This document shows positions 1-64,000 of a stretch of DNA of 64,000 bases, piece by piece. Source of the stretch: Brevibacterium luteolum (GTDB lineage: Bacteria > Actinomycetota > Actinomycetes > Actinomycetales > Brevibacteriaceae); the NCBI RefSeq assembly GCF_013004595.1, contig NZ_JABEMC010000001.1, positions 558,001-622,000 on the forward strand, read 5' to 3'. A program made the position numbers and the translations under genes. Positions within the stretch are counted from its first letter, which is position 1. Each line of letters begins with the position of its first letter. The notes beneath the pieces were generated by a model, which worked only from the letters and a program-made list of their open reading frames with translations, was not told where the DNA came from and made no database searches.

Positions 1-2
1 CG

Positions 3-1901
3 AACCAGCTGCTGGAGGGCAAGCTGGAGACGATGGGCTTCATCACCACCGAAGGCTATGAGTTCGTCCTCGAGATCGCCCGTCAGGCCGTGCCCGACGG
101 CTACGGAAACTCCTACTTCTGGGTCAAGCCCGAACGCATCGTCACCGCCGACCGTGTCAAGACCGTCGGCGGCCGTCTCGACTTCGAAGGCACCGAGGTC
201 CGCCCGTTCGACGAGGACGGCGCCAGGGCTGTCGCCGCTTGGTTCCGCGACGCCGGCATCAACGTCCTGGGCGTCAACTTCCTGCACGCCTACGCCAACC
301 CGGCCCACGAGCAGCGGATGCGTGAGATCCTCACCGAAGTCCACCCCGAGGCGATCGTGTCGCTGAGCTCCGAGGTGCTGCGGGAGTACCGCGAATACGA
401 GCGCTCGATGACCACCCTCGTCGATGCCTCTGTCAAGCCGAAGGTCTCCCGCTACGTCGCCAACATCCATGAGCGCCTCGATCAGTTCACCGGCGCCGAG
501 CACGGCGACCGTGAGCCGATCCCGTTCTACATCATGAAGTCCAACGGCGGTGTGCTCTCCGCCGACGAGGTCGTCCACCAGCCGATCACCACCGTGCTGT
601 CCGGGCCGGCGGCAGGCGCCCTCGGCGCCGGCCTCATCGCCCAGGAAGCCGGGTTCTCCAAAGTCCTCACCTGTGACGGCGGCGGCACCTCCACCGACGT
701 CACCGTCATCATCGACGGCGAACCGGCGCTCACAACCGAGGGGTCGGTGGGTGTCTACCCGTCGAAGATCCCAATGATCGACGTTGTCACCGTCGGTGCC
801 GGCGGCGGTTCGATCGCCTGGACGACCGAAGAGGGTCAGCTCAAGGTCGGCCCGCAGTCGGCTGGCGCCGATCCGGGACCGATCTGCTACGGCCAGGGCG
901 GCACCGAACCCACGATCACGGACGCCCACCTGCTGCTCGGTCGCATTCCGCCCCACCTCCTCGGCGGCGAGATCCCACTCGACGTCGAGGCCGCCCGCAC
1001 CGGCATCGAAGAACTCGCCGGTCGCCTCGGGCTCAGCGTTGAGAAGTGCGCGACCGGCATCCTGGAGATCTCCGCCTGGAACCAGGCGAATGCGCTGCGT
1101 CAGATCTCCGTCAAGCGCGGCCTCGACGTCCGTGACTTCATGCTCGCCTCCTTCGGCGGCTCCGGTTCGCTGCTGGCCTGCCGGCTCGTCGACCTCCTCG
1201 ACCTCGCAGGCGTCATCGTCCCGCTCAACCCCGGCAACGTCTCTGCGTTCGGGCTGCTGACCGTCGACGTCAAGAACGACTACGTGCAGACGCATGTCGC
1301 CAAGGACGAAGGACTCGACCTCGGCACCATCGACAGCATCTTCACCGCTCTGCAGGATCGTGCGGCAGCTGCACTCGACGCCGAAGGATTCGCCGCCGCC
1401 GACCACCGCTACGACCGGTCGGCTGACCTGCGCTACTTCGGGCAGGCCTTCGAAGTCCGCGTGCCGGCACCGGCCGGGGAGATCACCCGTGAGTGGGCCG
1501 ATGAGGTCACCGACGCCTTCCACACTGAGCACCGCCGCCTCTACGGCTACGACTTCAAGGGCGATGGCGACCAGTTCGTCGAATGGGTCAACCTGCGCGT
1601 CTCCGGCATCGGCCCGATCCAGCGGCCAGAGCTCGCCAAGCTTGGGGAGGCCTCTGCCGCCCAGCCGCTTAACGACAGGGCGCTGGCCAGCCAGCGTCAG
1701 GTGTGCTTCGACGCAGACGACGGCTACGTCACCGCCGACGTCTACTGGCGGCCCGAGCTGCTTTCCGGAGATGTCATCTCGGGTCCGGCGATCATCGAGG
1801 AGTTCGGTTCGACCGTGCCCGTGCATCCCGGCTTCACCGTCCGCGTCGATGACGCCGGCAACCTCGTCATCACCCGCAGCTCATCCGCCGACCAGTCCTG
1901 A
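3..1901 (+). CDS. Hydantoinase/oxoprolinase family protein, A (ATP-binding) subunit; 5' end lies upstream of the window
   Basis: The frame is open from base 3 (NQLLEGKLETMGFITT). Motifs: REYERSMTT, MKSNGG, LSGPAAG, DGGGTSTD, GAGGGSIA, GPQSAGADPGP, FGGSG, DLRYFGQ. Confidence 0.92.
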   Translation, partial: NQLLEGKLETMGFITTEGYEFVLEIARQAVPDGYGNSYFWVKPERIVTADRVKTVGGRLDFEGTEVRPFDEDGARAVAAWFRDAGINVLGVNFLHAYANPAHEQRMREILTEVHPEAIVSLSSEVLREYREYERSMTTLVDASVKPKVSRYVANIHERLDQFTGAEHGDREPIPFYIMKSNGGVLSADEVVHQPITTVLSGPAAGALGAGLIAQEAGFSKVLTCDGGGTSTDVTVIIDGEPALTTEGSVGVYPSKIPMIDVVTVGAGGGSIAWTTEEGQLKVGPQSAGADPGPICYGQGGTEPTITDAHLLLGRIPPHLLGGEIPLDVEAARTGIEELAGRLGLSVEKCATGILEISAWNQANALRQISVKRGLDVRDFMLASFGGSGSLLACRLVDLLDLAGVIVPLNPGNVSAFGLLTVDVKNDYVQTHVAKDEGLDLGTIDSIFTALQDRAAAALDAEGFAAADHRYDRSADLRYFGQAFEVRVPAPAGEITREWADEVTDAFHTEHRRLYGYDFKGDGDQFVEWVNLRVSGIGPIQRPELAKLGEASAAQPLNDRALASQRQVCFDADDGYVTADVYWRPELLSGDVISGPAIIEEFGSTVPVHPGFTVRVDDAGNLVITRSSSADQS

Positions 1902-1931
1902 GCCCGCGCCGAAACCAGAAGGAGACCAGAT

Positions 1932-3944
1932 ATGACGACAACCCCCACTGATTCCGGCTCGATGCTCTCGACCACTCCGCTGACCGGTGAGCAGCTCGAG
2001 GCCTACATCGCCGCCGAGCCGATCAACCCGGCCGGTCTGCCCCGGCCCTATGAGCACGGCGGACGTCTCACCCCGGAGGGCACCACCGTCGATCCGATCA
2101 TCGTCGAAATCGTCGAAGGCACCCTCGCCAGTGTTGAGATGGAAGTCGAGACCGCGATCTCGCGGACCTCGCGTTCGCCGATGATCCGCGACGCCCACGA
2201 CTTCCGCGCCGGCATCCACGACCGGCAGCTGCGCAAGCTCACCGGCCGGTCCTACTCCGCGCTCGTCCACCCGATCGTGCGCGACTTCCCGCTCGACACG
2301 ATGGAGGAAGGCGATGTCTTCTTCCACAACGATGTCTACGAGTCCGAAGGCGGCATCGGCCACCTGCCCGACCTGTGCGTGACTGTGCCGGTCTTCCACG
2401 ACGGCGAGGTGGTGTGCTTCGTGCAGGCCTTCGGCCACCATGACGACATCGGCGGTGCCTGCCCCGGCTCGATGCCCTCGGGTGCGACGAGCGTGCACGA
2501 AGAGGGACTCGCCGTCCCGCCGATCAAGCTGTGGTCCTGCGGTGAGCCCAACCGCGCTGCCCTGCGGATCATGACTCGCAACTCCCGCATGCCCGATTCG
2601 CTGGCCGCTGACCTCGACGCCGAATGCTCGGCCTGCCTCATGGGTGCGCGCCGGCTCGGGGAGCTCTTCTCCCGCTATGGCCGTGACACGATCGAAGCGG
2701 CCTTCGACACGATCCTCGACAACACCACCGAGCTGTACCGCCGGGAGATCCTGTCGAAGATCCCCGACGGCCAGTACGTGTGGGAGGACTACGCCGAGCA
2801 CGACGGTGTCGAGGACCCGAAGCTGCACACCCAGCGGATCACCCTGACGAAGACCTCGACGGGTGGGCCGGGCGATGGCCCGAGGCTCATCCTCGACTTC
2901 ACCGGCACCGCCGCTCAGGCGAGAGGACCGATCAACCACTGCGGCGACTACGTCGGCGGGAACTTCCTCAAAAAATGGCTCGCCCCGATCCTGCGCAACC
3001 TCGCCGACTCCCCGGAACGGATGGGCGAGCTCGACGTCAACGAGGGCATCGTCCCGCTCATCGAGATGCGCTTCCCGGAGAAGGGCACCCTGCTGACCCC
3101 GATCTACCCGGGTCCGACGAACGCCCGCACCTTCGTCATCCTGCGGCTGCTCGGCGTGCTCGCCGGGGTCGTCGCGAAGGCTGTCGACGGGAAGATGCCG
3201 GCAGACCAGGAGACGATCCGCTACACCGGTGTGTACGGCAAGGACCGCGACGGCAACGACTACCTCATGCGCGAGGTGCTCGGCGGCGGCTCGGGCGGCC
3301 GCTACTACGCCGACGGTGAGGACACCATCCACGTCGTGCCCGATTCCCGGAACCTGCCCACCGAATTCACCGAATCCCGGTTCCCCTTCCGCGTCGAGCG
3401 GCTCGGACTCGCCGTCGACTCCGGCGGCGCCGGACGCTACCGCGGTGGGCTGGGCTACGAGAAGCACATCCATATGCTCAAGGACGCGCACTTCATGTCG
3501 ATCGCCGACCGGTCGATCCTCGCTTGCTGGGGCGTCAAGGGCGGCAAGGCCGGCCGGCCGTTCCAGGTCACCATCGACCCCGGCGGGCCGAACGAACGCG
3601 AGATCGACGCGCTCGCTGATGCCGAACCGGTCCGGGCAGGTGAGACGATCCGCATCCGCACCACCGGAGGCGGCGGCTGGGGCGACCCGCTCGACCGTCC
3701 CCTCGACGAGGTCGAACGCGACTTGCGGTGGGGCAAGGTCAGCATCGACGGGGCCCGCAGCGACTACGGCGTCATCGCCAGCGTCGACGACGGTGAGGTC
3801 ACCATCGACACGGCGGCCTCGACGCAGCTGCGGCAGCAGATGCGCGAGAAGCGCACCGGTGAGGAGCCATTCTTCGACCGCGGACCCGGGTACGCGCGCC
3901 TGGCCGGCGACGGCAGCGACGCACCCGCTGTCGACTGGCTTTGA
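1932..3944 (+). CDS. Hydantoinase B/oxoprolinase family protein
   Basis: Motifs DPIIVEIV, RSPMIRDAHDF, HNDVY..GHLPD, GHHDDIGG..PGSM, DSGGAGRYRGGLG, TGGGGWGDP. RBS AAGGAG upstream. Confidence 0.92.
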   Translation: MTTTPTDSGSMLSTTPLTGEQLEAYIAAEPINPAGLPRPYEHGGRLTPEGTTVDPIIVEIVEGTLASVEMEVETAISRTSRSPMIRDAHDFRAGIHDRQLRKLTGRSYSALVHPIVRDFPLDTMEEGDVFFHNDVYESEGGIGHLPDLCVTVPVFHDGEVVCFVQAFGHHDDIGGACPGSMPSGATSVHEEGLAVPPIKLWSCGEPNRAALRIMTRNSRMPDSLAADLDAECSACLMGARRLGELFSRYGRDTIEAAFDTILDNTTELYRREILSKIPDGQYVWEDYAEHDGVEDPKLHTQRITLTKTSTGGPGDGPRLILDFTGTAAQARGPINHCGDYVGGNFLKKWLAPILRNLADSPERMGELDVNEGIVPLIEMRFPEKGTLLTPIYPGPTNARTFVILRLLGVLAGVVAKAVDGKMPADQETIRYTGVYGKDRDGNDYLMREVLGGGSGGRYYADGEDTIHVVPDSRNLPTEFTESRFPFRVERLGLAVDSGGAGRYRGGLGYEKHIHMLKDAHFMSIADRSILACWGVKGGKAGRPFQVTIDPGGPNEREIDALADAEPVRAGETIRIRTTGGGGWGDPLDRPLDEVERDLRWGKVSIDGARSDYGVIASVDDGEVTIDTAASTQLRQQMREKRTGEEPFFDRGPGYARLAGDGSDAPAVDWL

Positions 3945-3946
3945 GC

Positions 3947-4903
3947 ATGCGCGTGCTCATCGCCCTCGGCGGCAATGCGATGACCGCCCCCGACGGCTCA
4001 TCCTCACCGGATGACCAGCGGGCGGCGATCGCGCAGGCCTGCGGGCACATCGCCGAGCTGTTGGCCGACGGCCACGAGGTCATCATCACCCACGGCAACG
4101 GCCCACAGGTCGGCAACATCCTGCGCAAGAACGAACTCGCCGCCGCAGAGCTGCCGCCGGTGTCGCTCGACTGGTGCGGCGCACAGACCCAGGGGACGAT
4201 CGGGTTCACTATCGTCAACCGGCTCGAACAGGAGCTCACCACCCGGGGCATGCGCAGGCCAGTCGCCGCCGTCGTCACCCGCACGCGAGTCGACGGCGAC
4301 GACCCGGCCTTCGCCGACCCGGTCAAGCCGATCGGCACCTACCGGGATGCCGCCCATGCCGAGCAGATGAGCCGGCACGGGCAGGTGTGGAAGGACTTCG
4401 GGGCCCGCGGCTGGCGGCGCGTTGTGCCCTCCCCGCGGCCGCTGGAGATCCTGGAGACCCCGACGATCGCCACGCTCGTCGCCGCCGGGTGGGTGGTCGT
4501 GGCCGCCGGCGGAGGCGGCATCCCGGTGGTGGCTGATGGATCGGGCTGGAACGGCGTCGAGGCTGTCATCGACAAGGACCTCTCCGCCGCCCGGCTGGCC
4601 GCCGACCTCGACGTCGACCGGCTCGTCATCGCCACCGACGTCGAGCACGCGATCATCGGCTACGGCACCGAGGACGAACAGCCGATCGGTGAGATCACCG
4701 CCGCGCAGATGCAGCGGCTCGCCGATGCCGGGCACTTCGCCTCCGGGTCGATGGGCCCGAAGGTCGAAGCAGTCGTCGACTTCGCCGCCTCCGGCCGCGG
4801 CGTCGGCATCATCACCGCGCTTGCCGCCGTGCCGGCGGCCATCGCCGGGAGAACCGCCACGCGGGTCACACCAGCCGCCGCCAGGGGAGCAGCCAGCTCC
4901 TAG
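3947..4903 (+). CDS. arcC: Carbamate kinase
   Basis: IALGGNA, THGNGPQVG, AQTQG.IG, DDPAF..P.KPIG, GWRRVVPSP.P, GGGGIPV, GVEAVIDKD, GSMGPKVEA. Confidence 0.95.
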   Translation: MRVLIALGGNAMTAPDGSSSPDDQRAAIAQACGHIAELLADGHEVIITHGNGPQVGNILRKNELAAAELPPVSLDWCGAQTQGTIGFTIVNRLEQELTTRGMRRPVAAVVTRTRVDGDDPAFADPVKPIGTYRDAAHAEQMSRHGQVWKDFGARGWRRVVPSPRPLEILETPTIATLVAAGWVVVAAGGGGIPVVADGSGWNGVEAVIDKDLSAARLAADLDVDRLVIATDVEHAIIGYGTEDEQPIGEITAAQMQRLADAGHFASGSMGPKVEAVVDFAASGRGVGIITALAAVPAAIAGRTATRVTPAAARGAASS

Positions 4904-4937
4904 ACTGGAGACAGACTGCCAGGCTCAAGGAGGGATC

Positions 4938-5599
4938 GTGAGGCACGCACTCAACAGCGACATCGCGGGCATCGTGCTCGCCGCCGGTGCCGGTTCGCGC
5001 CTCGGTGTGCCCAAGGGTCTGCTGCGCACCGCCTGCGGGAAGCCGGTCGTGGCCAGCCTGTGCGACCAGCTGACGGCCGCTGGGCTTTCCGAGATCGTCG
5101 TCGTCACCGGTGCCGCCGCCGAGGCGGTCGCCGCCGGAGTGCCGGCAGGGGCCCGGGCCACCCACGCCCCGGACTGGCAGGACGGCCTGTCGGCCTCGCT
5201 GCGAGCCGGGCTGCGCGCTGTTGCCGATGCATCTGCCGACGAGCGTATCCGCGCTGTCGTCATCCTGCTCGCCGACGTCCCCGACATCACCGCGGCCGCC
5301 ATCGAGGCCGTCATCGCCGCTGCCCGCGTGCAGAGCATCGAGACGAGCCTCGTGCGGGCGACGTTCGGCGAGCGTCCCGGCCACCCTGTCGTCATCGGAT
5401 CGCAGCACTGGCAGCAGGTCATCGACACGGCCGCTGGGGACTCCGGCGCGAAGGCGGTCTTCGCCTCGGGAGCGGTGCGCGAAGTCGACTGCAGGCACCT
5501 GTGCGCCGGCATCGATATCGACACTCCCGGGCAGCTGCAGGCCGCCGGCCTGGAGCTGCCGGAGCTGCTGCCCGACGCATGCGCACGGGAGGAGAGCCG

Positions 5600-5603
<4 letters not shown>
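4938..5603 (+). CDS. mocA: Molybdenum cofactor cytidylyltransferase (MocA-like nucleotidyltransferase)
   Basis: GTG start after AAGGAGGG. Motifs LAAGAGSRLG.PK, GLSASL.AG, LADVP, GHPV, GDSGA, DIDTP. Context is Mo-hydroxylase genes. Confidence 0.8.
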
Positions 5604-6507
<904 letters not shown>

Positions 6508-6511
<4 letters not shown>

Positions 6512-7569
6512 CGATGACCGCAGTGCTCACCGACTTCGCGCGCAGCCTCGCCCGCCACGGATATCCCGCCGACCCCGGCCGGCTGCACACCGCCGTCGCC
6601 GGACTCGGCGCACTCGGCACGATCGAACGGCGTCACGTCTACACCGTCACCCGCGCCGCCTGGTGCACCACCGCTGAGCAGTGGGCGGACTTCAGCGTCC
6701 ACTTCGAGCGGTTCTTCTCACGCCACCCAGCCACCGCGTCCCCGCCGGACATCGAGGTCGAGGTCGAGGTGCCTGACGCGCTGCCCGGTGATGATGACAC
6801 CGATACCGGCGACCCCGAACCACGGGCTTCCGCAGCCTCGAAGGCCGCAGTGCTGCGCGAGACCGACATCGCCGAACTCCTCGATTCCCAGGCCGCCGAC
6901 GCCCGTGCCCAGCTCGCCCGGCTGCGCCTGAGCCCACCGCAGCGCCGCCGGCCGCGCTACCGGCGCGGGCGCGCCGACCGCCTGCACCTGCGGCAAGCCC
7001 TGCGCGAACTGCTCACCACCGGGGAGATCACGAGCCTGCCGGGACAGGAGCGCCGCGAGGTGCCCCGCCCGATCGTCATCGTCTTCGACGTCTCGGCAAG
7101 CATGCAGCCCTTCCACACCATGCAGCTGGCCTTCGCATCAGCCGCAGCCGAGGGCGGCCGGCACGTCAGCGTCTTCACCGCCGGCACCGAACTGACCGAT
7201 ATCACCGCAGGCGTGCGCACCATCCGGCCCGGTGCCCGCAGCGGACAGATCCCCGACCTCGGCGGCGGCACCCGGCTCGGTGAGACCCTCCAGCAGCTGA
7301 TCAACCGGCACGCCGGCAGGCTGCGCGGGGCCACCCTCATCGTCATGTCCGACGGATGGGAAGACGGCGACACCGAGAAACTCACCGCAGCCGCAGTCCG
7401 TGCCAGCCGTTTGTGCACACGGTTCCTGTGGGTCAACCCGCGGGCCGGGCGAACCGGCTGGCAGCCTGAGATCCGCGGCATCCGCGCGATCCGCCCGCAC
7501 GTCGACGCGCTGCTGCCCGGCACCACCATCGCCGACTACTTCCGGCTCGCCGCAGCCGTCGCGGGGTGA
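6508..7569 (+). CDS. VWA domain protein (CoxE-like)
   Basis: MIDAS-like DVSASM, GGTRLGE, MSDGWE, WVNP. Follows the MoxR gene with an ATGA overlap. Confidence 0.85.
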
Positions 7570-7574
7570 GCGGC

Positions 7575-8750
7575 ATGCGCGACATCGCCTCCGATATCCT
7601 CGACCTGCTCACCGGTGACGAGCCCTTCGCTGTGTGCACGGTCATCCGCACGTGGTCCTCAGCACCCCGCCCGGCCGGAACTGCCATGGCGGTCACCGCC
7701 TCGGGACGGGCCATCGGGTCGCTGTCCGGCGGATGCGTCGAAGGGGCCGTGTACGCCGCCGCCCAGCTCACCATCGACGACGGCCAGCCGCGCCTGGGCC
7801 GCTACGGCGTCTCCGATGACGAGGCCTTCGCCGTCGGCCTGGCCTGCGGCGGCCGGCTCGACGTCCTCATCCGTCGCGTCGATCCGGCCGATCCTGCCGA
7901 CACCGAGCCGCTGGCGGCCACATGCCGGCAGATCCTCCTCGATGAGCCGGCTGCCCTGCTCACCCGGATTCCGCTGGCCACCGACGATCTCGGCGAGCCG
8001 ACAGGGATGGAATACGTGCTCGCCCCGCCGGCTGGCCGCTGGCTGGCGATCACCGCGCCTGAGGCGGATGCCCCGACCGTGACTGGTTCGCTCGGTGACG
8101 GACAGCTCGACTACTCCGTCGTCGACAGCGCCGTTGGGCTGTTAGCCGCCGGAACGACCCAGATCCGCGAGTACGGCGAGCACGGCGAACGCCTCGACAG
8201 CGACACTGCCGTGCTCATCAGCGCCTTCTCGCGCAAGCCGCGGATGCTCATCTTCGGAGCCATCGACTATGCGCGTGCGCTCGCGGCGGCAGCAAAGCTC
8301 GTCGGCTACCACGTCACCGTCTGCGATGCCCGGCCCGTCTTCGCCACCCCGGCGCGCTTCCCAGAGGCCGATGAGGTCGTCGTGTCCTGGCCGCATCGCT
8401 ATCTGCAGGCCGAGCTCGATGCCGGCCGGGTCGAAGAGAGCACCGCGATCGCCGTGCTCACCCACGATCTGAAGTTCGACGTGCCGCTGCTGCAGGTCGC
8501 CCTCGGCTGCCCGGCGGCCTACGTCGGGGCGATGGGCAGCAGGCGCACGAACGATCGGCGCATCGCAGCGCTGCGCGATGCCGGACTGCCAGAAGAGCTC
8601 ATCGACCGGCTCTATGCGCCCATCGGCCTCGACCTCGGCGCTCGCACCCCGGAGACGACCGCGATCTCGATCCTCGCTGAGATCACCCGGGAGCGGTGGC
8701 AGGCCAGCGGTGCGCCGCTGCGCGACACCACCGGCCCGATCCACTCCTGA
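7575..8750 (+). CDS. xdhC: XdhC/CoxI-family molybdenum cofactor insertion chaperone
   Basis: SAPRPAG, GSLSGGCVEGAV, AFAVGLACGG, FATPARFP, LTHD.KFD, YVGAMGSR, APIGLDLGARTP. Confidence 0.92.
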   Translation: MRDIASDILDLLTGDEPFAVCTVIRTWSSAPRPAGTAMAVTASGRAIGSLSGGCVEGAVYAAAQLTIDDGQPRLGRYGVSDDEAFAVGLACGGRLDVLIRRVDPADPADTEPLAATCRQILLDEPAALLTRIPLATDDLGEPTGMEYVLAPPAGRWLAITAPEADAPTVTGSLGDGQLDYSVVDSAVGLLAAGTTQIREYGEHGERLDSDTAVLISAFSRKPRMLIFGAIDYARALAAAAKLVGYHVTVCDARPVFATPARFPEADEVVVSWPHRYLQAELDAGRVEESTAIAVLTHDLKFDVPLLQVALGCPAAYVGAMGSRRTNDRRIAALRDAGLPEELIDRLYAPIGLDLGARTPETTAISILAEITRERWQASGAPLRDTTGPIHS

Positions 8751-8776
8751 GCGGCCCGATCCACTCCTGAGCGGCC
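8732..8776. repeat. 20-bp tandem duplication (CGGCCCGATCCACTCCTGAG x2 plus a partial copy) spanning the xdhC stop
   Basis: Exact copies at 8732-8751 and 8752-8771. Confidence 0.9.
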
Positions 8777-8807
8777 GGCCGGCCCCAAGGCTCAGCCGGC
8801 CGCTCAG
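8767..8807. terminator. GC-rich hairpin between the convergent xdhC and fdrA-fusion genes
   Basis: CTGAGCGGCCGGC ... GCCGGCCGCTCAG inverted repeat. Confidence 0.6.
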
Positions 8808-8814
8808 CTCGTGC

Positions 8815-11799
8815 TCACCGGCGCTCTGCCGCCTCGGCGAGGGCCGCCATCGCCGTCACGAACGCCTCCTCGGGTGGATTCACGAGGCCGGCGCCCACCT
8901 GCCCGACACCGGCGACCCGGCCGGCCATGCCGGTGTTGATCTGCGGCAGCACTCCGGTTCGGACCACGGCTGCGGCGTCGATGCCGGTGGGCACACCGCG
9001 GAACTCGAGGATCGGGATCTGGTGGGCAGGATGCTCACCGAGGGTGATCTCATACATCTTCTGCGTCGTCTCAAGTGCGAAGGCGACATCGGCGCCGACG
9101 AGCCGGACGATCGCCGGAGCCGCGGCCATCGCGAAGCCGCCGATGCCAGCGGTCTCTGTGATCGCCGAATCGCCGATGTCCGGGTTCGCATCCTCCGGTC
9201 CGAACGAGCCGAGGAACAGACCCTCGGGCATCTGCGCCGGCCCGGTGAACCACGCATCCCCGGTGCCGGAGAGCTGGATGCCGAACTCGGTGCCGTTGCG
9301 CGCCATCGTCACGACGAGCGAGGAACCGGGGACGTTCTTCGCAGCCGCACAGGCGAGCTTGCAGGTGGGCATGACGATGTTGAGGGCGAAGTAGTCGTTG
9401 GCGCCGAGGAAGCGCACCACCTCGGCGAGGTCCTCCTGCGGCCAGTCCTGTGCGAAGAGATGCGGCATGATGTCGCGCAGGAACAGCAGCGTGCCGGTGC
9501 GGTTGCGGTTGTGGCCCTCATCGCCGGACTGCAGCATCTGCGAGACATAGGACTTCGTGTCGAGCGGGCCGCTGCTCTCCAGCGCCTCGGCCAGGACGGG
9601 CCCGAGCACATCGCGCATCCAACGCAGCCGCGTGAGCACCTCCTCGCCGTTGGCGCCATAGCGCAGCACCTTGCCGAGCCCTTCGTTGAGGGAGCAGTAG
9701 GCGCGATTGCCGTGCACCGGGTCATGCAGCTCCATCATCCACATCGATGGGCTCACGACGCCGGCCATCGGCCCGACGGCTTCCCGACTGTGGCACGGCG
9801 CGAACGTGAACCGGCCAGAGGCCAACCCTTCCTCGGCCTCCTCAAGCGTTTCGACGAGCCCTTCGAACACGACAGCCCCAGCCAGGGCGCCGCGCATCGG
9901 TCCCGAGGCGTCCTCCCAGGCCAGCGGGGGACCGGCGTGGAGGAACTCGGTGTCAGCCAGGCCCAGGCACTCGCGGGCCGGACGGACGGCGACGAGCTCG
10001 GCACCTGCGGCGAGCATCCGCTCGATCGCCGTGCGGTTGGCGTCGGCGCGGCGCGGATCGGCCATGACCGCCTGCACCGCGGCAGCGCTGCCGAGCGCGG
10101 GCCGCCAATCGACCTCGGTGACGGCGACCGCCTGCGCCTGCAGCTCCTGGGCGAACAGCGACAGCCCGGCCGTCACCACGACCGGCTCGGCCTCCAGGAG
10201 ACCGCGCAGCGACGCGCCATCAGCAGCCGTGGTCGACGCGCCGGTCTGCACGCCGGCCTGCGCGTCGGTCTGCACGCCGGACTCAGGCCTCAGCGCGGCA
10301 TCCGGGGATGCAGCGTGCCCGAGGTGGGCCAGGGCTCGGCGCGTCGCGGCAGCATTCGAGGCGAACACCTCGGCACCGGCTGCGGTGAGCGCCTCGACAC
10401 TGGCGGAGAGTCCCTGCGGATCCTCCTCGGTGCCGACGAGGGAGACGACGACCGGCAGCCGGTGGCCGTGCTCCTCCTGCGCACGTGCGCGCACCCGTTC
10501 GATCGCTGCGGCCAGCGGCTCGACCGGTGCTGCGTGGGCGCCGTAGCCGAGCACGAGGTCGAGCAGCACGACGCCAGCGCCGGCACCGGTGCGCTCAAGG
10601 GCGTCGAGTCGCAGGCTCGGGTCGATCATCGGATGGGCACGCCCTGCGGTCATCTCGTCATCACCGAAGTCGATGACGAACGACCCGCTCTCCGGCACTC
10701 TGCCGCCGCTGAGCTGCTCAGCCCCAGCAAGTGGGATGTTCGAGGGCACCGGCCCGAGCGCCTGGCAGGCGATGAGCATCGCCTCATCAGCCAGAGTGCC
10801 GCCGCAGAAGTAGCCGCGCAGATCCCCGCCCGCAGCCGGCTGCTCCGAGGTCTCCGGCAGCCATGACGGCCACTCAGGTGCCATCCCGCCGGCAGCGCGC
10901 AGCGCCGCTTCGACCGCGGCTGTCAGATCCGGCCGGCCTGAGCCGAGCACCGCCCACGTCACCCCGACGCCGAGCTCACCGGCCAGCGCTGCGACCTCGT
11001 CGACGACACCGGCATCGGCTGGCTTCGAGACGATGATGACGTGCTCGGTGGCTTCATCAGCCGCCAGCGCCCGCAGCGCCTGCTTCGTCGACCGGCCGCC
11101 GACCGCCGCGCTCATGTCCCGGCCGCCGGTGCCCAGCACATGACTGACGCCCTCGCCAGCGGCGCTGAGCAGCGTCATGACCTGCTGGGCGCCGGTGCCG
11201 GAGGCTGCGACGATGCCGAACCGGCCCGGCGGCACCCGATTGGCGAAGCCGAGCGCAGCCTGGGAGACGACCGCTGTGCCGCAGTCAGGGCCCATGACGA
11301 TGACATCTGCTGTAGCCGCTGCATCCTTGAGCAGCACCTCGGATTCGACAGGCACATTGTCAGAGAACAGCATGACCGAACACCCGGCGGCGATCGCATC
11401 AAGTGCCTCTGTCGTCGCGTGCTCACCGGGCACGGAGATGAGAGCGAGGTTCGCCTCGGTTCTCCGCGTTGCCGAGCCCACGGTCAGCGCCGGGCTCTCG
11501 CCACCGGTGCTGAGCTCGCCGCCGGTGGAGCGCAGGGCAGCCAGCTGCACGTCGAGTTCGGTCAACGCGGCCTTCAGCACCTCTGCGTCAGCACACCGCA
11601 GAGCGATGACGAGGTCGTTCGGGCTCACCGCTGGGTCGATGTCGAAGTCGAGGCTGCGCATGAGGTCGAGGTTGAGCTCCGTGCCCATCCCGATGAGCGC
11701 GTCGGAGACGCCGTCGAGGTCCTTCACGCGGGCAGAGGCCTGCATGAGGCTGACGGAGTCGAAGTAGACACCGGATCGGATGTCAACGTGAGACAGCAC
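8815..11799 (-). CDS. fdrA: Fused FdrA (AllF/YahF-like, acyl-CoA synthetase fold) and DUF1116 (YlbE/AllG/YahG-like) protein; putative carbamoyltransferase subunits
   Basis: GTG start after AGGAGA. N-terminal half: YFDSVSLM, MGTELN, ISVPGEHA, MLFSDNV, MGPDCGT, ASGTGAQ, GTGGRD, GGTLADEA, DFGDD..T.GRAHPMIDP. C-terminal half: LHAGPP, PCH..AVGPMAG, LNEGLGKVLRYGA, GDEGHNRN, MARNG, NPDIGDSAITET.G.GG, INTGMA. No stop codon between the halves. Confidence 0.9.
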   Translation of the reverse strand: MLSHVDIRSGVYFDSVSLMQASARVKDLDGVSDALIGMGTELNLDLMRSLDFDIDPAVSPNDLVIALRCADAEVLKAALTELDVQLAALRSTGGELSTGGESPALTVGSATRRTEANLALISVPGEHATTEALDAIAAGCSVMLFSDNVPVESEVLLKDAAATADVIVMGPDCGTAVVSQAALGFANRVPPGRFGIVAASGTGAQQVMTLLSAAGEGVSHVLGTGGRDMSAAVGGRSTKQALRALAADEATEHVIIVSKPADAGVVDEVAALAGELGVGVTWAVLGSGRPDLTAAVEAALRAAGGMAPEWPSWLPETSEQPAAGGDLRGYFCGGTLADEAMLIACQALGPVPSNIPLAGAEQLSGGRVPESGSFVIDFGDDEMTAGRAHPMIDPSLRLDALERTGAGAGVVLLDLVLGYGAHAAPVEPLAAAIERVRARAQEEHGHRLPVVVSLVGTEEDPQGLSASVEALTAAGAEVFASNAAATRRALAHLGHAASPDAALRPESGVQTDAQAGVQTGASTTAADGASLRGLLEAEPVVVTAGLSLFAQELQAQAVAVTEVDWRPALGSAAAVQAVMADPRRADANRTAIERMLAAGAELVAVRPARECLGLADTEFLHAGPPLAWEDASGPMRGALAGAVVFEGLVETLEEAEEGLASGRFTFAPCHSREAVGPMAGVVSPSMWMMELHDPVHGNRAYCSLNEGLGKVLRYGANGEEVLTRLRWMRDVLGPVLAEALESSGPLDTKSYVSQMLQSGDEGHNRNRTGTLLFLRDIMPHLFAQDWPQEDLAEVVRFLGANDYFALNIVMPTCKLACAAAKNVPGSSLVVTMARNGTEFGIQLSGTGDAWFTGPAQMPEGLFLGSFGPEDANPDIGDSAITETAGIGGFAMAAAPAIVRLVGADVAFALETTQKMYEITLGEHPAHQIPILEFRGVPTGIDAAAVVRTGVLPQINTGMAGRVAGVGQVGAGLVNPPEEAFVTAMAALAEAAERR

Positions 11800-12790
11800 A
11801 GTCTTCTCCTTCTGTCGGGTCCGGCGTTCCACCGGCGGAGTGAGATGAGGGTTGGGAAAGCGCGCGGCATGTCGCCACGACACCGGCGCCGAGGTCGTAG
11901 CCGGACGTGTGCCCGATCGCACCGAGATGTTCGGCGAAGGCGGGAAGGTCACCTGCTTGGGCGGCGCCCAGCGCCCTGGTCACCGCTGTCGTGCACCAGC
12001 CGTCGAGGGCTGCTTCGAGCAGTGAGGCGGAGATCGCCGTTGTGGCGGCCAGCTGTGGTGTGAGCGCTGCCCGCAGCTGGGCGAGTGCGCGCCACGCTGA
12101 CTGCCAGCGCAGGGCCAGCGCGATGCCGGAGAGCACATCATCGCCCGAGGGGGTGAGTCCGGGACCGCGGCCGATCAGCGCCGCGACGCGCTCAGCGAGA
12201 GCTTCGTCGCCCCGGCCGCAGCCAGACGCAGCGCCCCGGCTGCAGCTCAGCGCGGTCGCAACGATGTCCTCAGCGCTGGCTTCAGCATCGGCGATCCCCG
12301 GCTGCAGCACGGCACGGACGGCACCTGGATCGAGTGCCCTCCCACGGTGTTCGGTCGAATGCTCATCGGGGTGCCATCGGCCGATGCCCAGACCGGGGAC
12401 CCTGCTGATGCGCTGCGGTCGCCACATGCGCCTGATCTGCAGCTGAGCTGCCGGCAGCAGCAGCCGGTCAGGTTCGGCCGCGACGCGATCGCCGGTCCTC
12501 ACGCCGGTGGTGAGGACATCGGCTGGAACATGCGCGCGGATGGCCGTCGGCAGATCGTAGGCACCCAACCCGATCACCGGGATGACGAGCGTGCGCTGCC
12601 CGGAAGGCACTGTGACGTCGGTGGGTGCCGTGACGTCGGTGGGTGCCGTGACGTCGGCGGGCGCTGTGAGGTACAGGCCAGCCGCATGGACACCGGCGAC
12701 CGTCCATGCACGCCCAGGTGCGGCCAGCGGCGGCGTCACAGGGGACTTCGCCGCTGGCACGACAACCGGATCCGCGGATATGACGTGCAT
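11783..12790 (-). CDS. DUF2877 domain protein (YlbF/AllH/YahE-like)
   Basis: LIGRGPGLTPSGDDVLSG, TT.IS..LL, IGHTSG.D. Overlaps the fdrA start. ATG at 12790 preceded by a TACGCT -10. Confidence 0.85.
   Translation of the reverse strand: MHVISADPVVVPAAKSPVTPPLAAPGRAWTVAGVHAAGLYLTAPADVTAPTDVTAPTDVTVPSGQRTLVIPVIGLGAYDLPTAIRAHVPADVLTTGVRTGDRVAAEPDRLLLPAAQLQIRRMWRPQRISRVPGLGIGRWHPDEHSTEHRGRALDPGAVRAVLQPGIADAEASAEDIVATALSCSRGAASGCGRGDEALAERVAALIGRGPGLTPSGDDVLSGIALALRWQSAWRALAQLRAALTPQLAATTAISASLLEAALDGWCTTAVTRALGAAQAGDLPAFAEHLGAIGHTSGYDLGAGVVATCRALSQPSSHSAGGTPDPTEGEDCAVSR
12612..12668. repeat. 18-bp in-frame tandem repeat (about 3 copies) encoding TAP(A/T)DV in the DUF2877 gene
   Basis: GTGACGTCGGTGGGTGCC repeated; the protein reads TAPADVTAPTDVTAPTDVTVP. 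Confidence 0.85.
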
Positions 12791-12826
12791 CTCACAAGCG
12801 TAGGGCTGACTGCTAGGGTGGGGGAC
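12791..12826. promoter_or_regulatory. Back-to-back divergent leaderless promoters for the DUF2877/fdrA operon and pucR
   Basis: Minus-strand TACGCT (12797-12802) lies 6 nt before ATG 12790. Plus-strand TAGGGT (12814-12819) lies 7 nt before ATG 12827. No strong SD on either side. Confidence 0.6.
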
Positions 12827-14527
12827 ATGGCAAATGCCGATAATCATGAATCTCTGACTCGGCAGAATCTGCCAGTCAGCGGAGGTGATGTCACCGTCCG
12901 CGACGTCCTCGACCTGCCCTCCCTCTCCGGCACCCGCGTGCTGGCCGGCGCCGACGGTCTCGACCGCATCGTCTCTCGCGTCAACGTCATGGAAGTCCCC
13001 GACATCCTGCCGTGGGTGCGTGCCCAGGAGCTGCTCATCACCACGGGCTACCCGCTTCAGGGGCAGCAGTTCGACCTCGGTGAGCTCGTGCGCCAGTTCG
13101 CCGACCGCCAGCTGGCAGGCGTCGGCGTCAAACCCGGCCGCTATCTCCATGAGATCCCCGGCGAGGTGCTTACCGCAGCGGATTCCGCAGGACTGCCGAT
13201 CCTGCTGCTGCCCCACGGGGTCGGCTTCGACGAGATCATCCACGAGGTGCTCGGCACGGTGCTCGCCCGTCGTGAACAGGACTTGCAGCAGGCCGAGCAG
13301 ATCCTTCACGAACTCGTCACCATCGTCGTCACCGGCGGAGAGCTCGATGAGGTCTGCAGTCGCATCGCCAGTCATGTCAAAGGCACTGTCGCCGTGACGA
13401 CGATGGACGGCCGGGTGACCGCGGTGGCCGGGCAGCTGCCGCTGGCAGAGCTCCAGCAGCTGACCTGCTTCGATGTCGCCGGCCGTTTCCGGGTCGAGCA
13501 GACCCGGGTCGGTGAGGTGCAGAAAGCCAACGGGATCTGCAGTCTGGCGGTGCGGATCCGCGGCGGGACCCGCGACCTCGGCCGCCTCGTCCTCTTCACC
13601 GACCATCCGATGAGCCACAGCCAGCAGCACGTCGTCGACCAGGCCTCTGCAGCCGCCGCCCTCGTGCTCACGAAGATGCACGCGATCTCGGCTGTTGAGA
13701 GCAAGTACAAGGCTGACTTCGTCCACGATGTGCTGCGCGGCCGCATCGTGGCAGCCGACCGGATCCTGTCGCATGCGACCTCGCTGGGCTGGGACTTGGA
13801 CCGTGAACTCGTGGTCGTCGTCGCCGAGTACGACGACACCGGCGAGCCTATCGAGACGATGGAGAAGCAGTCCCTGCAGGAGCGCTTCGCCCGCGCCTGG
13901 ACCTCGGCGGTCACCCAGGGCGACGCCGAGGCGGTGGTCGTCGGGGCAGGGGATGAGGTCACTGTCATCGCCGGTGTGACACCAGAGGAATCCGTTGAAC
14001 GCACCACCGCCCGCGTCGAACGTTGGGTCGGCGACGTGCACGGCGTCGGCGGTGGCGGCCGGCTGACCTTCTCTACCGGCATCGGTCGCACAGCGGCGGA
14101 TCTCCACGCTCTGCCGGCCGCCTACCAGGAAGCGCGCAAGGCCGTGGAGGTCGGCCGCAGGCTCTACGGCGAGCAGGCGATCAGCCACTTCGATGCCCTC
14201 GGCGTCTTCCGGCTGCTGTCGCTCATCGACGATGAGGAGGAAGTGCGGGCCTTCATCTCCGACACCCTCGGGGTGCTCGCCGACCGGAGCGCCTCCTCCG
14301 CCGACCTGCGCGAGACCCTGCGGGTGCTGCTGGACAAGAACCTCAACGTCGCTGAGACCGCCCGTGAGATGCACTTCCACTACAACTCGCTGCGCTACCG
14401 GATCAGCAAACTCGAGCGCATCCTCGGGCCCTTCATGACCGATGCGCGGCGGCGGCTGGCCATCCATCTGGCACTGCAGGCGATGTACCTCACGGACCTC
14501 ACGGACGGAAAGCGCACACACCGCTGA
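12827..14527 (+). CDS. PucR-family transcriptional regulator
   Basis: N-terminal PucR domain (VLAGADGLDR.V..VNVMEVPDILPWV...ELLITTGY). C-terminal HTH (LRETL..LL..NLNVAETAREMHFHYNSLRYRISKLE). Confidence 0.92.
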   Translation: MANADNHESLTRQNLPVSGGDVTVRDVLDLPSLSGTRVLAGADGLDRIVSRVNVMEVPDILPWVRAQELLITTGYPLQGQQFDLGELVRQFADRQLAGVGVKPGRYLHEIPGEVLTAADSAGLPILLLPHGVGFDEIIHEVLGTVLARREQDLQQAEQILHELVTIVVTGGELDEVCSRIASHVKGTVAVTTMDGRVTAVAGQLPLAELQQLTCFDVAGRFRVEQTRVGEVQKANGICSLAVRIRGGTRDLGRLVLFTDHPMSHSQQHVVDQASAAAALVLTKMHAISAVESKYKADFVHDVLRGRIVAADRILSHATSLGWDLDRELVVVVAEYDDTGEPIETMEKQSLQERFARAWTSAVTQGDAEAVVVGAGDEVTVIAGVTPEESVERTTARVERWVGDVHGVGGGGRLTFSTGIGRTAADLHALPAAYQEARKAVEVGRRLYGEQAISHFDALGVFRLLSLIDDEEEVRAFISDTLGVLADRSASSADLRETLRVLLDKNLNVAETAREMHFHYNSLRYRISKLERILGPFMTDARRRLAIHLALQAMYLTDLTDGKRTHR

Positions 14528-14688
14528 TGAGCGATCCACCGCCAGATCGCAATGTGCGGGCGAAACTACCCAAACCAGCACGGACGTGTTTGGCATAACT
14601 TGACGTGACGCGCACCTCGTTGTGTCCCTACGGTTGACACATGCCGTTACGGCTATGACAGTTCGAAAGCCGACTGGTTGGGGGAGCA

Positions 14689-16197
14689 ATGAGTTTCGGA
14701 TGGACACTGCACGGTGACGGGAAGAGTCCTGCACCGGGCAAGGCGGTAGCCCCTCATGAGCGCCTGACCTGGCCGCGCACGGTCGGACTCGGCGTTCAGC
14801 ACGTCGTGGCGATGTTCGGCGCAACGTTCGTTTTTCCCGTCGTCATGGGCCTGAATCCCCAGCTGGCGGTCATGATGAGCGGTGTCGCCACCATCATCTT
14901 CCTGCTCATGGTCAACGGCAAGGTTCCCAGCTATCTCGGCACCTCCGCCGCTTTCGTCGGCGGCGTCGCGGCTGTCACCGCCCAAGGCGGCACACCCCAG
15001 CAGGTGACCGGCGCGATCATGATCGCCGGCCTCGTCCTGGCCGCCTGCGGCATCTTCATCCACTTCATGGGCGCTGCTGTGCTGACGAAGATCATGCCGC
15101 CGGTGGTCACCGGTGCGGTCGTCATGCTCATCGGTTTCAACCTCGCCCCGGTCGTCGCGAACGTGTACTGGCCGCAGGACCAGTGGATCGCCTTCATCGT
15201 CATGTTCGTCATCATCGTCATGTCGGTGGCTCTGCGCGGATTCCTCGGCCGCATCGCCGTCTTTCTCGGCCTGGCTTTCGGGTATGTGCTGTCCTGGATC
15301 TTCGATTTGGCCTTCGGTCCGATCACGGCCTTCAACGCCGCCACCGGAGAGGTCGACACCCATATGCGCGTCGACTGGTCCGGCGTCCTCGACGCCCCGT
15401 GGTTCGGTCTGCCGCCAGTCACTGACAGCGCCGCCGGGGTCGTCGGCATGCACCTGCCGGAGTTCAACGCCGCCTTCATCATCCTCATGCTCCCGGCTGT
15501 CATCGCGCTCATCGCCGAGAACGTCGGTCACGTCAAGGCTGTGGAGGAGATGACGAAGACCCCGCTGGACAAGTACATGGGCCGGGCGCTGACCGCCGAC
15601 GGTGTCGCTACCGCCGTGGCCACCTCGGTCGGAGGCTCACCGACGACGACCTACGCTGAGAACATCGGCGTCATGGCCTCCACCCGCGTCTACTCGACAG
15701 CGGCCTACTACGTTGCCGCGCTGGTGGCGATCGTCTTCGGCCTTTCACCGAAGTTCGGCGCGCTCATCTCCGCGGCGCCTGGTGGCGTGCTCGCCGGCAT
15801 CACCGTCGTGCTCTACGGCATGATCGGACTGCTCGGCGCCAAGATCTGGACGGAGAACAAAGTCGACTTCTCCAATCCGCTCAACATGGTCCCGGTGGCC
15901 GCTGGCATCATCATCGCCATCGGCGACATCGGACTGAAAGTGACCGAGACGTTCACCCTGGCTGGCATCGCATTGGGTACGATCGTCGTTCTGGTGATGT
16001 ACCACTTCTGCCGGATCATCGCCCCCGCAGAGCTGCGGGAGGCGGCTGACAGCGCAGGAGGCGCACTCATCACCGTCGGCGAACCCGGATTGCACAATCT
16101 CGAAGAGCTCGGTCTCGAGGACGACCACGGCCGGCGACGCCGTGGCGGCCGGACTGCCGACCACGATCCACACAGACCGGAGGACATCAGGGAATGA
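14689..16197 (+). CDS. NCS2 nucleobase:H+ symporter, UraA/RutG (pyrimidine) type
   Basis: GVQHVVAMFG, PSYLGTS, PPVVTG, AENVGHVKAV, signature PTTTYAENIGVMASTRVYS. Confidence 0.92.
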   Translation: MSFGWTLHGDGKSPAPGKAVAPHERLTWPRTVGLGVQHVVAMFGATFVFPVVMGLNPQLAVMMSGVATIIFLLMVNGKVPSYLGTSAAFVGGVAAVTAQGGTPQQVTGAIMIAGLVLAACGIFIHFMGAAVLTKIMPPVVTGAVVMLIGFNLAPVVANVYWPQDQWIAFIVMFVIIVMSVALRGFLGRIAVFLGLAFGYVLSWIFDLAFGPITAFNAATGEVDTHMRVDWSGVLDAPWFGLPPVTDSAAGVVGMHLPEFNAAFIILMLPAVIALIAENVGHVKAVEEMTKTPLDKYMGRALTADGVATAVATSVGGSPTTTYAENIGVMASTRVYSTAAYYVAALVAIVFGLSPKFGALISAAPGGVLAGITVVLYGMIGLLGAKIWTENKVDFSNPLNMVPVAAGIIIAIGDIGLKVTETFTLAGIALGTIVVLVMYHFCRIIAPAELREAADSAGGALITVGEPGLHNLEELGLEDDHGRRRRGGRTADHDPHRPEDIRE

Positions 16198-17090
16198 AGC
16201 CAGCGGCTTTCGCCTACAACCGCGCAGCATCAGTCGACCACTGCCTCGAACTGCTGACTCAGCACGGGGCCGACGCGAAGCTGCTGGCAGGCGGCCAGAG
16301 CCTCATCCCGGTGCTGAACATGCGCCTGGCCGCCCCCGCTCACCTCATCGACATCTCCAGGCTGAGCGAGCTGGGCTCCATCGAGGTCACCGATTCCTGC
16401 GTGCGCGTCGGCGCTGCGGTCACACACGCGGAACTCGAAGCCGATGACCACGCCTATGCCGCGCTGCCGATCCTGCGTCAGGCGCTGGTCAATGTCGCGC
16501 ATCCGGCGATCCGCAATCGCGGCACCACCGTCGGCTCGATCGCCCATGCCGATCCGAACGGAGAGATGCCGGCCGTCCTCGCCCTCACCGGCGGCACTGC
16601 GCACGCAGTCTCGTCATCCGGGTCCCGGCAGATCGACGCAGCTGAGCTCTTCATCGGCCCGCTGGAGACCTGCTTGGAAACCGATGAGCTCATCACCCAT
16701 GTCGACTTCCACCGGTTCCCGCCCGGCACCCGCACCGGCTTCACCGAACTCGCCCGTCGTTCAGGCGACTACGCTCTCGCCGGGGTGGCCATGGCGCTGA
16801 CTGCCGAGGAATCCACGATCACCGGGCTCCGCCTGTCCTTCGTCTCCGTCACCGACCTGCCAGAGGTTCTCGACATGAGCGAGCGGGTCACCGGGATGGA
16901 GCTGAGGGCCACCACTGACCTGTGCGCGGCCGTGACCGAGGCGGTCGAGGCAACCATCGACCCAGCCGGCGACATCCACGCCACCGCCGACTACCGCCGC
17001 CACATCACCAAGGTCATGGCCCGCAGACTGGCCGTCGAGCTCAGCTGTCGGCCACCGCAGCCGCCGACGGCAGGCCAACCGGACAGGTGA
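16194..17090 (+). CDS. Mo-hydroxylase FAD-binding medium subunit (CoxM/CutM-like)
   Basis: MKPAAFAY, AGGQSLIP.LNMRLA.P, AIRNRGTTVGSIAHADP, DIHATADYR. Confidence 0.92.
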   Translation: MKPAAFAYNRAASVDHCLELLTQHGADAKLLAGGQSLIPVLNMRLAAPAHLIDISRLSELGSIEVTDSCVRVGAAVTHAELEADDHAYAALPILRQALVNVAHPAIRNRGTTVGSIAHADPNGEMPAVLALTGGTAHAVSSSGSRQIDAAELFIGPLETCLETDELITHVDFHRFPPGTRTGFTELARRSGDYALAGVAMALTAEESTITGLRLSFVSVTDLPEVLDMSERVTGMELRATTDLCAAVTEAVEATIDPAGDIHATADYRRHITKVMARRLAVELSCRPPQPPTAGQPDR

Positions 17091-17140
17091 CGGGCAGTCC
17101 AACCGGACTGGTGACGGGCAGGCCAACCGGACTGGTGACG
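17069..17140. repeat. 24-bp tandem repeat x3 (GGCAGKCCAACCGGACWGGTGACG) across the coxM stop
   Basis: Units at 17069-17092, 17093-17116 and 17117-17140, with no spacers. Confidence 0.9.
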
Positions 17141-17208
17141 GCAGGTGGCGGCAGCGACCGCAACGACGAAAATGACACAGACATCGGCTGAGAGAAGGAG
17201 CGAAACAC

Positions 17209-17814
17209 GTGAGCAGCCTGGCACACGCTGAGGGAACCGAGCCGGAACCGCACCGCACCGTGCGGCTGATGGTCAACGGCACAGCGCACGAGATCTCCGT
17301 CGCCGACCGCCGGCTGCTCTCCGACGCCCTGCGCCACGATATCGGGCTGACTGGTACCCACGTCGGCTGCGAACACGGAGTGTGCGGCGCCTGCACCATC
17401 CAGGTCGACGGCAAGCCGATGCGCTCCTGCCTCATGCTCGCTGTCGCCGCCGAAGGCAGCGACCTCCGCACCGTCGAAGGCATCGGCAATGACCCCGAGC
17501 GCCCTTCCGATGTGCAGCAGGCGTTCATCGACTGCCACGGCCTGCAGTGCGGCTTCTGCACTCCTGGGTTCATCACCACGATCGACGCGTTCATCGAGGA
17601 GAACCCCGACCCCACACCCGAGGAGGCCCGCGAGGCGATCTCCGGGAACCTGTGCCGCTGCACCGGCTACCAGAACATCGTCGCCTCCGTGCTGCGGGCA
17701 GCCGAACTGCGCAGGACCGGATCCGTTCCCGAGGCGGCCGCCGCCTCGGGTGCGGGCGACAGGGAATCCGGCGCGGACGGGGCACCCGGCTCGGACGGGG
17801 AAGGACAGCGATGA
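17209..17814 (+). CDS. Mo-hydroxylase (2Fe-2S) small subunit (CoxS/CutS-like)
   Basis: GTHVGCEHGVCGACT...RSC, QCGFCTPG, GNLCRCTGY. GTG start after AAGGAG. Confidence 0.95.
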   Translation: MSSLAHAEGTEPEPHRTVRLMVNGTAHEISVADRRLLSDALRHDIGLTGTHVGCEHGVCGACTIQVDGKPMRSCLMLAVAAEGSDLRTVEGIGNDPERPSDVQQAFIDCHGLQCGFCTPGFITTIDAFIEENPDPTPEEAREAISGNLCRCTGYQNIVASVLRAAELRRTGSVPEAAAASGAGDRESGADGAPGSDGEGQR

Positions 17815-20261
17815 CGACACGGATGTTCGGGCAGAAGATCGCCCGCAAGGAGGACCCGCGGTTGGTGACCGGCAACGGCTCCTATGTCGATGACCTGTCC
17901 TCGCCCCACACGCTGGCCGCGGCGTTCGTGCGCAGTCCGCACGCCCATGCGAAGATCCTCGACATCGACGTCTCCGGCGCCCTCGACATCGACGGCGTGT
18001 ACGCCGTGTGGACGCACGAAGACCTGCCCGGCGCAGCCGGTGAGCGGCTGCCGATGCTGCTGCCGCACCCCTCACTCATCGCGCCGAAGACCGGGTACGC
18101 GCTCGCCAAGGACGACGTCAACCACGTCGGAGAGCCGATCGCCATGGTCATCGCCGCCAACCGCTACATCGCCGAAGACGCCGCCAGCGCCGTGCACGTC
18201 GACTACGAGTACCTGCCTGCCGTCGTCGGGGTCGCGACCTCGCGCGAGGCCGAGCACGCTGTGCATGCCGATGTCGCCGACAACATCGCCGCTCACAGCA
18301 TCGACGAGGTCGGCGCGGTGGACGAGGCGATGGCCGGTGCCCCACATGTGCTCGAGATCGACCTCGACATCGAGCGCAGCGCCTGCATGCCGATGGAGGG
18401 CAAGGGCGTGCTCGCCCGCTGGAACCGCCACGATGAGAGCATGATCGTGTACTCCTCGACGCAGACTTCGACCGGACTGCGCGCGGCACTGGCAGCGAAG
18501 CTGGAGATGCCGCTGACGAAGATGGAGGTCATCACCCCCGATGTGGGCGGAGGATTCGGCGTCAAGATCAACCACCCCTGGCCCGAAGAGGTCTGCGTGG
18601 CAGCCGCCGCCCGGGCACTGGACCGGGAGATCGCCTGGACCGAGGACCGGCGCGAGCACTTCATCTCCTCCGCCCATGAGCGCCAGCAGCTCCAGCAGGT
18701 GCGCATCGGCTTCGACGACGAGGGCAAGATCCACGCCCTCGACGTGAAGTTCTGGCACGACAACGGCGCCTACCTGCCCTACGGGGTGATCCCGCCGCTC
18801 AACACCGCCACCCACGTGCTCGGGCCGTATGTCGTCCGCAACTACCGCTGCGAATGGTGGTCGCTGTACACCAACACCGTCATCGTCACCCCCTACCGCG
18901 GGGCCGGGCGCCCACAGGGCGTGTACATGATGGAACGGGCGATGGACGCGGTCGCCGATGCGCTCGGCCGCGACCGCACCGAGGTGCGCGAGGCCAACTT
19001 CGTGCGCGAGTTCCCGCATCCGATCGGCCTCGTCCTGCAGGACGGGCGCGAGGGCATCTACGACTCCGGTGACTTCCCGACCTCGATGGCCAAGCTCAAA
19101 GAGCTCATCGGCTGGGACGACTTCGCTGCCTACCGTGCGAAAGCCGCCGCCGAGGGCCGGCGGGTCGGCATCGGCGTGGCCTGCTATGTCGAAGGCACCG
19201 GCGCCGGGCCGTATGAGGGCGGGCACATCGAAGTCGAAACCTCCGGGCAGGTCAACGTGTGGACCGGCCTGACCACTCAGGGGCAGGCACACGCGACCGT
19301 GTTCGCCCAGATCGTCGCCGATGAGCTCGGAGTGCCGATCGACCGGGTCAACGTCGTCACCGGTGATACCCGCAAGACCCCCTACTCGGTGGGCACCTGG
19401 GGTTCGCGCGGGGCGGTCATGAGCGGCAACGCCGTGCACCTGACGGCGAAGAAGCTCAAGCAGAAGGCACTGACGATCGCCGGGCGCTCACTCGAAGTCG
19501 ACCCGGCCGACCTGGAGATCGTCGACGGGATCGTGCAGGTCAAAGGCGATCCCTCAGCCTCGATTCCGCTCGAGGTCATCTCGGTGATGTCGAACCCGCT
19601 GCGCTACGCCTTCGACGACGCTGCCAAGGCCGCCACCCAGTTCGGGATGCCATCCGATGAGTCGAAGCCGCCGATGCTGCCTGGTGAGTCACCGGGACTG
19701 GAGGAGCGGGACTTCTTCTCCCCGCAGCGGACCACCTTCGCCTCCGGCATGCACGCCGCGATCGTCGAGACCGACCCGGAAACCGCCGACATCACGGTGC
19801 TGCGCTACTGCGTCGTCCACGACTGCGGCAAGATGATCAACCCGCTCGTCGTCGAAGGACAGGTGCTCGGCGGCGTCGCGCAGGGGATCGCCGGGGCACT
19901 GTACGAGAAAATGGCCTACGACGAGACCGGCCAGCTGCTCAACGCCTCCTTCATGGACTTCCTTATGCCGTTCGCCAGCGAGATCCCGCCTGTCGAAACC
20001 GACCACCTGGAGACCCCGAGCCCGCTCAACCCCCTCGGCATCAAGGGCGCCGGTGAGGCCGGGACGATCCCCGGTGCCTCGGTCATCGCCTCGGCGATCG
20101 AAGACGCTGAAGGCTTCCCCATCACCCGCATGCCGATCTCCCCATCAGAGCTGTGGGAGCTGCGTGAGAAGCATGCCGCCGGCCAGTGGCCGTCCCTCCA
20201 GCATCCGGCCTGCGTGCCGGAGACCGACACCGCACGAGCAGAAGAAAAGGTGACCCGATGA
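17811..20261 (+). CDS. Mo-hydroxylase molybdopterin large subunit (form II CoxL-like / xanthine dehydrogenase family)
   Basis: RKEDPRLVTG, RSPHAHA, DVGGGFG.K, PYRGAGRP, QGQAHAT, GTWGSRG, GQVLGGVAQG, KGAGEAG (catalytic Glu). Confidence 0.93.
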   Translation: MTTRMFGQKIARKEDPRLVTGNGSYVDDLSSPHTLAAAFVRSPHAHAKILDIDVSGALDIDGVYAVWTHEDLPGAAGERLPMLLPHPSLIAPKTGYALAKDDVNHVGEPIAMVIAANRYIAEDAASAVHVDYEYLPAVVGVATSREAEHAVHADVADNIAAHSIDEVGAVDEAMAGAPHVLEIDLDIERSACMPMEGKGVLARWNRHDESMIVYSSTQTSTGLRAALAAKLEMPLTKMEVITPDVGGGFGVKINHPWPEEVCVAAAARALDREIAWTEDRREHFISSAHERQQLQQVRIGFDDEGKIHALDVKFWHDNGAYLPYGVIPPLNTATHVLGPYVVRNYRCEWWSLYTNTVIVTPYRGAGRPQGVYMMERAMDAVADALGRDRTEVREANFVREFPHPIGLVLQDGREGIYDSGDFPTSMAKLKELIGWDDFAAYRAKAAAEGRRVGIGVACYVEGTGAGPYEGGHIEVETSGQVNVWTGLTTQGQAHATVFAQIVADELGVPIDRVNVVTGDTRKTPYSVGTWGSRGAVMSGNAVHLTAKKLKQKALTIAGRSLEVDPADLEIVDGIVQVKGDPSASIPLEVISVMSNPLRYAFDDAAKAATQFGMPSDESKPPMLPGESPGLEERDFFSPQRTTFASGMHAAIVETDPETADITVLRYCVVHDCGKMINPLVVEGQVLGGVAQGIAGALYEKMAYDETGQLLNASFMDFLMPFASEIPPVETDHLETPSPLNPLGIKGAGEAGTIPGASVIASAIEDAEGFPITRMPISPSELWELREKHAAGQWPSLQHPACVPETDTARAEEKVTR

Positions 20262-20962
20262 AGATCTCCTCGACCGCCACGATGAACGCCGACCCGCAGA
20301 CAGCCTGGGACGCCTTCCACAATGAGAAGATTCTCGCGGCCACCATCCCCGGCGTGGAGTCCTTCAGCGATGAAGGCGGCGGGAAGTATGCGGTCGTCGT
20401 GACGATGGGGGTCGCGGCGATCAAGGGCACCTACAACGGCACCGTCGTCTTCTCCGAAGAGCGTGAGCCCGAATCCTTCGTGCTCACCGTCAACGGGGCC
20501 GGGGGACCGGGCACCATCGGCGCCGAGGTCGCGGTGCAGCTCAGCGCCGCCGAAGACGGGGGCAGCACCGTGACCTGGGAGGCCGATGCGATCCTCGGCG
20601 GGCCGATCGGCGGGGTCGGGCAGCGGATGCTCGGCGGTGTCGCCAAGCGGATCGCGACGAAGTTCTTCGCCGATATCGACAGGGCGATCGCCGAGGGCGT
20701 GCCGGAAGCCGGCGAGCAGGCCGCACCCGGTGCACAGGCCGGCGCACCGGCAGCAGCCAACTCCCGCTCACTGTCGGACACAGGACTCGTGACAGCACCG
20801 GGGTCCGAGGGCTCAGCAATCAGCGGCGCCGCCGGGCACGCACCGGCGGCAGCCGGGGCGTGCAGCCCGGGGACCGGCGGCTTCCTCACCGGCATGGCCG
20901 CCGGTGCCGGTATCGCGCTGCTCGGTGTTGTCGTCGGAGCGATCATCAGCGGCCGGCGCTGA
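20258..20962 (+). CDS. CoxG/SRPBCC domain protein with C-terminal membrane anchor
   Basis: W..F....LA..IPG, GG..GGVGQRM.GGVA, Ala-rich linker, then hydrophobic GMAAGAGIALLGVVVGAII followed by RR. Confidence 0.85.
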   Translation: MKISSTATMNADPQTAWDAFHNEKILAATIPGVESFSDEGGGKYAVVVTMGVAAIKGTYNGTVVFSEEREPESFVLTVNGAGGPGTIGAEVAVQLSAAEDGGSTVTWEADAILGGPIGGVGQRMLGGVAKRIATKFFADIDRAIAEGVPEAGEQAAPGAQAGAPAAANSRSLSDTGLVTAPGSEGSAISGAAGHAPAAAGACSPGTGGFLTGMAAGAGIALLGVVVGAIISGRR

Positions 20963-21028
20963 TCATCGCGGGTGAGGCGGCTCACAGCAGAACCACCGGG
21001 CGGGGCTGCCCATGACTAGACTGTAGCC

Positions 21029-21835
21029 ATGCGCATTGTCAGATTCGTCCACAACGATGAACCCACCTACGGCGTCGTCGAAGGCGAGCTCGGCGAGATC
21101 GTCGACGGTCGGGCCGACACCTCGGGCCTGGAGATCGCCGTCCTCGACTCGGACCCCTTCTTCAGCCCCGCCCAGTCCACCGGCGACCGCCTGACCTACG
21201 ACGAGGTCCGCCTGCTGGCCCCCATCATCCCGCGCTCGAAGATCGTGTGCGTCGGCAGGAACTTCGCCGACCACGCCGCCGAACTCGGAAACGACGTGCC
21301 GGTCTCCCCGCTGACCTTCTTCAAGCCCAACACCGCCGTCATCGGCCCCGGCGACCCGATCCGCATCCCGGCGATCAGCGAGCACGTCAGCTATGAAGCC
21401 GAGCTCGGCGTCGTCATCGGCCGGGTCGCCAAACAGGTCAGCGCCGAACAGGCCTACGACACCGTGCTCGGCTACCTCGCCGGCAATGATGTCACCCTGC
21501 GCGACATCCAGGACACCGACAAGCAGTGGTCACGTGCCAAGGGCTTCGACACCTCCTGCCCGCTGGGCCCGTGGATCGAAACCGACTTCGCCCCCGAAGC
21601 CGTCGCCATCCGCTCGTGGGTCGACGGCGAGCAGCGCCAGAACGGCACGACCGAGGATTTCATTTTCGACATCCCGACCCTCATCGAGCACATCACCGAG
21701 ACGATCACGCTGCTGCCCGGCGATGTCATCCTCACCGGCACCCCGGCAGGAGTCGGGAAGATCGAAGCCGGCCAGCACGTCTCGGTGGCCATCGAGGGGC
21801 TCGGACTGCTCGAGAACCCGGTGATGGACGCCTGA
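21029..21835 (+). CDS. Fumarylacetoacetate hydrolase family protein
   Basis: KIVCVGRNF, FFKPNT, YEAELGVVIG, NDVT.RD, AKGFDT.CP.GP, PGDVILTGTP.GVG. Conserved position upstream of gltX. Confidence 0.93.
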   Translation: MRIVRFVHNDEPTYGVVEGELGEIVDGRADTSGLEIAVLDSDPFFSPAQSTGDRLTYDEVRLLAPIIPRSKIVCVGRNFADHAAELGNDVPVSPLTFFKPNTAVIGPGDPIRIPAISEHVSYEAELGVVIGRVAKQVSAEQAYDTVLGYLAGNDVTLRDIQDTDKQWSRAKGFDTSCPLGPWIETDFAPEAVAIRSWVDGEQRQNGTTEDFIFDIPTLIEHITETITLLPGDVILTGTPAGVGKIEAGQHVSVAIEGLGLLENPVMDA

Positions 21836-21940
21836 GCCGCACCCAGGCGACCACCGCCTCGGGACCGGAGACCTCCGCCTCGGGATCGGTGTCACCCCAC
21901 CAGCCACCAGCACACGCATCGACGAAGAACGAAGGAAACT

Positions 21941-23431
21941 GTGAGCGTCAAAGTCCGCTTCTGCCCATCGCCCACCGGCACCCCGCACGTCGGGATGGTC
22001 CGCACCGCCCTGTTCAACTGGGCGTACGCCCGCCACACCGGCGGCACATTCGTCTTCCGCATCGAGGACACCGACGCCAGCCGCGACTCCGAGGAGTCCT
22101 ACGGCCAGGTGCTCGAGGCGATGCGCTGGCTCGGCCTCGACTGGGATGAGGGCATCGACGTCGGCGGACCCGACGGACCCTACCGGCAGTCCCAGCGCGG
22201 CGAGATCTACCAGGGCATCATCACCCGCCTCGTCGACGCCGGCCACCTCTACGAGTCCTTCTCCACCAACGAGGAAGTCGAGGCCCGCCACAAAGCCGCC
22301 GGCCGCGACCCGAAGCTCGGCTACGACGGCTACGACCGCGACCTGACCGACGAGCAGAAGGCCGCTTTCCGCGCCGAGGGCCGCGAACCGGTGCTGCGCG
22401 TGCGCATGCCCGATGAGGACATCACCTTCACCGACCTCGTCCGCGGCGAGATCACCTTCAAGGCCGGGTCTGTGCCGGACTTCGTCGTCGTGCGCTCAGG
22501 CGGACAGCCGCTGTACACCTTCGTCAACCCCGTCGACGACGCTCTCATGGGCATCACCCACGTGCTGCGCGGCGAGGACCTGCTGTCCTCGACCCCGCGC
22601 CAGATCGTCCTCTACGAAGCGCTCAAGGACATCGGGGTTGCTGAGCAGACCCCTGAGTTCGGCCACCTGCCCTACGTCATGGGCCAGGGCAACAAGAAGC
22701 TCTCGAAGCGCGACCCGGAATCCAACCTGTTCCTCCACCGCGACAACGGCTTCATCCGCGAAGGCCTCATCAACTACCTCGGCCTGCTCGGCTGGTCGAT
22801 CGGACCCGACCGCGACGTCTTCACCGTCGAGGAATTCATCGAGGCCTTCGACATCCACGACGTGCTGCCCAACCCGGCCCGCTTCGACGTCAAGAAGGCC
22901 ACCGCCATCAACGGCGACCACATCCGCATGCTCGACGCCGCTGACTTCCGCACCCGGCTCGTGCCCTACCTGCAGCGCGCCGGCATCGTCGGTGAGCAGC
23001 TCAGCGCCCGGGAGAACGAGATCCTCACCGCCGCCGCCCCGCTCGTGCAGACCCGCATGAACCTCCTCGGCGAAGCACCGGACCTGCTCGGCTTCCTCTT
23101 CACGGCAGATGCCGACCTGGAGCTCACCGCCGACGGGCTCAAGACGCTCAAGGACACCGCCCCCGAGGTGCTTGCTGCCTCCCTGCGCGTGCTCGAACCA
23201 CTCGATGACTGGTCGACCCAGGCGATCCAGGACGCCCTGCAGACCGCGCTCGTCGAGGAGATGGGCATCAAACCGCGCCTGGCCTTCGGGCCGCTGCGCG
23301 TGGCCGTGTCCGGCCGCCGGGTCTCTCCGCCACTGTTCGAGTCGATGGAGATCCTCGGCAAGGACTCCTCGCTGACCCGCCTGCGGGCGCTCGCCGATCG
23401 CCTCGCCGACGGCGAGGAGCAGGACGCCTGA
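21941..23431 (+). CDS. gltX: Glutamate--tRNA ligase
   Basis: [47 protein letters not shown]. Confidence 0.97.
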
Positions 23432-23432
23432 G

Positions 23433-24737
23433 ATGACTGACACCGCTACCGTGGTCCCAGGCCTGCACCTGCCCGGGCTGACCGTCGAAGAGCTCACCCT
23501 CACCGTGCCCGTCGACCGCGGCTACGGTCAGCCGCTGTCCACCTCGGGAACGGGGGAGGAGCCGGCCACACTCGAGGTCTTCGCCCGGATCCTGGGCACG
23601 AAGGACTCGGCCAAGCCCTACCTGCTGTACCTGCAGGGCGGGCCCGGGCACGAGGCGTTCCGCGCCACCCAGTCGAGCCCCGGCTGGATCGAACGGGCGC
23701 TCAAGGACTTCCGCATCGTCATGCTCGACCAGCGCGGCACCGGCCGCTCGACCCCCATCGGCTGGGTCGACGGGCACATCACCGGCCTGCCGGCCGGTCT
23801 CGATGCAACCGATCCCGAGGCGGTGGCTGGGTACCTGACTCACCTGCGGGCCGATTCGATCATCGCCGATGCCGAAGACGTCCGGCAGGCGCTCGGGGCC
23901 GAGCAGTGGAGTGTGCTCGGGCAGTCCTTCGGCGGGTTCTGCACGCTGCGGTACCTGAACGAGCATCCTGAGGTCATCCGCGAGGCTCTGTTCACCGGCG
24001 GGCTGCCGGCCGTCGGCGGGCACCCGCGGGAGGTCTACGCCGCGACCTGGCAGCAGATGACGGCCAAGTCCCGGGCCTTCACCGCCCGGTACCCGCGCGC
24101 GGCCGAGAAGTTGAAGGCGCTCAGCGCCCGCGCTGAATCCGGTCTGGAGCTGCCCGACGGCACGATCGCCACCGGCGATCACGTGCGGTTGCTCGGCCAC
24201 TTCCTCGGTGCCTCGGGCGGGGCCGAACGGCTGGCCTACCTGCTCGAAGGCGACATCGACACCGCCGCCTTCCGCTACGACTTCGCCGCGGCCCTGCCGT
24301 TTGCCGGCCGCAACCCGCTGTACGCGGTCGTGCACGAAAGTTGCTGGGCTGATGGCGTCGTCACCGACTGGGCCGCTGAAGCGGCGATGCCCGAGGCGGT
24401 GCGCACCGACCCGACGCTGCTGGCCGGTGAGCACATGACTCCGGCCGTGTTCACCACCGGCCCGCTTGCGGTGTGGAAGGACATCGCCGAACGCGTGGCC
24501 GCACACGAGTGGCCACGGCTGTGGGATGCCGAGAAGCTGCGGAGCGCTGAGGTGCCGGCGGCTGCTGCGGTGTACTTCGAGGACGCCTATGTGCCCCAGC
24601 AGTTCTCTCTGGCGACCGCCGCGCTGCTGCCGCAGATGCGGCCGTGGGTGACGAACGAGTACGAGCACAACGGACTCTCGGCATCCTCAGGCGCGGTGCT
24701 CGACCGATTGCTCAAGCTCACCCGCGACGAAATCTGA
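23433..24737 (+). CDS. pip: Proline iminopeptidase (alpha/beta hydrolase)
   Basis: LQGGPG, DQRGTGRS, RADSI..DAE, nucleophile GQSFGGF, NPLY..HE, Y.ED.YV, WVTNEYEHNG. Confidence 0.85.
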   Translation: MTDTATVVPGLHLPGLTVEELTLTVPVDRGYGQPLSTSGTGEEPATLEVFARILGTKDSAKPYLLYLQGGPGHEAFRATQSSPGWIERALKDFRIVMLDQRGTGRSTPIGWVDGHITGLPAGLDATDPEAVAGYLTHLRADSIIADAEDVRQALGAEQWSVLGQSFGGFCTLRYLNEHPEVIREALFTGGLPAVGGHPREVYAATWQQMTAKSRAFTARYPRAAEKLKALSARAESGLELPDGTIATGDHVRLLGHFLGASGGAERLAYLLEGDIDTAAFRYDFAAALPFAGRNPLYAVVHESCWADGVVTDWAAEAAMPEAVRTDPTLLAGEHMTPAVFTTGPLAVWKDIAERVAAHEWPRLWDAEKLRSAEVPAAAAVYFEDAYVPQQFSLATAALLPQMRPWVTNEYEHNGLSASSGAVLDRLLKLTRDEI

Positions 24738-24782
24738 GACCTCGATGCCCTGCCCGGTATCCGGAATCGCGGGTGTGACATT

Positions 24783-24974
24783 GCCGAGACGATGCACCGC
24801 ATCATCGCGATGGGCTCCGGCGGTCTGGACACGATGCCGCACAACGGGGCGATCTGTCGCTGCTCATCATCTGCAACCTCACCTACCGCGACTCCCACAA
24901 GGACATCTTCGTCATTACGCTGGCTATCACCTCAGCGGTGACGCTCCTGATGATCGCGATCCTGTCGATCTTCG
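24783..24974 (+). pseudogene. 3' fragment of a GntP-family (H+/gluconate symporter-like) permease with a frameshift
   Basis: Translates AETMHRIIAMGSGGLDTMPHNGAI, then shifts frame at about 24855 to SLLIICNLTYRDSHKDIFVITLAITSAVTLLMIAILSIF. This matches the remembered family motif HR..S.GG.D.LPHNGA..LL..CGLT....Y.DI. Confidence 0.7.
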
Positions 24975-25130
24975 GTGGGATGCCGAGAAGCTGCGTCGAG
25001 CCGAGGTGGTGGCGGCTGCCGCGGTGTACTTCGAGGACGCCTGTGTTCCCCAGCAGTACTCCCTGGCAACCGCCTCACTGCTGCCGCAGATGCGGCCATG
25101 GGTGACCAACGAGTATGAGCACAACGGGCT
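24975..25130 (+). repeat. Diverged 156-bp direct copy of the pip 3' region (24521-24676)
   Basis: Encodes WDAEKLRRAEVVAAAAVYFEDACVPQQYSLATASLLPQMRPWVTNEYEHNG; 18 mismatches by manual alignment. Confidence 0.92.
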
Positions 25131-25239
25131 GCCGTGCGCAATTTCATGCGCCCGTTTCACCGGGGATCGTTTGTCCGCAGGACACAAGACCCTTGTGGCC
25201 AGAGTTCGCTCTGACAGTCGCCAGGCATTAAAGGGGCAT

Positions 25240-26469
25240 TCAACCGTTTCGGCGGTGCGCTCTTACATGATAGGCCTCCCCACGGACGCGCCGGAGATGG
25301 CCGCGTACTTCGTGCGACTTCCGAGGGCTTTGCGGGAGAGCCGGCAAGGACGAACGTTTAATCAGGGTCGGTCGGCCGGGAGCCTCTGAGATTAGGTAGA
25401 AGGATGAGATGTCGCCCTCGGCCTGAAGGCGTTTGGTATGAGCCGGGTCGGCAAGGGAGCCAGTCTTGATGAGATTCTGCTCGTCTGAGAATACGAAGAG
25501 CAGTGCCGCTGCCACTACCCGATGAAGCGGCCCCGCGATACGGCTGTTCTCCGAGCCGTTTGGGACAGGAAGATTCAACCGTTCTCTGCAGCCTGAGACG
25601 TAGACGATCTCAGCCACCAGACCTTTCTCTTTCGCAGCGACCAAAATATGGTCTGCCCTCTCGCCATTGCAGATCTTGGTAGGAGTTTCGGGAGCCAGAA
25701 TCCATCGTCCGTGAACGCTGAGTTCGGAAGCGAGCCAGTGAATGTCAGCAGTTAGTGGGGATGATGACGCTTCAGCCAGGAGCGTTGTGAAATCAGGAAG
25801 GGCCAGATTAGCTATAACAACTAGTGCTCGAGAGTCGTTGGTGCAAGTGGGAACGCAAGCTGCGGCGTCATAAAGCGGATTGGCAGTGGCTCGCGCCGAC
25901 GGTGGTTTCTGTCGCCCTCGATCATCTTGTGGTTCCTCGAGCCACCTGGCCGTTTCCGTCCAGCCCAGGTCCTTATACAGATTTGCTGCAAACCGACGTG
26001 ATTTTGCGGTCGTTCCAATCATCTCGGCGATTTCCCGCTCGGCCGAGCGTTGCGCGGACTCGTCACCGTCCGGAACCTTGGAGACCAATTGCTTGAGTTT
26101 GCTTTGTTGCCGAGGCGCATGCGAAAAAGCCCGTTCCGATACGTAGACGGCTTGGTCGCTCCACGTTGTCTCGCGCATACGTATAGCGAGTGCCCGGATG
26201 ATCGTCCGACGTGCCTTGGGATGGGGGAAAGAACTCGCTGCAGAAAGTAGACGACTCATTCGGGTACTGGGCCAGCCGGATCTCACTGCTTCTGCCACTG
26301 CCGATTCAAGATTTATAGCTGTGGCGATCGAGTCGAGCGTAGACCTGCGGGAACCCAAAAGGGCCCTAAGAAAGCACACAACGGCCGTTCGAAGTGGCAT
26401 CGCTCGAATATTTCTTACGGGCTTCCCAAACCATTTCCCGCGCGCGTATCTATTCCGCCGTGTGCCCAT
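25240..26469 (-). CDS. Hypothetical protein (about 409 aa) of foreign-looking, lower-GC composition
   Basis: Long ORF with many A/T-ending codons. ATG at 26469 just downstream of the SDR stop (start uncertain). Basic C-terminal tail SHEVRGHLRRVRGEAYHVRAHRR. Confidence 0.6.
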   Translation of the reverse strand: MGTRRNRYARGKWFGKPVRNIRAMPLRTAVVCFLRALLGSRRSTLDSIATAINLESAVAEAVRSGWPSTRMSRLLSAASSFPHPKARRTIIRALAIRMRETTWSDQAVYVSERAFSHAPRQQSKLKQLVSKVPDGDESAQRSAEREIAEMIGTTAKSRRFAANLYKDLGWTETARWLEEPQDDRGRQKPPSARATANPLYDAAACVPTCTNDSRALVVIANLALPDFTTLLAEASSSPLTADIHWLASELSVHGRWILAPETPTKICNGERADHILVAAKEKGLVAEIVYVSGCRERLNLPVPNGSENSRIAGPLHRVVAAALLFVFSDEQNLIKTGSLADPAHTKRLQAEGDISSFYLISEAPGRPTLIKRSSLPALPQSPRKSHEVRGHLRRVRGEAYHVRAHRRNG

Positions 26470-26488
26470 CAGAGGCTTCTCCGTAGCC

Positions 26489-27223
26489 TCACAGTGAGCG
26501 GACCATCCCGCCGTCGACGGCGATGACGCTGCCGGTGATGTAGCTGGCGATAGGGGAGAGCAGGAACGCTGCGACCTGCCCGAACTCATGCGGCTGCCCG
26601 AGCCGGCGCAGCGGCACATGCTCCAGCTGCTCAGCATCGGGCGCCTCACCCATCCGCGGGGTGAGGATCTGACCGGGGGCCACCCCGAAGATCCGGATGC
26701 CGCGCGGGCCGATCTCATCGGCTATGTTCTTGATCGCCATTGCAATCCCGGGCCGCAGCGCATTCGAGATCGCGATCGAGGGGATCGGATTCCACACCGA
26801 CGATGACAGCACCATCCCGACGGCCGAACCTGTCTCCAGGCGCTCACAGGCGCAGCGGGCCAGGCGCAGGGAGCCGAGGAACACCGACTCGATGGCCTCG
26901 CGCCACTGCTCCTCACTGGTGTCGAAGTAGCGCCCGACAGCCGGCCCGCCGACGGAGATGAACACACCGGCAACCGGTGCGTCTGCGAACGCCTCGGCGG
27001 CAGCAGCGAAGAGCCGCTCACCGGCGTCATGAGCGGCATTGTCGAGAGCCAGCCCGGCCGCCCGGTCACCGAGCTGACCAACAGCGGCGTCGATCTTCTC
27101 CTGGCTGCGCGAGGAGATCACGACGTTGGCATCCTCGGCGACCAGCGCCTCGGCGGTGGCCAATCCGAGCCCTGATGAGCCGCCTGTGACAATGAATGTG
27201 CGGCCTGAGATCTGGAGGTCCAT
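26489..27223 (-). CDS. Short-chain dehydrogenase/reductase (3-oxoacyl-ACP reductase-like)
   Basis: VTGGSSGLG, SVGGP, SNALR, PG.I.T.R, PLRRLGQP.EFG, SYITGS...VDGG. Leaderless-type CACAAT-N7-ATG. Confidence 0.92.
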   Translation of the reverse strand: MDLQISGRTFIVTGGSSGLGLATAEALVAEDANVVISSRSQEKIDAAVGQLGDRAAGLALDNAAHDAGERLFAAAAEAFADAPVAGVFISVGGPAVGRYFDTSEEQWREAIESVFLGSLRLARCACERLETGSAVGMVLSSSVWNPIPSIAISNALRPGIAMAIKNIADEIGPRGIRIFGVAPGQILTPRMGEAPDAEQLEHVPLRRLGQPHEFGQVAAFLLSPIASYITGSVIAVDGGMVRSL

Positions 27224-27253
27224 GGGCCTCATTGTGCCGCCCCTCACGCGATT

Positions 27254-27282
27254 TTGCACTCGGGGTTCGGAGTGTGTAGAGT
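27254..27282 (+). promoter_or_regulatory. SigA-type promoter for the tRNA pair
   Basis: TTGCAC (27254-27259), 17-nt spacer, TAGAGT (27277-27282). Confidence 0.7.
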
Positions 27283-27323
27283 AATCTTTCGTTGCCAGGG
27301 AGGCGCAAGCCTCCGAAGTGCAT

Positions 27324-27395
27324 TGGGGTATGGTGTAATTGGCAGCACGAGTGATTCTGGTTCACTTAGTCTAGGTTCGAGTCCTGGTACCCCAG
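27324..27395 (+). tRNA. tRNA-Gln(CTG)
   Basis: Acceptor stem TGGGGTA/TACCCCA, anticodon arm AGTGA-TTCTGGT-TCACT, T-loop GGTTCGAGTCC. Confidence 0.97.
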
Positions 27396-27396
27396 C

Positions 27397-27469
27397 GCCC
27401 CCGTCGTCTAGTGGCCTAGGACGCCGCCCTCTCAAGGCGGAAACGGCGGTTCGAACCCGCTCGGGGGTA
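27397..27469 (+). tRNA. tRNA-Glu(CTC)
   Basis: Acceptor stem GCCCCCG/CGGGGGT, anticodon arm CCGCC-CTCTCAA-GGCGG, T-loop GGTTCGAACCC. Confidence 0.97.
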
Positions 27470-27475
27470 CGGATA

Positions 27476-27517
27476 GTCCCGGTGTCTGACATGATCAGGC
27501 GCCGGGATTCGTCATTT
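27476..27517 (+). terminator. Hairpin terminator after the tRNAs
   Basis: GTCCCGGTGTCTGA-CATGA-TCAGGCGCCGGGAT followed by a weak T-rich tail. Confidence 0.65.
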
Positions 27518-27566
27518 CCCACCGGCACCGCCCCCGCGCGGTGCCCTGGCTTGATCGACGGAGACC

Positions 27567-28928
27567 ATGACCCGAGATACCAGCTCCCGCCCGCCGCGCG
27601 AGGCCCGTGCCGCGCTGACCGGCGGAGTGGTCGGCAACTACGTCGATCAGCTGCACATCTTCCTGCCGCTGACCGCCCTCGCTCCAGCCCTGCCGCACCT
27701 GGTCGGCAGCGAGGCGATCGCAGGGGCTGCGACGCTCACGATCGTCGCCACGCTGCTCGGCCGGCCCTTCGGCGCGGTCGTCTTCGGCCGGCTGGCCGAC
27801 CGGTTCGGCCGCACCGCCATCACCCAGGTCGCCATCGCCGGCACCGCCGTCTGCACTCTGGCGATCGCCTGCCTGCCGACCCACGAGACGATCGGCATCG
27901 CTGCGATCGGGCTCGTGTTGTTGCTGCGGTTCCTCGGCGGCATGTTCCTCGCCGGCGAGTACACCTCGGCGATCCCGTTGGCGATGGAATGGTCGGCCCC
28001 GCGCCGCCGCGGCCTGTTCTCCGGGCTCATCATGGCGATGGCCCCATGGGCGCAGGCTTCGATCGCCCTGGCCACCCTCGGCCTGCTCGCCGCTCTTGGC
28101 CCCGAGGCCTATGCCGTGTTCGGCTGGCGGCTGGCGTTTGCCACCGGCGGCATCGCCTCGCTGCTCGTGCTCGCCTACTACCACCGCAACGTCGCTGATG
28201 CGAAAGCCTCCCAGCTGCTGCCGGCGGACGCCGCCGCTCCCGAGGCGGAGGAGACTCAGGCGGCTGGCTCCGGTGAGCGTCCGGCCCAGCGCGGTTCGCT
28301 GCGGGCGGTCGTGTTCGGCCGCTGGGCGCGGCCGTTCTGGGCGGTGTTCCTGCTCATGACCGGGCTGTGGCTGATGACGAATATGGTCGTCATCCGGATG
28401 GCCGCCTACCTCGGTGAGGGCGGAAGTGCCGCCCATTTGACGGCTGAGACCGTGCCGGTCGTCATGGCCGCCGCCGCGATCGCCCAGGCGCTGGTGATGT
28501 CGGTGGCCGGGCACATCTCCACGCTCGTCGGCAGGCGCCGGTTCTTCGTGCTCGCCGGCATCATCGCCGCAATCGGCGGGCCGACCCTCTACGTGCTCAT
28601 CACGCAGGCCCCGACGATCGTCGCCACCGCAGCGCTCGTGTGCCTCATCCAGGCGCTCACCGTCACCGCCTACGGGCCGATCGGCGCGCACCTCTCAGAG
28701 ATCTTCCCGGCCGAGGTCCGCTCGACCGGCTACGGCACCGCATACAGTGCCTCGATCGTGATACCGGCCCTCTTCCCATTCTGGCTGCCGGCACTGACCG
28801 CACTGCTCGGCGGGCAGACTGCTGCCGTGGTCGTGGTGCTCGTGCTCGGCGGGATCTTCGTCTCCTTCGGTGGTGTCCTGAGCACCCGGTCACAGGCCGC
28901 CGCCGAGGCTCAGCTCAGCGCCGACTGA
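27567..28928 (+). CDS. MFS transporter (metabolite:H+ symporter type)
   Basis: GRPFGAVVFGRLADRFGR, RFLGG..AGEY, GWRLAF, SEIFP.EVRSTG; about 12 hydrophobic segments. Confidence 0.92.
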   Translation: MTRDTSSRPPREARAALTGGVVGNYVDQLHIFLPLTALAPALPHLVGSEAIAGAATLTIVATLLGRPFGAVVFGRLADRFGRTAITQVAIAGTAVCTLAIACLPTHETIGIAAIGLVLLLRFLGGMFLAGEYTSAIPLAMEWSAPRRRGLFSGLIMAMAPWAQASIALATLGLLAALGPEAYAVFGWRLAFATGGIASLLVLAYYHRNVADAKASQLLPADAAAPEAEETQAAGSGERPAQRGSLRAVVFGRWARPFWAVFLLMTGLWLMTNMVVIRMAAYLGEGGSAAHLTAETVPVVMAAAAIAQALVMSVAGHISTLVGRRRFFVLAGIIAAIGGPTLYVLITQAPTIVATAALVCLIQALTVTAYGPIGAHLSEIFPAEVRSTGYGTAYSASIVIPALFPFWLPALTALLGGQTAAVVVVLVLGGIFVSFGGVLSTRSQAAAEAQLSAD

Positions 28929-29493
28929 GCGAGAGTGTGTCTTCGGCGATCTTCCGGGTGTTCTCGGCGGTTTTGATCGAGGCGACGATGAACTCCAGAA
29001 CCATGCGCCCGTAGACGAGCTGCATGAGGGCCGGAATCCAGCCGAAGAGGATCGCGAGGATGAGCGGCAGCGGGTTGAACGACGACTCACCGAAGACACT
29101 CACGCCCATGGCGAGACCGAAGATGATGCCGAAGACGACGATGGCGATCCACGTGAGCGCGCACGCGAGGATATGCAGCACGTAGATGATCCCCGCCCAC
29201 GTGATGCTGACGAAGTGATCGAACTTCACGTCGAACAGGGCTTTGAAGAAGCCGCTGGCCGACCGGCCGCTGACCGGTCTTTCGGTTTCCGGTGCGCCGC
29301 CCCAGCCGGAACCGGGCTCTATGTCGTACGGGTTTCCGCCGGTCGGCTGTCCGCCATAGGGGTGAGCGTAAGGGCTGGCGGCGCCCGGCTGAGACTGGCC
29401 GGCTGCAGGAGCATGCGGAGCCTGGTATCCGATCGGCTGCTGTGAGTCCTGGGGCTGCTGTGGGTCCCGTGGATGGGACGGAGGCTGGGTCAT
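28915..29493 (-). CDS. DUF4282-like membrane protein with Gln/Pro-rich N-terminus
   Basis: GFFKALFD.KF..FVS, two TM helices, R..LEF.VA....AENT. RBS GAGGA. Confidence 0.8.
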   Translation of the reverse strand: MTQPPSHPRDPQQPQDSQQPIGYQAPHAPAAGQSQPGAASPYAHPYGGQPTGGNPYDIEPGSGWGGAPETERPVSGRSASGFFKALFDVKFDHFVSITWAGIIYVLHILACALTWIAIVVFGIIFGLAMGVSVFGESSFNPLPLILAILFGWIPALMQLVYGRMVLEFIVASIKTAENTRKIAEDTLSLSRR

Positions 29494-29611
29494 GGTGTTC
29501 CTCTCAGTCGTTGATGCTGCTGACAGTGCTGACAGCCGGGAGAGCGCCGCGGTGATCCGGCGCTCTGCACCGTCGGTCTGTCATCGGGCATCTGCCGGTG
29601 CCAGGCTCAGC

Positions 29612-29731
29612 TCAGCGGTCGGCTGTGCTGATGACGGCCGTCGATGCTGCCTTGTCATGTAGGCTCTGCCGGCGCTTCGTGTCGATGAACAGCGACAGGC
29701 AGCACAGCAGGCCAGGTGACGTCATTGGCAT
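29612..29731 (-). pseudogene. 39-aa ORF holding the C-terminal remnant of an RDD-family protein behind an intact RBS and start
   Basis: MPMTSPGLLCCLSLFIDTKRRQSLHDKAASTAVISTADR*. RRQ.LHDK.A.T.V is the RDD C-terminal motif. RBS GAGGAGAG. Not in the supplied ORF track. Confidence 0.65.
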
Positions 29732-29847
29732 CTTCTCTCCTCAACTGTGCGATATAGGGATATGTGGAACCGCTTCCGCGGTTCCTGCCAGCCTAACGAC
29801 TCCCACACGGAATGGAACGGGCTCAGCAGAGCTTTCCGGCACACGCA

Positions 29848-29882
29848 ATCGCGGCACCGGACCTGATGTCCGATGCCGCGAT
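29848..29882 (-). terminator. Hairpin downstream of iclR
   Basis: ATCGCGGCACCGGAC-CTGAT-GTCCGATGCCGCGAT. Confidence 0.7.
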
Positions 29883-29897
29883 GTGAAGAGGAGCGGT

Positions 29898-30617
29898 TCA
29901 GGCGCGGTTGAGCGCCTCGGTCAGGGCCTTGGCTGCCTCGAGGATCGACTGTGCGTGCAGGCGGCCGGGCTGGCGGGTCAGCCGCTCGACCGGCCCAGAG
30001 ATCGACACAGCAGCCACGACTCGGTTGCTCGGTCCTCGCACAGGAGCGGAGACGGAGGCGACGCCGCGTTCGCGTTCGGCGATCGACTGGGCCCAGCCGC
30101 GGCGGCGCACACCGGAGAGCATCGTGGCGGTGAAGCGGGCACCGCGCAGTCCCGAGTGCAGGCGGTCGGGCTCCTCCCAGGCCAGCAGCACCTGTGCGGC
30201 CGAACCGGCGCGCATGCTCAGGGTCGCTCCGACCGGCACGGAGTCGCGCAGGCCCACCGGGCGCTCGGCTGCCGCCACGCACAGGCGCAGATCGCCCTGC
30301 CGGCGGAACAGCTGGGAGCTCTCACCGGTTCGGTCGCGCAGCTGGTTGAGCACCGGCCCGGCGGCTGCCAGCAGCCGGTCCTCACCGGCAGCCGACGACA
30401 GCTCGGCCAGGCGGGGGCCCAGCACGAACCGGCCCTGCAGATCGCGGCCGACGAAGCGGTGGTACTCCAGGGCCACGGCCAGACGGTGTGCCGTCGGGCG
30501 GGCGAGGCCGGTGAGCGTGACGAGCTCGGCAAGGGAAGCCGGGCCGGCTTCAAGTGCAGAAAGAACGAGGGAGGCCTTGTCGATGACCCCCACGCCGCTA
30601 CCAGTTTGAGTGCTCAT
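29898..30617 (-). CDS. IclR-family regulator (NdgR/LtbR type, divergent from leuC)
   Basis: SGVGVIDKA, GLARPTAHRLA.AL, TGESSQL, GSAAQVLLAW, RRRGWAQS..ERE.GVASVSAPV; conserved position. Confidence 0.93.
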   Translation of the reverse strand: MSTQTGSGVGVIDKASLVLSALEAGPASLAELVTLTGLARPTAHRLAVALEYHRFVGRDLQGRFVLGPRLAELSSAAGEDRLLAAAGPVLNQLRDRTGESSQLFRRQGDLRLCVAAAERPVGLRDSVPVGATLSMRAGSAAQVLLAWEEPDRLHSGLRGARFTATMLSGVRRRGWAQSIAERERGVASVSAPVRGPSNRVVAAVSISGPVERLTRQPGRLHAQSILEAAKALTEALNRA

Positions 30618-30741
30618 GTTCAACATTCTGCAATCTCAAAAATCGAGATGCAAGTTCACCATGCAAAATGGCGCATTAATGTCGGTGGCCAACCCGCACC
30701 CGTGACCTGTCTCAGGCGCGAACCGCATATAGGAGGATCCT

Positions 30742-32172
30742 GTGGGCAAGACACTGGCCGAGAAAGTCTGGGCCGATCATGTCGTCGCACGCGGCGACGA
30801 CGGCGCTCCCGACCTGCTCTATATCGACCTTCACCTCGTGCACGAGGTGACGAGCCCCCAGGCATTCGAAGGACTCCGCCTCGCCGGCCGGCCGGTGCGC
30901 CGCCCGGACCTCACGATCGCCACCGAGGACCACAACACTCCGACACTGGAGATCTTCAAGCCGATCGCCGATCCGACCTCCCGCAAGCAGATCGAGACTC
31001 TGCGCGCCAACGCCGAGGAGTTCGGCATCCGCCTGCACTCCCTCGGCGATGCCGACCAGGGCATCGTCCACGTCGTCGGCCCGCAGCTCGGACTCACCCA
31101 GCCGGGCATGACCGTCGTGTGCGGTGACTCCCACACCTCGACCCACGGCGCCTTCGGTGCGCTCGCCTTCGGCATCGGCACCTCCGAGGTCGAGCATGTG
31201 CTCGCCACCCAGACGCTGAGCCTCAAGCCGTTCAAGACGATGTCGATCACGATCGACGGTGAGCTGCCCGAAGGCTCGACGGCCAAGGACATCATCCTGG
31301 CGATCATCGCCAAGATCGGGACCGGCGGGGGACAGGGCTACGTCCTCGAATACCGCGGCGAGGCGATCCGCAAGCTGTCGATGGAAGCCCGCATGACGAT
31401 CTGCAATATGTCGATCGAGGCGGGTGCCCGCGCCGGCATGATCGCCCCGGACGAGACGACCTTCGACTACATCCACGGCCGCCCCCACGCCCCCGAGGGC
31501 GCCGACTGGGATGCCGCCGTCGAATACTGGAAGACCCTGCGGACTGATGACGACGCGGTCTTCGACGCCGAGGTGGTCCTCCAGGCCGCAGACATCGAAC
31601 CCTATGTCACATGGGGCACCAACCCCGGTCAGGGTCTGCCGCTGAGCGCCAACGTCCCGGACCCGGCCGAGATCGTCGACGAGAACGATCGCGCCGCCGC
31701 TGAGAGCGCACTGGCCTATATGGACCTGACCCCGGGCATGCCGCTGCGCGACATCGCCATCGACACCGTCTTCCTCGGCTCGTGCACCAACGGCCGCATC
31801 GAGGACCTGCGCGCAGCAGCCGACGTCATCCGCGGCCGGACCAAGCACCCGGATGTGAAGTTCATGGTCGTGCCCGGCTCGGCGAAGGTCCGCCTGCAGG
31901 CCGAGGCCGAGGGCCTCGACGAGGTGTTCACCGACTTCGGTGCTGAGTGGCGCTTCGCCGGCTGCTCGATGTGCCTGGGCATGAACCCCGACCAGCTCGC
32001 CGAGGGCGAACGCTGCGCCTCGACCTCGAACCGCAACTTCGAAGGCCGGCAGGGCAAGGGCGGGCGCACCCACCTCGTCAGCCCGCTCGTCGCCGCGGCC
32101 ACCGCGGTGCGCGGCACCCTGTCATCGCCTGCTGACCTGACCGCCGATGACCGCACTGCGGTCAGCGCCTGA
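30742..32172 (+). CDS. leuC: 3-isopropylmalate dehydratase large subunit
   Basis: [52 protein letters not shown]. Confidence 0.98.
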
Positions 32173-32182
32173 GGGAGGAACC

Positions 32183-32782
32183 ATGGAGAAGTTCACCACG
32201 CACACCGGCACCGGCGTGCCGCTGCGCCGCTCGAACGTCGATACTGACCAGATCATCCCGGCCGTCTACCTCAAGCGCATCACCCGCACCGGCTTCGACG
32301 ATGCCCTCTTCGCCCGCTGGCGCAAGGACCCGGACTTCGTGCTGAGCCAGGAGGCCTACGCCGGCGGCTCGGTGCTCGTCGCCGGCCCCGACTTCGGCAC
32401 CGGCTCGTCACGTGAGCACGCCGTGTGGGCGCTCAAGGACTACGGCTTCAAAGCCGTGCTCTCCAGCCGCTTCGGCGACATCTTCCGCGGCAACGCCGGC
32501 AAGGAGGGCCTCGTGGCCGCCAAGCTCGAGCAGTCCGACATCGAGCTCATCTGGAAGATCCTCGACAACCAGCCCGGCACCGAGATCACCGTCGACCTCG
32601 AAAGCCGCACCGTGACCTGCGATTCGCTCACCGTGCCCTTCGAGATCGACGACTACACCCGCTGGCGGATCCTCGAAGGCCTCGACGACATCAGCCTGAC
32701 TCTCGGGCGCGCAGACGACATCGAGTCCTATGAGGCCTCCCGTCCGAGCTTCAAGCCGCAGACGCTGCCGGCGAAGGTCTGA
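32183..32782 (+). CDS. leuD: 3-isopropylmalate dehydratase small subunit
   Basis: [35 protein letters not shown]. Confidence 0.98.
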
Positions 32783-32960
32783 GGCAGCGCGCTGACCCTG
32801 AGCGCGTACTTCCTTTCTGACAGTGTGGTGACAGGCTGACCGGCCGACGATTCGCTAGGCTGGTCACGCACGCTATGCCGCCGAGCCACCGCCTCGGCGC
32901 CGGCTCCCAAGCCGAACCGAACCCTGCGTGCGCACGGCCGGAACACGGCGAAGGAGGACA

Positions 32961-34280
32961 ATGCTCGAGGTCGACGGCGGCACACCGCTGAGCGGCACCG
33001 TCCGCGTCCGAGGTGCGAAGAACCTCGTGTCGAAGGCGATGGTCGCATCACTGCTGGGATCCAGCCCGTCTGTGCTGCGCGGGGTCCCGCGCATCCGCGA
33101 CGTCGAGGTCGTCACCGGCCTGCTCGAAGTCCACGGCGTGCGCGTCGAATCCCAGCCCGACGGCGACTCGCCCGACGGCCAGCTCGTCATGGACCCCTCG
33201 AACGTCGAACAGGGCTCCATCGTCGACATCGACGCCCACGCTGGCGCCTCGCGCATCCCGATCCTCTTCTGCGGACCGCTGCTGCACCGCCTCGGCAAAG
33301 CCTTCATCCCCGACCTCGGCGGCTGCCGCATCGGCGATCGGCCGATCGACTTCCACCTCGACGTGCTGCGCCAGTTCGGGGCCACCGTCGACAAGACCCC
33401 CGGCGGCATCCAGCTCGAAGCCCGCCAGCGGCTGCAGGGCACCCAAGTCGAGCTGCCCTACCCCTCGGTCGGAGCGACCGAGCAGGTGCTGCTCACCGCC
33501 GTCACAGCAGAAGGCGTCACCGAGTTGAAGAACGCCGCGATCGAACCCGAGATCATGGACCTGGTCGCGATTCTGCAGAAGATGGGCGCGATCATCTCCG
33601 TCGACACCGACCGCTGCTTCCGCATCCTCGGCGTCGACGAGCTCACCGGCTACACCCACCGGGCGCTGCCTGACCGCATCGAGGCCGCCTCGTGGGCGTC
33701 TGCGGCCTTGGCTACCGGCGGTGAGGTGTTCGTCGAAGGCGCCCACCAGCCGGACATGATCACTTTCCTCAACGTCTTCCGCCAGATCGGCGGCACCTTC
33801 GACGTCACCGAGACCGGCATCCGGTTCTCCCACCCGGGAGGCGATCTGTCCTCCCTGCCGCTGGAGACCGACGTGCACCCGGGCTTCATGACCGACTGGC
33901 AGCAGCCGCTCGTCGTCGCCCTGACGCAGGCGACCGGACTGTCGATCATCCATGAGACTGTGTACGAGAACCGCTTCGGCTTCACCGACGCGATCAACCG
34001 GATGGGCGGGACGATCCAGCTCTACCGCGAATGCCTCGGCGGGACCCCGTGCCGGTTCGGGCGCAAGAACTTCAAGCACTCGGCCGTCATCTCCGGGCCC
34101 ACGAAGCTGCGGGGTGCCGACATCGAGGTCCCCGATCTGCGCGGCGGGTTCTCCCACCTCATCGCCGCCCTCGCCGCCGAAGGCACCTCCCGGGTCTCGG
34201 GCATCGGCATCATCAACCGCGGCTACGAGGACTTCCTCGACAAGCTCGCCGCCCTCGGCGCGAAGGTGCAGATGGCATGA
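32961..34280 (+). CDS. murA: UDP-N-acetylglucosamine 1-carboxyvinyltransferase
   Basis: GAKN, LGGCRIGDRPIDFH, PSVGATE, NAAIEPEI, PDRIEA, PGFMTD.Q, ETVYENRF, DLRGG, RGYE. Confidence 0.96.
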   Translation: MLEVDGGTPLSGTVRVRGAKNLVSKAMVASLLGSSPSVLRGVPRIRDVEVVTGLLEVHGVRVESQPDGDSPDGQLVMDPSNVEQGSIVDIDAHAGASRIPILFCGPLLHRLGKAFIPDLGGCRIGDRPIDFHLDVLRQFGATVDKTPGGIQLEARQRLQGTQVELPYPSVGATEQVLLTAVTAEGVTELKNAAIEPEIMDLVAILQKMGAIISVDTDRCFRILGVDELTGYTHRALPDRIEAASWASAALATGGEVFVEGAHQPDMITFLNVFRQIGGTFDVTETGIRFSHPGGDLSSLPLETDVHPGFMTDWQQPLVVALTQATGLSIIHETVYENRFGFTDAINRMGGTIQLYRECLGGTPCRFGRKNFKHSAVISGPTKLRGADIEVPDLRGGFSHLIAALAAEGTSRVSGIGIINRGYEDFLDKLAALGAKVQMA

Positions 34281-35128
34281 AGCACAACGATAGCCACGCC
34301 CACCCCGATGACGTGCCGGCCGAAGCCCTGCACGCCACCCCTGAGGGCACCGTCGACGTCACCGGCACCCCGCCGAAGTACCACGTCGACTTCGATGAGA
34401 AGAGCCTGAAGAAGCAGAAGTTCACCGCCAGCTTCGTCGCCCCGACCGCCGGGGCGCTGTTCCGCCTCTTCGGCCGCTACCAGGTGCTCGGCGAAGAGCA
34501 CATCCCGCCCTCAGGCCAGCCGGCGATCTTCGTCGCCTACCACGCCAGCTACCTCGACCCGATCCTCATCGGGCTGACCCTGTGGTACCGCGGCCGGCTG
34601 CCGCACTACCTGGCCAAGTCGCCGCTGTTCACCGGCGTGCTCGGCGCCGGTCTCAAGGCGATCGGCCAGATCCCGGTGCTGCGCGACTCCGTGCACGCCG
34701 GCGGCAGCCTCGTCTACGCCAAGGCCGCCCTCGAAGGCGGGCAATCGATCGTCATCTACCCGCAGGGCACCCTGACGAAGGACCCCGACCTGTGGCCGCA
34801 GGCCTCGAAGTCCGGTGCCGCCCGCCTGGCCCTGTCGACCGGCGCCCCGCTCATCCCGATCGCCCACTGGGGCCTGGACAAGTCGATGCCGGTCGGCGCG
34901 AAGATCCCCAAGCCGCGCCCTCAGGACACGCTGCGCATCGCCTTCGGCCCGGCGATCGACTACAGCGACCTCGACGGGCTGACCACCGCCAATGCCCGCA
35001 CCCTGACCAACCGCGTCACCAGCCACATCGCAGCCGAGCTCGCCGCGCTGCGCGGAGAAGAGATGCCTGAGCGCTTCCGCGCCGACTACCGCCCGGCTGC
35101 TGGGCACACAGAAGGAGACACCGCATGA
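34277..35128 (+). CDS. plsC: Lysophospholipid acyltransferase (PlsC family)
   Basis: HASYLD, LAKS.LF, IYPQGT, GAARLAL.TGAP.IP. Confidence 0.88.
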   Translation: MKHNDSHAHPDDVPAEALHATPEGTVDVTGTPPKYHVDFDEKSLKKQKFTASFVAPTAGALFRLFGRYQVLGEEHIPPSGQPAIFVAYHASYLDPILIGLTLWYRGRLPHYLAKSPLFTGVLGAGLKAIGQIPVLRDSVHAGGSLVYAKAALEGGQSIVIYPQGTLTKDPDLWPQASKSGAARLALSTGAPLIPIAHWGLDKSMPVGAKIPKPRPQDTLRIAFGPAIDYSDLDGLTTANARTLTNRVTSHIAAELAALRGEEMPERFRADYRPAAGHTEGDTA

Positions 35129-36165
35129 CGATCGCCGTACTCGGAGCCGGATCCTGGGGGACGACGTTCGCCAAGGTCATCGCCGACGCCGGCCACGACG
35201 TGCTGCTGTGGGCCCGCCGCGCCGAAGCCGCAGACGAGATCAACACCTCCCACACCAACAGCCGCTACCTGCCCGGCATCGAGCTGCCGGCAGCGATCTG
35301 CGCGAGCTCCGATATCGCTGACGTGCTCGCCGCCGCCGAGGTGGTGGTCCTGGCGGTGCCCGCGCAGTCCCTGCGGGAGAACCTCACCGAATGGGCCCCG
35401 CTGCTGCGCGAGGACGCGGTGCTCGTCAGCCTCATGAAGGGCATCGAGGTCACCACCGGCAAGCGGATGAGCGAAGTCATCGCCGAGGTCACCGGTGCCG
35501 GTCCCGAGCGCATCGCGATCGTCTCCGGGCCCAACCTGGCTAAAGAGATCGCCGTCGGCCAGCCGACCGCCACCGTCATCGCGTGCGCCGATGAGGCTGT
35601 CGCCGACCGCATCGCCGAACTGACCGCCAACGCCTACTTCCGCCCCTACACCAACGACGACGTCGTCGGCGTCGAACTCGGCGGAGCGATCAAGAACGTC
35701 ATCGCCTTAGCCGTCGGCATCACCGACGGGCAGGGGATGGGCGACAACTCGAAGGCCTCGATCATCACCCGCGGCCTGGCCGAGACCACCCGGCTGGCCC
35801 TGGCGATGGGCGCTGATGCCCACACTCTGGCTGGTCTCGCCGGCCTCGGCGACCTCGTCGCCACATGTGCCTCACCGCTGTCGCGCAACCGGTCCTTCGG
35901 CCGGCTGCTCGGCGAGGGCCTGACCCTGGAAGAAGCCACCACCCGCACCGCCCAGACCGCCGAGGGCGTCAAGAGTGCTGCCGCCGTTCTCGAACTCGGC
36001 CGCTCCCACGGCGTCGAACTGCCGATCACCCAGGGTGTGACCGCCGTGCTCACCGGCCGGCTGCATGTTGACGAACTGGGCGGTTTGCTGTTGTCTCGAA
36101 AGCGTAAGACCGAAAGCCCGATGAAGTACGACCAGACCCCGGGCCAGAGCCCGGCCGGCGGCTGA
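35125..36165 (+). CDS. gpsA: NAD(P)H-dependent glycerol-3-phosphate dehydrogenase
   Basis: GAGSWGT, KGIE, SGPNLA.E, GGAIKNVIA, GLGDLVATC.S..SRN. Confidence 0.97.
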   Translation: MTIAVLGAGSWGTTFAKVIADAGHDVLLWARRAEAADEINTSHTNSRYLPGIELPAAICASSDIADVLAAAEVVVLAVPAQSLRENLTEWAPLLREDAVLVSLMKGIEVTTGKRMSEVIAEVTGAGPERIAIVSGPNLAKEIAVGQPTATVIACADEAVADRIAELTANAYFRPYTNDDVVGVELGGAIKNVIALAVGITDGQGMGDNSKASIITRGLAETTRLALAMGADAHTLAGLAGLGDLVATCASPLSRNRSFGRLLGEGLTLEEATTRTAQTAEGVKSAAAVLELGRSHGVELPITQGVTAVLTGRLHVDELGGLLLSRKRKTESPMKYDQTPGQSPAGG

Positions 36166-36211
36166 GAGCCCTCAGCCGCCACCCGTCACCGCCACCGGCT
36201 CAGGAGGAAAC

Positions 36212-36751
36212 ATGATCGAGCACCAGAACTCACCCTTCGCCAAGCTCAACGAGGTCCCGCGCTTCGAGGTCACCAGCACCGACATCACCGAAGGAGCCGA
36301 ACTCGACGCCGCCCAGCGCTCCGGTGCGATGGGCATCGACGGCGGCAAGGACATCTCCCCGCAGCTGTCCTGGTCTGGCTTCCCGGCCGAGACGAAGGCC
36401 TTCGCCGTCACCTGCTTCGACCCCGACGCCCCGACCGGCTCCGGCTTCTGGCACTGGGTGCTCACCGACCTGCCCGCCGATGTCACCGAGCTGCCGGCAG
36501 ACGCCGGCAACCCGGACGCAGGCCTACTGCCCGAGGGCGCTGTCATGATGCGCAACGACGCCGGTGAGCCGCGCTTCGTCGGCGCTGCCCCGCCGGAAGG
36601 CCACGGGCCGCACCGCTACTTCTTCATCGTCCACGCCCTGTCCGAACCGCTGGAGCTCGACGCCTCGGCCAGCCCGGCCTTCGTCGGCTTCAACATGTTC
36701 TTCAAGTCGATCGGCCGCGGCTGGATCGAGACCACCTTCGAAGTCAAGTGA
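36212..36751 (+). CDS. YbhB/YbcL Raf kinase inhibitor-like (PEBP) protein
   Basis: SPQLSWSG, DPDAPTGSGFWHW, GAAPP.GHG.HRY.F.VHAL. Confidence 0.93.
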   Translation: MIEHQNSPFAKLNEVPRFEVTSTDITEGAELDAAQRSGAMGIDGGKDISPQLSWSGFPAETKAFAVTCFDPDAPTGSGFWHWVLTDLPADVTELPADAGNPDAGLLPEGAVMMRNDAGEPRFVGAAPPEGHGPHRYFFIVHALSEPLELDASASPAFVGFNMFFKSIGRGWIETTFEVK

Positions 36752-36778
36752 CCAACCCCGCTAGGAACAACTGATCCC

Positions 36779-37933
36779 ATGACACCAGCCTCCTCGTCCT
36801 CCACTGCCGGCGACACCCGTCCTGTCGTCGCCGTCCTGTTCGGCGGCCGCTCTTCAGAGCACGCCGTGTCGTGTGTCTCGGCAGCCAATGTGCTCGCCGC
36901 GATCGACCGGGACGCCTACCGGGTCATCCCGATCGGCATCACCCGGCAGGGCACGTGGCGGATCGTCGAGGACTGGGAGAAGTTCACCTTCGACCCCGAG
37001 GCGATGCCCGAGGTGACCGATAACGGCACCTCGGTCATCCCCTCGATCTCCGAACACCGCGAACCGCTGCTGCACCGGGAAGCCGACGGCACCCTGAGCG
37101 AGCTCGACGTCGTCGACGTCTACTTCCCGGTGCTGCACGGCCGCTACGGTGAGGACGGCACCATCCAGGGGATCTTCGAACTGTCGAACACCCCGTTCGT
37201 CGGCGCCGGCGTGCTCGCTTCGGCGGTGAGCATGGACAAGCACTTCATGAAGGCCGTCATGGCCAACTCCGGGATCCCGGCCTGCCCGTTCGTCCTCATC
37301 ACCGAGGTGAAGTACGAACACGCCCCGGAGGTCATGACCGAACGCGTCGAGAAGCTCGGCTTCCCGGCCTTCGTCAAGCCCTGCCGCGCCGGCTCCTCGA
37401 TCGGAGTGTCGAAGATCAACAGTGTCTCCGAACTCGATGTAGCGCTCAAAGAGGCTTTCGAGCACGACAACAAGGTCATCGTCGAGCCGCTCGTCGACGG
37501 GCGTGAGATCGAATGCTCCGTCCTCGGCTCCGTCTACGACCGCCGGGCGCGGACCTCGGTGCCCTCGGAGATCGTCGTCGGCGGCGACCATGAGTTCTAC
37601 GACTTCGAGGCCAAGTACCTCGACCTCGACTCGGTCAAGCTCATCTGCCCGGCCGATGTCGATGCCGACACCACGGCGAAGATCCAGGATCTCGCCGCCC
37701 GCACCTTCAAAGCCTTCGAATGCACCGGCCTGGCCCGCGTCGACACCTTCGTCACCGCTGACGGCGAGGTGCTCATCAACGAGCTCAATACGCTGCCCGG
37801 CTTCACCCCGAGCTCGGCGTATCCGCAGATGTGGGCGGCTTCGGGGCTGGAGTACAGCGAGCTCATCTCCGAGCTCATCAGCATCGCGATGAGCGATCAT
37901 GCCCGCCAGGCGGCCAACCAGCCCACGAGCTGA
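36779..37933 (+). CDS. ddl: D-alanine--D-alanine ligase
   Basis: FGGRSSEH.VS, PVLHG.YGEDG, MDK, GSSIGVSK, FYDFEAKY, NELNTLPGFT..S.YP. Confidence 0.97.
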   Translation: MTPASSSSTAGDTRPVVAVLFGGRSSEHAVSCVSAANVLAAIDRDAYRVIPIGITRQGTWRIVEDWEKFTFDPEAMPEVTDNGTSVIPSISEHREPLLHREADGTLSELDVVDVYFPVLHGRYGEDGTIQGIFELSNTPFVGAGVLASAVSMDKHFMKAVMANSGIPACPFVLITEVKYEHAPEVMTERVEKLGFPAFVKPCRAGSSIGVSKINSVSELDVALKEAFEHDNKVIVEPLVDGREIECSVLGSVYDRRARTSVPSEIVVGGDHEFYDFEAKYLDLDSVKLICPADVDADTTAKIQDLAARTFKAFECTGLARVDTFVTADGEVLINELNTLPGFTPSSAYPQMWAASGLEYSELISELISIAMSDHARQAANQPTS

Positions 37934-37939
37934 GCTGGG

Positions 37940-38470
37940 CTACGGCGCCGCCGTCTCCTCATCAGCCGGTTGCTCAGCACCGGGAGTCTCGACCGGCAGG
38001 CCGTCCTCATCGAGATCCTCGGCAGCCACACAGGAGCGCGTCTGCTCAATCGTCGACACCGACGGGGAGATCTCCGAGAGCACCGTGGCACCGGCGATCT
38101 TGTCCGAAGCGACGAGCACCTCGACAGCCGGTTCACGGCCATAGGAGACGAATCGCCACGACGTGCCGGTCTCCTCAGTCGAGACCCAGTCGACGCCGTT
38201 GACGCTCACACATCGGTCAGTCGAGGGCCCCGGCGGCTCGACGCCGCAGCGCAGCACCGCCACCGACGGGTCGCCCCACGCATCGGTGCCCTGCGAGGTC
38301 GTCTTGCGCGAGTCATGCCCGTCGATTTCATCGGGCATTCGCAGCATGACCGCCGCGCACTCTGGATTGTGGGCGTCGGCAGCAGGCTCAACGGACACGG
38401 CGGCAGCGCAGCCGCTGAGACCCAGACCGACAACGGCACAGGCGGCAACGGCAGAGGGGAGGCGGTTCAT
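37940..38470 (-). CDS. DUF3515-family lipoprotein
   Basis: Lipobox LSGC; AWGDP...LRCGV..PGP, C..VNGVDW, YGR.PAVEV; conserved position between ddl and thiL. Confidence 0.85.
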   Translation of the reverse strand: MNRLPSAVAACAVVGLGLSGCAAAVSVEPAADAHNPECAAVMLRMPDEIDGHDSRKTTSQGTDAWGDPSVAVLRCGVEPPGPSTDRCVSVNGVDWVSTEETGTSWRFVSYGREPAVEVLVASDKIAGATVLSEISPSVSTIEQTRSCVAAEDLDEDGLPVETPGAEQPADEETAAP

Positions 38471-38516
38471 GCCCTCCAGGTTAGTCGGTGTCCGTCGGGC
38501 TTGGCATACTGACCCC

Positions 38517-39548
38517 ATGACATCACCTGCACCTGAAAATCCGCCGGCCTCACCTGGCACACCGCCGGCCCCACCTGGTGCCACGCTCGGCGACGTCGGT
38601 GAGGACGGCGTGCTCGCCGCGCTGCTCGCTGCCCTCCCTGCCGCCGGACCCGAGGTGCGGGTCGGGCCTGGAGACGACGCTGCGGTCTCGACGCTTAACG
38701 GGGACCTTGTCTCGACGACCGACATGCTCGTCGAGGGCGAGGACTTCCTGCCGGCCTGGACGGACCCCCACCAGCTCGGCATCAAGGCCGCCGCCCAGAA
38801 CCTCGCCGACGTCCACGCAATGGGCGCTGCCCCGCACGGCATGCTGCTGACGATCGGGGCACCAGCGGACACGCCGCTGTCGTTCGTGCGTGAGCTCATG
38901 GCCGGGTTCTCGGAGGAGACCGCCCGCGGGGGAGCGCAGGTGCTCGGCGGGGACCTGTCCGGCGGGCCGGTCGTCATCATCTCCGTCACCGCCCTCGGCA
39001 CGCTGGCCGCCCACCCGCCGGTGCTGCGCAGCGGCGCACAGCCCGGCGATGCGATCGTGCTCGCCGGCACCGTCGGCAGGGCCGCCGCCGGCCTCGACCT
39101 GCTGCTGGCCGACCCGGACTTGGCCGACGCCTCTGACCCGGCGCTGCGCGAGCCCATCGACGTCCAGCGCAGCCCGCGCCCGGACTACGCCGCTGCCGCC
39201 CGGATCGCCGGGGCAGCTCATGCGATGATCGACGTCTCCGACGGACTGGTAGGCGACCTCGGCCGGATCGCAGCCGCCTCCGGCATCACCGCCGACCTCG
39301 ACCCCAGCGCTCTCGACGCACTCGCTGCACCGCTGCAGGCAGCTGCCGACCACCTCGGGACCGGTGCCAGCCCGCGGGACTGGGTGCTACACGGAGGAGA
39401 GGACCACGGATTCCTCGCCACCGTGCCCGCCGACCAGGTTCCGGTAGGCTGGATGCGAATCGGAACATGCCGCGCAGCCAGCGACGACGGCGGCGTGACG
39501 CTGGCCGGGCAGCCGGTGACCGGAGGCTCCTTCCGGCACTTCGGCTGA
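38517..39548 (+). CDS. thiL: Thiamine-monophosphate kinase
   Basis: GPGDDAA, TTDMLVEG, NLADV.AMGA.P, GGDLS, RSGA.PGD, MIDVSDGL, GGED. Confidence 0.95.
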   Translation: MTSPAPENPPASPGTPPAPPGATLGDVGEDGVLAALLAALPAAGPEVRVGPGDDAAVSTLNGDLVSTTDMLVEGEDFLPAWTDPHQLGIKAAAQNLADVHAMGAAPHGMLLTIGAPADTPLSFVRELMAGFSEETARGGAQVLGGDLSGGPVVIISVTALGTLAAHPPVLRSGAQPGDAIVLAGTVGRAAAGLDLLLADPDLADASDPALREPIDVQRSPRPDYAAAARIAGAAHAMIDVSDGLVGDLGRIAAASGITADLDPSALDALAAPLQAAADHLGTGASPRDWVLHGGEDHGFLATVPADQVPVGWMRIGTCRAASDDGGVTLAGQPVTGGSFRHFG

Positions 39549-39587
39549 GCGCTGGCATCCGGACACCATGATCGGGGAGGGGAGAGA

Positions 39588-41279
39588 GTGGACGAGCGCG
39601 ACGCGCTGAACATCAACGGCCGGCTGGCCGCCCGCTGGGCCCGCCGGACAGTCGAGCGGCTGCGCCGCGAACGCAACGACATCAACGCCATCAACGTCTT
39701 CCCTGTCGCCGACGGCGACACCGGTTCGAATCTCTACCACACCGTCCGCTCGGCCTACCGCGCCGTCGAGAACCTGCGCGGAGCCGTCACCCTCAGCGAC
39801 GTCATCGGCGCGATGGCCACCGGTGCGCTGCGCGGAGCCCGCGGCAACTCCGGGCTCATCCTGTCAGTCGCCCTGCGCGGGGTCGCCGACGCCCTCGATG
39901 GGGTCACCGACCTCGACGCCCCGACGTTCGCCGGTGCACTCGAACTCGCCGCAGCCCGCGCCCGCACCGCCGTCGCAGCACCGGTCGACGGCACCATGCT
40001 CACCGTGCTCGAGGCGATGGCCGCCGAAGCTCGCAGCCAGGCCGATGCCGGTGCCGACCTCATCGGGCTCATCGCCGCCGTGCGCGAGACCTCCCAGCAG
40101 GCGCTGCTGGAGACCACCGGACAGCTGCCGGCGCTGAGCGAAGCCAACGTCGTCGATGCCGGCTCGTCGGGCATCGTCGAGCTCTTCGACCTGCTCTACC
40201 TCACCGTCACCGGTGAGGACCCCGCCGACCACCCCGCCCTGCACGCAGCCCACCTGACGACCACGACCGGCGGATCCACCGCCTCGGGCACGGACACCGG
40301 TGGTGAGGCCGACGCGGTTGCTGAGGCGTGCCGAGAACCAAGTGCCGGGGCGCTGCTGCACACCGGCGAACAGGGCTTCGAACTCGTCTTCTACGTCGCC
40401 GAGCGCCGCGACCGCACCCGGCGGGTGAAGAAGACCCTCACCGCCGCCGGTGGTGACTCGATCGTCGTGTCCTGGCCGATGATCCACGTCCACGTGCCCA
40501 GCGAGGACGCCGCCCTGGAGACCCTGCGGGCGTGCGCGGACCTCGGGATCGACCGGCTGCGCGTCGAAGACCTCTCCGTCACCGGCGGCCGCACCCTGGC
40601 CACCACCGTCATCGCCGTCTGCTCCGGGGTCGGGATGCTCTTCGCCTGCGCGCTGCAGGACGCCCACGCCGTCAACGCCGACGGGGCAGCAGTCACCGAG
40701 CAGATCGACGAGCTCATCGCCGAAGCCGACACACCCGTCATCGTCGTCCCCGACTCCGCGCACCTGCTCGGCGAGCTGCGCCGTCGCTACGGCCACGGCA
40801 GCGAGGCCACCAGCAGTCTGCACAGCGCCGGCAGCGAGGCACGCCAGCCGGTCTCGATCGTGCGCTCCCGCTCCGCTGCCGCAGTGCTCTCCGCGCTCGC
40901 CGTCTACGACAGCGCAGCCCCAGCCGCAGAAGCGTTCGAGGACATGGCCGAATCCGCCTCCGCCACCCGGGTCGGGGGAGTGGTCCGCGCCGAGCGCAGC
41001 TCAGCCGGCCCGCTCATCTACGACCGCTCCGACCTGCTCACCATCATCGACGGGCGCATCCGCAGCGTCGAACAGAACCCAGCCGACGCGGTCATCGCAT
41101 GCGCCGACCGACTCCTCGGAGCCGGCGGAGAGGTCATGACGATCGTCACCGGCGCACAGCTGCCGGCCAGCGCCACCGACGCGCTGCTGCGCCACGTCGA
41201 GACCCGCCACCCGCTCGTCACCGTCGACATCGTCCACTCCGAGCACCCCGAGGGCTGCGCGGTGCTCGGCGTCGAATAG
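39588..41279 (+). CDS. DAK2 domain protein (fatty acid kinase A-like)
   Basis: INAINVFPVADGDTGSN, GARGNSG, GTMLTV, VVDAG; upstream of recG. Confidence 0.88.
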   Translation: MDERDALNINGRLAARWARRTVERLRRERNDINAINVFPVADGDTGSNLYHTVRSAYRAVENLRGAVTLSDVIGAMATGALRGARGNSGLILSVALRGVADALDGVTDLDAPTFAGALELAAARARTAVAAPVDGTMLTVLEAMAAEARSQADAGADLIGLIAAVRETSQQALLETTGQLPALSEANVVDAGSSGIVELFDLLYLTVTGEDPADHPALHAAHLTTTTGGSTASGTDTGGEADAVAEACREPSAGALLHTGEQGFELVFYVAERRDRTRRVKKTLTAAGGDSIVVSWPMIHVHVPSEDAALETLRACADLGIDRLRVEDLSVTGGRTLATTVIAVCSGVGMLFACALQDAHAVNADGAAVTEQIDELIAEADTPVIVVPDSAHLLGELRRRYGHGSEATSSLHSAGSEARQPVSIVRSRSAAAVLSALAVYDSAAPAAEAFEDMAESASATRVGGVVRAERSSAGPLIYDRSDLLTIIDGRIRSVEQNPADAVIACADRLLGAGGEVMTIVTGAQLPASATDALLRHVETRHPLVTVDIVHSEHPEGCAVLGVE

Positions 41280-41298
41280 TCCGCGGAGAGCCGAGAAG

Positions 41299-43485
41299 AT
41301 GACCCGCGAACCGATCGACGTCAGCACCCTGCTCGACGACGAGCGCCTGTGCGCTGACCTGCGCACCGTCGGCATCACCACCGTTGACGAAGCGCTGCGC
41401 TACTTCCCGCGCCGCTACCTGCAGGCCGGCACCCTGAGCAACCTGGCGATGGTGATGGAGGAAGGCGCCGACGTTGCCTTCATGGCCCGCGTCGAATCCG
41501 TCACCACCCGGCAGATGCGCCAGCGCCGCGGCAGCATCACCACCGCCCGGGTCTCCGACGGCTCCTTCATCGTCGAAGTGCCCTTCTTCAACCAGCACTG
41601 GATCGCCGACAAGATGCTGCCCGGCACCGAGATCGCCATCAGCGGCAAGGTCGCCAAGCAGAACCCCAAATACGGCTCAGCCGCCCACTTCCAGATCAAG
41701 AACCCCGTGTGGCTCAACCAGATCGCCGGTGATGAGCTGACGTTCGAGACCCGCAGCCACCCGATCCCGATCTACAAATCCAGCAACCGGATCGCCACCC
41801 ACCGCATCGCCGCAGCCATCCGCACGATCCTCGACACCGCACTCGATGAGGTCTTCGCCGACCCGCTGCCCGTCCAGGTGCTCAGCGACCGGCAGCTGCC
41901 CGACCTGCGCAGCGCCTATGCGCATATGCACCGACCCGACACGATGGAACAGGTCGAAGCCGCGCAGAAGCGCTGGAAGTTCGAAGAGGCCTTCGCCCTG
42001 CAGGCCCACCTGCTGGCGCAGAAAAGCCTGTGGAACCGCGAGGTCTCCCGTGAGCTCACCGGCCGTGACGACGGGGCGCTCGCCTATTTCGACGAGCACC
42101 TGGCCTTCCAGCTCACCGGCGCCCAGCAGCGAGCCGGTGCGGAGATCGCCGCCGACCTGGCCCAGCCGCACCCAATGAACCGGCTGCTGCACGGCGACGT
42201 CGGCTCCGGCAAGACGCTTGTCGCACTGCGGGCGATGCTCCAGGCCGTCGACTCCGGTGCCCAGGCGGCGATGCTTGCCCCCACCGAAGTGCTCGCCGCC
42301 CAGCACTACCGCTCGCTCATGGCGATGCTCGGCCCGCAGGCCCAAGACCCCTCACTGTTCTCCCACGGCCGACTCTCACACGAGCACACCCGGGTGCGGG
42401 TGGCGCTGCTGACCGGCTCACTGTCGACGAAGGAGCGCAAGGAGCTGCTGCTGGCCCTGGTCGCCGGGCAGATCGACATCATCGTCGGCACCCACGCACT
42501 CGTGTCCGACACAACGATCTTCAACGCCCTCGGCCTCGTCGTCATCGACGAACAGCACCGCTTCGGTGTGGCCCAGCGCGAGGCGCTGCGCCGCAAATCC
42601 TCCGACTACGCCCCGCACGCCCTCGTTATGACCGCCACCCCCATCCCGCGCACCATGGCGCTGACCGTCTTCGGCGACCTGGAGACCTCCGTGCTCGACG
42701 AGCTGCCACACGGGCCCAAGACCATCGCCACCCACGCGTTCTCGCTCAGTGAGCACCCCACCTGGCTCGACCGGGTGCTCGCCATCGTCGCCGAGGCGGC
42801 TGCGGCCGGTCAGCAGACTTTTATCGTCGCCTCGAAGATCGACTTCGACCCCAGCCAGGGCGACCCGCTGACCGCACCGATCGGTGTCGACGAGCTCCAG
42901 CGCCGCCTGCAGAACCACCCGGCTGTCGCCCACCTCGATATGGCGGTTGTGCACGGCCGGATGGGCATGGAGGACAAAGAGGAGGTCATGCGCGCCTTCG
43001 CCGTCGGCAAACTCGACGTGCTCATCGCCACCACCGTCATCGAAGTCGGCATCGACGTTCCGCGGGCCCGCATCATGGTGATCTTCGATGCCGAGAACTT
43101 CGGCGTCGCCCAGCTGCATCAGCTGCGCGGACGCATCGGCCGCGACGGGCAGCCCGCGACCTGTTTTCTGCTCACCCACCAGCCATCGGGCAGCGAGGCG
43201 ATGGAGCGCCTGCAGACCGTCGCCGAGACCCTCGACGGCTTCGCTCTGGCCGAATTCGACATGGAGAAGCGCCGCGAAGGCGACGTGCTCGGCCGCACCC
43301 AGTGGGGCCGCACTTCACTGACCCACCTGTCGGTCGCCCGCGACAAACGCGTCATCGAAGATGCCCGGAAAGCCGCAGCAGACGTTGTCGACGCTGACCC
43401 GCTGTTCGAGGCCTACCCGCACCTGCGCGACTTCATCGACACGATCATCGGCCCCGAACGCAGCTTCGGCAGCACGGCGGACTGA
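41299..43485 (+). CDS. recG: ATP-dependent DNA helicase RecG
   Basis: MNRLLHGDVGSGKT, APTEVLA.QH, IDEQHRFGV.QR, MTATPIPRT, TTVIEVG, QLHQLRGRIGR. Confidence 0.96.
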   Translation: MTREPIDVSTLLDDERLCADLRTVGITTVDEALRYFPRRYLQAGTLSNLAMVMEEGADVAFMARVESVTTRQMRQRRGSITTARVSDGSFIVEVPFFNQHWIADKMLPGTEIAISGKVAKQNPKYGSAAHFQIKNPVWLNQIAGDELTFETRSHPIPIYKSSNRIATHRIAAAIRTILDTALDEVFADPLPVQVLSDRQLPDLRSAYAHMHRPDTMEQVEAAQKRWKFEEAFALQAHLLAQKSLWNREVSRELTGRDDGALAYFDEHLAFQLTGAQQRAGAEIAADLAQPHPMNRLLHGDVGSGKTLVALRAMLQAVDSGAQAAMLAPTEVLAAQHYRSLMAMLGPQAQDPSLFSHGRLSHEHTRVRVALLTGSLSTKERKELLLALVAGQIDIIVGTHALVSDTTIFNALGLVVIDEQHRFGVAQREALRRKSSDYAPHALVMTATPIPRTMALTVFGDLETSVLDELPHGPKTIATHAFSLSEHPTWLDRVLAIVAEAAAAGQQTFIVASKIDFDPSQGDPLTAPIGVDELQRRLQNHPAVAHLDMAVVHGRMGMEDKEEVMRAFAVGKLDVLIATTVIEVGIDVPRARIMVIFDAENFGVAQLHQLRGRIGRDGQPATCFLLTHQPSGSEAMERLQTVAETLDGFALAEFDMEKRREGDVLGRTQWGRTSLTHLSVARDKRVIEDARKAAADVVDADPLFEAYPHLRDFIDTIIGPERSFGSTAD

Positions 43486-43487
43486 GC

Positions 43488-44045
43488 ATGCGCATCATCG
43501 CCGGCCGCTTCAAAGGCCACCGCCTCAAGACCCCGCCAGGCGAGGGCACCCGCCCGACCTCTGACCGGGTGCGTGAATCCCTGTTCTCCTCACTCACCAC
43601 TCTCGACGTGCTCACCGGTGCCCACGTCCTCGACGTCTGCGCAGGTTCCGGCGGCCTCGGCTTCGAAGCGCTCTCCCGCGGAGCAGCCCACGTCACCTTC
43701 ATCGAACGCGCCGCCTCCGTGTGCCGCGTCATCACCGCCAACGCCCGCTCGCTGCGCGTGACAGGCGAGGTCGAGATCATCCAGGCGTCGGCTGCCTCGG
43801 GCGCGGGACGGCTGCCGGAAGGCAGCATTGACCTCATCTTCGCCGACCCGCCGTATCCCATGCCCGAGGCAGAGGTGACCGCGATCCTGGACGCGTGCGT
43901 CCCGCTGCTGCGTGACCCGGCAGCGCTCATCGTGTTCGAACGCTCCAGCCGGTCACCGGAGCCGAGGCTGCCGCAGCGGCTGGAGGTGTTCCGGCACAAG
44001 AAGGTCGGCGAGACCGCATTGTGGTTCCTGCAGCTGCGGGAGTGA
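43488..44045 (+). CDS. rsmD: 16S rRNA (guanine966-N2) methyltransferase
   Basis: MRIIAG, TRPTSDRVRESLF, GSGGLGFEALSRGA, DPPY. Confidence 0.95.
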   Translation: MRIIAGRFKGHRLKTPPGEGTRPTSDRVRESLFSSLTTLDVLTGAHVLDVCAGSGGLGFEALSRGAAHVTFIERAASVCRVITANARSLRVTGEVEIIQASAASGAGRLPEGSIDLIFADPPYPMPEAEVTAILDACVPLLRDPAALIVFERSSRSPEPRLPQRLEVFRHKKVGETALWFLQLRE

Positions 44046-44071
44046 CGAACGTGCGGGGCTGAGGCCTGGGG

Positions 44072-44893
44072 TCAGCGCTCCAGCACCGCGGAGAGGAACT
44101 TCGCGGTGCGCTCATGCTGCGGGCGGGTGAAGATCTCATCCGGCGGGCCGTCTTCGATGATCTGGCCGTCGGAGAACATCAACACCCGCTGAGAGACATC
44201 GCGGGCGAACTGCATCTCATGGGTGACGATGAGCATCGTGATGTCCGTGGTCTCGGCGATCTCGCGCAGCACCCCGAGCACATCGTCGACGAGCTCCGGG
44301 TCGAGAGCCGAAGTCACCTCGTCGAGCAGCAGCACCTCGGGATCCATCGCCAGCGCACGGGCGATCGCCACACGCTGCTGCTGTCCGCCCGAGAGCTTCG
44401 TCGGATGCTCATTCTCCTTGTCGGCCAGGCCGACCCGCTTCAGCAGCGCACGTGCCTTCTCCAGCGCCTCGGCCTTCGACATGCCGAGCACGTGGATCGG
44501 TGCTTCGATGATGTTCTCAGCGACCGTCATATTGGGGAACAGGTTGAAGTGCTGGAACACCATGCCGATGCGCTTGGTGTTGCTGCGCACCTGCTTCTTC
44601 GGCAGCGCTACCCGCTTATCGCCGCGCTTCTCGTGCGTCAGCGGCTTGCCGTGGACGTAGATGTAGCCGTCGGTCAGGCTCTCCAGTGTCATGATGAGCC
44701 TGAGGATCGTCGTCTTGCCCGAACCGCTGGGCCCGATGAGCGTGACGCGCTCGCCAGGGGCGACGGAGAAGTTGAGGTCCTGGAGGACGACGTTGGCGCC
44801 GAAACGCTTCTCGACGTCGACGAACTCGATGGCCGGCTGGGCTGCCGCAGCGCCGTCCGCGCGGGACTGTGGGGTCTCGTCAGTACCGGGCAA
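44072..44893 (-). CDS. ehuA: Ectoine/hydroxyectoine ABC transporter ATP-binding protein
   Basis: GPSGSGKTTILR, LSGGQQQRVAIARAL, LLDEVTSALDPEL. TTG start after GGAG. Confidence 0.85.
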   Translation of the reverse strand: MPGTDETPQSRADGAAAAQPAIEFVDVEKRFGANVVLQDLNFSVAPGERVTLIGPSGSGKTTILRLIMTLESLTDGYIYVHGKPLTHEKRGDKRVALPKKQVRSNTKRIGMVFQHFNLFPNMTVAENIIEAPIHVLGMSKAEALEKARALLKRVGLADKENEHPTKLSGGQQQRVAIARALAMDPEVLLLDEVTSALDPELVDDVLGVLREIAETTDITMLIVTHEMQFARDVSQRVLMFSDGQIIEDGPPDEIFTRPQHERTAKFLSAVLER

Positions 44894-45536
44894 GGGACTT
44901 CTCCAATCGTCGGATGAGCAGTGAGGTCGGATAGCTGGCGGCCAGGAAGATGAGGCCGGCAAGCGTGAACACCTCGGTGTAGGCGAAGTGTCGGCCGCCG
45001 TACTGTTGGGCGGAGGTCACCAGCTCGACGACTCCGATGGCGAACAGGAACGGGGTGTCCTTGAACATCGCCACCGCGTAGTTGCCCAGCGAGGGGACTG
45101 TCGCCCGCAGCGCCTGGGGGAGGACGATCGAACGGAACGCCCGGGCCGGCGGCAGCGACAGCGCGCTGATCGCTTCCCACTGGCCCTTCGGCACTGAGTC
45201 GATGCCGGCCCGGTAGCTTTCGGACATGTACGTCGAATAGTGCACGCCGATGATGATGAGCCCGAGCGTCAGCGACGGAATCCCGGCGAGCACCGGATGC
45301 TTGGCGAACAGGAAGTAGATGAACAGCAGCTGCACCACCAGCGGCGTGTTGCGCACGAATGCGACGGCGAGTTTGAGCAGCCAGTTGATCCACCAGGGCA
45401 GGATGCGCAGCAGGATCGCGATGACGAGTCCGAGCACAACGGCGATGAGTGTCCCGCCGACGGTGGCGATGAGGGTGTTCCCGAAGCCCTTGAGCAGCAG
45501 CGGCAGCGCATCGAATGCGCGCGACCAATCCCACAT
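44880..45536 (-). CDS. ehuD: Ectoine/hydroxyectoine ABC transporter permease
   Basis: MWDW start, RNTPLVVQL, HYSTY.SE.YRAGI, PKGQWEA, GNY..MFKDTP. Confidence 0.85.
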   Translation of the reverse strand: MWDWSRAFDALPLLLKGFGNTLIATVGGTLIAVVLGLVIAILLRILPWWINWLLKLAVAFVRNTPLVVQLLFIYFLFAKHPVLAGIPSLTLGLIIIGVHYSTYMSESYRAGIDSVPKGQWEAISALSLPPARAFRSIVLPQALRATVPSLGNYAVAMFKDTPFLFAIGVVELVTSAQQYGGRHFAYTEVFTLAGLIFLAASYPTSLLIRRLEKSLARY

Positions 45537-46267
45537 CAGCCCAGCACCTCCTTCTTCGGACGGTGCTGTCGGAAGAACACGCTGCGCAGACCTGCGGACT
45601 TCTCTCGCCGGCCGAGTGCGACCGCAGCCCGGTGCTCGAGGGCATCCATGCCGACCTGCAGCAGCCAGGCGAGCACGAAGTACAGCAGCAGCCCGACGGA
45701 GTAGGCGAAGAACGTGTCGCCGGTGGCCTGCCGCAGCTGGTCGATGCGGTCGGTGAGGTCCTGCAGGGTGACGAAGGAGACGACTGCGGTGCCCTTGAGC
45801 AGCTGGATGAGCAGCGTCGCCAGCGACGGGATCATGAGCAGCCAGGCCTGCGGGAAGATGATGCGCCGCAGCATCCGCACCGGCGACAGGCTCAGCGCCG
45901 TCGCCGCCTCCCACTGGCCGCGGTCGACGTGCGCGATCGACGAGCGCACTACCTCGGCGGAGTAGGCCCCGTAGTTGAGTGCCAGGGCGAAGATGCCGCA
46001 GCTGAGCGGATCGAGATTCACACCCAGCAGCGGCAGCACGTAGAAGAGCCAGAACAGCTGGACGAGCAGGGACGTGCCGCGGAAGAACTCGACGATGATG
46101 CGTGCCGGGATGCCGAGCCAGCGGTACGGGCTGGCCATCGCCAGTCCGAGCACTAAGGCGATGAGCAGCGCACCTGCTGCCCCGCCGGCAGTGAGTAGGA
46201 GGGTGATCTTCAGGCCGTCCCACAGCTGGGGTGCATAGCTGAAGAGCGTCGAGAGGTTGTCTGTCAT
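45536..46267 (-). CDS. ehuC: Ectoine/hydroxyectoine ABC transporter permease
   Basis: EFFRGTSLLVQLFWL.Y, NYGAY.AEVVR, GQWEA, LLKGTA. Confidence 0.85.
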   Translation of the reverse strand: MTDNLSTLFSYAPQLWDGLKITLLLTAGGAAGALLIALVLGLAMASPYRWLGIPARIIVEFFRGTSLLVQLFWLFYVLPLLGVNLDPLSCGIFALALNYGAYSAEVVRSSIAHVDRGQWEAATALSLSPVRMLRRIIFPQAWLLMIPSLATLLIQLLKGTAVVSFVTLQDLTDRIDQLRQATGDTFFAYSVGLLLYFVLAWLLQVGMDALEHRAAVALGRREKSAGLRSVFFRQHRPKKEVLG

Positions 46268-46326
46268 GAGCGCGTGTCTGTCATGTGCGTGCCTGGGATT
46301 CGGGTCGGAGGTGCAGAATACGCGTC

Positions 46327-46376
46327 GTCACCGGCGAGCGGCCCGCTCCCGAGGTGCGGGCCGCCCTGCCGATGAC
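46327..46376 (-). promoter_or_regulatory. Stem-loop between ehuB and ehuC (putative mRNA stabiliser or attenuator)
   Basis: GTCACCGGCGAGCGGCCCGC ... GCGGGCCGCCCTGCCGATGAC imperfect inverted repeat. Confidence 0.55.
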
Positions 46377-46387
46377 AGCGGACGTGA

Positions 46388-47278
46388 TCAGCTGGGCAGG
46401 TCACCCGAGCACAGCTGCTCGGTGGTGATGGACCCGTCAGGGCGCTCCTCGGCGGTGAAGCCGAACTCACCGACGATGTCGAGGTAGCGCTGCTCGTCGC
46501 CGACGATCTCGTCGAGCTTCTCGTTGTAGGCCTTGAGCAGCTCTTCGTCATCGGTGCGGAAAACGGTGCCACCGGCACCGATCTGCGGCACGCCGTCGAT
46601 CTCCTGCACGAACGACTCGGTCACCTCGACACCGGCATCCGGATTGTTGTCAGCCATCCAGTTAAGTGAGATGCCGGTGAGTGCGAAGACATCAGCCCTG
46701 CCGGAGGTCACCATGTCCATTCCGTCCTGCGGGGTGCCCACCTCAGTCGAACCGTCGATGCCGAGGTCGGCGGCGTAGTCCGATTCGATCGCACCGGTCA
46801 TCGTGGCAAGCGTGACATCGTCGTTGGCCGCGACATCATCGAGCGTCTTGAGATTGTGCGGGTTGCCCTCCTTGACCATGAGCGCGGTCGTGTACATGAA
46901 CTCCGGGTTGGAGAACGACGCCTGTTCGCAGCGGTCGGGCAGGATCGACATGCCCGCGGAGACGACGTCGAAGCGGTCAGCGTTAAGGCCCGGGATGAGA
47001 CCGCCGAACTCGGTGAGCACACCGTCGACCTCCTCGATGCCGAGCTCCTTGAAGATCTCGCGGTGCAGCGCGACAGTGGCGCCGGTCAGCTCGCCATCGG
47101 CTTCGAAGCTGTAAGGAGCCTCGCCGGCGAAGCCGACGGTGATCTTCTTGTCCTCCTGGGCCTTCTCCAGCGTCGTGCTGCCGGCATCCGAACCGCCTCC
47201 GCCGCAGGCGGCGACGAGTCCGAGCGAGGCGACGGCGGCAAGGGCTGCCAGGGGGCGGGCGATTCTGTGGTTGCGCAT
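46388..47278 (-). CDS. ehuB: Ectoine/hydroxyectoine ABC transporter substrate-binding lipoprotein
   Basis: Lipobox VAAC; GFAGEAPY, LIPGL...RFD..AGM.I.P.RC, GNP..L, GRAD.FALT, C-terminal T.EQLC. Confidence 0.85.
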   Translation of the reverse strand: MRNHRIARPLAALAAVASLGLVAACGGGGSDAGSTTLEKAQEDKKITVGFAGEAPYSFEADGELTGATVALHREIFKELGIEEVDGVLTEFGGLIPGLNADRFDVVSAGMSILPDRCEQASFSNPEFMYTTALMVKEGNPHNLKTLDDVAANDDVTLATMTGAIESDYAADLGIDGSTEVGTPQDGMDMVTSGRADVFALTGISLNWMADNNPDAGVEVTESFVQEIDGVPQIGAGGTVFRTDDEELLKAYNEKLDEIVGDEQRYLDIVGEFGFTAEERPDGSITTEQLCSGDLPS

Positions 47279-47495
47279 AGATACTCCGTTTCGTGCGTAC
47301 AGCAGGTGACGACCAGACAAGAAGTGTCGACCGAGCCGGTATGACCCAGGTCACTGCTCAACAACAGTATCGAGCGTTGTCTGCGCATCTACGGCATTTC
47401 CGGGAGCGTTAGGACATCGTTACATGCCCTGGCCGCCGCCGAGGCGTCCTGCGCTAGTCTGAGAGCGTCACCAGCCCCCGATGGAACGGATGCGT

Positions 47496-47993
47496 ATGAA
47501 GGTCGTCTGCCCCGGCTCCTATGACCCGGTCACCGTCGGACACATCGACATCGCCGCCAGGGCCGCCGCGCTGTTCGACGAGGTCGTCATCGCCGTGGTG
47601 CACAACCCGGCCAAGACCGGCCACTATCCGGTCGCCCAGCGCATCGAGCTCATCGAGGCTGCCCTGACCGCCGATCCGCGCACCGAGCAGGCCGCGAACA
47701 TCGTCGTCGACGACGTGCCCGGCGGTCTGCTCGTGGATTACTGCGCGCAGATCGGCGCTTCAGCCGTCGTCAAGGGGCTGCGTTCAGGCACCGACTTCGC
47801 TTATGAGCTGCCGATGGCCCTGATGAACCGGCACCTGACCGAACTGGAGACGATCTTCGTGCCCGGCGACCCGCGTTTCGAGCACGTCTCCTCCTCGCTC
47901 ATCCGCGAAGTCCACACACTCGGCGGAGACGTCTCGGGGCTCGTGCCGGCTGCGGTGCTCGAAGCGATGGATGCCAAGCGCCGGGCCGACTGA
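47496..47993 (+). CDS. coaD: Phosphopantetheine adenylyltransferase
   Basis: CPGSYDPVTVGH.DI, VKGLR...DF.YE..MA.MN, VSSSL. Confidence 0.96.
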   Translation: MKVVCPGSYDPVTVGHIDIAARAAALFDEVVIAVVHNPAKTGHYPVAQRIELIEAALTADPRTEQAANIVVDDVPGGLLVDYCAQIGASAVVKGLRSGTDFAYELPMALMNRHLTELETIFVPGDPRFEHVSSSLIREVHTLGGDVSGLVPAAVLEAMDAKRRAD

Positions 47994-48155
47994 CCGCTGG
48001 CTGCCAGCTGGCCCTGCCTGCTGCTCGCAGATGTCCAGTGAGGTGCACATCACCTCAAGTGGCAATCACTGGGCGAAGCCATTAGACTGTTTCCTTGCGT
48101 GTGATCCGTTGCGTGCCGACATCACGGACAGCGTCCAAACCGGAGGTGAAGACAC

Positions 48156-48677
48156 ATGAGCAGTAGATCTGACCTCATCGTCGACCTTCGCTCGCTCGGC
48201 CTGGCAGACAGGCCAGGCGAATGGACTCGACTGGAACGTGATGTCGCGGCTCCGGCGGATCTGCGGATCGAGATGATCGGAGTGCCAACCGGTTCGCCGC
48301 TTCACCTGGACCTGCAGCTCGACTCCGTGGTGGAGGGGATCTTCGTCTCCGGCACTGTCACGGCCACAGCCCAGGGACAGGACGCCCGCACGCTGGAGGA
48401 CCTGGAGGTTCCGCTGAACGTGGAGCTGTCCGAACTCTTCGCGTACGAGGTCGAAGAGGGCGACGAGGAGACATATCCGGTTGATCGCGATCGGATCGAC
48501 CTCGAACCGGCGATCCGAGACGCACTCGTCATGGCTTTGCCGTTCCGTCCTCTCAAGGATGGGGAGGATGCGGACGAGTTCCGGTACACCGTCGGCGAGG
48601 ACATCGTCGAAGAGGCACCGGCAGATGACCCACGCTGGTCAGAACTGAAACGACTGTTAGAAGAGAAAGAGAGCTAG
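48156..48677 (+). CDS. YceD/DUF177 family protein
   Basis: [27 protein letters not shown]; position between coaD and rpmF. Confidence 0.88.
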
Positions 48678-48679
48678 AC

Positions 48680-48883
48680 GTGGCTGTTCCCAAGCGAAAG
48701 ATGTCGCGCAGCAATACCCGCCACCGTCGTTCGCAGTGGAAGGCCAAGGTTCCGACCTTGGTCAAGACTGTGGAGAACGGTCGCGTTGTGTACTCGCGCC
48801 CGCACCAGGCCAAGGTGGTTGAGGACTCCGCCGGCACCCCGCTGTTCCTTGAATACAAGGGACGCAAGGTCGCCGACATCTGA
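48680..48883 (+). CDS. rpmF: 50S ribosomal protein L32 (Cys-free form)
   Basis: [22 protein letters not shown]. Confidence 0.96.
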
Positions 48884-48913
48884 TTCGGTTCTTCAGACGA
48901 ATCGCATCAGACA

Positions 48914-49624
48914 GTGGACTCAGCACCTGATCTGAACACACTCAACGAGCGTCTCGGGGTCGACATCGACCCCGAGACGCTTCGTCTTGCCCTCACGCAC
49001 CGCAGCTACGCGTTCGAGAACGGCGGCATCCCCACCAATGAGCGCCTGGAGTTCCTCGGTGACGCCGTCCTGCAGCTCGTCGCCACTGAGTCGCTGTTCC
49101 TCGACAACCCCGAGCTGCCCGAGGGCCGGCTGGCGAAGATGCGCGCCGCCGTCGTCAACACCCGTGCGCTGGCGCAGATCGCCCGGCGTCTGAAGATCGG
49201 CGAGTTCGTGCTGCTGGGCAAGGGCGAGGAGATGACAGGCGGGCGGACGAAGGACTCGATCCTCGCCGACACCGTCGAATCCCTCATCGGTGCCTGCTTC
49301 ATCAGCCGCGGCCGCGCAGAGGCCTTCGCACTTGTCCACCGGCTCATCGACGACATGCTCGTCGACGCCGTCCGCCTCGGCGCCGGCATGGACTACAAGA
49401 CGACCCTGCAGGAAGCCGCCGCCGACCTCGACCTCGGCGCCGTCGTCTACGAGGTCACCGGCCGCGGACCCGACCACGCACGCGTCTTCACCGCCGTCGC
49501 CCTGCTCGGCGGGACGGTATGGGGCACCGGCGAGGGCACCTCGAAGAAGGCCGCAGAAGCCGTCGCCGCCGAAGCCGCCGTCACCGCGATCCGCGCCGCC
49601 CACCCGGACTACAGCCGACACTGA
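48914..49624 (+). CDS. rnc: Ribonuclease III
   Basis: ALTHRS, NERLEFLGDAVL, LGKGE, dsRBD DYKT.LQE...GPDH...G.G.SKK.AE. Confidence 0.97.
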   Translation: MDSAPDLNTLNERLGVDIDPETLRLALTHRSYAFENGGIPTNERLEFLGDAVLQLVATESLFLDNPELPEGRLAKMRAAVVNTRALAQIARRLKIGEFVLLGKGEEMTGGRTKDSILADTVESLIGACFISRGRAEAFALVHRLIDDMLVDAVRLGAGMDYKTTLQEAAADLDLGAVVYEVTGRGPDHARVFTAVALLGGTVWGTGEGTSKKAAEAVAAEAAVTAIRAAHPDYSRH

Positions 49625-49678
49625 GTCCCCCACGCCCCGGATCGATCGGCGCCGGTGCGGCCGGGGTACAATCCGTGT

Positions 49679-49933
49679 ATGAACTCCCTTCTTCTGGCCG
49701 CTGACAATCCCCTCATGCCAACCGCATACGACGTCGTCTGGTCGACGATCCTGCTCATCCCGATCATCGTCGGCCTCATCATTGCGATTATCGGATTCGT
49801 CTTCCTCTTCAAGCTCGATCAGCCCAAGCCCAAGCGACTGCTTCTGGGGATCCTCCTGCTCTTCATGCCGCCGGTCGGGCTCATCGTCGTCATGTACGTG
49901 TACTACAGCGGCCGCAGAACAGCGGCTGCCTGA
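49679..49933 (+). CDS. Small two-TM membrane protein (resembles PLDc N-terminal domain proteins)
   Basis: NPLMPTAYDVVW, two hydrophobic helices, PPVG. TACAAT-N6-ATG leaderless start. Confidence 0.7.
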   Translation: MNSLLLAADNPLMPTAYDVVWSTILLIPIIVGLIIAIIGFVFLFKLDQPKPKRLLLGILLLFMPPVGLIVVMYVYYSGRRTAAA

Positions 49934-49942
49934 GCGAGGTCC

Positions 49943-50851
49943 GTGCCCGAGCTTCCCGAAGTCGAATCCGTCCGCCGAGGCCTGGCCGACTGGCTGCCCG
50001 GCGCCCGCGTCGCCGCAGTGCGCCTGCACGATCCGCGGATCCTCGGCACCACCTCCCAGCGCACCATCAGTCCCGCCGCCGCCGAAGCGTTCGTCACCGG
50101 CATCACCGGTGCCGGTTTCGGCGTGCCCGCCCGCCGCGGAAAGTTCCTGTGGCTGCCGCTGGCCGGAACCGGAGACATGCCGGAGCGTGCACTGTCGGTC
50201 CATCTGGGGATGAGCGGACAGTTCCGCATCCACGAGCCCGGCGACCCGGTCCACCGGCACACGCGTGCAGACTTCACCTGCTTCTCACCTGATGGCCGAG
50301 AGTTCGCGCTCCGGTTCGTCGACCAGCGGATCTTCGGCCACCTCGGCATCGATGAGCTCACCGTGCCAGGCCGGTGGAGGAGCCGCCTGCCGGTGCCAGC
50401 ACAGATGGCGCACATCGCCCCGGACCCGCTGGAGGAGAGCACTGATCTCGATGCGATCGCGCGGGTGGTCAAGACGAAGCGCTCAGCGATCAAATCGGTG
50501 CTGCTCGACCAGAGCGTGCTCAGCGGGATCGGCAACATCTACGCAGACGAGGCGCTCCATCGTGCTGGAGTCCATCCGCTCGCTCACGCCGCCCGGCTGC
50601 GGATCTCCCGAGTGCGGGCCGTGCTGGAGTCCGCGCGCGAGGTGATGCTCGAAGCGCTCGAGCAGGGCGGGACGAGCTTCGACGCCTTGTATGTCAATGT
50701 CAATGGCGAATCCGGCTACTTCGACCGGTCGCTCGGCGTCTACGGCCGCACCGGGCAGCCGTGCCTGCGCTGCGGCACCCTCATCACCCGCCTCGTCGTC
50801 GGCGGCCGCGGCACACACATCTGCCTGCAGTGCCAGAAACCACAGCGCTGA
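49943..50851 (+). CDS. mutM: Formamidopyrimidine-DNA glycosylase
   Basis: MPELPEVE, RRGKFL, HLGMSG, LLDQ...SGIGNIYADE, Zn finger C.RCG....R.T..C..CQ. Confidence 0.97.
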   Translation: MPELPEVESVRRGLADWLPGARVAAVRLHDPRILGTTSQRTISPAAAEAFVTGITGAGFGVPARRGKFLWLPLAGTGDMPERALSVHLGMSGQFRIHEPGDPVHRHTRADFTCFSPDGREFALRFVDQRIFGHLGIDELTVPGRWRSRLPVPAQMAHIAPDPLEESTDLDAIARVVKTKRSAIKSVLLDQSVLSGIGNIYADEALHRAGVHPLAHAARLRISRVRAVLESAREVMLEALEQGGTSFDALYVNVNGESGYFDRSLGVYGRTGQPCLRCGTLITRLVVGGRGTHICLQCQKPQR

Positions 50852-50923
50852 GCCTGCACGTGAGGCCGGGCTCTGGCACGAGCGAGCCGCCCATGCCGCA
50901 GTCGAACTCTTCAGTGATCAAAC

Positions 50924-51178
50924 TCAATAGTGGTAGCGAGCCTGCAAAATCACCACGTCGTCACCGTCGACAAGATACACAAGCCTGTGCTCCTCAGTGA
51001 TCCGACGCGACCAGGCCCCCTGAGCGCCGTACTTGAGCTGCTCCGGCTTGCCGATCCCGGCGAAGGGCTCGCGCAGGCAGGCATCGATGAGCGTATTGAT
51101 TCGCTTGAGGACCTTCCGGTCGGCAGTCTGCCAGTACGTGTAGTCCTCCCAGGCGGACCTGTCCCAGACCAGGCGCAC
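50924..51178 (-). CDS. yoeB: YoeB/Txe family toxin
   Basis: AWEDY.YWQ..D.K.LKRIN.LI, GIGKPE.LK, WSRRIT.EHRLVY, RYHY. Confidence 0.95.
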   Translation of the reverse strand: MRLVWDRSAWEDYTYWQTADRKVLKRINTLIDACLREPFAGIGKPEQLKYGAQGAWSRRITEEHRLVYLVDGDDVVILQARYHY

Positions 51179-51448
51179 TCAGGCGTCCCTGTCCGCATCG
51201 TCGGTGCGGTCAAGTTCGTGCACCTCGGTCCTGCCCAAGGTGGCGCGCTCGTAGGAATCGAGCAGCCGGCGGGCGTTTGCGGGCGAGCGGAACAGGTAGG
51301 CGGTCTCCTGCCATGCAGAGTACTCGTCGGCCGGCATGAGGACGGCGTTGCCCTTCCGGGAGACGATCTCCACGGCCTCCCGGTCATCGTTGACGCGCTG
51401 GATGAGGGGGAACAGGGTCTTGCGGGCTTCGCTGGCGCTGATGGACAT
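51179..51448 (-). CDS. yefM: YefM/Phd family antitoxin
   Basis: SASEAR..L..LI..VNDD, AVLM, ET.YL.RSP.NARRL. RBS GGAAGGA. Confidence 0.95.
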   Translation of the reverse strand: MSISASEARKTLFPLIQRVNDDREAVEIVSRKGNAVLMPADEYSAWQETAYLFRSPANARRLLDSYERATLGRTEVHELDRTDDADRDA

Positions 51449-51472
51449 GGGCCGCTTCCTTCCCTCGAATGA

Positions 51473-51495
51473 GTGGTACTGGTTAATGGTACCAC
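51473..51495. promoter_or_regulatory. Putative YefM operator
   Basis: Inverted repeat GTGGTAC-N9-GTACCAC containing the palindrome TGGTACCA, upstream of yefM. Confidence 0.6.
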
Positions 51496-51663
51496 GTATC
51501 AGAGGCTCTATCGAGCGTCAGTCCTCGCGCTCGCAGCGTTCGAGCAGCCCACGCGGATCCGCGATCCTCCGAAGCTGTTGCGGCTGGTCAGGACCGGCGC
51601 GTCTGCCCAGGGGGCAGAATTTCACACAATGTCACCGCAGGCATGACACAGGCCCCGACCACA

Positions 51664-51719
51664 GAGAGGAGTTGAGGCGATGTACCTGAAGTCGCTGACG
51701 CTGCGCGGTCTCAAGTCCT
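51664..51719 (+). repeat. 56-bp direct copy of the smc RBS and first 13 codons (53031-53086)
   Basis: GAGAGGAG(T/C)TGAGGCGATGTACCTGAAGTCGCTGACGCTGCGCGGT(C/T)TCAAGTCCT, 2 mismatches. Confidence 0.95.
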
Positions 51720-51852
51720 CGAGCGGCTGGACTGCTGGCGTGATCGGTGCCGGCAAGGCGCATTGATCCCACTGAAGGGCAAGGCCTGTCCCGGGGATTC
51801 ACCGAATGCGGCTCGCGACCGCATATGATCAAGGATATGCACTCCACCCCTG

Positions 51853-52836
51853 ATGTGCGGCCGTGCGCGCCGCCACCTGCGCCGTAAGTCACTTGTCGTC
51901 GACTCCCTGCTCGTCGCGATCCTCATCTTCATCATTGCGCTCGCGGTTGCATTCGTGGGTTCCGATACAGGTGCCGCGGCACTGTTCGTCCTCTCGCTGA
52001 CCTGGGTTGTGTGGGTCGTCGGTCTCATCCTCTTGCTGGTGGGAGTCACCAGTGAAATGCGGGCCAGGCGCATCAATTGCGATGACTGGGCAACTGCGAA
52101 CTCACTGGCCGCTCATGCCGAGCAGCTTCTGGCACGAGCAGAGACAGAAGCGTATTCGCTCGATGTTCATCGTGTGCTGGAGGTCGAGCGCCACTTCGAC
52201 GAGAAGACCGCTGGTGAAGCTCGGGGGACCCTCGCGCATCAATTCAGCATGTTCGGCCAGTCCTTCGGCCTGGGCTACGCCGCGAACAATCGGACGTCAG
52301 TTGCAGCCGGGGTGCATTCCGCTGCGATCAACGGCATGTCCGATGTCCACCTGAGGCTGTCTTCGACGACGCGCCACGATCTGATGGGTGACGCTCTCTT
52401 CGCGCTCTTCGAAGTCCACGATGCGTCCGGCCAGCCCGACACGCTGCGTGTGACAGCGCTGTCCAACGGCGCTGTCACGGAGTGGATCCACGCCCTCGTC
52501 CTGCAGACAGCCGAGCAGCTCGGGATGGACACCCATTCCGGGGTCACAGTGGAAGCCTATGCGTCGCGAATCGCAGACCACTTCGCCCCAGCTGACGTCT
52601 CGTACCTCTCCGACCGTCTCCGGCTCGCTCTCGCCCAGATCGAACGTGGTGAGGAACCGCCGTCGATCTACGTTGAAGGTGTGCCGTCAGGGCGCGGTGC
52701 GATCGTGGCGACAAGTGCTCGCGTGGGCGAGGCGGATGCGCTTCGGATCTTTCCCACAGCGCTTCCCGCAATGTGGGGACACACCGTCGGCGGTGCTCTG
52801 GCCGCAGCGGTGCCGCCGAAGGAGATCAGCGCCTGA
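51853..52836 (+). CDS. Hypothetical membrane protein (two N-terminal TM helices plus a soluble domain); 5' end possibly frameshifted
   Basis: 327-aa ORF with hydrophobic LLVAILIFIIALAVAFV and ALFVLSLTWVVWVVGLILLLV. The leaderless-type ATG at 51837 is out of frame. Confidence 0.65.
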   Translation: MCGRARRHLRRKSLVVDSLLVAILIFIIALAVAFVGSDTGAAALFVLSLTWVVWVVGLILLLVGVTSEMRARRINCDDWATANSLAAHAEQLLARAETEAYSLDVHRVLEVERHFDEKTAGEARGTLAHQFSMFGQSFGLGYAANNRTSVAAGVHSAAINGMSDVHLRLSSTTRHDLMGDALFALFEVHDASGQPDTLRVTALSNGAVTEWIHALVLQTAEQLGMDTHSGVTVEAYASRIADHFAPADVSYLSDRLRLALAQIERGEEPPSIYVEGVPSGRGAIVATSARVGEADALRIFPTALPAMWGHTVGGALAAAVPPKEISA

Positions 52837-53046
52837 CTCCCGCAGACAACAGCGTCTGCATCCCTCCACCGCGGAAGAGATCCCCGAGCGCCAGCCCCCA
52901 ATCAGACTGGTGCGGTCCGCCCCCAATCAGACTGGTCAGATCCCCGCTACCAGGCTGAACGGTAGACTTTCGGGGAGAATCCCCGCCTGTCCCCACCGGC
53001 AGGGTGGACGCAGGGGCACAACGGACCGTCGAGAGGAGCTGAGGCG

Positions 53047-56000
53047 ATGTACCTGAAGTCGCTGACGCTGCGCGGTTTCAAGTCCTTCGCCTCAGCCACC
53101 ACGCTCGCCTTCGAACCCGGCATCACCTGTGTCGTCGGGCCCAACGGCTCGGGCAAGTCCAACGTCGTCGACGCGCTGGCCTGGGTGATGGGGGAGCAGG
53201 GGGCGAAGAATCTGCGCGGCGGGAAGATGGACGACGTCATCTTCGCCGGCACCTCCTCCCGGCAGGCCCTCGGACGTGCCGAGGTGTCACTGACGATCGA
53301 CAACACCGACGGTGCGATTCCGATCGAGTACACCGAGGTGACGATCTCCCGGACGCTGTTCCGCACCGGCGGCAGCGAGTACGCCGTCAACGGCGCACCG
53401 GCCCGGCTGCTCGACATCCAAGAGCTGCTCAACGACTCCGGTCTGGGCAAGGAGATGCACGTCATCGTCGGGCAGGGCCGGCTCGACCAGATCCTGCACG
53501 CCGACCCACTCGAGCGCCGCGGCTTCATCGAAGAGGCCGCCGGGGTGCTCAAGCATCGCCGCCGTAAGGACAAGGCGCTGCGCAAGCTCACCGGCCTGCA
53601 GACCAACCTCGACCGGGTCGCCGACCTGCGCGCCGAACTCGCCCGGCAGCTCGGCCCGCTCGGCCGGCAGGCCAAGGCAGCCAAACGCGCCGCTGTCGTG
53701 CAGGCGACCCTGCGCGACACCGCCGCCCGGCTGCTCGCCGACGACATCGTCCAAGTCCAGGCCCGGCTGGAGACCATCACCGGACCCGAGGACTCCCAGC
53801 AGCGCCGCGAACAGCTGCAGGCCGCACTCACCGACATCGACGAGCGGATCCGCGCCGTCGAGACACAGCTGCGCGACCACGACTCCGGCGCCGAGGCGAC
53901 CCGCACCCGGCTGCGCACCGCCGGCAATCGTGCGACCCGCGCTACCGCGCTGGCCCAGCGGGCAGGCGACCGGATCGGGTTCCTCGAACAGGCCCCGGTC
54001 GAACGCAGCGGCGGCGACAGCCCCGATGCGATCCGGGCCAGAGCTGCGAAGTTCGAAGAGGAACTCGAAACCGTGGCAGCCGATCACGAGCAGAAAGCCG
54101 CCGAACTCGCCGAGCTCACAACCCGGCGCGATGAAGCGGCGGGGAAGCTGAAGGAAGCCGAGCAGCAGCTCACCGTCCAGCGGCAGCGCATCGCCCAGCG
54201 GCTGCGGGAGCGCTCCAGTGTCGAATCCGCCCGCGATGTCGCGCGCAAGACCCTCGCTGATGCCCAGCGTCAGCTTTTAGGCCTCGACGAACAGGAATCG
54301 TCCCTGACCAGCAGGCTGGACGAGGCGAAGAAGGCACTTGCGGCAGCCCAGCAGCAGGCCCAGGACACCGAATCCGGGGAGACCGCGCTCGACGAAGCCC
54401 ACGAGACGGCACTTGAGAAGCTGAACGCACTCCAGGAAGCGAAGTCGAAGGACGAAGCCGAACGCGACGAGATCCGCACCGAACTCGGCCAAGCCAAGGC
54501 CCGGGTCGAGGCGCTGCAGATGAGCACCCGGCTGGCCGCCGAGACTGCTGAGCTGCTCGACAGCGGACTGCCCGGCATCCAGAGTGCCGTCGGCGACCAG
54601 CTCGACATCACCCCCGGCTGCGAAACTGCCATCACCGCAGTCCTCGGCGAACTCGCAGGAGCCGTCGTCGTCGACGACATCGACGCAGCGCTCGCCGTCC
54701 TCAACCACGTCGGTGAGGACACCGACGTCGACCTCGTCGTCGCCGGAACGTCGAACACAGCCAAGGAGACGGCGGGTGCCTCGGCGACCTCCGCCTCGGG
54801 CGCGGATGCCCCCGACCTGAGCGCCGGCGTGGAAGCACTCGACCTCGTCTCGACCAGACATCCCGGACTGGCCGCCCTGCTGCAGGCCAGCCTCGGCGAT
54901 GTCATCGTCGTCGACTCCGCTGACACCGCCGCCGCGCGAGCCCGCGAGGCCGGCGGGAAGACCTTCGTCACCCCGGCCGGTGAGGTGTTCTCACCCTTCC
55001 GGGTGGCGCGGGCGAGCTCCGGGGAGGGCGCGCGCATCGCCTCGCGGCAGGCGCTGGCCGAAACCGCCGAGAAGGTCGAGGCGCTCGAACAGGCGCTGGC
55101 TGCCGTCGAGAAGCGCCTGGCCGATGCCGAACCCGGCATCAGCGCGGCACAGACCGCAGTCGATGAGGCACTGGAGAAGCTGTATGCCTCCGATGCGCAG
55201 ATCGTGGCCGTCGGGCAGGAAGTCTCGCGGGCGGCAGAGGAAGTCCAGCGCCTGGAGAAGACACTGGCCGGCACCGAGGAGACCCGCAGCAGGCTGGCCG
55301 ACGACATCGCGACAGCCGAAGCCGAACTCGAACGCGCCGAAACCGCGCTCAAAGCCAACACCGACCACGTCGAAGAGGAACCGGACACGAGCGAACGCGA
55401 CGCCCTCGCCGCACGCGTCGCAGGGCTTGGCGATGAGGTGATGGAAGCCCGCATCGCCGAACGCGGACTCAGCGACCGTGTCGGATTCCTCACCGACCGG
55501 ATCCGCGGCCTCGAACGGGCCGCCAAGCAGGAAGAAGACGCCCGCGCCCAAGCCGCCCGGTCCGCAGCACGGCGGCGCGCCCAGGCAGAATCCGCCCGCG
55601 TCATCGAACGGCTCGCCGAAGCGCTGGCGACCCGGCTCAAGGATATCGAAGCCCGCGCCGAGGCCGAACTGGCCGAATCGAAGACCCGGCACGAACAGCT
55701 CGACGAGGAGCTGCGGCGGCTGCGCGAGTCCCGCGCGAGCCAGGCCGATGAGCTCACCGCCGTCACCGATGCCGAACACCAAGCCCAGCTGGCACGCGAG
55801 CGGTTCGTGCTCACCCTTGATGAGCTCACCCGCCGGGCGCGTGAGGACATCGGCCTGTCCCCGGAGAACCTCGTCGACCAGTTCGGCCCGCACATGCCGG
55901 TGCCGAGCCTCGACGGGCAGGGCAGCACCGAGGATGAAGACGACGAGACCTCGGCCGGGGAGGTGCCCTACGTCCGCGCCGATGTCGAGAAAGCCCATGC

Positions 56001-56628
56001 CGCTGCCGAGAAGGAGCTGAAGAAGATCGGCGCGGTCAACCCGCTGGCATTGGAGGAGTACGCCGCGCTCAACGAGCGTCACGACTACCTCGAAAAGCAG
56101 ATCAACGACATCGAGGCGAGCCGGCGCGACCTGCTGGGGCTCGTCGACGACGTCGATGAGCACGTCCGCACCGTCTTCGCCGAGGCGTTCGCTGACACCC
56201 AGCGAGAGTTCGCCGACATCTTCTCCCGGCTCTTCCCGGGCGGTGAGGGCCGGCTCGAACTCACCGAACCCGATGACATGCTCGCCACCGGCGTCGACGT
56301 CTACGCCCGGCCAGCGGGCAAGAAGGTCAAGCGGCTCTCGCTGCTCTCCGGTGGTGAGCGCTCCCTGGTGGCGATCGCCATGCTCGTGGCGATCTTCAAG
56401 GCCCGCCCGAGCCCGTTCTACGTCATGGACGAAGTTGAAGCCGCCCTCGACGACCTCAACCTCTCACGCCTGCTCACGGTGTTCCAGGAGCTGCAGGAGT
56501 CCTCCCAGCTCATCGTCATCACCCACCAGAAGCGCACGATGGAGATCGCCGACGCCCTCTACGGCGTCACCATGCACGGCGACGGAGTCTCAAAGGTAAT
56601 CTCTCAGCGAATTCACCGCACCGAATAA
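53047..56628 (+). CDS. smc: Chromosome segregation protein SMC
   Basis: LRGFKSFA, GPNGSGKSN, coiled coils and hinge, LSGGE, MDEVEAALD, ITHQK.TM. Confidence 0.97.
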   Translation: MYLKSLTLRGFKSFASATTLAFEPGITCVVGPNGSGKSNVVDALAWVMGEQGAKNLRGGKMDDVIFAGTSSRQALGRAEVSLTIDNTDGAIPIEYTEVTISRTLFRTGGSEYAVNGAPARLLDIQELLNDSGLGKEMHVIVGQGRLDQILHADPLERRGFIEEAAGVLKHRRRKDKALRKLTGLQTNLDRVADLRAELARQLGPLGRQAKAAKRAAVVQATLRDTAARLLADDIVQVQARLETITGPEDSQQRREQLQAALTDIDERIRAVETQLRDHDSGAEATRTRLRTAGNRATRATALAQRAGDRIGFLEQAPVERSGGDSPDAIRARAAKFEEELETVAADHEQKAAELAELTTRRDEAAGKLKEAEQQLTVQRQRIAQRLRERSSVESARDVARKTLADAQRQLLGLDEQESSLTSRLDEAKKALAAAQQQAQDTESGETALDEAHETALEKLNALQEAKSKDEAERDEIRTELGQAKARVEALQMSTRLAAETAELLDSGLPGIQSAVGDQLDITPGCETAITAVLGELAGAVVVDDIDAALAVLNHVGEDTDVDLVVAGTSNTAKETAGASATSASGADAPDLSAGVEALDLVSTRHPGLAALLQASLGDVIVVDSADTAAARAREAGGKTFVTPAGEVFSPFRVARASSGEGARIASRQALAETAEKVEALEQALAAVEKRLADAEPGISAAQTAVDEALEKLYASDAQIVAVGQEVSRAAEEVQRLEKTLAGTEETRSRLADDIATAEAELERAETALKANTDHVEEEPDTSERDALAARVAGLGDEVMEARIAERGLSDRVGFLTDRIRGLERAAKQEEDARAQAARSAARRRAQAESARVIERLAEALATRLKDIEARAEAELAESKTRHEQLDEELRRLRESRASQADELTAVTDAEHQAQLARERFVLTLDELTRRAREDIGLSPENLVDQFGPHMPVPSLDGQGSTEDEDDETSAGEVPYVRADVEKAHAAAEKELKKIGAVNPLALEEYAALNERHDYLEKQINDIEASRRDLLGLVDDVDEHVRTVFAEAFADTQREFADIFSRLFPGGEGRLELTEPDDMLATGVDVYARPAGKKVKRLSLLSGGERSLVAIAMLVAIFKARPSPFYVMDEVEAALDDLNLSRLLTVFQELQESSQLIVITHQKRTMEIADALYGVTMHGDGVSKVISQRIHRTE

Positions 56629-56779
56629 CCCGGCCCGTCAAGCGATGAGCAGGCGGGGATATACACTGAAAAGGACGAATGCTCATCGCCGAGGTGCTGG
56701 GCGTTCACGAGTACACGGACACCGGTAGAGGAAGGAGCTCCCCGCCCATGCCCGCAGGTCAGCCCATTTCGGAGACGCC

Positions 56780-57172
56780 ATGGGCATAGGCGGCGGCATG
56801 GCAGTCCTCATCGGCATGGGAGCCACGGTGCTCATCGGCCTCGTCATCGTGCTCGTCGTCGCGCTGCCGGGTCTGCAGTCCGAAGGCCGGATCAAGAGCG
56901 ACCGCACCCAGCGCTTCCGGCTGCCGAGCGAATGGACCGGATACGACGATGACGCCTACGGGTTCTTCGGCCACGACGAGGAGACCTCGCACCTGGCCAC
57001 CCGCGAACAGGCCGCCGTCACCGCAATGCGCGAGCACTCCTATGTGCTGCGCCCCCAGCCGCGCCGCCACTGCACCCCGCCGCTGCTGACCTTCCGGCCG
57101 CGCACCCGGCACTGGAAGGTGCCCGAGACTGGATCGGGCTTCCGCACCGCCATCACCCTGCTGTTCGGATAG
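56780..57172 (+). CDS. Hypothetical small protein with an N-terminal TM helix
   Basis: GC3-rich ORF, GGAG RBS, hydrophobic VLIGMGATVLIGLVIVLVVAL. Confidence 0.55.
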   Translation: MGIGGGMAVLIGMGATVLIGLVIVLVVALPGLQSEGRIKSDRTQRFRLPSEWTGYDDDAYGFFGHDEETSHLATREQAAVTAMREHSYVLRPQPRRHCTPPLLTFRPRTRHWKVPETGSGFRTAITLLFG

Positions 57173-57324
57173 GCCCAGCTGGCAGCTTGCCAGCCGCACA
57201 CGCACATGGCACTGTGCACAGTGAAGCGCCCCACCCGGGCACCTGAGATCATGACCTTCCCCGTGACTGACCGCCGACCAACGCCGTCGCACATGGCCGG
57301 CCTGCCTACTGTTTGGAGTTGAAC

Positions 57325-58476
57325 GTGGACCTCCTGACCGGAGACTCACTGCTGTGGATCGTGCTTATCGGCGCCGCCGTGCTCATCATCGGCGGAGCCT
57401 TCCTCTTCGTTCCGAAGCGCCGCAAGCCCGCCCCGCCGGAAAGCGAGCTGCCGGACCTGACCGAGGAGCCGGGCCTCGAACCCGGTGAAGAGCCCGAGGC
57501 GCCGGTCGCGGTTGAGACACCGACCGAACCCACGACACGGCTGGCCAAGCTGCGCAACCGGCTGTCGAAGTCGAACTCCACGCTCGGCCGCGGCCTGCTC
57601 GCCCTGCTCTCACGCGACACGCTTGATGAGGCGACGTGGGAGGAGATCGAGGACACCCTCATCATGGCCGACCTCGGCGTCGACACCACCACCGAACTCG
57701 TCGACCGGCTGCGCGAACGCGTCCGCGTGCTTGGCACCCGCGAACCGGAGACCGTCCGGGAACTGCTGCGCGAAGAGCTTATCAACGTCGTCGACCCGAC
57801 CATGGACCGTCGCCTCAATGTCGAACGCGAGAACTCCGGCACGCCTGGCGGCGACCCGGCCGTCGTGCTAGTCGTCGGCGTCAACGGTGCCGGCAAGACG
57901 ACGACGGTCGGCAAGATCGCCCGTGTGCTCGTCGCCGAGGGCCGCAGCGTGCGTCTCGGTGCAGCCGATACCTTTCGTGCTGCGGCTGCCGAGCAGCTGA
58001 CCACCTGGGGTGAGCGCGTCGGTGTTGAGACGATCAGGGGAGAAGAGGGTGCCGATCCCGCCTCGGTCGCCTATGCCGCAGTCGAACAGGGCAAGGTCGA
58101 CGGCGCTGACGTCGTGCTCATCGACACCGCCGGGCGCCTGCAGAACAAGCGCGACCTCATGGACGAGCTCGGCAAGGTCAAGCGTGTGGCTTCCCGCCCG
58201 TTGAGCGAAGAGGGCCACGACATCGACGAGGTGCTCCTCGTCCTCGACGCGACCACCGGGCAGAACGGCATGCAGCAGGCCAAGGTGTTCTCCGAAGCCG
58301 TCCACATCACTGGCATCGTGCTCACCAAGCTCGACGGCACCGCCAAGGGCGGCATCGTCGTTGCCGTCCAGCGCGCTCTCGGCGTGCCGGTCAAGCTCAT
58401 CGGCCTCGGTGAGGGCGCTGACGACCTCGCGCCCTTCGACGCGGCAGGATTCGTCGACGCCCTGCTGGCCGAATGA
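57325..58476 (+). CDS. ftsY: SRP receptor FtsY with N-terminal TM anchor
   Basis: GVNGAGKTTT, DTFRAAA, DTAGRLQ, DATTGQN, TKLDGTAKGG, G.GE..DDL. Confidence 0.96.
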   Translation: MDLLTGDSLLWIVLIGAAVLIIGGAFLFVPKRRKPAPPESELPDLTEEPGLEPGEEPEAPVAVETPTEPTTRLAKLRNRLSKSNSTLGRGLLALLSRDTLDEATWEEIEDTLIMADLGVDTTTELVDRLRERVRVLGTREPETVRELLREELINVVDPTMDRRLNVERENSGTPGGDPAVVLVVGVNGAGKTTTVGKIARVLVAEGRSVRLGAADTFRAAAAEQLTTWGERVGVETIRGEEGADPASVAYAAVEQGKVDGADVVLIDTAGRLQNKRDLMDELGKVKRVASRPLSEEGHDIDEVLLVLDATTGQNGMQQAKVFSEAVHITGIVLTKLDGTAKGGIVVAVQRALGVPVKLIGLGEGADDLAPFDAAGFVDALLAE

Positions 58477-58599
58477 CGGTCCCCAGCAGCTCCGCAGCGG
58501 CTGTGTCATGACCGGAACGCTGGCCATGCGTTGACCGGTTGCCGTGCGTTATCCTGAGATGTTGACAAGTACTGACTCTGACGAAAGCTGAAGACCTTC

Positions 58600-60219
58600 G
58601 TGTTCAATTCACTCTCCGATCGTCTGACATCGACCTTCAAGAACCTGCGCGGCAAGGGCCGCCTGTCCGAAGCAGATGTCGATGCCACGATCCGGGAAAT
58701 CCGGCGCGCGCTGCTTGACGCCGACGTCGCGCTGCCGGTCGTGCGCACCTTCACCGGCAATGTGCGCGAACGCGCGCTGTCATCCGAGGTCTCAGCAGCA
58801 CTGAACCCCGGCCAGCAGGTCGTCAAGATCGTCAACGACGAACTCGTCTCCATCCTCGGCGGACAGACTCGCCGCCTGCAGTTCGCCAAGCGCCCGCCGA
58901 CGGTCATCATGCTCGCTGGCCTTCAGGGTGCCGGTAAGACCACCCTGGCCGGCAAGCTCGCCCACTGGCTCAAGTCCGAAGGCCACCGGCCGATGCTCGT
59001 CGCCGCCGACCTGCAGCGGCCCAACGCCGTCAACCAGCTGCAGATCGTCGGTGAGCGCGCCGGCGCCTACACCTACGCTCCCGAACCCGGCAACGGCGTC
59101 GGCGACCCGGTCAAGGTCGCCACCGACGCTATCGGCGTGGCCAAGTCGAAGCTGCACGACGTCGTCATCGTCGACACCGCCGGCCGGCTGGGCATCGACG
59201 AAGTCCTTATGCAGCAGGCCGCTGACATTCGCGCAGCCGTCAACCCCGATGAGGTCCTCTTCGTCATCGACGCGATGATCGGCCAGGACGCCGTGCAGAC
59301 CGCCGAGGCGTTCCTCGAAGGCGTCGACTTCACCGGTGTCGTGCTCTCCAAGCTCGACGGCGACTCCCGCGGTGGTGCCGCACTCTCGGTCGCCCAGGTG
59401 ACCGGCAAGCCCATCATGTTCGCCTCCACCGGCGAGGGCATGAAGGACTTCGAGCAGTTCCACCCTGACCGGATGGCCGACCGCATCCTCGACATGGGTG
59501 ACATCCTCACCCTCATCGAGCAGGCCGAGAAGACCTTCGACCAGGAGCAGACGCAGAAGCTGGCGAAGAAGGTCCAGGCCGGCGAGGACTTCGACCTCAA
59601 CGACTTCCTCACCCAGATGGCTGCGGTGAAGAAGATGGGCTCGCTGAAGAAGATGATCGGCATGATGCCGGGCATGAGCCAGTACAAGGAGCAGCTCGAG
59701 GCCTTCGATGAACGCGAGGTCGACCGGGTCGAGGCGATCGTGAAGTCGATGACCCCGCAGGAGCGCACCAACCCCAAGATCCTCAACGGCTCCCGCCGCG
59801 CCCGCATCGCCAAGGGCTCGGGCACCACCGTCACCCAGGTCAACCAGCTCATGGAGCGCTTCGCCGCAGCCCAGAAGATGATGCGCCAGATGGGCAAGGG
59901 CGGCGGCATGCCCGGCATGGGCGGCCAGCCCGGCGGCGCCCCAGGCATGGGAGGCATGCCCGGAATGGGAGGCCTGCCCGGTGCTCCCGGCGGACGTGGT
60001 CCCAGCCGCAAGAAGAAAGGCAAGAAGGGCAAGGCTGCCGGCAAGTCCGGCAACCCGGCCAAGCGCGCTGAGCAGGAGAAGCTCGCACAGCTCAAACGCG
60101 AGGGCAAGGAGCCGACCCCGACCGGCTCGGCCTTCGGCAACCTCGGCCTGGACAAGGACGAGGACATCGATCTCTCGAAGCTGCCCAAGGGTTTCGGCGG
60201 GATCTTCGGCAAGGACTGA
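58600..60219 (+). CDS. ffh: Signal recognition particle protein
   Basis: GLQGAGKTT, DTAGRL, DAMIGQDA, KLDGD.RGG, PDRMA.RIL.MGD, SMTP.ER, SRR.RIA.GSG. Confidence 0.98.
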   Translation: MFNSLSDRLTSTFKNLRGKGRLSEADVDATIREIRRALLDADVALPVVRTFTGNVRERALSSEVSAALNPGQQVVKIVNDELVSILGGQTRRLQFAKRPPTVIMLAGLQGAGKTTLAGKLAHWLKSEGHRPMLVAADLQRPNAVNQLQIVGERAGAYTYAPEPGNGVGDPVKVATDAIGVAKSKLHDVVIVDTAGRLGIDEVLMQQAADIRAAVNPDEVLFVIDAMIGQDAVQTAEAFLEGVDFTGVVLSKLDGDSRGGAALSVAQVTGKPIMFASTGEGMKDFEQFHPDRMADRILDMGDILTLIEQAEKTFDQEQTQKLAKKVQAGEDFDLNDFLTQMAAVKKMGSLKKMIGMMPGMSQYKEQLEAFDEREVDRVEAIVKSMTPQERTNPKILNGSRRARIAKGSGTTVTQVNQLMERFAAAQKMMRQMGKGGGMPGMGGQPGGAPGMGGMPGMGGLPGAPGGRGPSRKKKGKKGKAAGKSGNPAKRAEQEKLAQLKREGKEPTPTGSAFGNLGLDKDEDIDLSKLPKGFGGIFGKD

Positions 60220-60414
60220 CACACCCGCCGGCCTGCCGGTTGACTCCGGTTGGCGCGGCGTGCGCATTTCTGGCAGAATATTCGCTTGTACTCGACTGTG
60301 CTCGGACCCTCTCAACCGCAGCGCAGTCCGGTCCACGCGCGCGTCAGCTGAGTCCATCCCCACGGATGCGGTGACGCTTGCAGCACCTAACATGCAAAAG
60401 GAGACACCACTACA

Positions 60415-60882
60415 GTGGCAGTCAAGATTCGACTCACCCGCATGGGCAAGATCCGTGCACCCTTCTACCGTGTTGTCGTTGCCGACTCCCGCACCCGCCG
60501 TGACGGCCGTGCGATCGAGGAGATCGGCATCTACCACCCGACCCGTGAGCCCTCGGTCGTCGAGATCGACTCCGAGCGCGCACAGTACTGGCTGTCCGTC
60601 GGCGCCCAGCCGACCGACCAGGTCAAGGCACTGCTGAAGCTCACCGGCGACTGGGCGAAGTTCACCGGCGAAGGCAGCACCGAGAGCTCGGTCAAGCCGC
60701 AGCAGGAGAAGGAGGGCTTCACCGCCCCCGCCGCCGACTCGGTCGTCAAGGAGACCAAGAAGGACGACGAGGCCGAGCAGGCCGAGGAGAATCCCGCCGA
60801 GGCATCTGCCGAGGACAAGGCTGACGAGACCGCTGAGGCCCCGGCTGAGGAATCGGCCGAGGCTGGAAGCGAAGAGAGCTGA
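60415..60882 (+). CDS. rpsP: 30S ribosomal protein S16 with acidic C-terminal extension
   Basis: MAVKIRL.RMG...P.YR.VVADSR..RDG, YWL..GAQP. Confidence 0.98.
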
Positions 60883-60884
60883 TC

Positions 60885-61115
60885 ATGCTCTCCCAGGCTC
60901 TCGACCACCTCGTGCGCGGCATCGTCGACAACCCCGATGATGTCTCGGTGCGTTCGCGCGGATCACAGCGCGGCACCACGCTCGAAGTCCGCGTCCACCC
61001 CGACGATCTCGGCCGCGTCATCGGCCGCTCAGGTCGCACCGCCAAGGCGCTGCGCACCGTCATGAGCGCCCTGGCCGGCCGCGAACAGGTGCGCGTCGAC
61101 CTCATCGAGGCCTAA
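60885..61115 (+). CDS. khpA: KH-domain RNA-binding protein KhpA
   Basis: HLV.GIVD.PDDV, EVRVHP.DLGRVIGR.GRTA.ALR. Confidence 0.93.
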   Translation: MLSQALDHLVRGIVDNPDDVSVRSRGSQRGTTLEVRVHPDDLGRVIGRSGRTAKALRTVMSALAGREQVRVDLIEA

Positions 61116-61134
61116 GCGCAGCCGCAGACAGCTG

Positions 61135-61177
61135 AGAAGCCCCGGCACCACCCCAAGTGGGAGGTGCTGGGGTTTCT
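61135..61177 (+). terminator. Intrinsic terminator after khpA
   Basis: AGAAGCCCCGGCACC ... GGTGCTGGGGTTTCT. Confidence 0.75.
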
Positions 61178-61354
61178 GCGTCCGCTCCCGAGGCGGTGGC
61201 TGGGACCCGCAGGCAGGCCTGGCTGACGGCGGTGCTACAGTGCTGGTCAGCGCCGCGCACACGCGGCCGATGAGACAGCCGTGAACGAGCACGACTGACA
61301 CCTGAACCAGGTGCGGTGCGTGCTCGTTCTCATTCACAAAGGACAACCCCGACG

Positions 61355-62641
61355 ATGAGACAGCACGACACCGCCGGCACTGCTGCCGTATCCACTGCCG
61401 AACCCGCGACCACCACCGCCGCGACCACCACCTCGGGTGCGGAGGGCAGCCTCAAGCGGGTCTCGATCACGTTCTGGCAGGGCGTGGCGATGATCTTCGG
61501 CACGAACATCGGCGCCGGCATCCTCAGCCTGCCCTACGGCATGCGCGAAGGCGGATTCACCGCCCTCGTCATCGCCCTTGTCCTCTCTGGATTCCTCACC
61601 ACCTGCTCGATGCTCTACGTCGCCGAGGTCGCCTTGCGCACCCGCAAGCCCATGCAGCTGGCCGGCCTCGCCCGCCGCTACATCGGCCAGGCCGGATCCT
61701 GGCTCGTCTTCGCAGGCGTGCTCGTCAACGGCTACGGAGCGATGATCGCCTACTCGACCGGCTCCGGGGAGATCCTGTCGAACCTGCTCGGCATCTCACC
61801 GACGCTTGGCAGCCTCATCTTCCTCATCCCCGGCATCACCGTCATCTGGTTCGGCCTGCACGCCACTGGCCGGTCCGAGCAGCTCATCACCACCACGATG
61901 CTCATCATCTGCCTGAGCCTCGTCGCCTGGACGCTGTTCGGCCCTGGCATCGACATCGCCAACCTGACGTACTTCAAGCCCTACTTCATCATCCCGATCG
62001 TCAACCTCACCGTCTTCGCCTTCCTCGCCCAGTACATCGTGCCCGAACTCGCCCGCGGCCTGGCCGAGCACAACCCGCGCATGCTCCCGCGCGCCATCGT
62101 CACCGGCATGGTCGCCACCGGCACGCTGCTCGCCCTCATCCCGCTCTCAGCGCTCGGGCTCATGGGCCACGACGGACTCACCCCGGTCGTCACCCTCGGC
62201 TGGGGCCAGCAGCTCGGACCTGTTGCCTACTACCTGGCCAACATCTTCGCCGCGCTGGCGATGCTCACCTCGTTCTGGGCGCTCGGCCTGACCCTGCACA
62301 CGAACATTCTCGACCGTTTCAACCTGCAGGAGAGCAACTACCGGCACCGCGCGATCTCGATCGCGGCAGCCTGCCTCGTCCCATTTGCCATCGGTCTCAT
62401 CGGGCTGGCCGGATTCGTCTCCGCCCTCGGCTACGCCGGTGCCTTCGCCGGTGCGGTCATGGCGGTCGTTCCAGTCCTCATGCTCACCCGCGCCCGGCGC
62501 ACCGGTGACGTCGAACCGGCCTGGCAGGCCGGCTGGGTCGCTCACCCGGTCATCCGCATCGCCATGATCACCGTGTTCACCGGCGCGTTCATCTACTCGC
62601 TGCTGACGATCATCGGCCTCGTGCCCAACGGCTGGACGTGA
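61355..62641 (+). CDS. Aromatic amino acid permease family (HAAAP, TyrP/Mtr-like)
   Basis: IFGTNIGAGILSLP, LYVAEV, A.LTSF; about 11 TM segments. RBS AAAGGA. Confidence 0.85.
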   Translation: MRQHDTAGTAAVSTAEPATTTAATTTSGAEGSLKRVSITFWQGVAMIFGTNIGAGILSLPYGMREGGFTALVIALVLSGFLTTCSMLYVAEVALRTRKPMQLAGLARRYIGQAGSWLVFAGVLVNGYGAMIAYSTGSGEILSNLLGISPTLGSLIFLIPGITVIWFGLHATGRSEQLITTTMLIICLSLVAWTLFGPGIDIANLTYFKPYFIIPIVNLTVFAFLAQYIVPELARGLAEHNPRMLPRAIVTGMVATGTLLALIPLSALGLMGHDGLTPVVTLGWGQQLGPVAYYLANIFAALAMLTSFWALGLTLHTNILDRFNLQESNYRHRAISIAAACLVPFAIGLIGLAGFVSALGYAGAFAGAVMAVVPVLMLTRARRTGDVEPAWQAGWVAHPVIRIAMITVFTGAFIYSLLTIIGLVPNGWT

Positions 62642-62664
62642 GTGCCTGCGATACCGTTGGAGTC

Positions 62665-63198
62665 ATGAGCACAGTAGTCGCCCGCCTGGGCAAACCGCAC
62701 GGCATCCGCGGTGAGATGACCGTCGAAGTCCGCACCGACGATCCCGATGAGCGCTTCGTTCCCGAGGCGGTGTTCGGCACCGAACCCGACATCGGCCCGC
62801 TGACGCTCACCCGCGCCCGCTGGCACCGCGACCGGCTGCTGCTGAGCTTCGCTGAGGTCCCGGACCGCAACCGGGCCGAGGAGATCCGCAACACCCTCAT
62901 CACCGTCGATGCCGAGGACACGGAGGACGACGATGAGGATGCCTGGTACATCGACGACCTCATCGGTGCCGATGCCCTCATCGGCGAGCACCTCGTCGGG
63001 AAGGTCTCCGGGGTCAGCCCCGGTGCAGCCCAGGACCTGCTGCACATCACACCCTCGGCCGAACAGGTCGAGCGCACAGGCTCCGATGAGGAGATCCTCG
63101 TGCCCTTCGTCGCTGAGATCGTCCCCGAGGTCGACATCGACGCCGGACGTATCGTGCTCACCCCGCCGGCTGGCCTCATTCCGGGATTCGACGACTGA
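62665..63198 (+). CDS. rimM: Ribosome maturation factor RimM
   Basis: [39 protein letters not shown]. Confidence 0.95.
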
Positions 63199-64000
63199 TG
63201 CGCATCGACGTCATCTCGATCTTCCCCGACTACCTCGCCCCGCTGCAGCTCTCACTGACCGGCAAAGCGATGGCCGCTGGCCTCCTCGACGTCGGCATCC
63301 ACGACCTGCGCGACTGGACCACCGACCGGCACCGCACCGTCGACGACACCCCCTACGGCGGGGGCGCGGGCATGGTGATGAAGCCCGAACCGTGGGCCCA
63401 GGCACTCACCGACGTCGCTGGGCTGGCTCCTGCGAGCCAGGTGCCGGCCGTCGCCCAGGCAACCGCCGCCTCGGGCCCGGTCACCGCCGCCGAGGCGGGG
63501 GAGCGGCCGGTGCTCATCGTCCCCTCACCGGCCGGGGCCCCCTTCACCCAGGCCGACGCCCGCCGGCTGGCCGGCCGATCGCATCTCGTGTTCGCCTGCG
63601 GGCGCTATGAGGGCATCGACCAGCGGGTCATCGACTGGGCAGGTGAGGACTTCGACGTCGAACTCGTCTCGATTGGCGACTACGTGCTCAACGGCGGTGA
63701 GGTCGCAGCACTCGTCATCATCGAAGCCGTCGCCCGGCTCATCCCCGGCTTCATGGGCAACCCGGACTCCCTCATCGAGGAGAGCTACGAGGACGGGCTG
63801 CTCGAATACCCCGTCTACACCAAGCCCGCCGATTGGCGCGGAAACCAGGTGCCAGATGTGCTGCTCTCAGGCAACCACGCCGCGATCGCACGGTGGCGGC
63901 GCGACCAGCGGCTCATCCGCACCCAGCGCACCCGCCCCGACCTGCTTGCCGGCCTGCCCGACGAAGCCCTCGATGCTCGTGACTGGCAGGTGCTCACCGA
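63198..64000 (+). CDS. trmD: tRNA (guanine37-N1) methyltransferase; runs off the window end
   Basis: [65 protein letters not shown]. Confidence 0.97.

What the first reader, a model, noticed from the sequence alone, without database searches (positions are those of the whole stretch)
1..20962. Candidate undescribed ATP-conserving oxidative pyrimidine (N-heterocycle) catabolic system
Seen in sequence: a contiguous cluster of at least 15 genes around one PucR-family regulator gene. It combines a UraA/RutG-type permease, a three-subunit Mo hydroxylase with CoxG and maturation genes (MocA, MoxR/VWA, XdhC), an ATP-dependent hydantoinase/oxoprolinase A+B pair, FdrA-DUF1116 plus DUF2877, and carbamate kinase. 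Established: E. coli FdrA/YlbE/YlbF (AllFGH) convert oxalurate to oxamate plus carbamoyl phosphate, which carbamate kinase turns into ATP. Actinobacterial oxidative pyrimidine catabolism uses a Mo-dependent uracil/thymine dehydrogenase to make barbiturate, then barbiturase and ureidomalonase. Inference: uracil/thymine is oxidised to (methyl)barbiturate, ring-opened (possibly by the ATP-dependent HyuAB-like enzyme) to ureidomalonate, then cleaved by the AllFGH-like enzyme to malonamate plus carbamoyl phosphate, yielding ATP. This would be a transcarbamylase route instead of hydrolytic urea release. No allantoinase, allantoate amidohydrolase or ureidoglycolate dehydrogenase is in the window, so it is not the classical allantoin locus. 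The cluster continues upstream of base 1.
Basis: partly seen in the sequence, partly recalled or inferred. Interest (0 to 1): 0.88.

Follow-up and report, generated by a model that had tools for sequence, protein, structure and literature searches.

The report
Uracil breakdown island that recovers ATP
This 21-kb gene island most likely lets the bacterium oxidise uracil-type bases to barbiturate and then recover the urea-like fragment as carbamoyl phosphate to make ATP, a variant of a 70-year-old pathway whose genes were mostly never assigned.

Summary
Window 1-20962 carries 15 co-oriented or divergent genes: hyuA-hyuB-arcC-mocA-moxR-coxE-xdhC, allH plus a fused fdrA-allG, pucR, and NCS2 permease-coxMSLG.

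Only the first 226 bases of hyuA lie upstream. The next gene is an unrelated helicase.

The pyrimidine reading is supported by comparative genomics.
- In five other families of the order the same genes travel together, and in four of them a true barbiturase orthologue follows arcC (about 88% identical to PDB 5hwe).
- This genome has its own barbiturase on another contig.
- Of 65 barbiturase loci, 61 have arcC directly upstream.
- AllG was found in 49 of 55 barbiturase-bearing genomes.
- In Rhodococcus and in one congener (G034), arcC and allFGH are missing and an amidase sits in the cluster instead.

So the AllFGH-like enzyme probably splits ureidomalonate by phosphorolysis.

HyuAB belongs to the invariant core, but its role is unresolved. 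It may open the ring, since four cluster-bearing congeners lack barbiturase.

Nothing is shown biochemically. No paper on this was found. Earlier agents of this scan reached similar readings on other genomes.

The parts
1..1901 (+). hyuA, ATP-dependent hydantoinase/oxoprolinase family subunit A. It is cut at the 5' end; the ATG lies 226 bases before window base 1.
   Evidence: Pfam PF01968 (E 2.9e-88), PF05378 and PF19278. Start at L003:19775. Best NCBIfam match is caprolactamase alpha, 458 bits against a cut-off of 1000.
1932..3944 (+). hyuB, hydantoinase/oxoprolinase family subunit B.
   Evidence: PF02538, E 6e-134. Nearest solved structures: N-methylhydantoinase 7hk5 (220.6 bits) and 6yra_B, deposited as 'Hydantoinase' (185.8 bits). 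Orthologues are 77-86% identical in the 12 other cluster-bearing genomes among 60 relatives.
3947..4903 (+). arcC, carbamate kinase. The alternative TTG start at 3941 overlaps the hyuB stop.
   Evidence: PF00696. NF009007 313 bits over cut-off 266; TIGR00746 339 bits under cut-off 358. 40% identical to E. coli YbcF/AllK over 288 aa.
4938..5603 (+). mocA-type molybdenum cofactor cytidylyltransferase. The start is an estimate.
   Evidence: PF12804. TIGR03310 84.6 bits, under its cut-off. GTG at 4938 behind AAGGAGGG.
5600..6511 (+). moxR/coxD-type AAA ATPase, a Mo-enzyme maturation factor.
   Evidence: PF07728 and PF00004. ATG at 5600 overlaps the mocA stop.
6508..7569 (+). coxE-type VWA protein.
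   Evidence: PF05762, E 6.1e-37.
7566..8750 (+). xdhC/coxF-type Mo cofactor insertion chaperone.
   Evidence: PF13478 and PF02625.
8815..11799 (-). Fused fdrA-allG (AllF-like succinyl-CoA-synthetase-alpha-like domain plus DUF1116). Candidate catalytic part of a ureidomalonate carbamoyltransferase.
   Evidence: PF00549 and PF06545 in one ORF. 34% identical to E. coli FdrA and 45.5% to YlbE. Fused in 4 congeners and present as two adjacent genes in 6 genomes of other families. GTG at 11799 behind AGAAGGAGAAG.
11783..12790 (-). allH (DUF2877). The start is an estimate. It contains an 18-base x 3.2 tandem repeat at 12612-12669.
   Evidence: PF11392, E 2.9e-19. 38% identical to E. coli YlbF over 97 aa only. 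Repeat.
12827..14527 (+). pucR-family transcriptional regulator, divergent from allH.
   Evidence: PF07905, PF17853 and PF13556. Orthologue at the same position in all related clusters.
14689..16197 (+). NCS2 nucleobase permease of the pyrimidine (RutG/UraA) type.
   Evidence: PF00860. RutG 344 bits > uracil permease 245 > xanthine permease 152, all under their equivalog cut-offs.
16194..17090 (+). coxM, FAD-binding medium subunit of the Mo hydroxylase.
   Evidence: PF00941 and PF03450.
17209..17814 (+). coxS, 2x[2Fe-2S] small subunit.
   Evidence: NCBIfam matches to small subunits of Mo hydroxylases, for example NF043084 169.9 bits. Translation.
17811..20261 (+). coxL, molybdopterin large subunit. 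Candidate uracil/thymine dehydrogenase. Its active-site loop is PYRGAGR, not the Cys-bearing loop of CO dehydrogenase.
   Evidence: PF01315, PF02738 and PF20256. NF040766 1433 bits. Nearest structure is quinoline 2-oxidoreductase 1t3q, 408 bits. Loop alignment to CutL 1ffu. 60% identical to the CoxL beside barbiturase in R. erythropolis NBRC 15567.
20258..20962 (+). coxG, SRPBCC-type accessory subunit.
   Evidence: PF06240, E 5e-25. ATG at 20258 overlaps the coxL stop.

Best explanation
The island encodes an oxidative route for uracil/thymine-type pyrimidines, under a PucR-family regulator.

Proposed steps (all enzyme activities are inferred; only the gene content and its conservation are shown):
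1. The RutG/UraA-like NCS2 permease imports the base.
2. The CoxMSL-type molybdenum hydroxylase oxidises the base at C6 to (5-methyl)barbiturate. It works with CoxG and is matured by MocA, MoxR, the CoxE-type VWA protein and XdhC.
3. The ring is opened to ureido(methyl)malonate. This is done by the barbiturase encoded on contig C15 of this genome, by the ATP-dependent HyuAB pair, or by both.
4. AllH plus the fused FdrA-AllG cleave this acyl-urea with phosphate into carbamoyl phosphate and malonamate. This is the one-carbon-longer analogue of the E. coli oxalurate reaction.
5. Carbamate kinase converts carbamoyl phosphate and ADP into ATP, CO2 and NH3.
6. A CoA-transferase III and a fused AccD/AccA-like carboxyltransferase on contig C16 probably handle the malonyl moiety.
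For: Conservation of the gene set.
- The whole gene set is syntenic in 4 of 36 congeners searched. It recurs, with fdrA and allG unfused, in genomes of five other families of the order.
- In the same 61 genomes, HyuB orthologues (at least 77% identical) and CoxL orthologues (at least 63%) occur in the same 13 genomes. Twelve of those 13 have FdrA/AllG.

Link to barbiturase.
- PF09663 was found in 9 of the 12 FdrA/AllG genomes and in 0 of the other 49.
- The PF09663 gene that follows arcC scores 704.9 bits to PDB 5hwe 'Barbiturase', against 338.5 to the best cyanuric acid hydrolase.
- G000's own copy scores 587.6 against 314.4.
- Congener G017 has barbiturase right after coxG.
- Of 65 barbiturase loci of at least 19 kb, 61 have arcC directly upstream, 44 have HyuB within 10 kb and 41 have the CoA-transferase within 10 kb. 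None has allB, allC, allD or allE.
- AllG was found in 49 of 55 barbiturase-bearing genomes.

The amidase swap.
- The three full-length Rhodococcus/Rhodococcoides loci lack arcC and carry an amidase directly after barbiturase. The two shorter Rhodococcus loci also show no arcC.
- All five Rhodococcus/Rhodococcoides genomes lack AllG.
- Congener G034 has the cluster with an amidase after coxG and no arcC or allFGH.
- The same kind of swap is described for oxalurate: hydrolytic HpxY in Klebsiella and AllFGH in E. coli (passages of PMC12625717; PMC11326118).

Other points.
- G000 has no urease, so releasing urea would waste the nitrogen.
- The permease is of the pyrimidine type.
- CoxL lacks the Cys loop of CO dehydrogenase.
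Against: - No activity, induction or growth data exist for any of these genes.
- Barbiturase is not in the window. Four cluster-bearing congeners (G015, G018, G024, G034; 99-100% complete) have no PF09663 gene. Either HyuAB opens the ring or the substrate differs there.
- HyuAB has no assigned step if barbiturase does the ring opening, yet it is in every cluster, including the Rhodococcus type.
- Similarity to the E. coli enzyme is moderate: 34%, 45.5%, and 38% over only 97 aa of AllH. Its substrate range is unknown.
- G000 has separate allantoin/glyoxylate genes on contig C12 and a weak AllD-like hit (29%), so oxalurate cannot be excluded as a substrate.
- PucR regulators are typical of purine catabolism.
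- NCBIfam names the large subunit an aerobic CO dehydrogenase.
- One Nocardioides MAG with arcC-barbiturase showed no AllG. One locus (L107) has barbiturase without an adjacent arcC.
- G034, the amidase variant, has no urease either. This does not fit a simple urea-releasing ureidomalonase.
- No enzyme for malonamate is evident.
Confidence: 0.6

Rival explanations
1. Pyrimidine island with two parallel branches. Barbiturase and HyuAB open different rings, for example barbiturate versus 5-methylbarbiturate or another oxidised heterocycle. The AllFGH-like enzyme acts on the HyuAB product, not on ureidomalonate itself.
For: HyuAB and CoxMSL are the invariant core, found in the same 13 of 61 genomes. 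Barbiturase is found in only 9 of those 13. hyuB and arcC overlap in this window.
Against: arcC is directly upstream of barbiturase in 61 of 65 loci. That ties carbamoyl phosphate formation to the barbiturase product. No second substrate is indicated by any gene.
Confidence: 0.15
2. Purine-derived route as in E. coli. The Mo hydroxylase is a xanthine-type dehydrogenase, and AllFGH plus ArcC cleave oxalurate produced from allantoin.
For: AllFGH and AllK are characterised only on oxalurate (PMC11326118, abstract and passages). The regulator is of the PucR family. G000 has allB-, allE-, gcl- and glxK-like genes on contig C12.
Against: No allB, allC, allD or allE homologue was found in the window or in any of 65 barbiturase/arcC loci. 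The permease scores as pyrimidine type, not xanthine type. CoxL is far from characterised xanthine dehydrogenases (144 bits to 1jro, against 408 to quinoline oxidoreductase). AllG tracks barbiturase in 49 of 55 genomes.
Confidence: 0.1
3. Catabolism of another N-heterocycle or cyclic ureide, such as hydantoins, N-methylhydantoin from creatinine, or s-triazines. HyuAB would be the key ring opener, and the link to barbiturase would be incidental.
For: HyuB's nearest solved relative is an N-methylhydantoinase. AllFGHK collocates with biuret/triuret genes in nitrifier MAGs (PMC12625717 passages).
Against: The AtzD-family partner is 75-88% identical to the crystallised barbiturase. That enzyme is reported not to act on cyanuric acid (PMC4051656 passages). 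No creatininase, biuret hydrolase or allophanate hydrolase was seen in the clusters annotated.
Confidence: 0.12
4. Aerobic carbon monoxide dehydrogenase cluster, as the NCBIfam name suggests.
For: NF040766 'aerobic carbon-monoxide dehydrogenase large subunit' scores 1433 bits, over its cut-off of 950. coxD/E/F/G-like accessory genes are present.
Against: The active-site loop is PYRGAGR where CutL (1ffu) has AYRCSFR, so the copper-binding Cys is missing. The operon starts with a nucleobase permease, and its orthologues sit beside barbiturase.
Confidence: 0.02

Closest known systems
Oxidative pyrimidine pathway of Rhodococcus erythropolis: uracil/thymine dehydrogenase EC 1.17.99.4, barbiturase EC 3.5.2.1, ureidomalonase EC 3.5.1.95 (Soong, Ogawa, Shimizu 2001-2002). 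Seen only as cited in passages of PMC3758960 and PMC4051656.
   Same: Uracil-type permease and a three-subunit Mo hydroxylase. CoxL is 60% identical to the one beside barbiturase in R. erythropolis NBRC 15567. A barbiturase orthologue is in the genome. HyuA follows coxG in both.
   Different: Here and in most Actinomycetota loci, the amidase after barbiturase is replaced by AllH/FdrA/AllG plus carbamate kinase. In this genome barbiturase is unlinked, on contig C15. HyuAB has no described role in the classical pathway.
E. coli oxamic (oxamate) transcarbamylase AllF-AllG-AllH with carbamate kinase AllK (Kim and Kim 2024, PMC11326118; abstract and passages seen).
   Same: The same three protein families plus carbamate kinase in one locus. 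The proposed reaction is the same phosphorolysis of an N-acylurea to carbamoyl phosphate and an amide, followed by ATP formation. The host has no urease.
   Different: FdrA and AllG are fused. The gene order is H-FG, with arcC in another operon. Identity is 34-45%. There is no allantoin gene context. The proposed substrate, ureidomalonate, is one CH2 longer than oxalurate. This is an aerobic actinobacterial setting with a Mo hydroxylase.
ATP-dependent hydantoinase/oxoprolinase family (N-methylhydantoinase, caprolactamase, 5-oxoprolinase, acetone/acetophenone carboxylases).
   Same: Two-subunit HyuA/HyuB architecture with full-length Pfam matches.
   Different: Scores fall far below every NCBIfam equivalog cut-off: caprolactamase alpha 458 of 1000, beta 196 of 1000. 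HyuB scores 220.6 bits to N-methylhydantoinase 7hk5. The substrate is unknown.
Form II CoxL-type Mo hydroxylases / quinoline 2-oxidoreductase (PDB 1t3q).
   Same: L/M/S subunit architecture, accessory coxG/D/E/F-like genes, and an N-heterocycle hydroxylase as nearest structure.
   Different: The orthologue group is defined by linkage to a nucleobase permease, HyuAB and barbiturase. Paralogues in the same genomes are only 36-40% identical.

Membership tests
Oxidative pyrimidine (barbiturate) pathway, Rhodococcus type | Multi-subunit Mo/FAD/Fe-S uracil-thymine dehydrogenase | tested here: inconclusive
   CoxMSL is present. Its orthologue (60% identical) lies 4-7 kb from barbiturase in R. erythropolis NBRC 15567. 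Activity on uracil is not testable here. No gene for EC 1.17.99.4 was found in print.
Oxidative pyrimidine (barbiturate) pathway, Rhodococcus type | Barbiturase (AtzD/Toblerone-fold family, barbiturase clade) | tested here: met
   It is not in the window, but it is in the genome at C15:9382-10641(-). It scores 587.6 bits to PDB 5hwe Barbiturase against 314.4 to the best cyanuric acid hydrolase. It is 75% identical to the R. erythropolis locus protein.
Oxidative pyrimidine (barbiturate) pathway, Rhodococcus type | Hydrolytic ureidomalonase (amidase next to barbiturase) | tested here: not met
   No amidase lies in the window cluster. The best genome hit to the R. erythropolis barbiturase-adjacent amidase is 37% identical at C1:25309, far from the cluster. 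The amidase orthologue is found in only 3 of 65 barbiturase loci, all Rhodococcus-type.
AllFGH oxamate carbamoyltransferase + AllK | FdrA, DUF1116 (AllG) and DUF2877 (AllH) proteins encoded together | tested here: met
   PF00549 + PF06545 fused, with PF11392 adjacent. tblastn identity to E. coli K-12 proteins is 34%, 45.5% and 38% (the last over 97 aa).
AllFGH oxamate carbamoyltransferase + AllK | Carbamate kinase in the same locus | tested here: met
   arcC at 3947-4903. NF009007 313 bits over cut-off 266; TIGR00746 339 bits under cut-off 358.
AllFGH oxamate carbamoyltransferase + AllK | Allantoin-pathway context (allB, allC, allD, allE) supplying oxalurate | tested here: not met
   None in the window. 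The G000 homologues are on C12 or elsewhere on C1. None in 65 barbiturase/arcC loci.
AllFGH oxamate carbamoyltransferase + AllK | Oxalurate + phosphate -> oxamate + carbamoyl phosphate activity | not testable with these tools
   Needs an enzyme assay.
Form I aerobic CO dehydrogenase | Active-site loop with the Cu-binding cysteine (AYRCSFR in CutL 1ffu) | tested here: not met
   In the alignment to 1ffu_B the window has PYRGAGR at that loop. The role of the Cys is recalled knowledge.
Caprolactamase / acetophenone carboxylase (NCBIfam equivalogs) | Score over the curated equivalog cut-off | tested here: not met
   CapA 458 of 1000, CapB 196 of 1000, ApcC 242 of 1500.
Cyanuric acid hydrolase (AtzD/TrzD) | Closer to characterised cyanuric acid hydrolases than to barbiturase | tested here: not met
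   The genome's PF09663 protein and those in related clusters score about twice as high to barbiturase 5hwe as to any cyanuric acid hydrolase structure. NCBIfam NF052395 nevertheless scores them over its cut-off.

The most novel reading that the evidence does not exclude
Hundreds of Actinomycetota, this strain included, run an undescribed, energy-conserving oxidative pyrimidine pathway with three new assignments. A CoxMSL-type enzyme is the long-orphan uracil/thymine dehydrogenase. HyuAB is an ATP-driven (methyl)barbiturate ring opener that can replace barbiturase. An AllFGH-type enzyme is a new ureidomalonate carbamoyltransferase whose carbamoyl phosphate is cashed in as ATP by carbamate kinase. 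This last module is swapped for a hydrolytic amidase in Rhodococcus and in one congener.
Probability: 0.45. Interest if true: 0.85.

Novelty: new variant of a known kind. Interest (0 to 1): 0.72.

Why it matters
The oxidative pyrimidine pathway has been known biochemically since the 1950s. Yet I found no paper in the held library that assigns genes to its first enzyme (uracil/thymine dehydrogenase) or its third (ureidomalonase).

This island and its relatives give concrete candidates for both enzymes. They also suggest a second substrate for the recently identified AllFGH enzyme class. And they offer a natural experiment for testing how bacteria without urease recover both nitrogen and ATP from a ureido group: AllFGH plus ArcC in some genomes, an amidase in others.

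The finding also flags a probable misnaming. NCBIfam NF040766 calls this CoxL clade a CO dehydrogenase.

Tried and rejected
- RNA libraries. One study's four oligo-dT metatranscriptome runs hold contigs 95-99% like most of window 1-20000. These are contigs, DNA carry-over is possible, and I laid no silent control stretch. This shows only that a close relative carrying the cluster is in those samples. It does not show transcription.
- Earlier notes of this scan on this genome: none.
- Seffernick et al. 2012 (PMC3415516), which might discuss the gene context of barbiturases, is not held. The Soong et al. papers were seen only as citations. Claims about them are second-hand or recalled.
- Residue test for barbiturase. 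PMC4051656 says the barbiturase subgroup has Gln at the position of Arg188 of the Azorhizobium enzyme. I could not map that column with confidence in the printed alignments, so I relied on overall scores instead.
- Urease profile. Urease was found in 2 of the 12 AllFGH-type genomes and in 17 of the other 49. This is only mildly supportive. The amidase variant G034 also lacks urease, which goes against the simple expectation.
- FAH-family gene (21029-21835) and gltX: considered as cluster members and rejected. Neither recurs in any related locus.
- No structure prediction or complex prediction was run. No claim here depends on one.


Full report
**What is in the window.**

- hyuA (1-1901, cut at its 5' end), hyuB (1932-3944) and carbamate kinase (3947-4903).
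- A MocA-type cytidylyltransferase (about 4938-5603), a MoxR-type AAA ATPase (5600-6511), a CoxE-type VWA protein (6508-7569) and XdhC (7566-8750).
- On the other strand, allH/DUF2877 (11783 to about 12790), followed by one ORF that fuses FdrA to AllG/DUF1116 (8815-11799).
- Then pucR (about 12827-14527), an NCS2 permease (14689-16197), coxM, coxS, coxL and coxG (16194-20962).

Stop/start overlaps at eight junctions indicate three operons plus pucR. The permease scores best against RutG and uracil permease, not xanthine permease.

CoxL is named 'aerobic CO dehydrogenase, group 5' by NCBIfam (1433 bits). However, its active-site loop reads PYRGAGR where the CO dehydrogenase CutL has AYRCSFR. 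Its nearest solved relatives are quinoline 2-oxidoreductase, a CoxL-annotated CO dehydrogenase large chain (8uem) and a nicotine-pathway hydroxylase.

**Boundaries.** The window is G000:C1:558001-622000. In the 20 kb upstream, hyuA starts 226 bases before base 1. The next gene is an HrpB-type helicase on the other strand, preceded by ilvBNC, serA, leuB, ilvE and other housekeeping genes. Downstream of coxG lie an FAH-family gene and gltX, and neither recurs in related loci.

**Conservation.** A search of 60 relatives with the fused protein found it fused in 4 of 36 congeners. In 6 genomes of five other families of the order it appears as adjacent fdrA and allG genes.

tblastn of the window's proteins on 20-kb stretches shows full synteny in the four congeners. 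In five of those six genomes it shows allH-fdrA-allG | pucR-NCS2-coxMSLG; in four of the five, hyuA-hyuB and arcC follow downstream, and in G058 hyuA-hyuB with no arcC hit. The sixth genome (G057) and one more (G040) are on short contigs.

In the same 61 genomes, HyuB orthologues (77-86% identical) and CoxL orthologues (63-76%) occur in the same 13 genomes. These are the 12 with FdrA/AllG plus G034. Other CoxL paralogues in those genomes are only 36-40% identical.

**The barbiturase link.** Annotating the extra genes of the related clusters showed a PF09663 gene directly after arcC in four of five families. That protein scores 704.9 bits (about 88% identity) to PDB 5hwe 'Barbiturase', against 338.5 to the best cyanuric acid hydrolase.

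G000 has one PF09663 gene, on contig C15. It scores 587.6 against 314.4 bits and is divergent from a second NCS2 permease of the xanthine-permease subfamily. Congener G017 carries the same barbiturase-NCS2 pair immediately after coxG.

Over the 61 genomes, PF09663 is in 9 of the 12 FdrA/AllG genomes and in none of the other 49. G015, G018, G024 and G034 carry the cluster but no PF09663 gene.

**Wider survey.** A scan of one genome per species with the barbiturase found 558 relatives and kept 80 loci. Of the 65 loci of at least 19 kb:

- 61 have arcC directly upstream of barbiturase.
- 44 have HyuB and 39 have HyuA within the 10-kb flank.
- 41 have a family III CoA-transferase and 15 have a fused AccD/AccA-like carboxyltransferase.
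- None has allB, allC, allD or allE.

AllG (PF06545) was then sought in the whole genomes behind 55 of the 80 loci. It was found in 49, usually on the barbiturase contig. The six without it are five Rhodococcus/Rhodococcoides genomes and one Nocardioides MAG.

**A natural swap.** The three full-length Rhodococcus/Rhodococcoides loci are three of the four that lack arcC, and the two shorter Rhodococcus loci show none either. In R. erythropolis NBRC 15567 the order is xdhC-pucR-NCS2-carboxyltransferase-pucR-barbiturase-amidase-aminotransferase-NCS2-coxMSLG-hyuA. The amidase orthologue is found after barbiturase in only 3 of 65 loci, all of this type.

Within the window's own genus, G034 has mocA-nmrA-hyuA-hyuB-moxR-coxE-xdhC-pucR-NCS2-coxMSLG followed by a PF01425 amidase. 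It has no arcC, allH or fdrA/allG.

So twice, allFGH plus arcC on one side and an amidase on the other occupy the same pathway. This mirrors what is described for oxalurate: AllFGH in E. coli and the amidase HpxY in Klebsiella (passages of PMC11326118 and PMC12625717). Oxalurate and ureidomalonate are both N-acylureas and differ by one CH2 (chemistry; established knowledge).

I therefore infer that the AllH/FdrA-AllG enzyme splits ureidomalonate with phosphate into carbamoyl phosphate and malonamate, and that ArcC then makes ATP. G000 has no urease. That fits the remark in PMC11326118 that urease-negative enterobacteria are the ones that carry this enzyme.

**What remains unexplained.**
- HyuAB is the best conserved protein pair of the island and is present in every variant, including Rhodococcus. 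Yet the classical pathway has no ATP-dependent step. Where both enzymes exist, they may differ in substrate (uracil- versus thymine-derived) or in reversibility. This is inference only.
- The fate of malonamate is open.
- G000 keeps the CoA-transferase/carboxyltransferase pair on contig C16, between hisG-bPH_6 and hisF. That is the site where other families carry part of the island or have it as a flank. So in this genome the pathway genes are spread over three loci.

**Results against my reading.**
- G000 has allantoin/glyoxylate genes on C12 and a 29% AllD-like hit.
- AllH similarity to E. coli covers only 97 residues.
- G034 lacks urease.
- One arcC-barbiturase MAG lacks AllG.
- Locus L107 has barbiturase without an adjacent arcC.

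**Literature.** AllFGH as oxamic transcarbamylase is established (PMC11326118, abstract and passages). Barbiturase, its family and its inertness to cyanuric acid are described in PMC3758960 and PMC4051656 (passages). Searches found no paper that links barbiturase with carbamate kinase, FdrA/DUF1116/DUF2877 or hydantoinase. None assigns genes to uracil/thymine dehydrogenase. The searches covered DUF1116/DUF2877, the names of the pathway enzymes, barbiturate with molybdenum, barbiturase with hydantoinase or carbamate kinase, ureidomalonate/malonamate, barbiturate with carbamoyl phosphate, and EC 1.17.99.4. The library lacks most subscription papers, and Seffernick 2012 was not available.

Earlier agents of this scan reached similar readings on other genomes. 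I saw those notes, and they are not independent evidence.

**Verdict.** I rate the island as a new variant of a known kind of pathway. Confidence is about 0.8 that it is a barbiturate-route pyrimidine island, about 0.6 for the whole mechanism including the carbamoyltransferase step, and about 0.4 for HyuAB as a ring opener.

Noticed in passing
window 17069-17145, 12612-12669 and 8732-8776: Three short tandem repeats. A 24-base x 3.2 array spans the coxM stop and the coxM-coxS spacer. An 18-base x 3.2 array inside allH encodes APxDVT repeats. A perfect 20-base x 2.2 array spans the xdhC stop. The first region also shows insertions and deletions in contigs of a 95-99% similar strain.
   Followed up: partly
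G000 contig C15:9382-12204 (L033): The genome's only barbiturase gene sits divergent from a second NCS2 permease of the xanthine-permease subfamily (TIGR03173, 416 bits, cut-off 414). The same pair follows coxG in congener G017. It may be a separate uptake module, possibly for barbiturate itself.
   Followed up: partly
G000 contig C16:11301-14068 (L115): A family III CoA-transferase and a fused AccD/AccA-like carboxyltransferase lie between hisG-bPH_6 and hisF. They are 55-63% identical to genes inside barbiturase clusters of Aeromicrobium and Rhodococcus. In other families that site holds part of the island or flanks it, so the pathway genes look dispersed in this genome.
   Followed up: partly
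window 17811-20261: NCBIfam NF040766 would name this CoxL 'aerobic carbon-monoxide dehydrogenase large subunit' (1433 bits). But the protein lacks the Cys-bearing active-site loop, and its orthologues are linked to nucleobase permeases and barbiturase. This is probably a systematic misannotation of the clade.
   Followed up: yes
G000 contig C12:165000-180200: A separate allantoin/glyoxylate cluster: allE-, glxK-, allB-, gcl- (67% identical to E. coli), glxR- and hyi-like genes. Purine-derived nitrogen is therefore probably handled at a different locus.
   Followed up: no
L026 (G037) 2451-8461 and L019 2878-7648: In one related genome the island is interrupted by transposase genes (ISL3, DDE and Mu-type) and by duplicated DUF6318/PKD gene pairs. 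This suggests recent rearrangement of the region.
   Followed up: no
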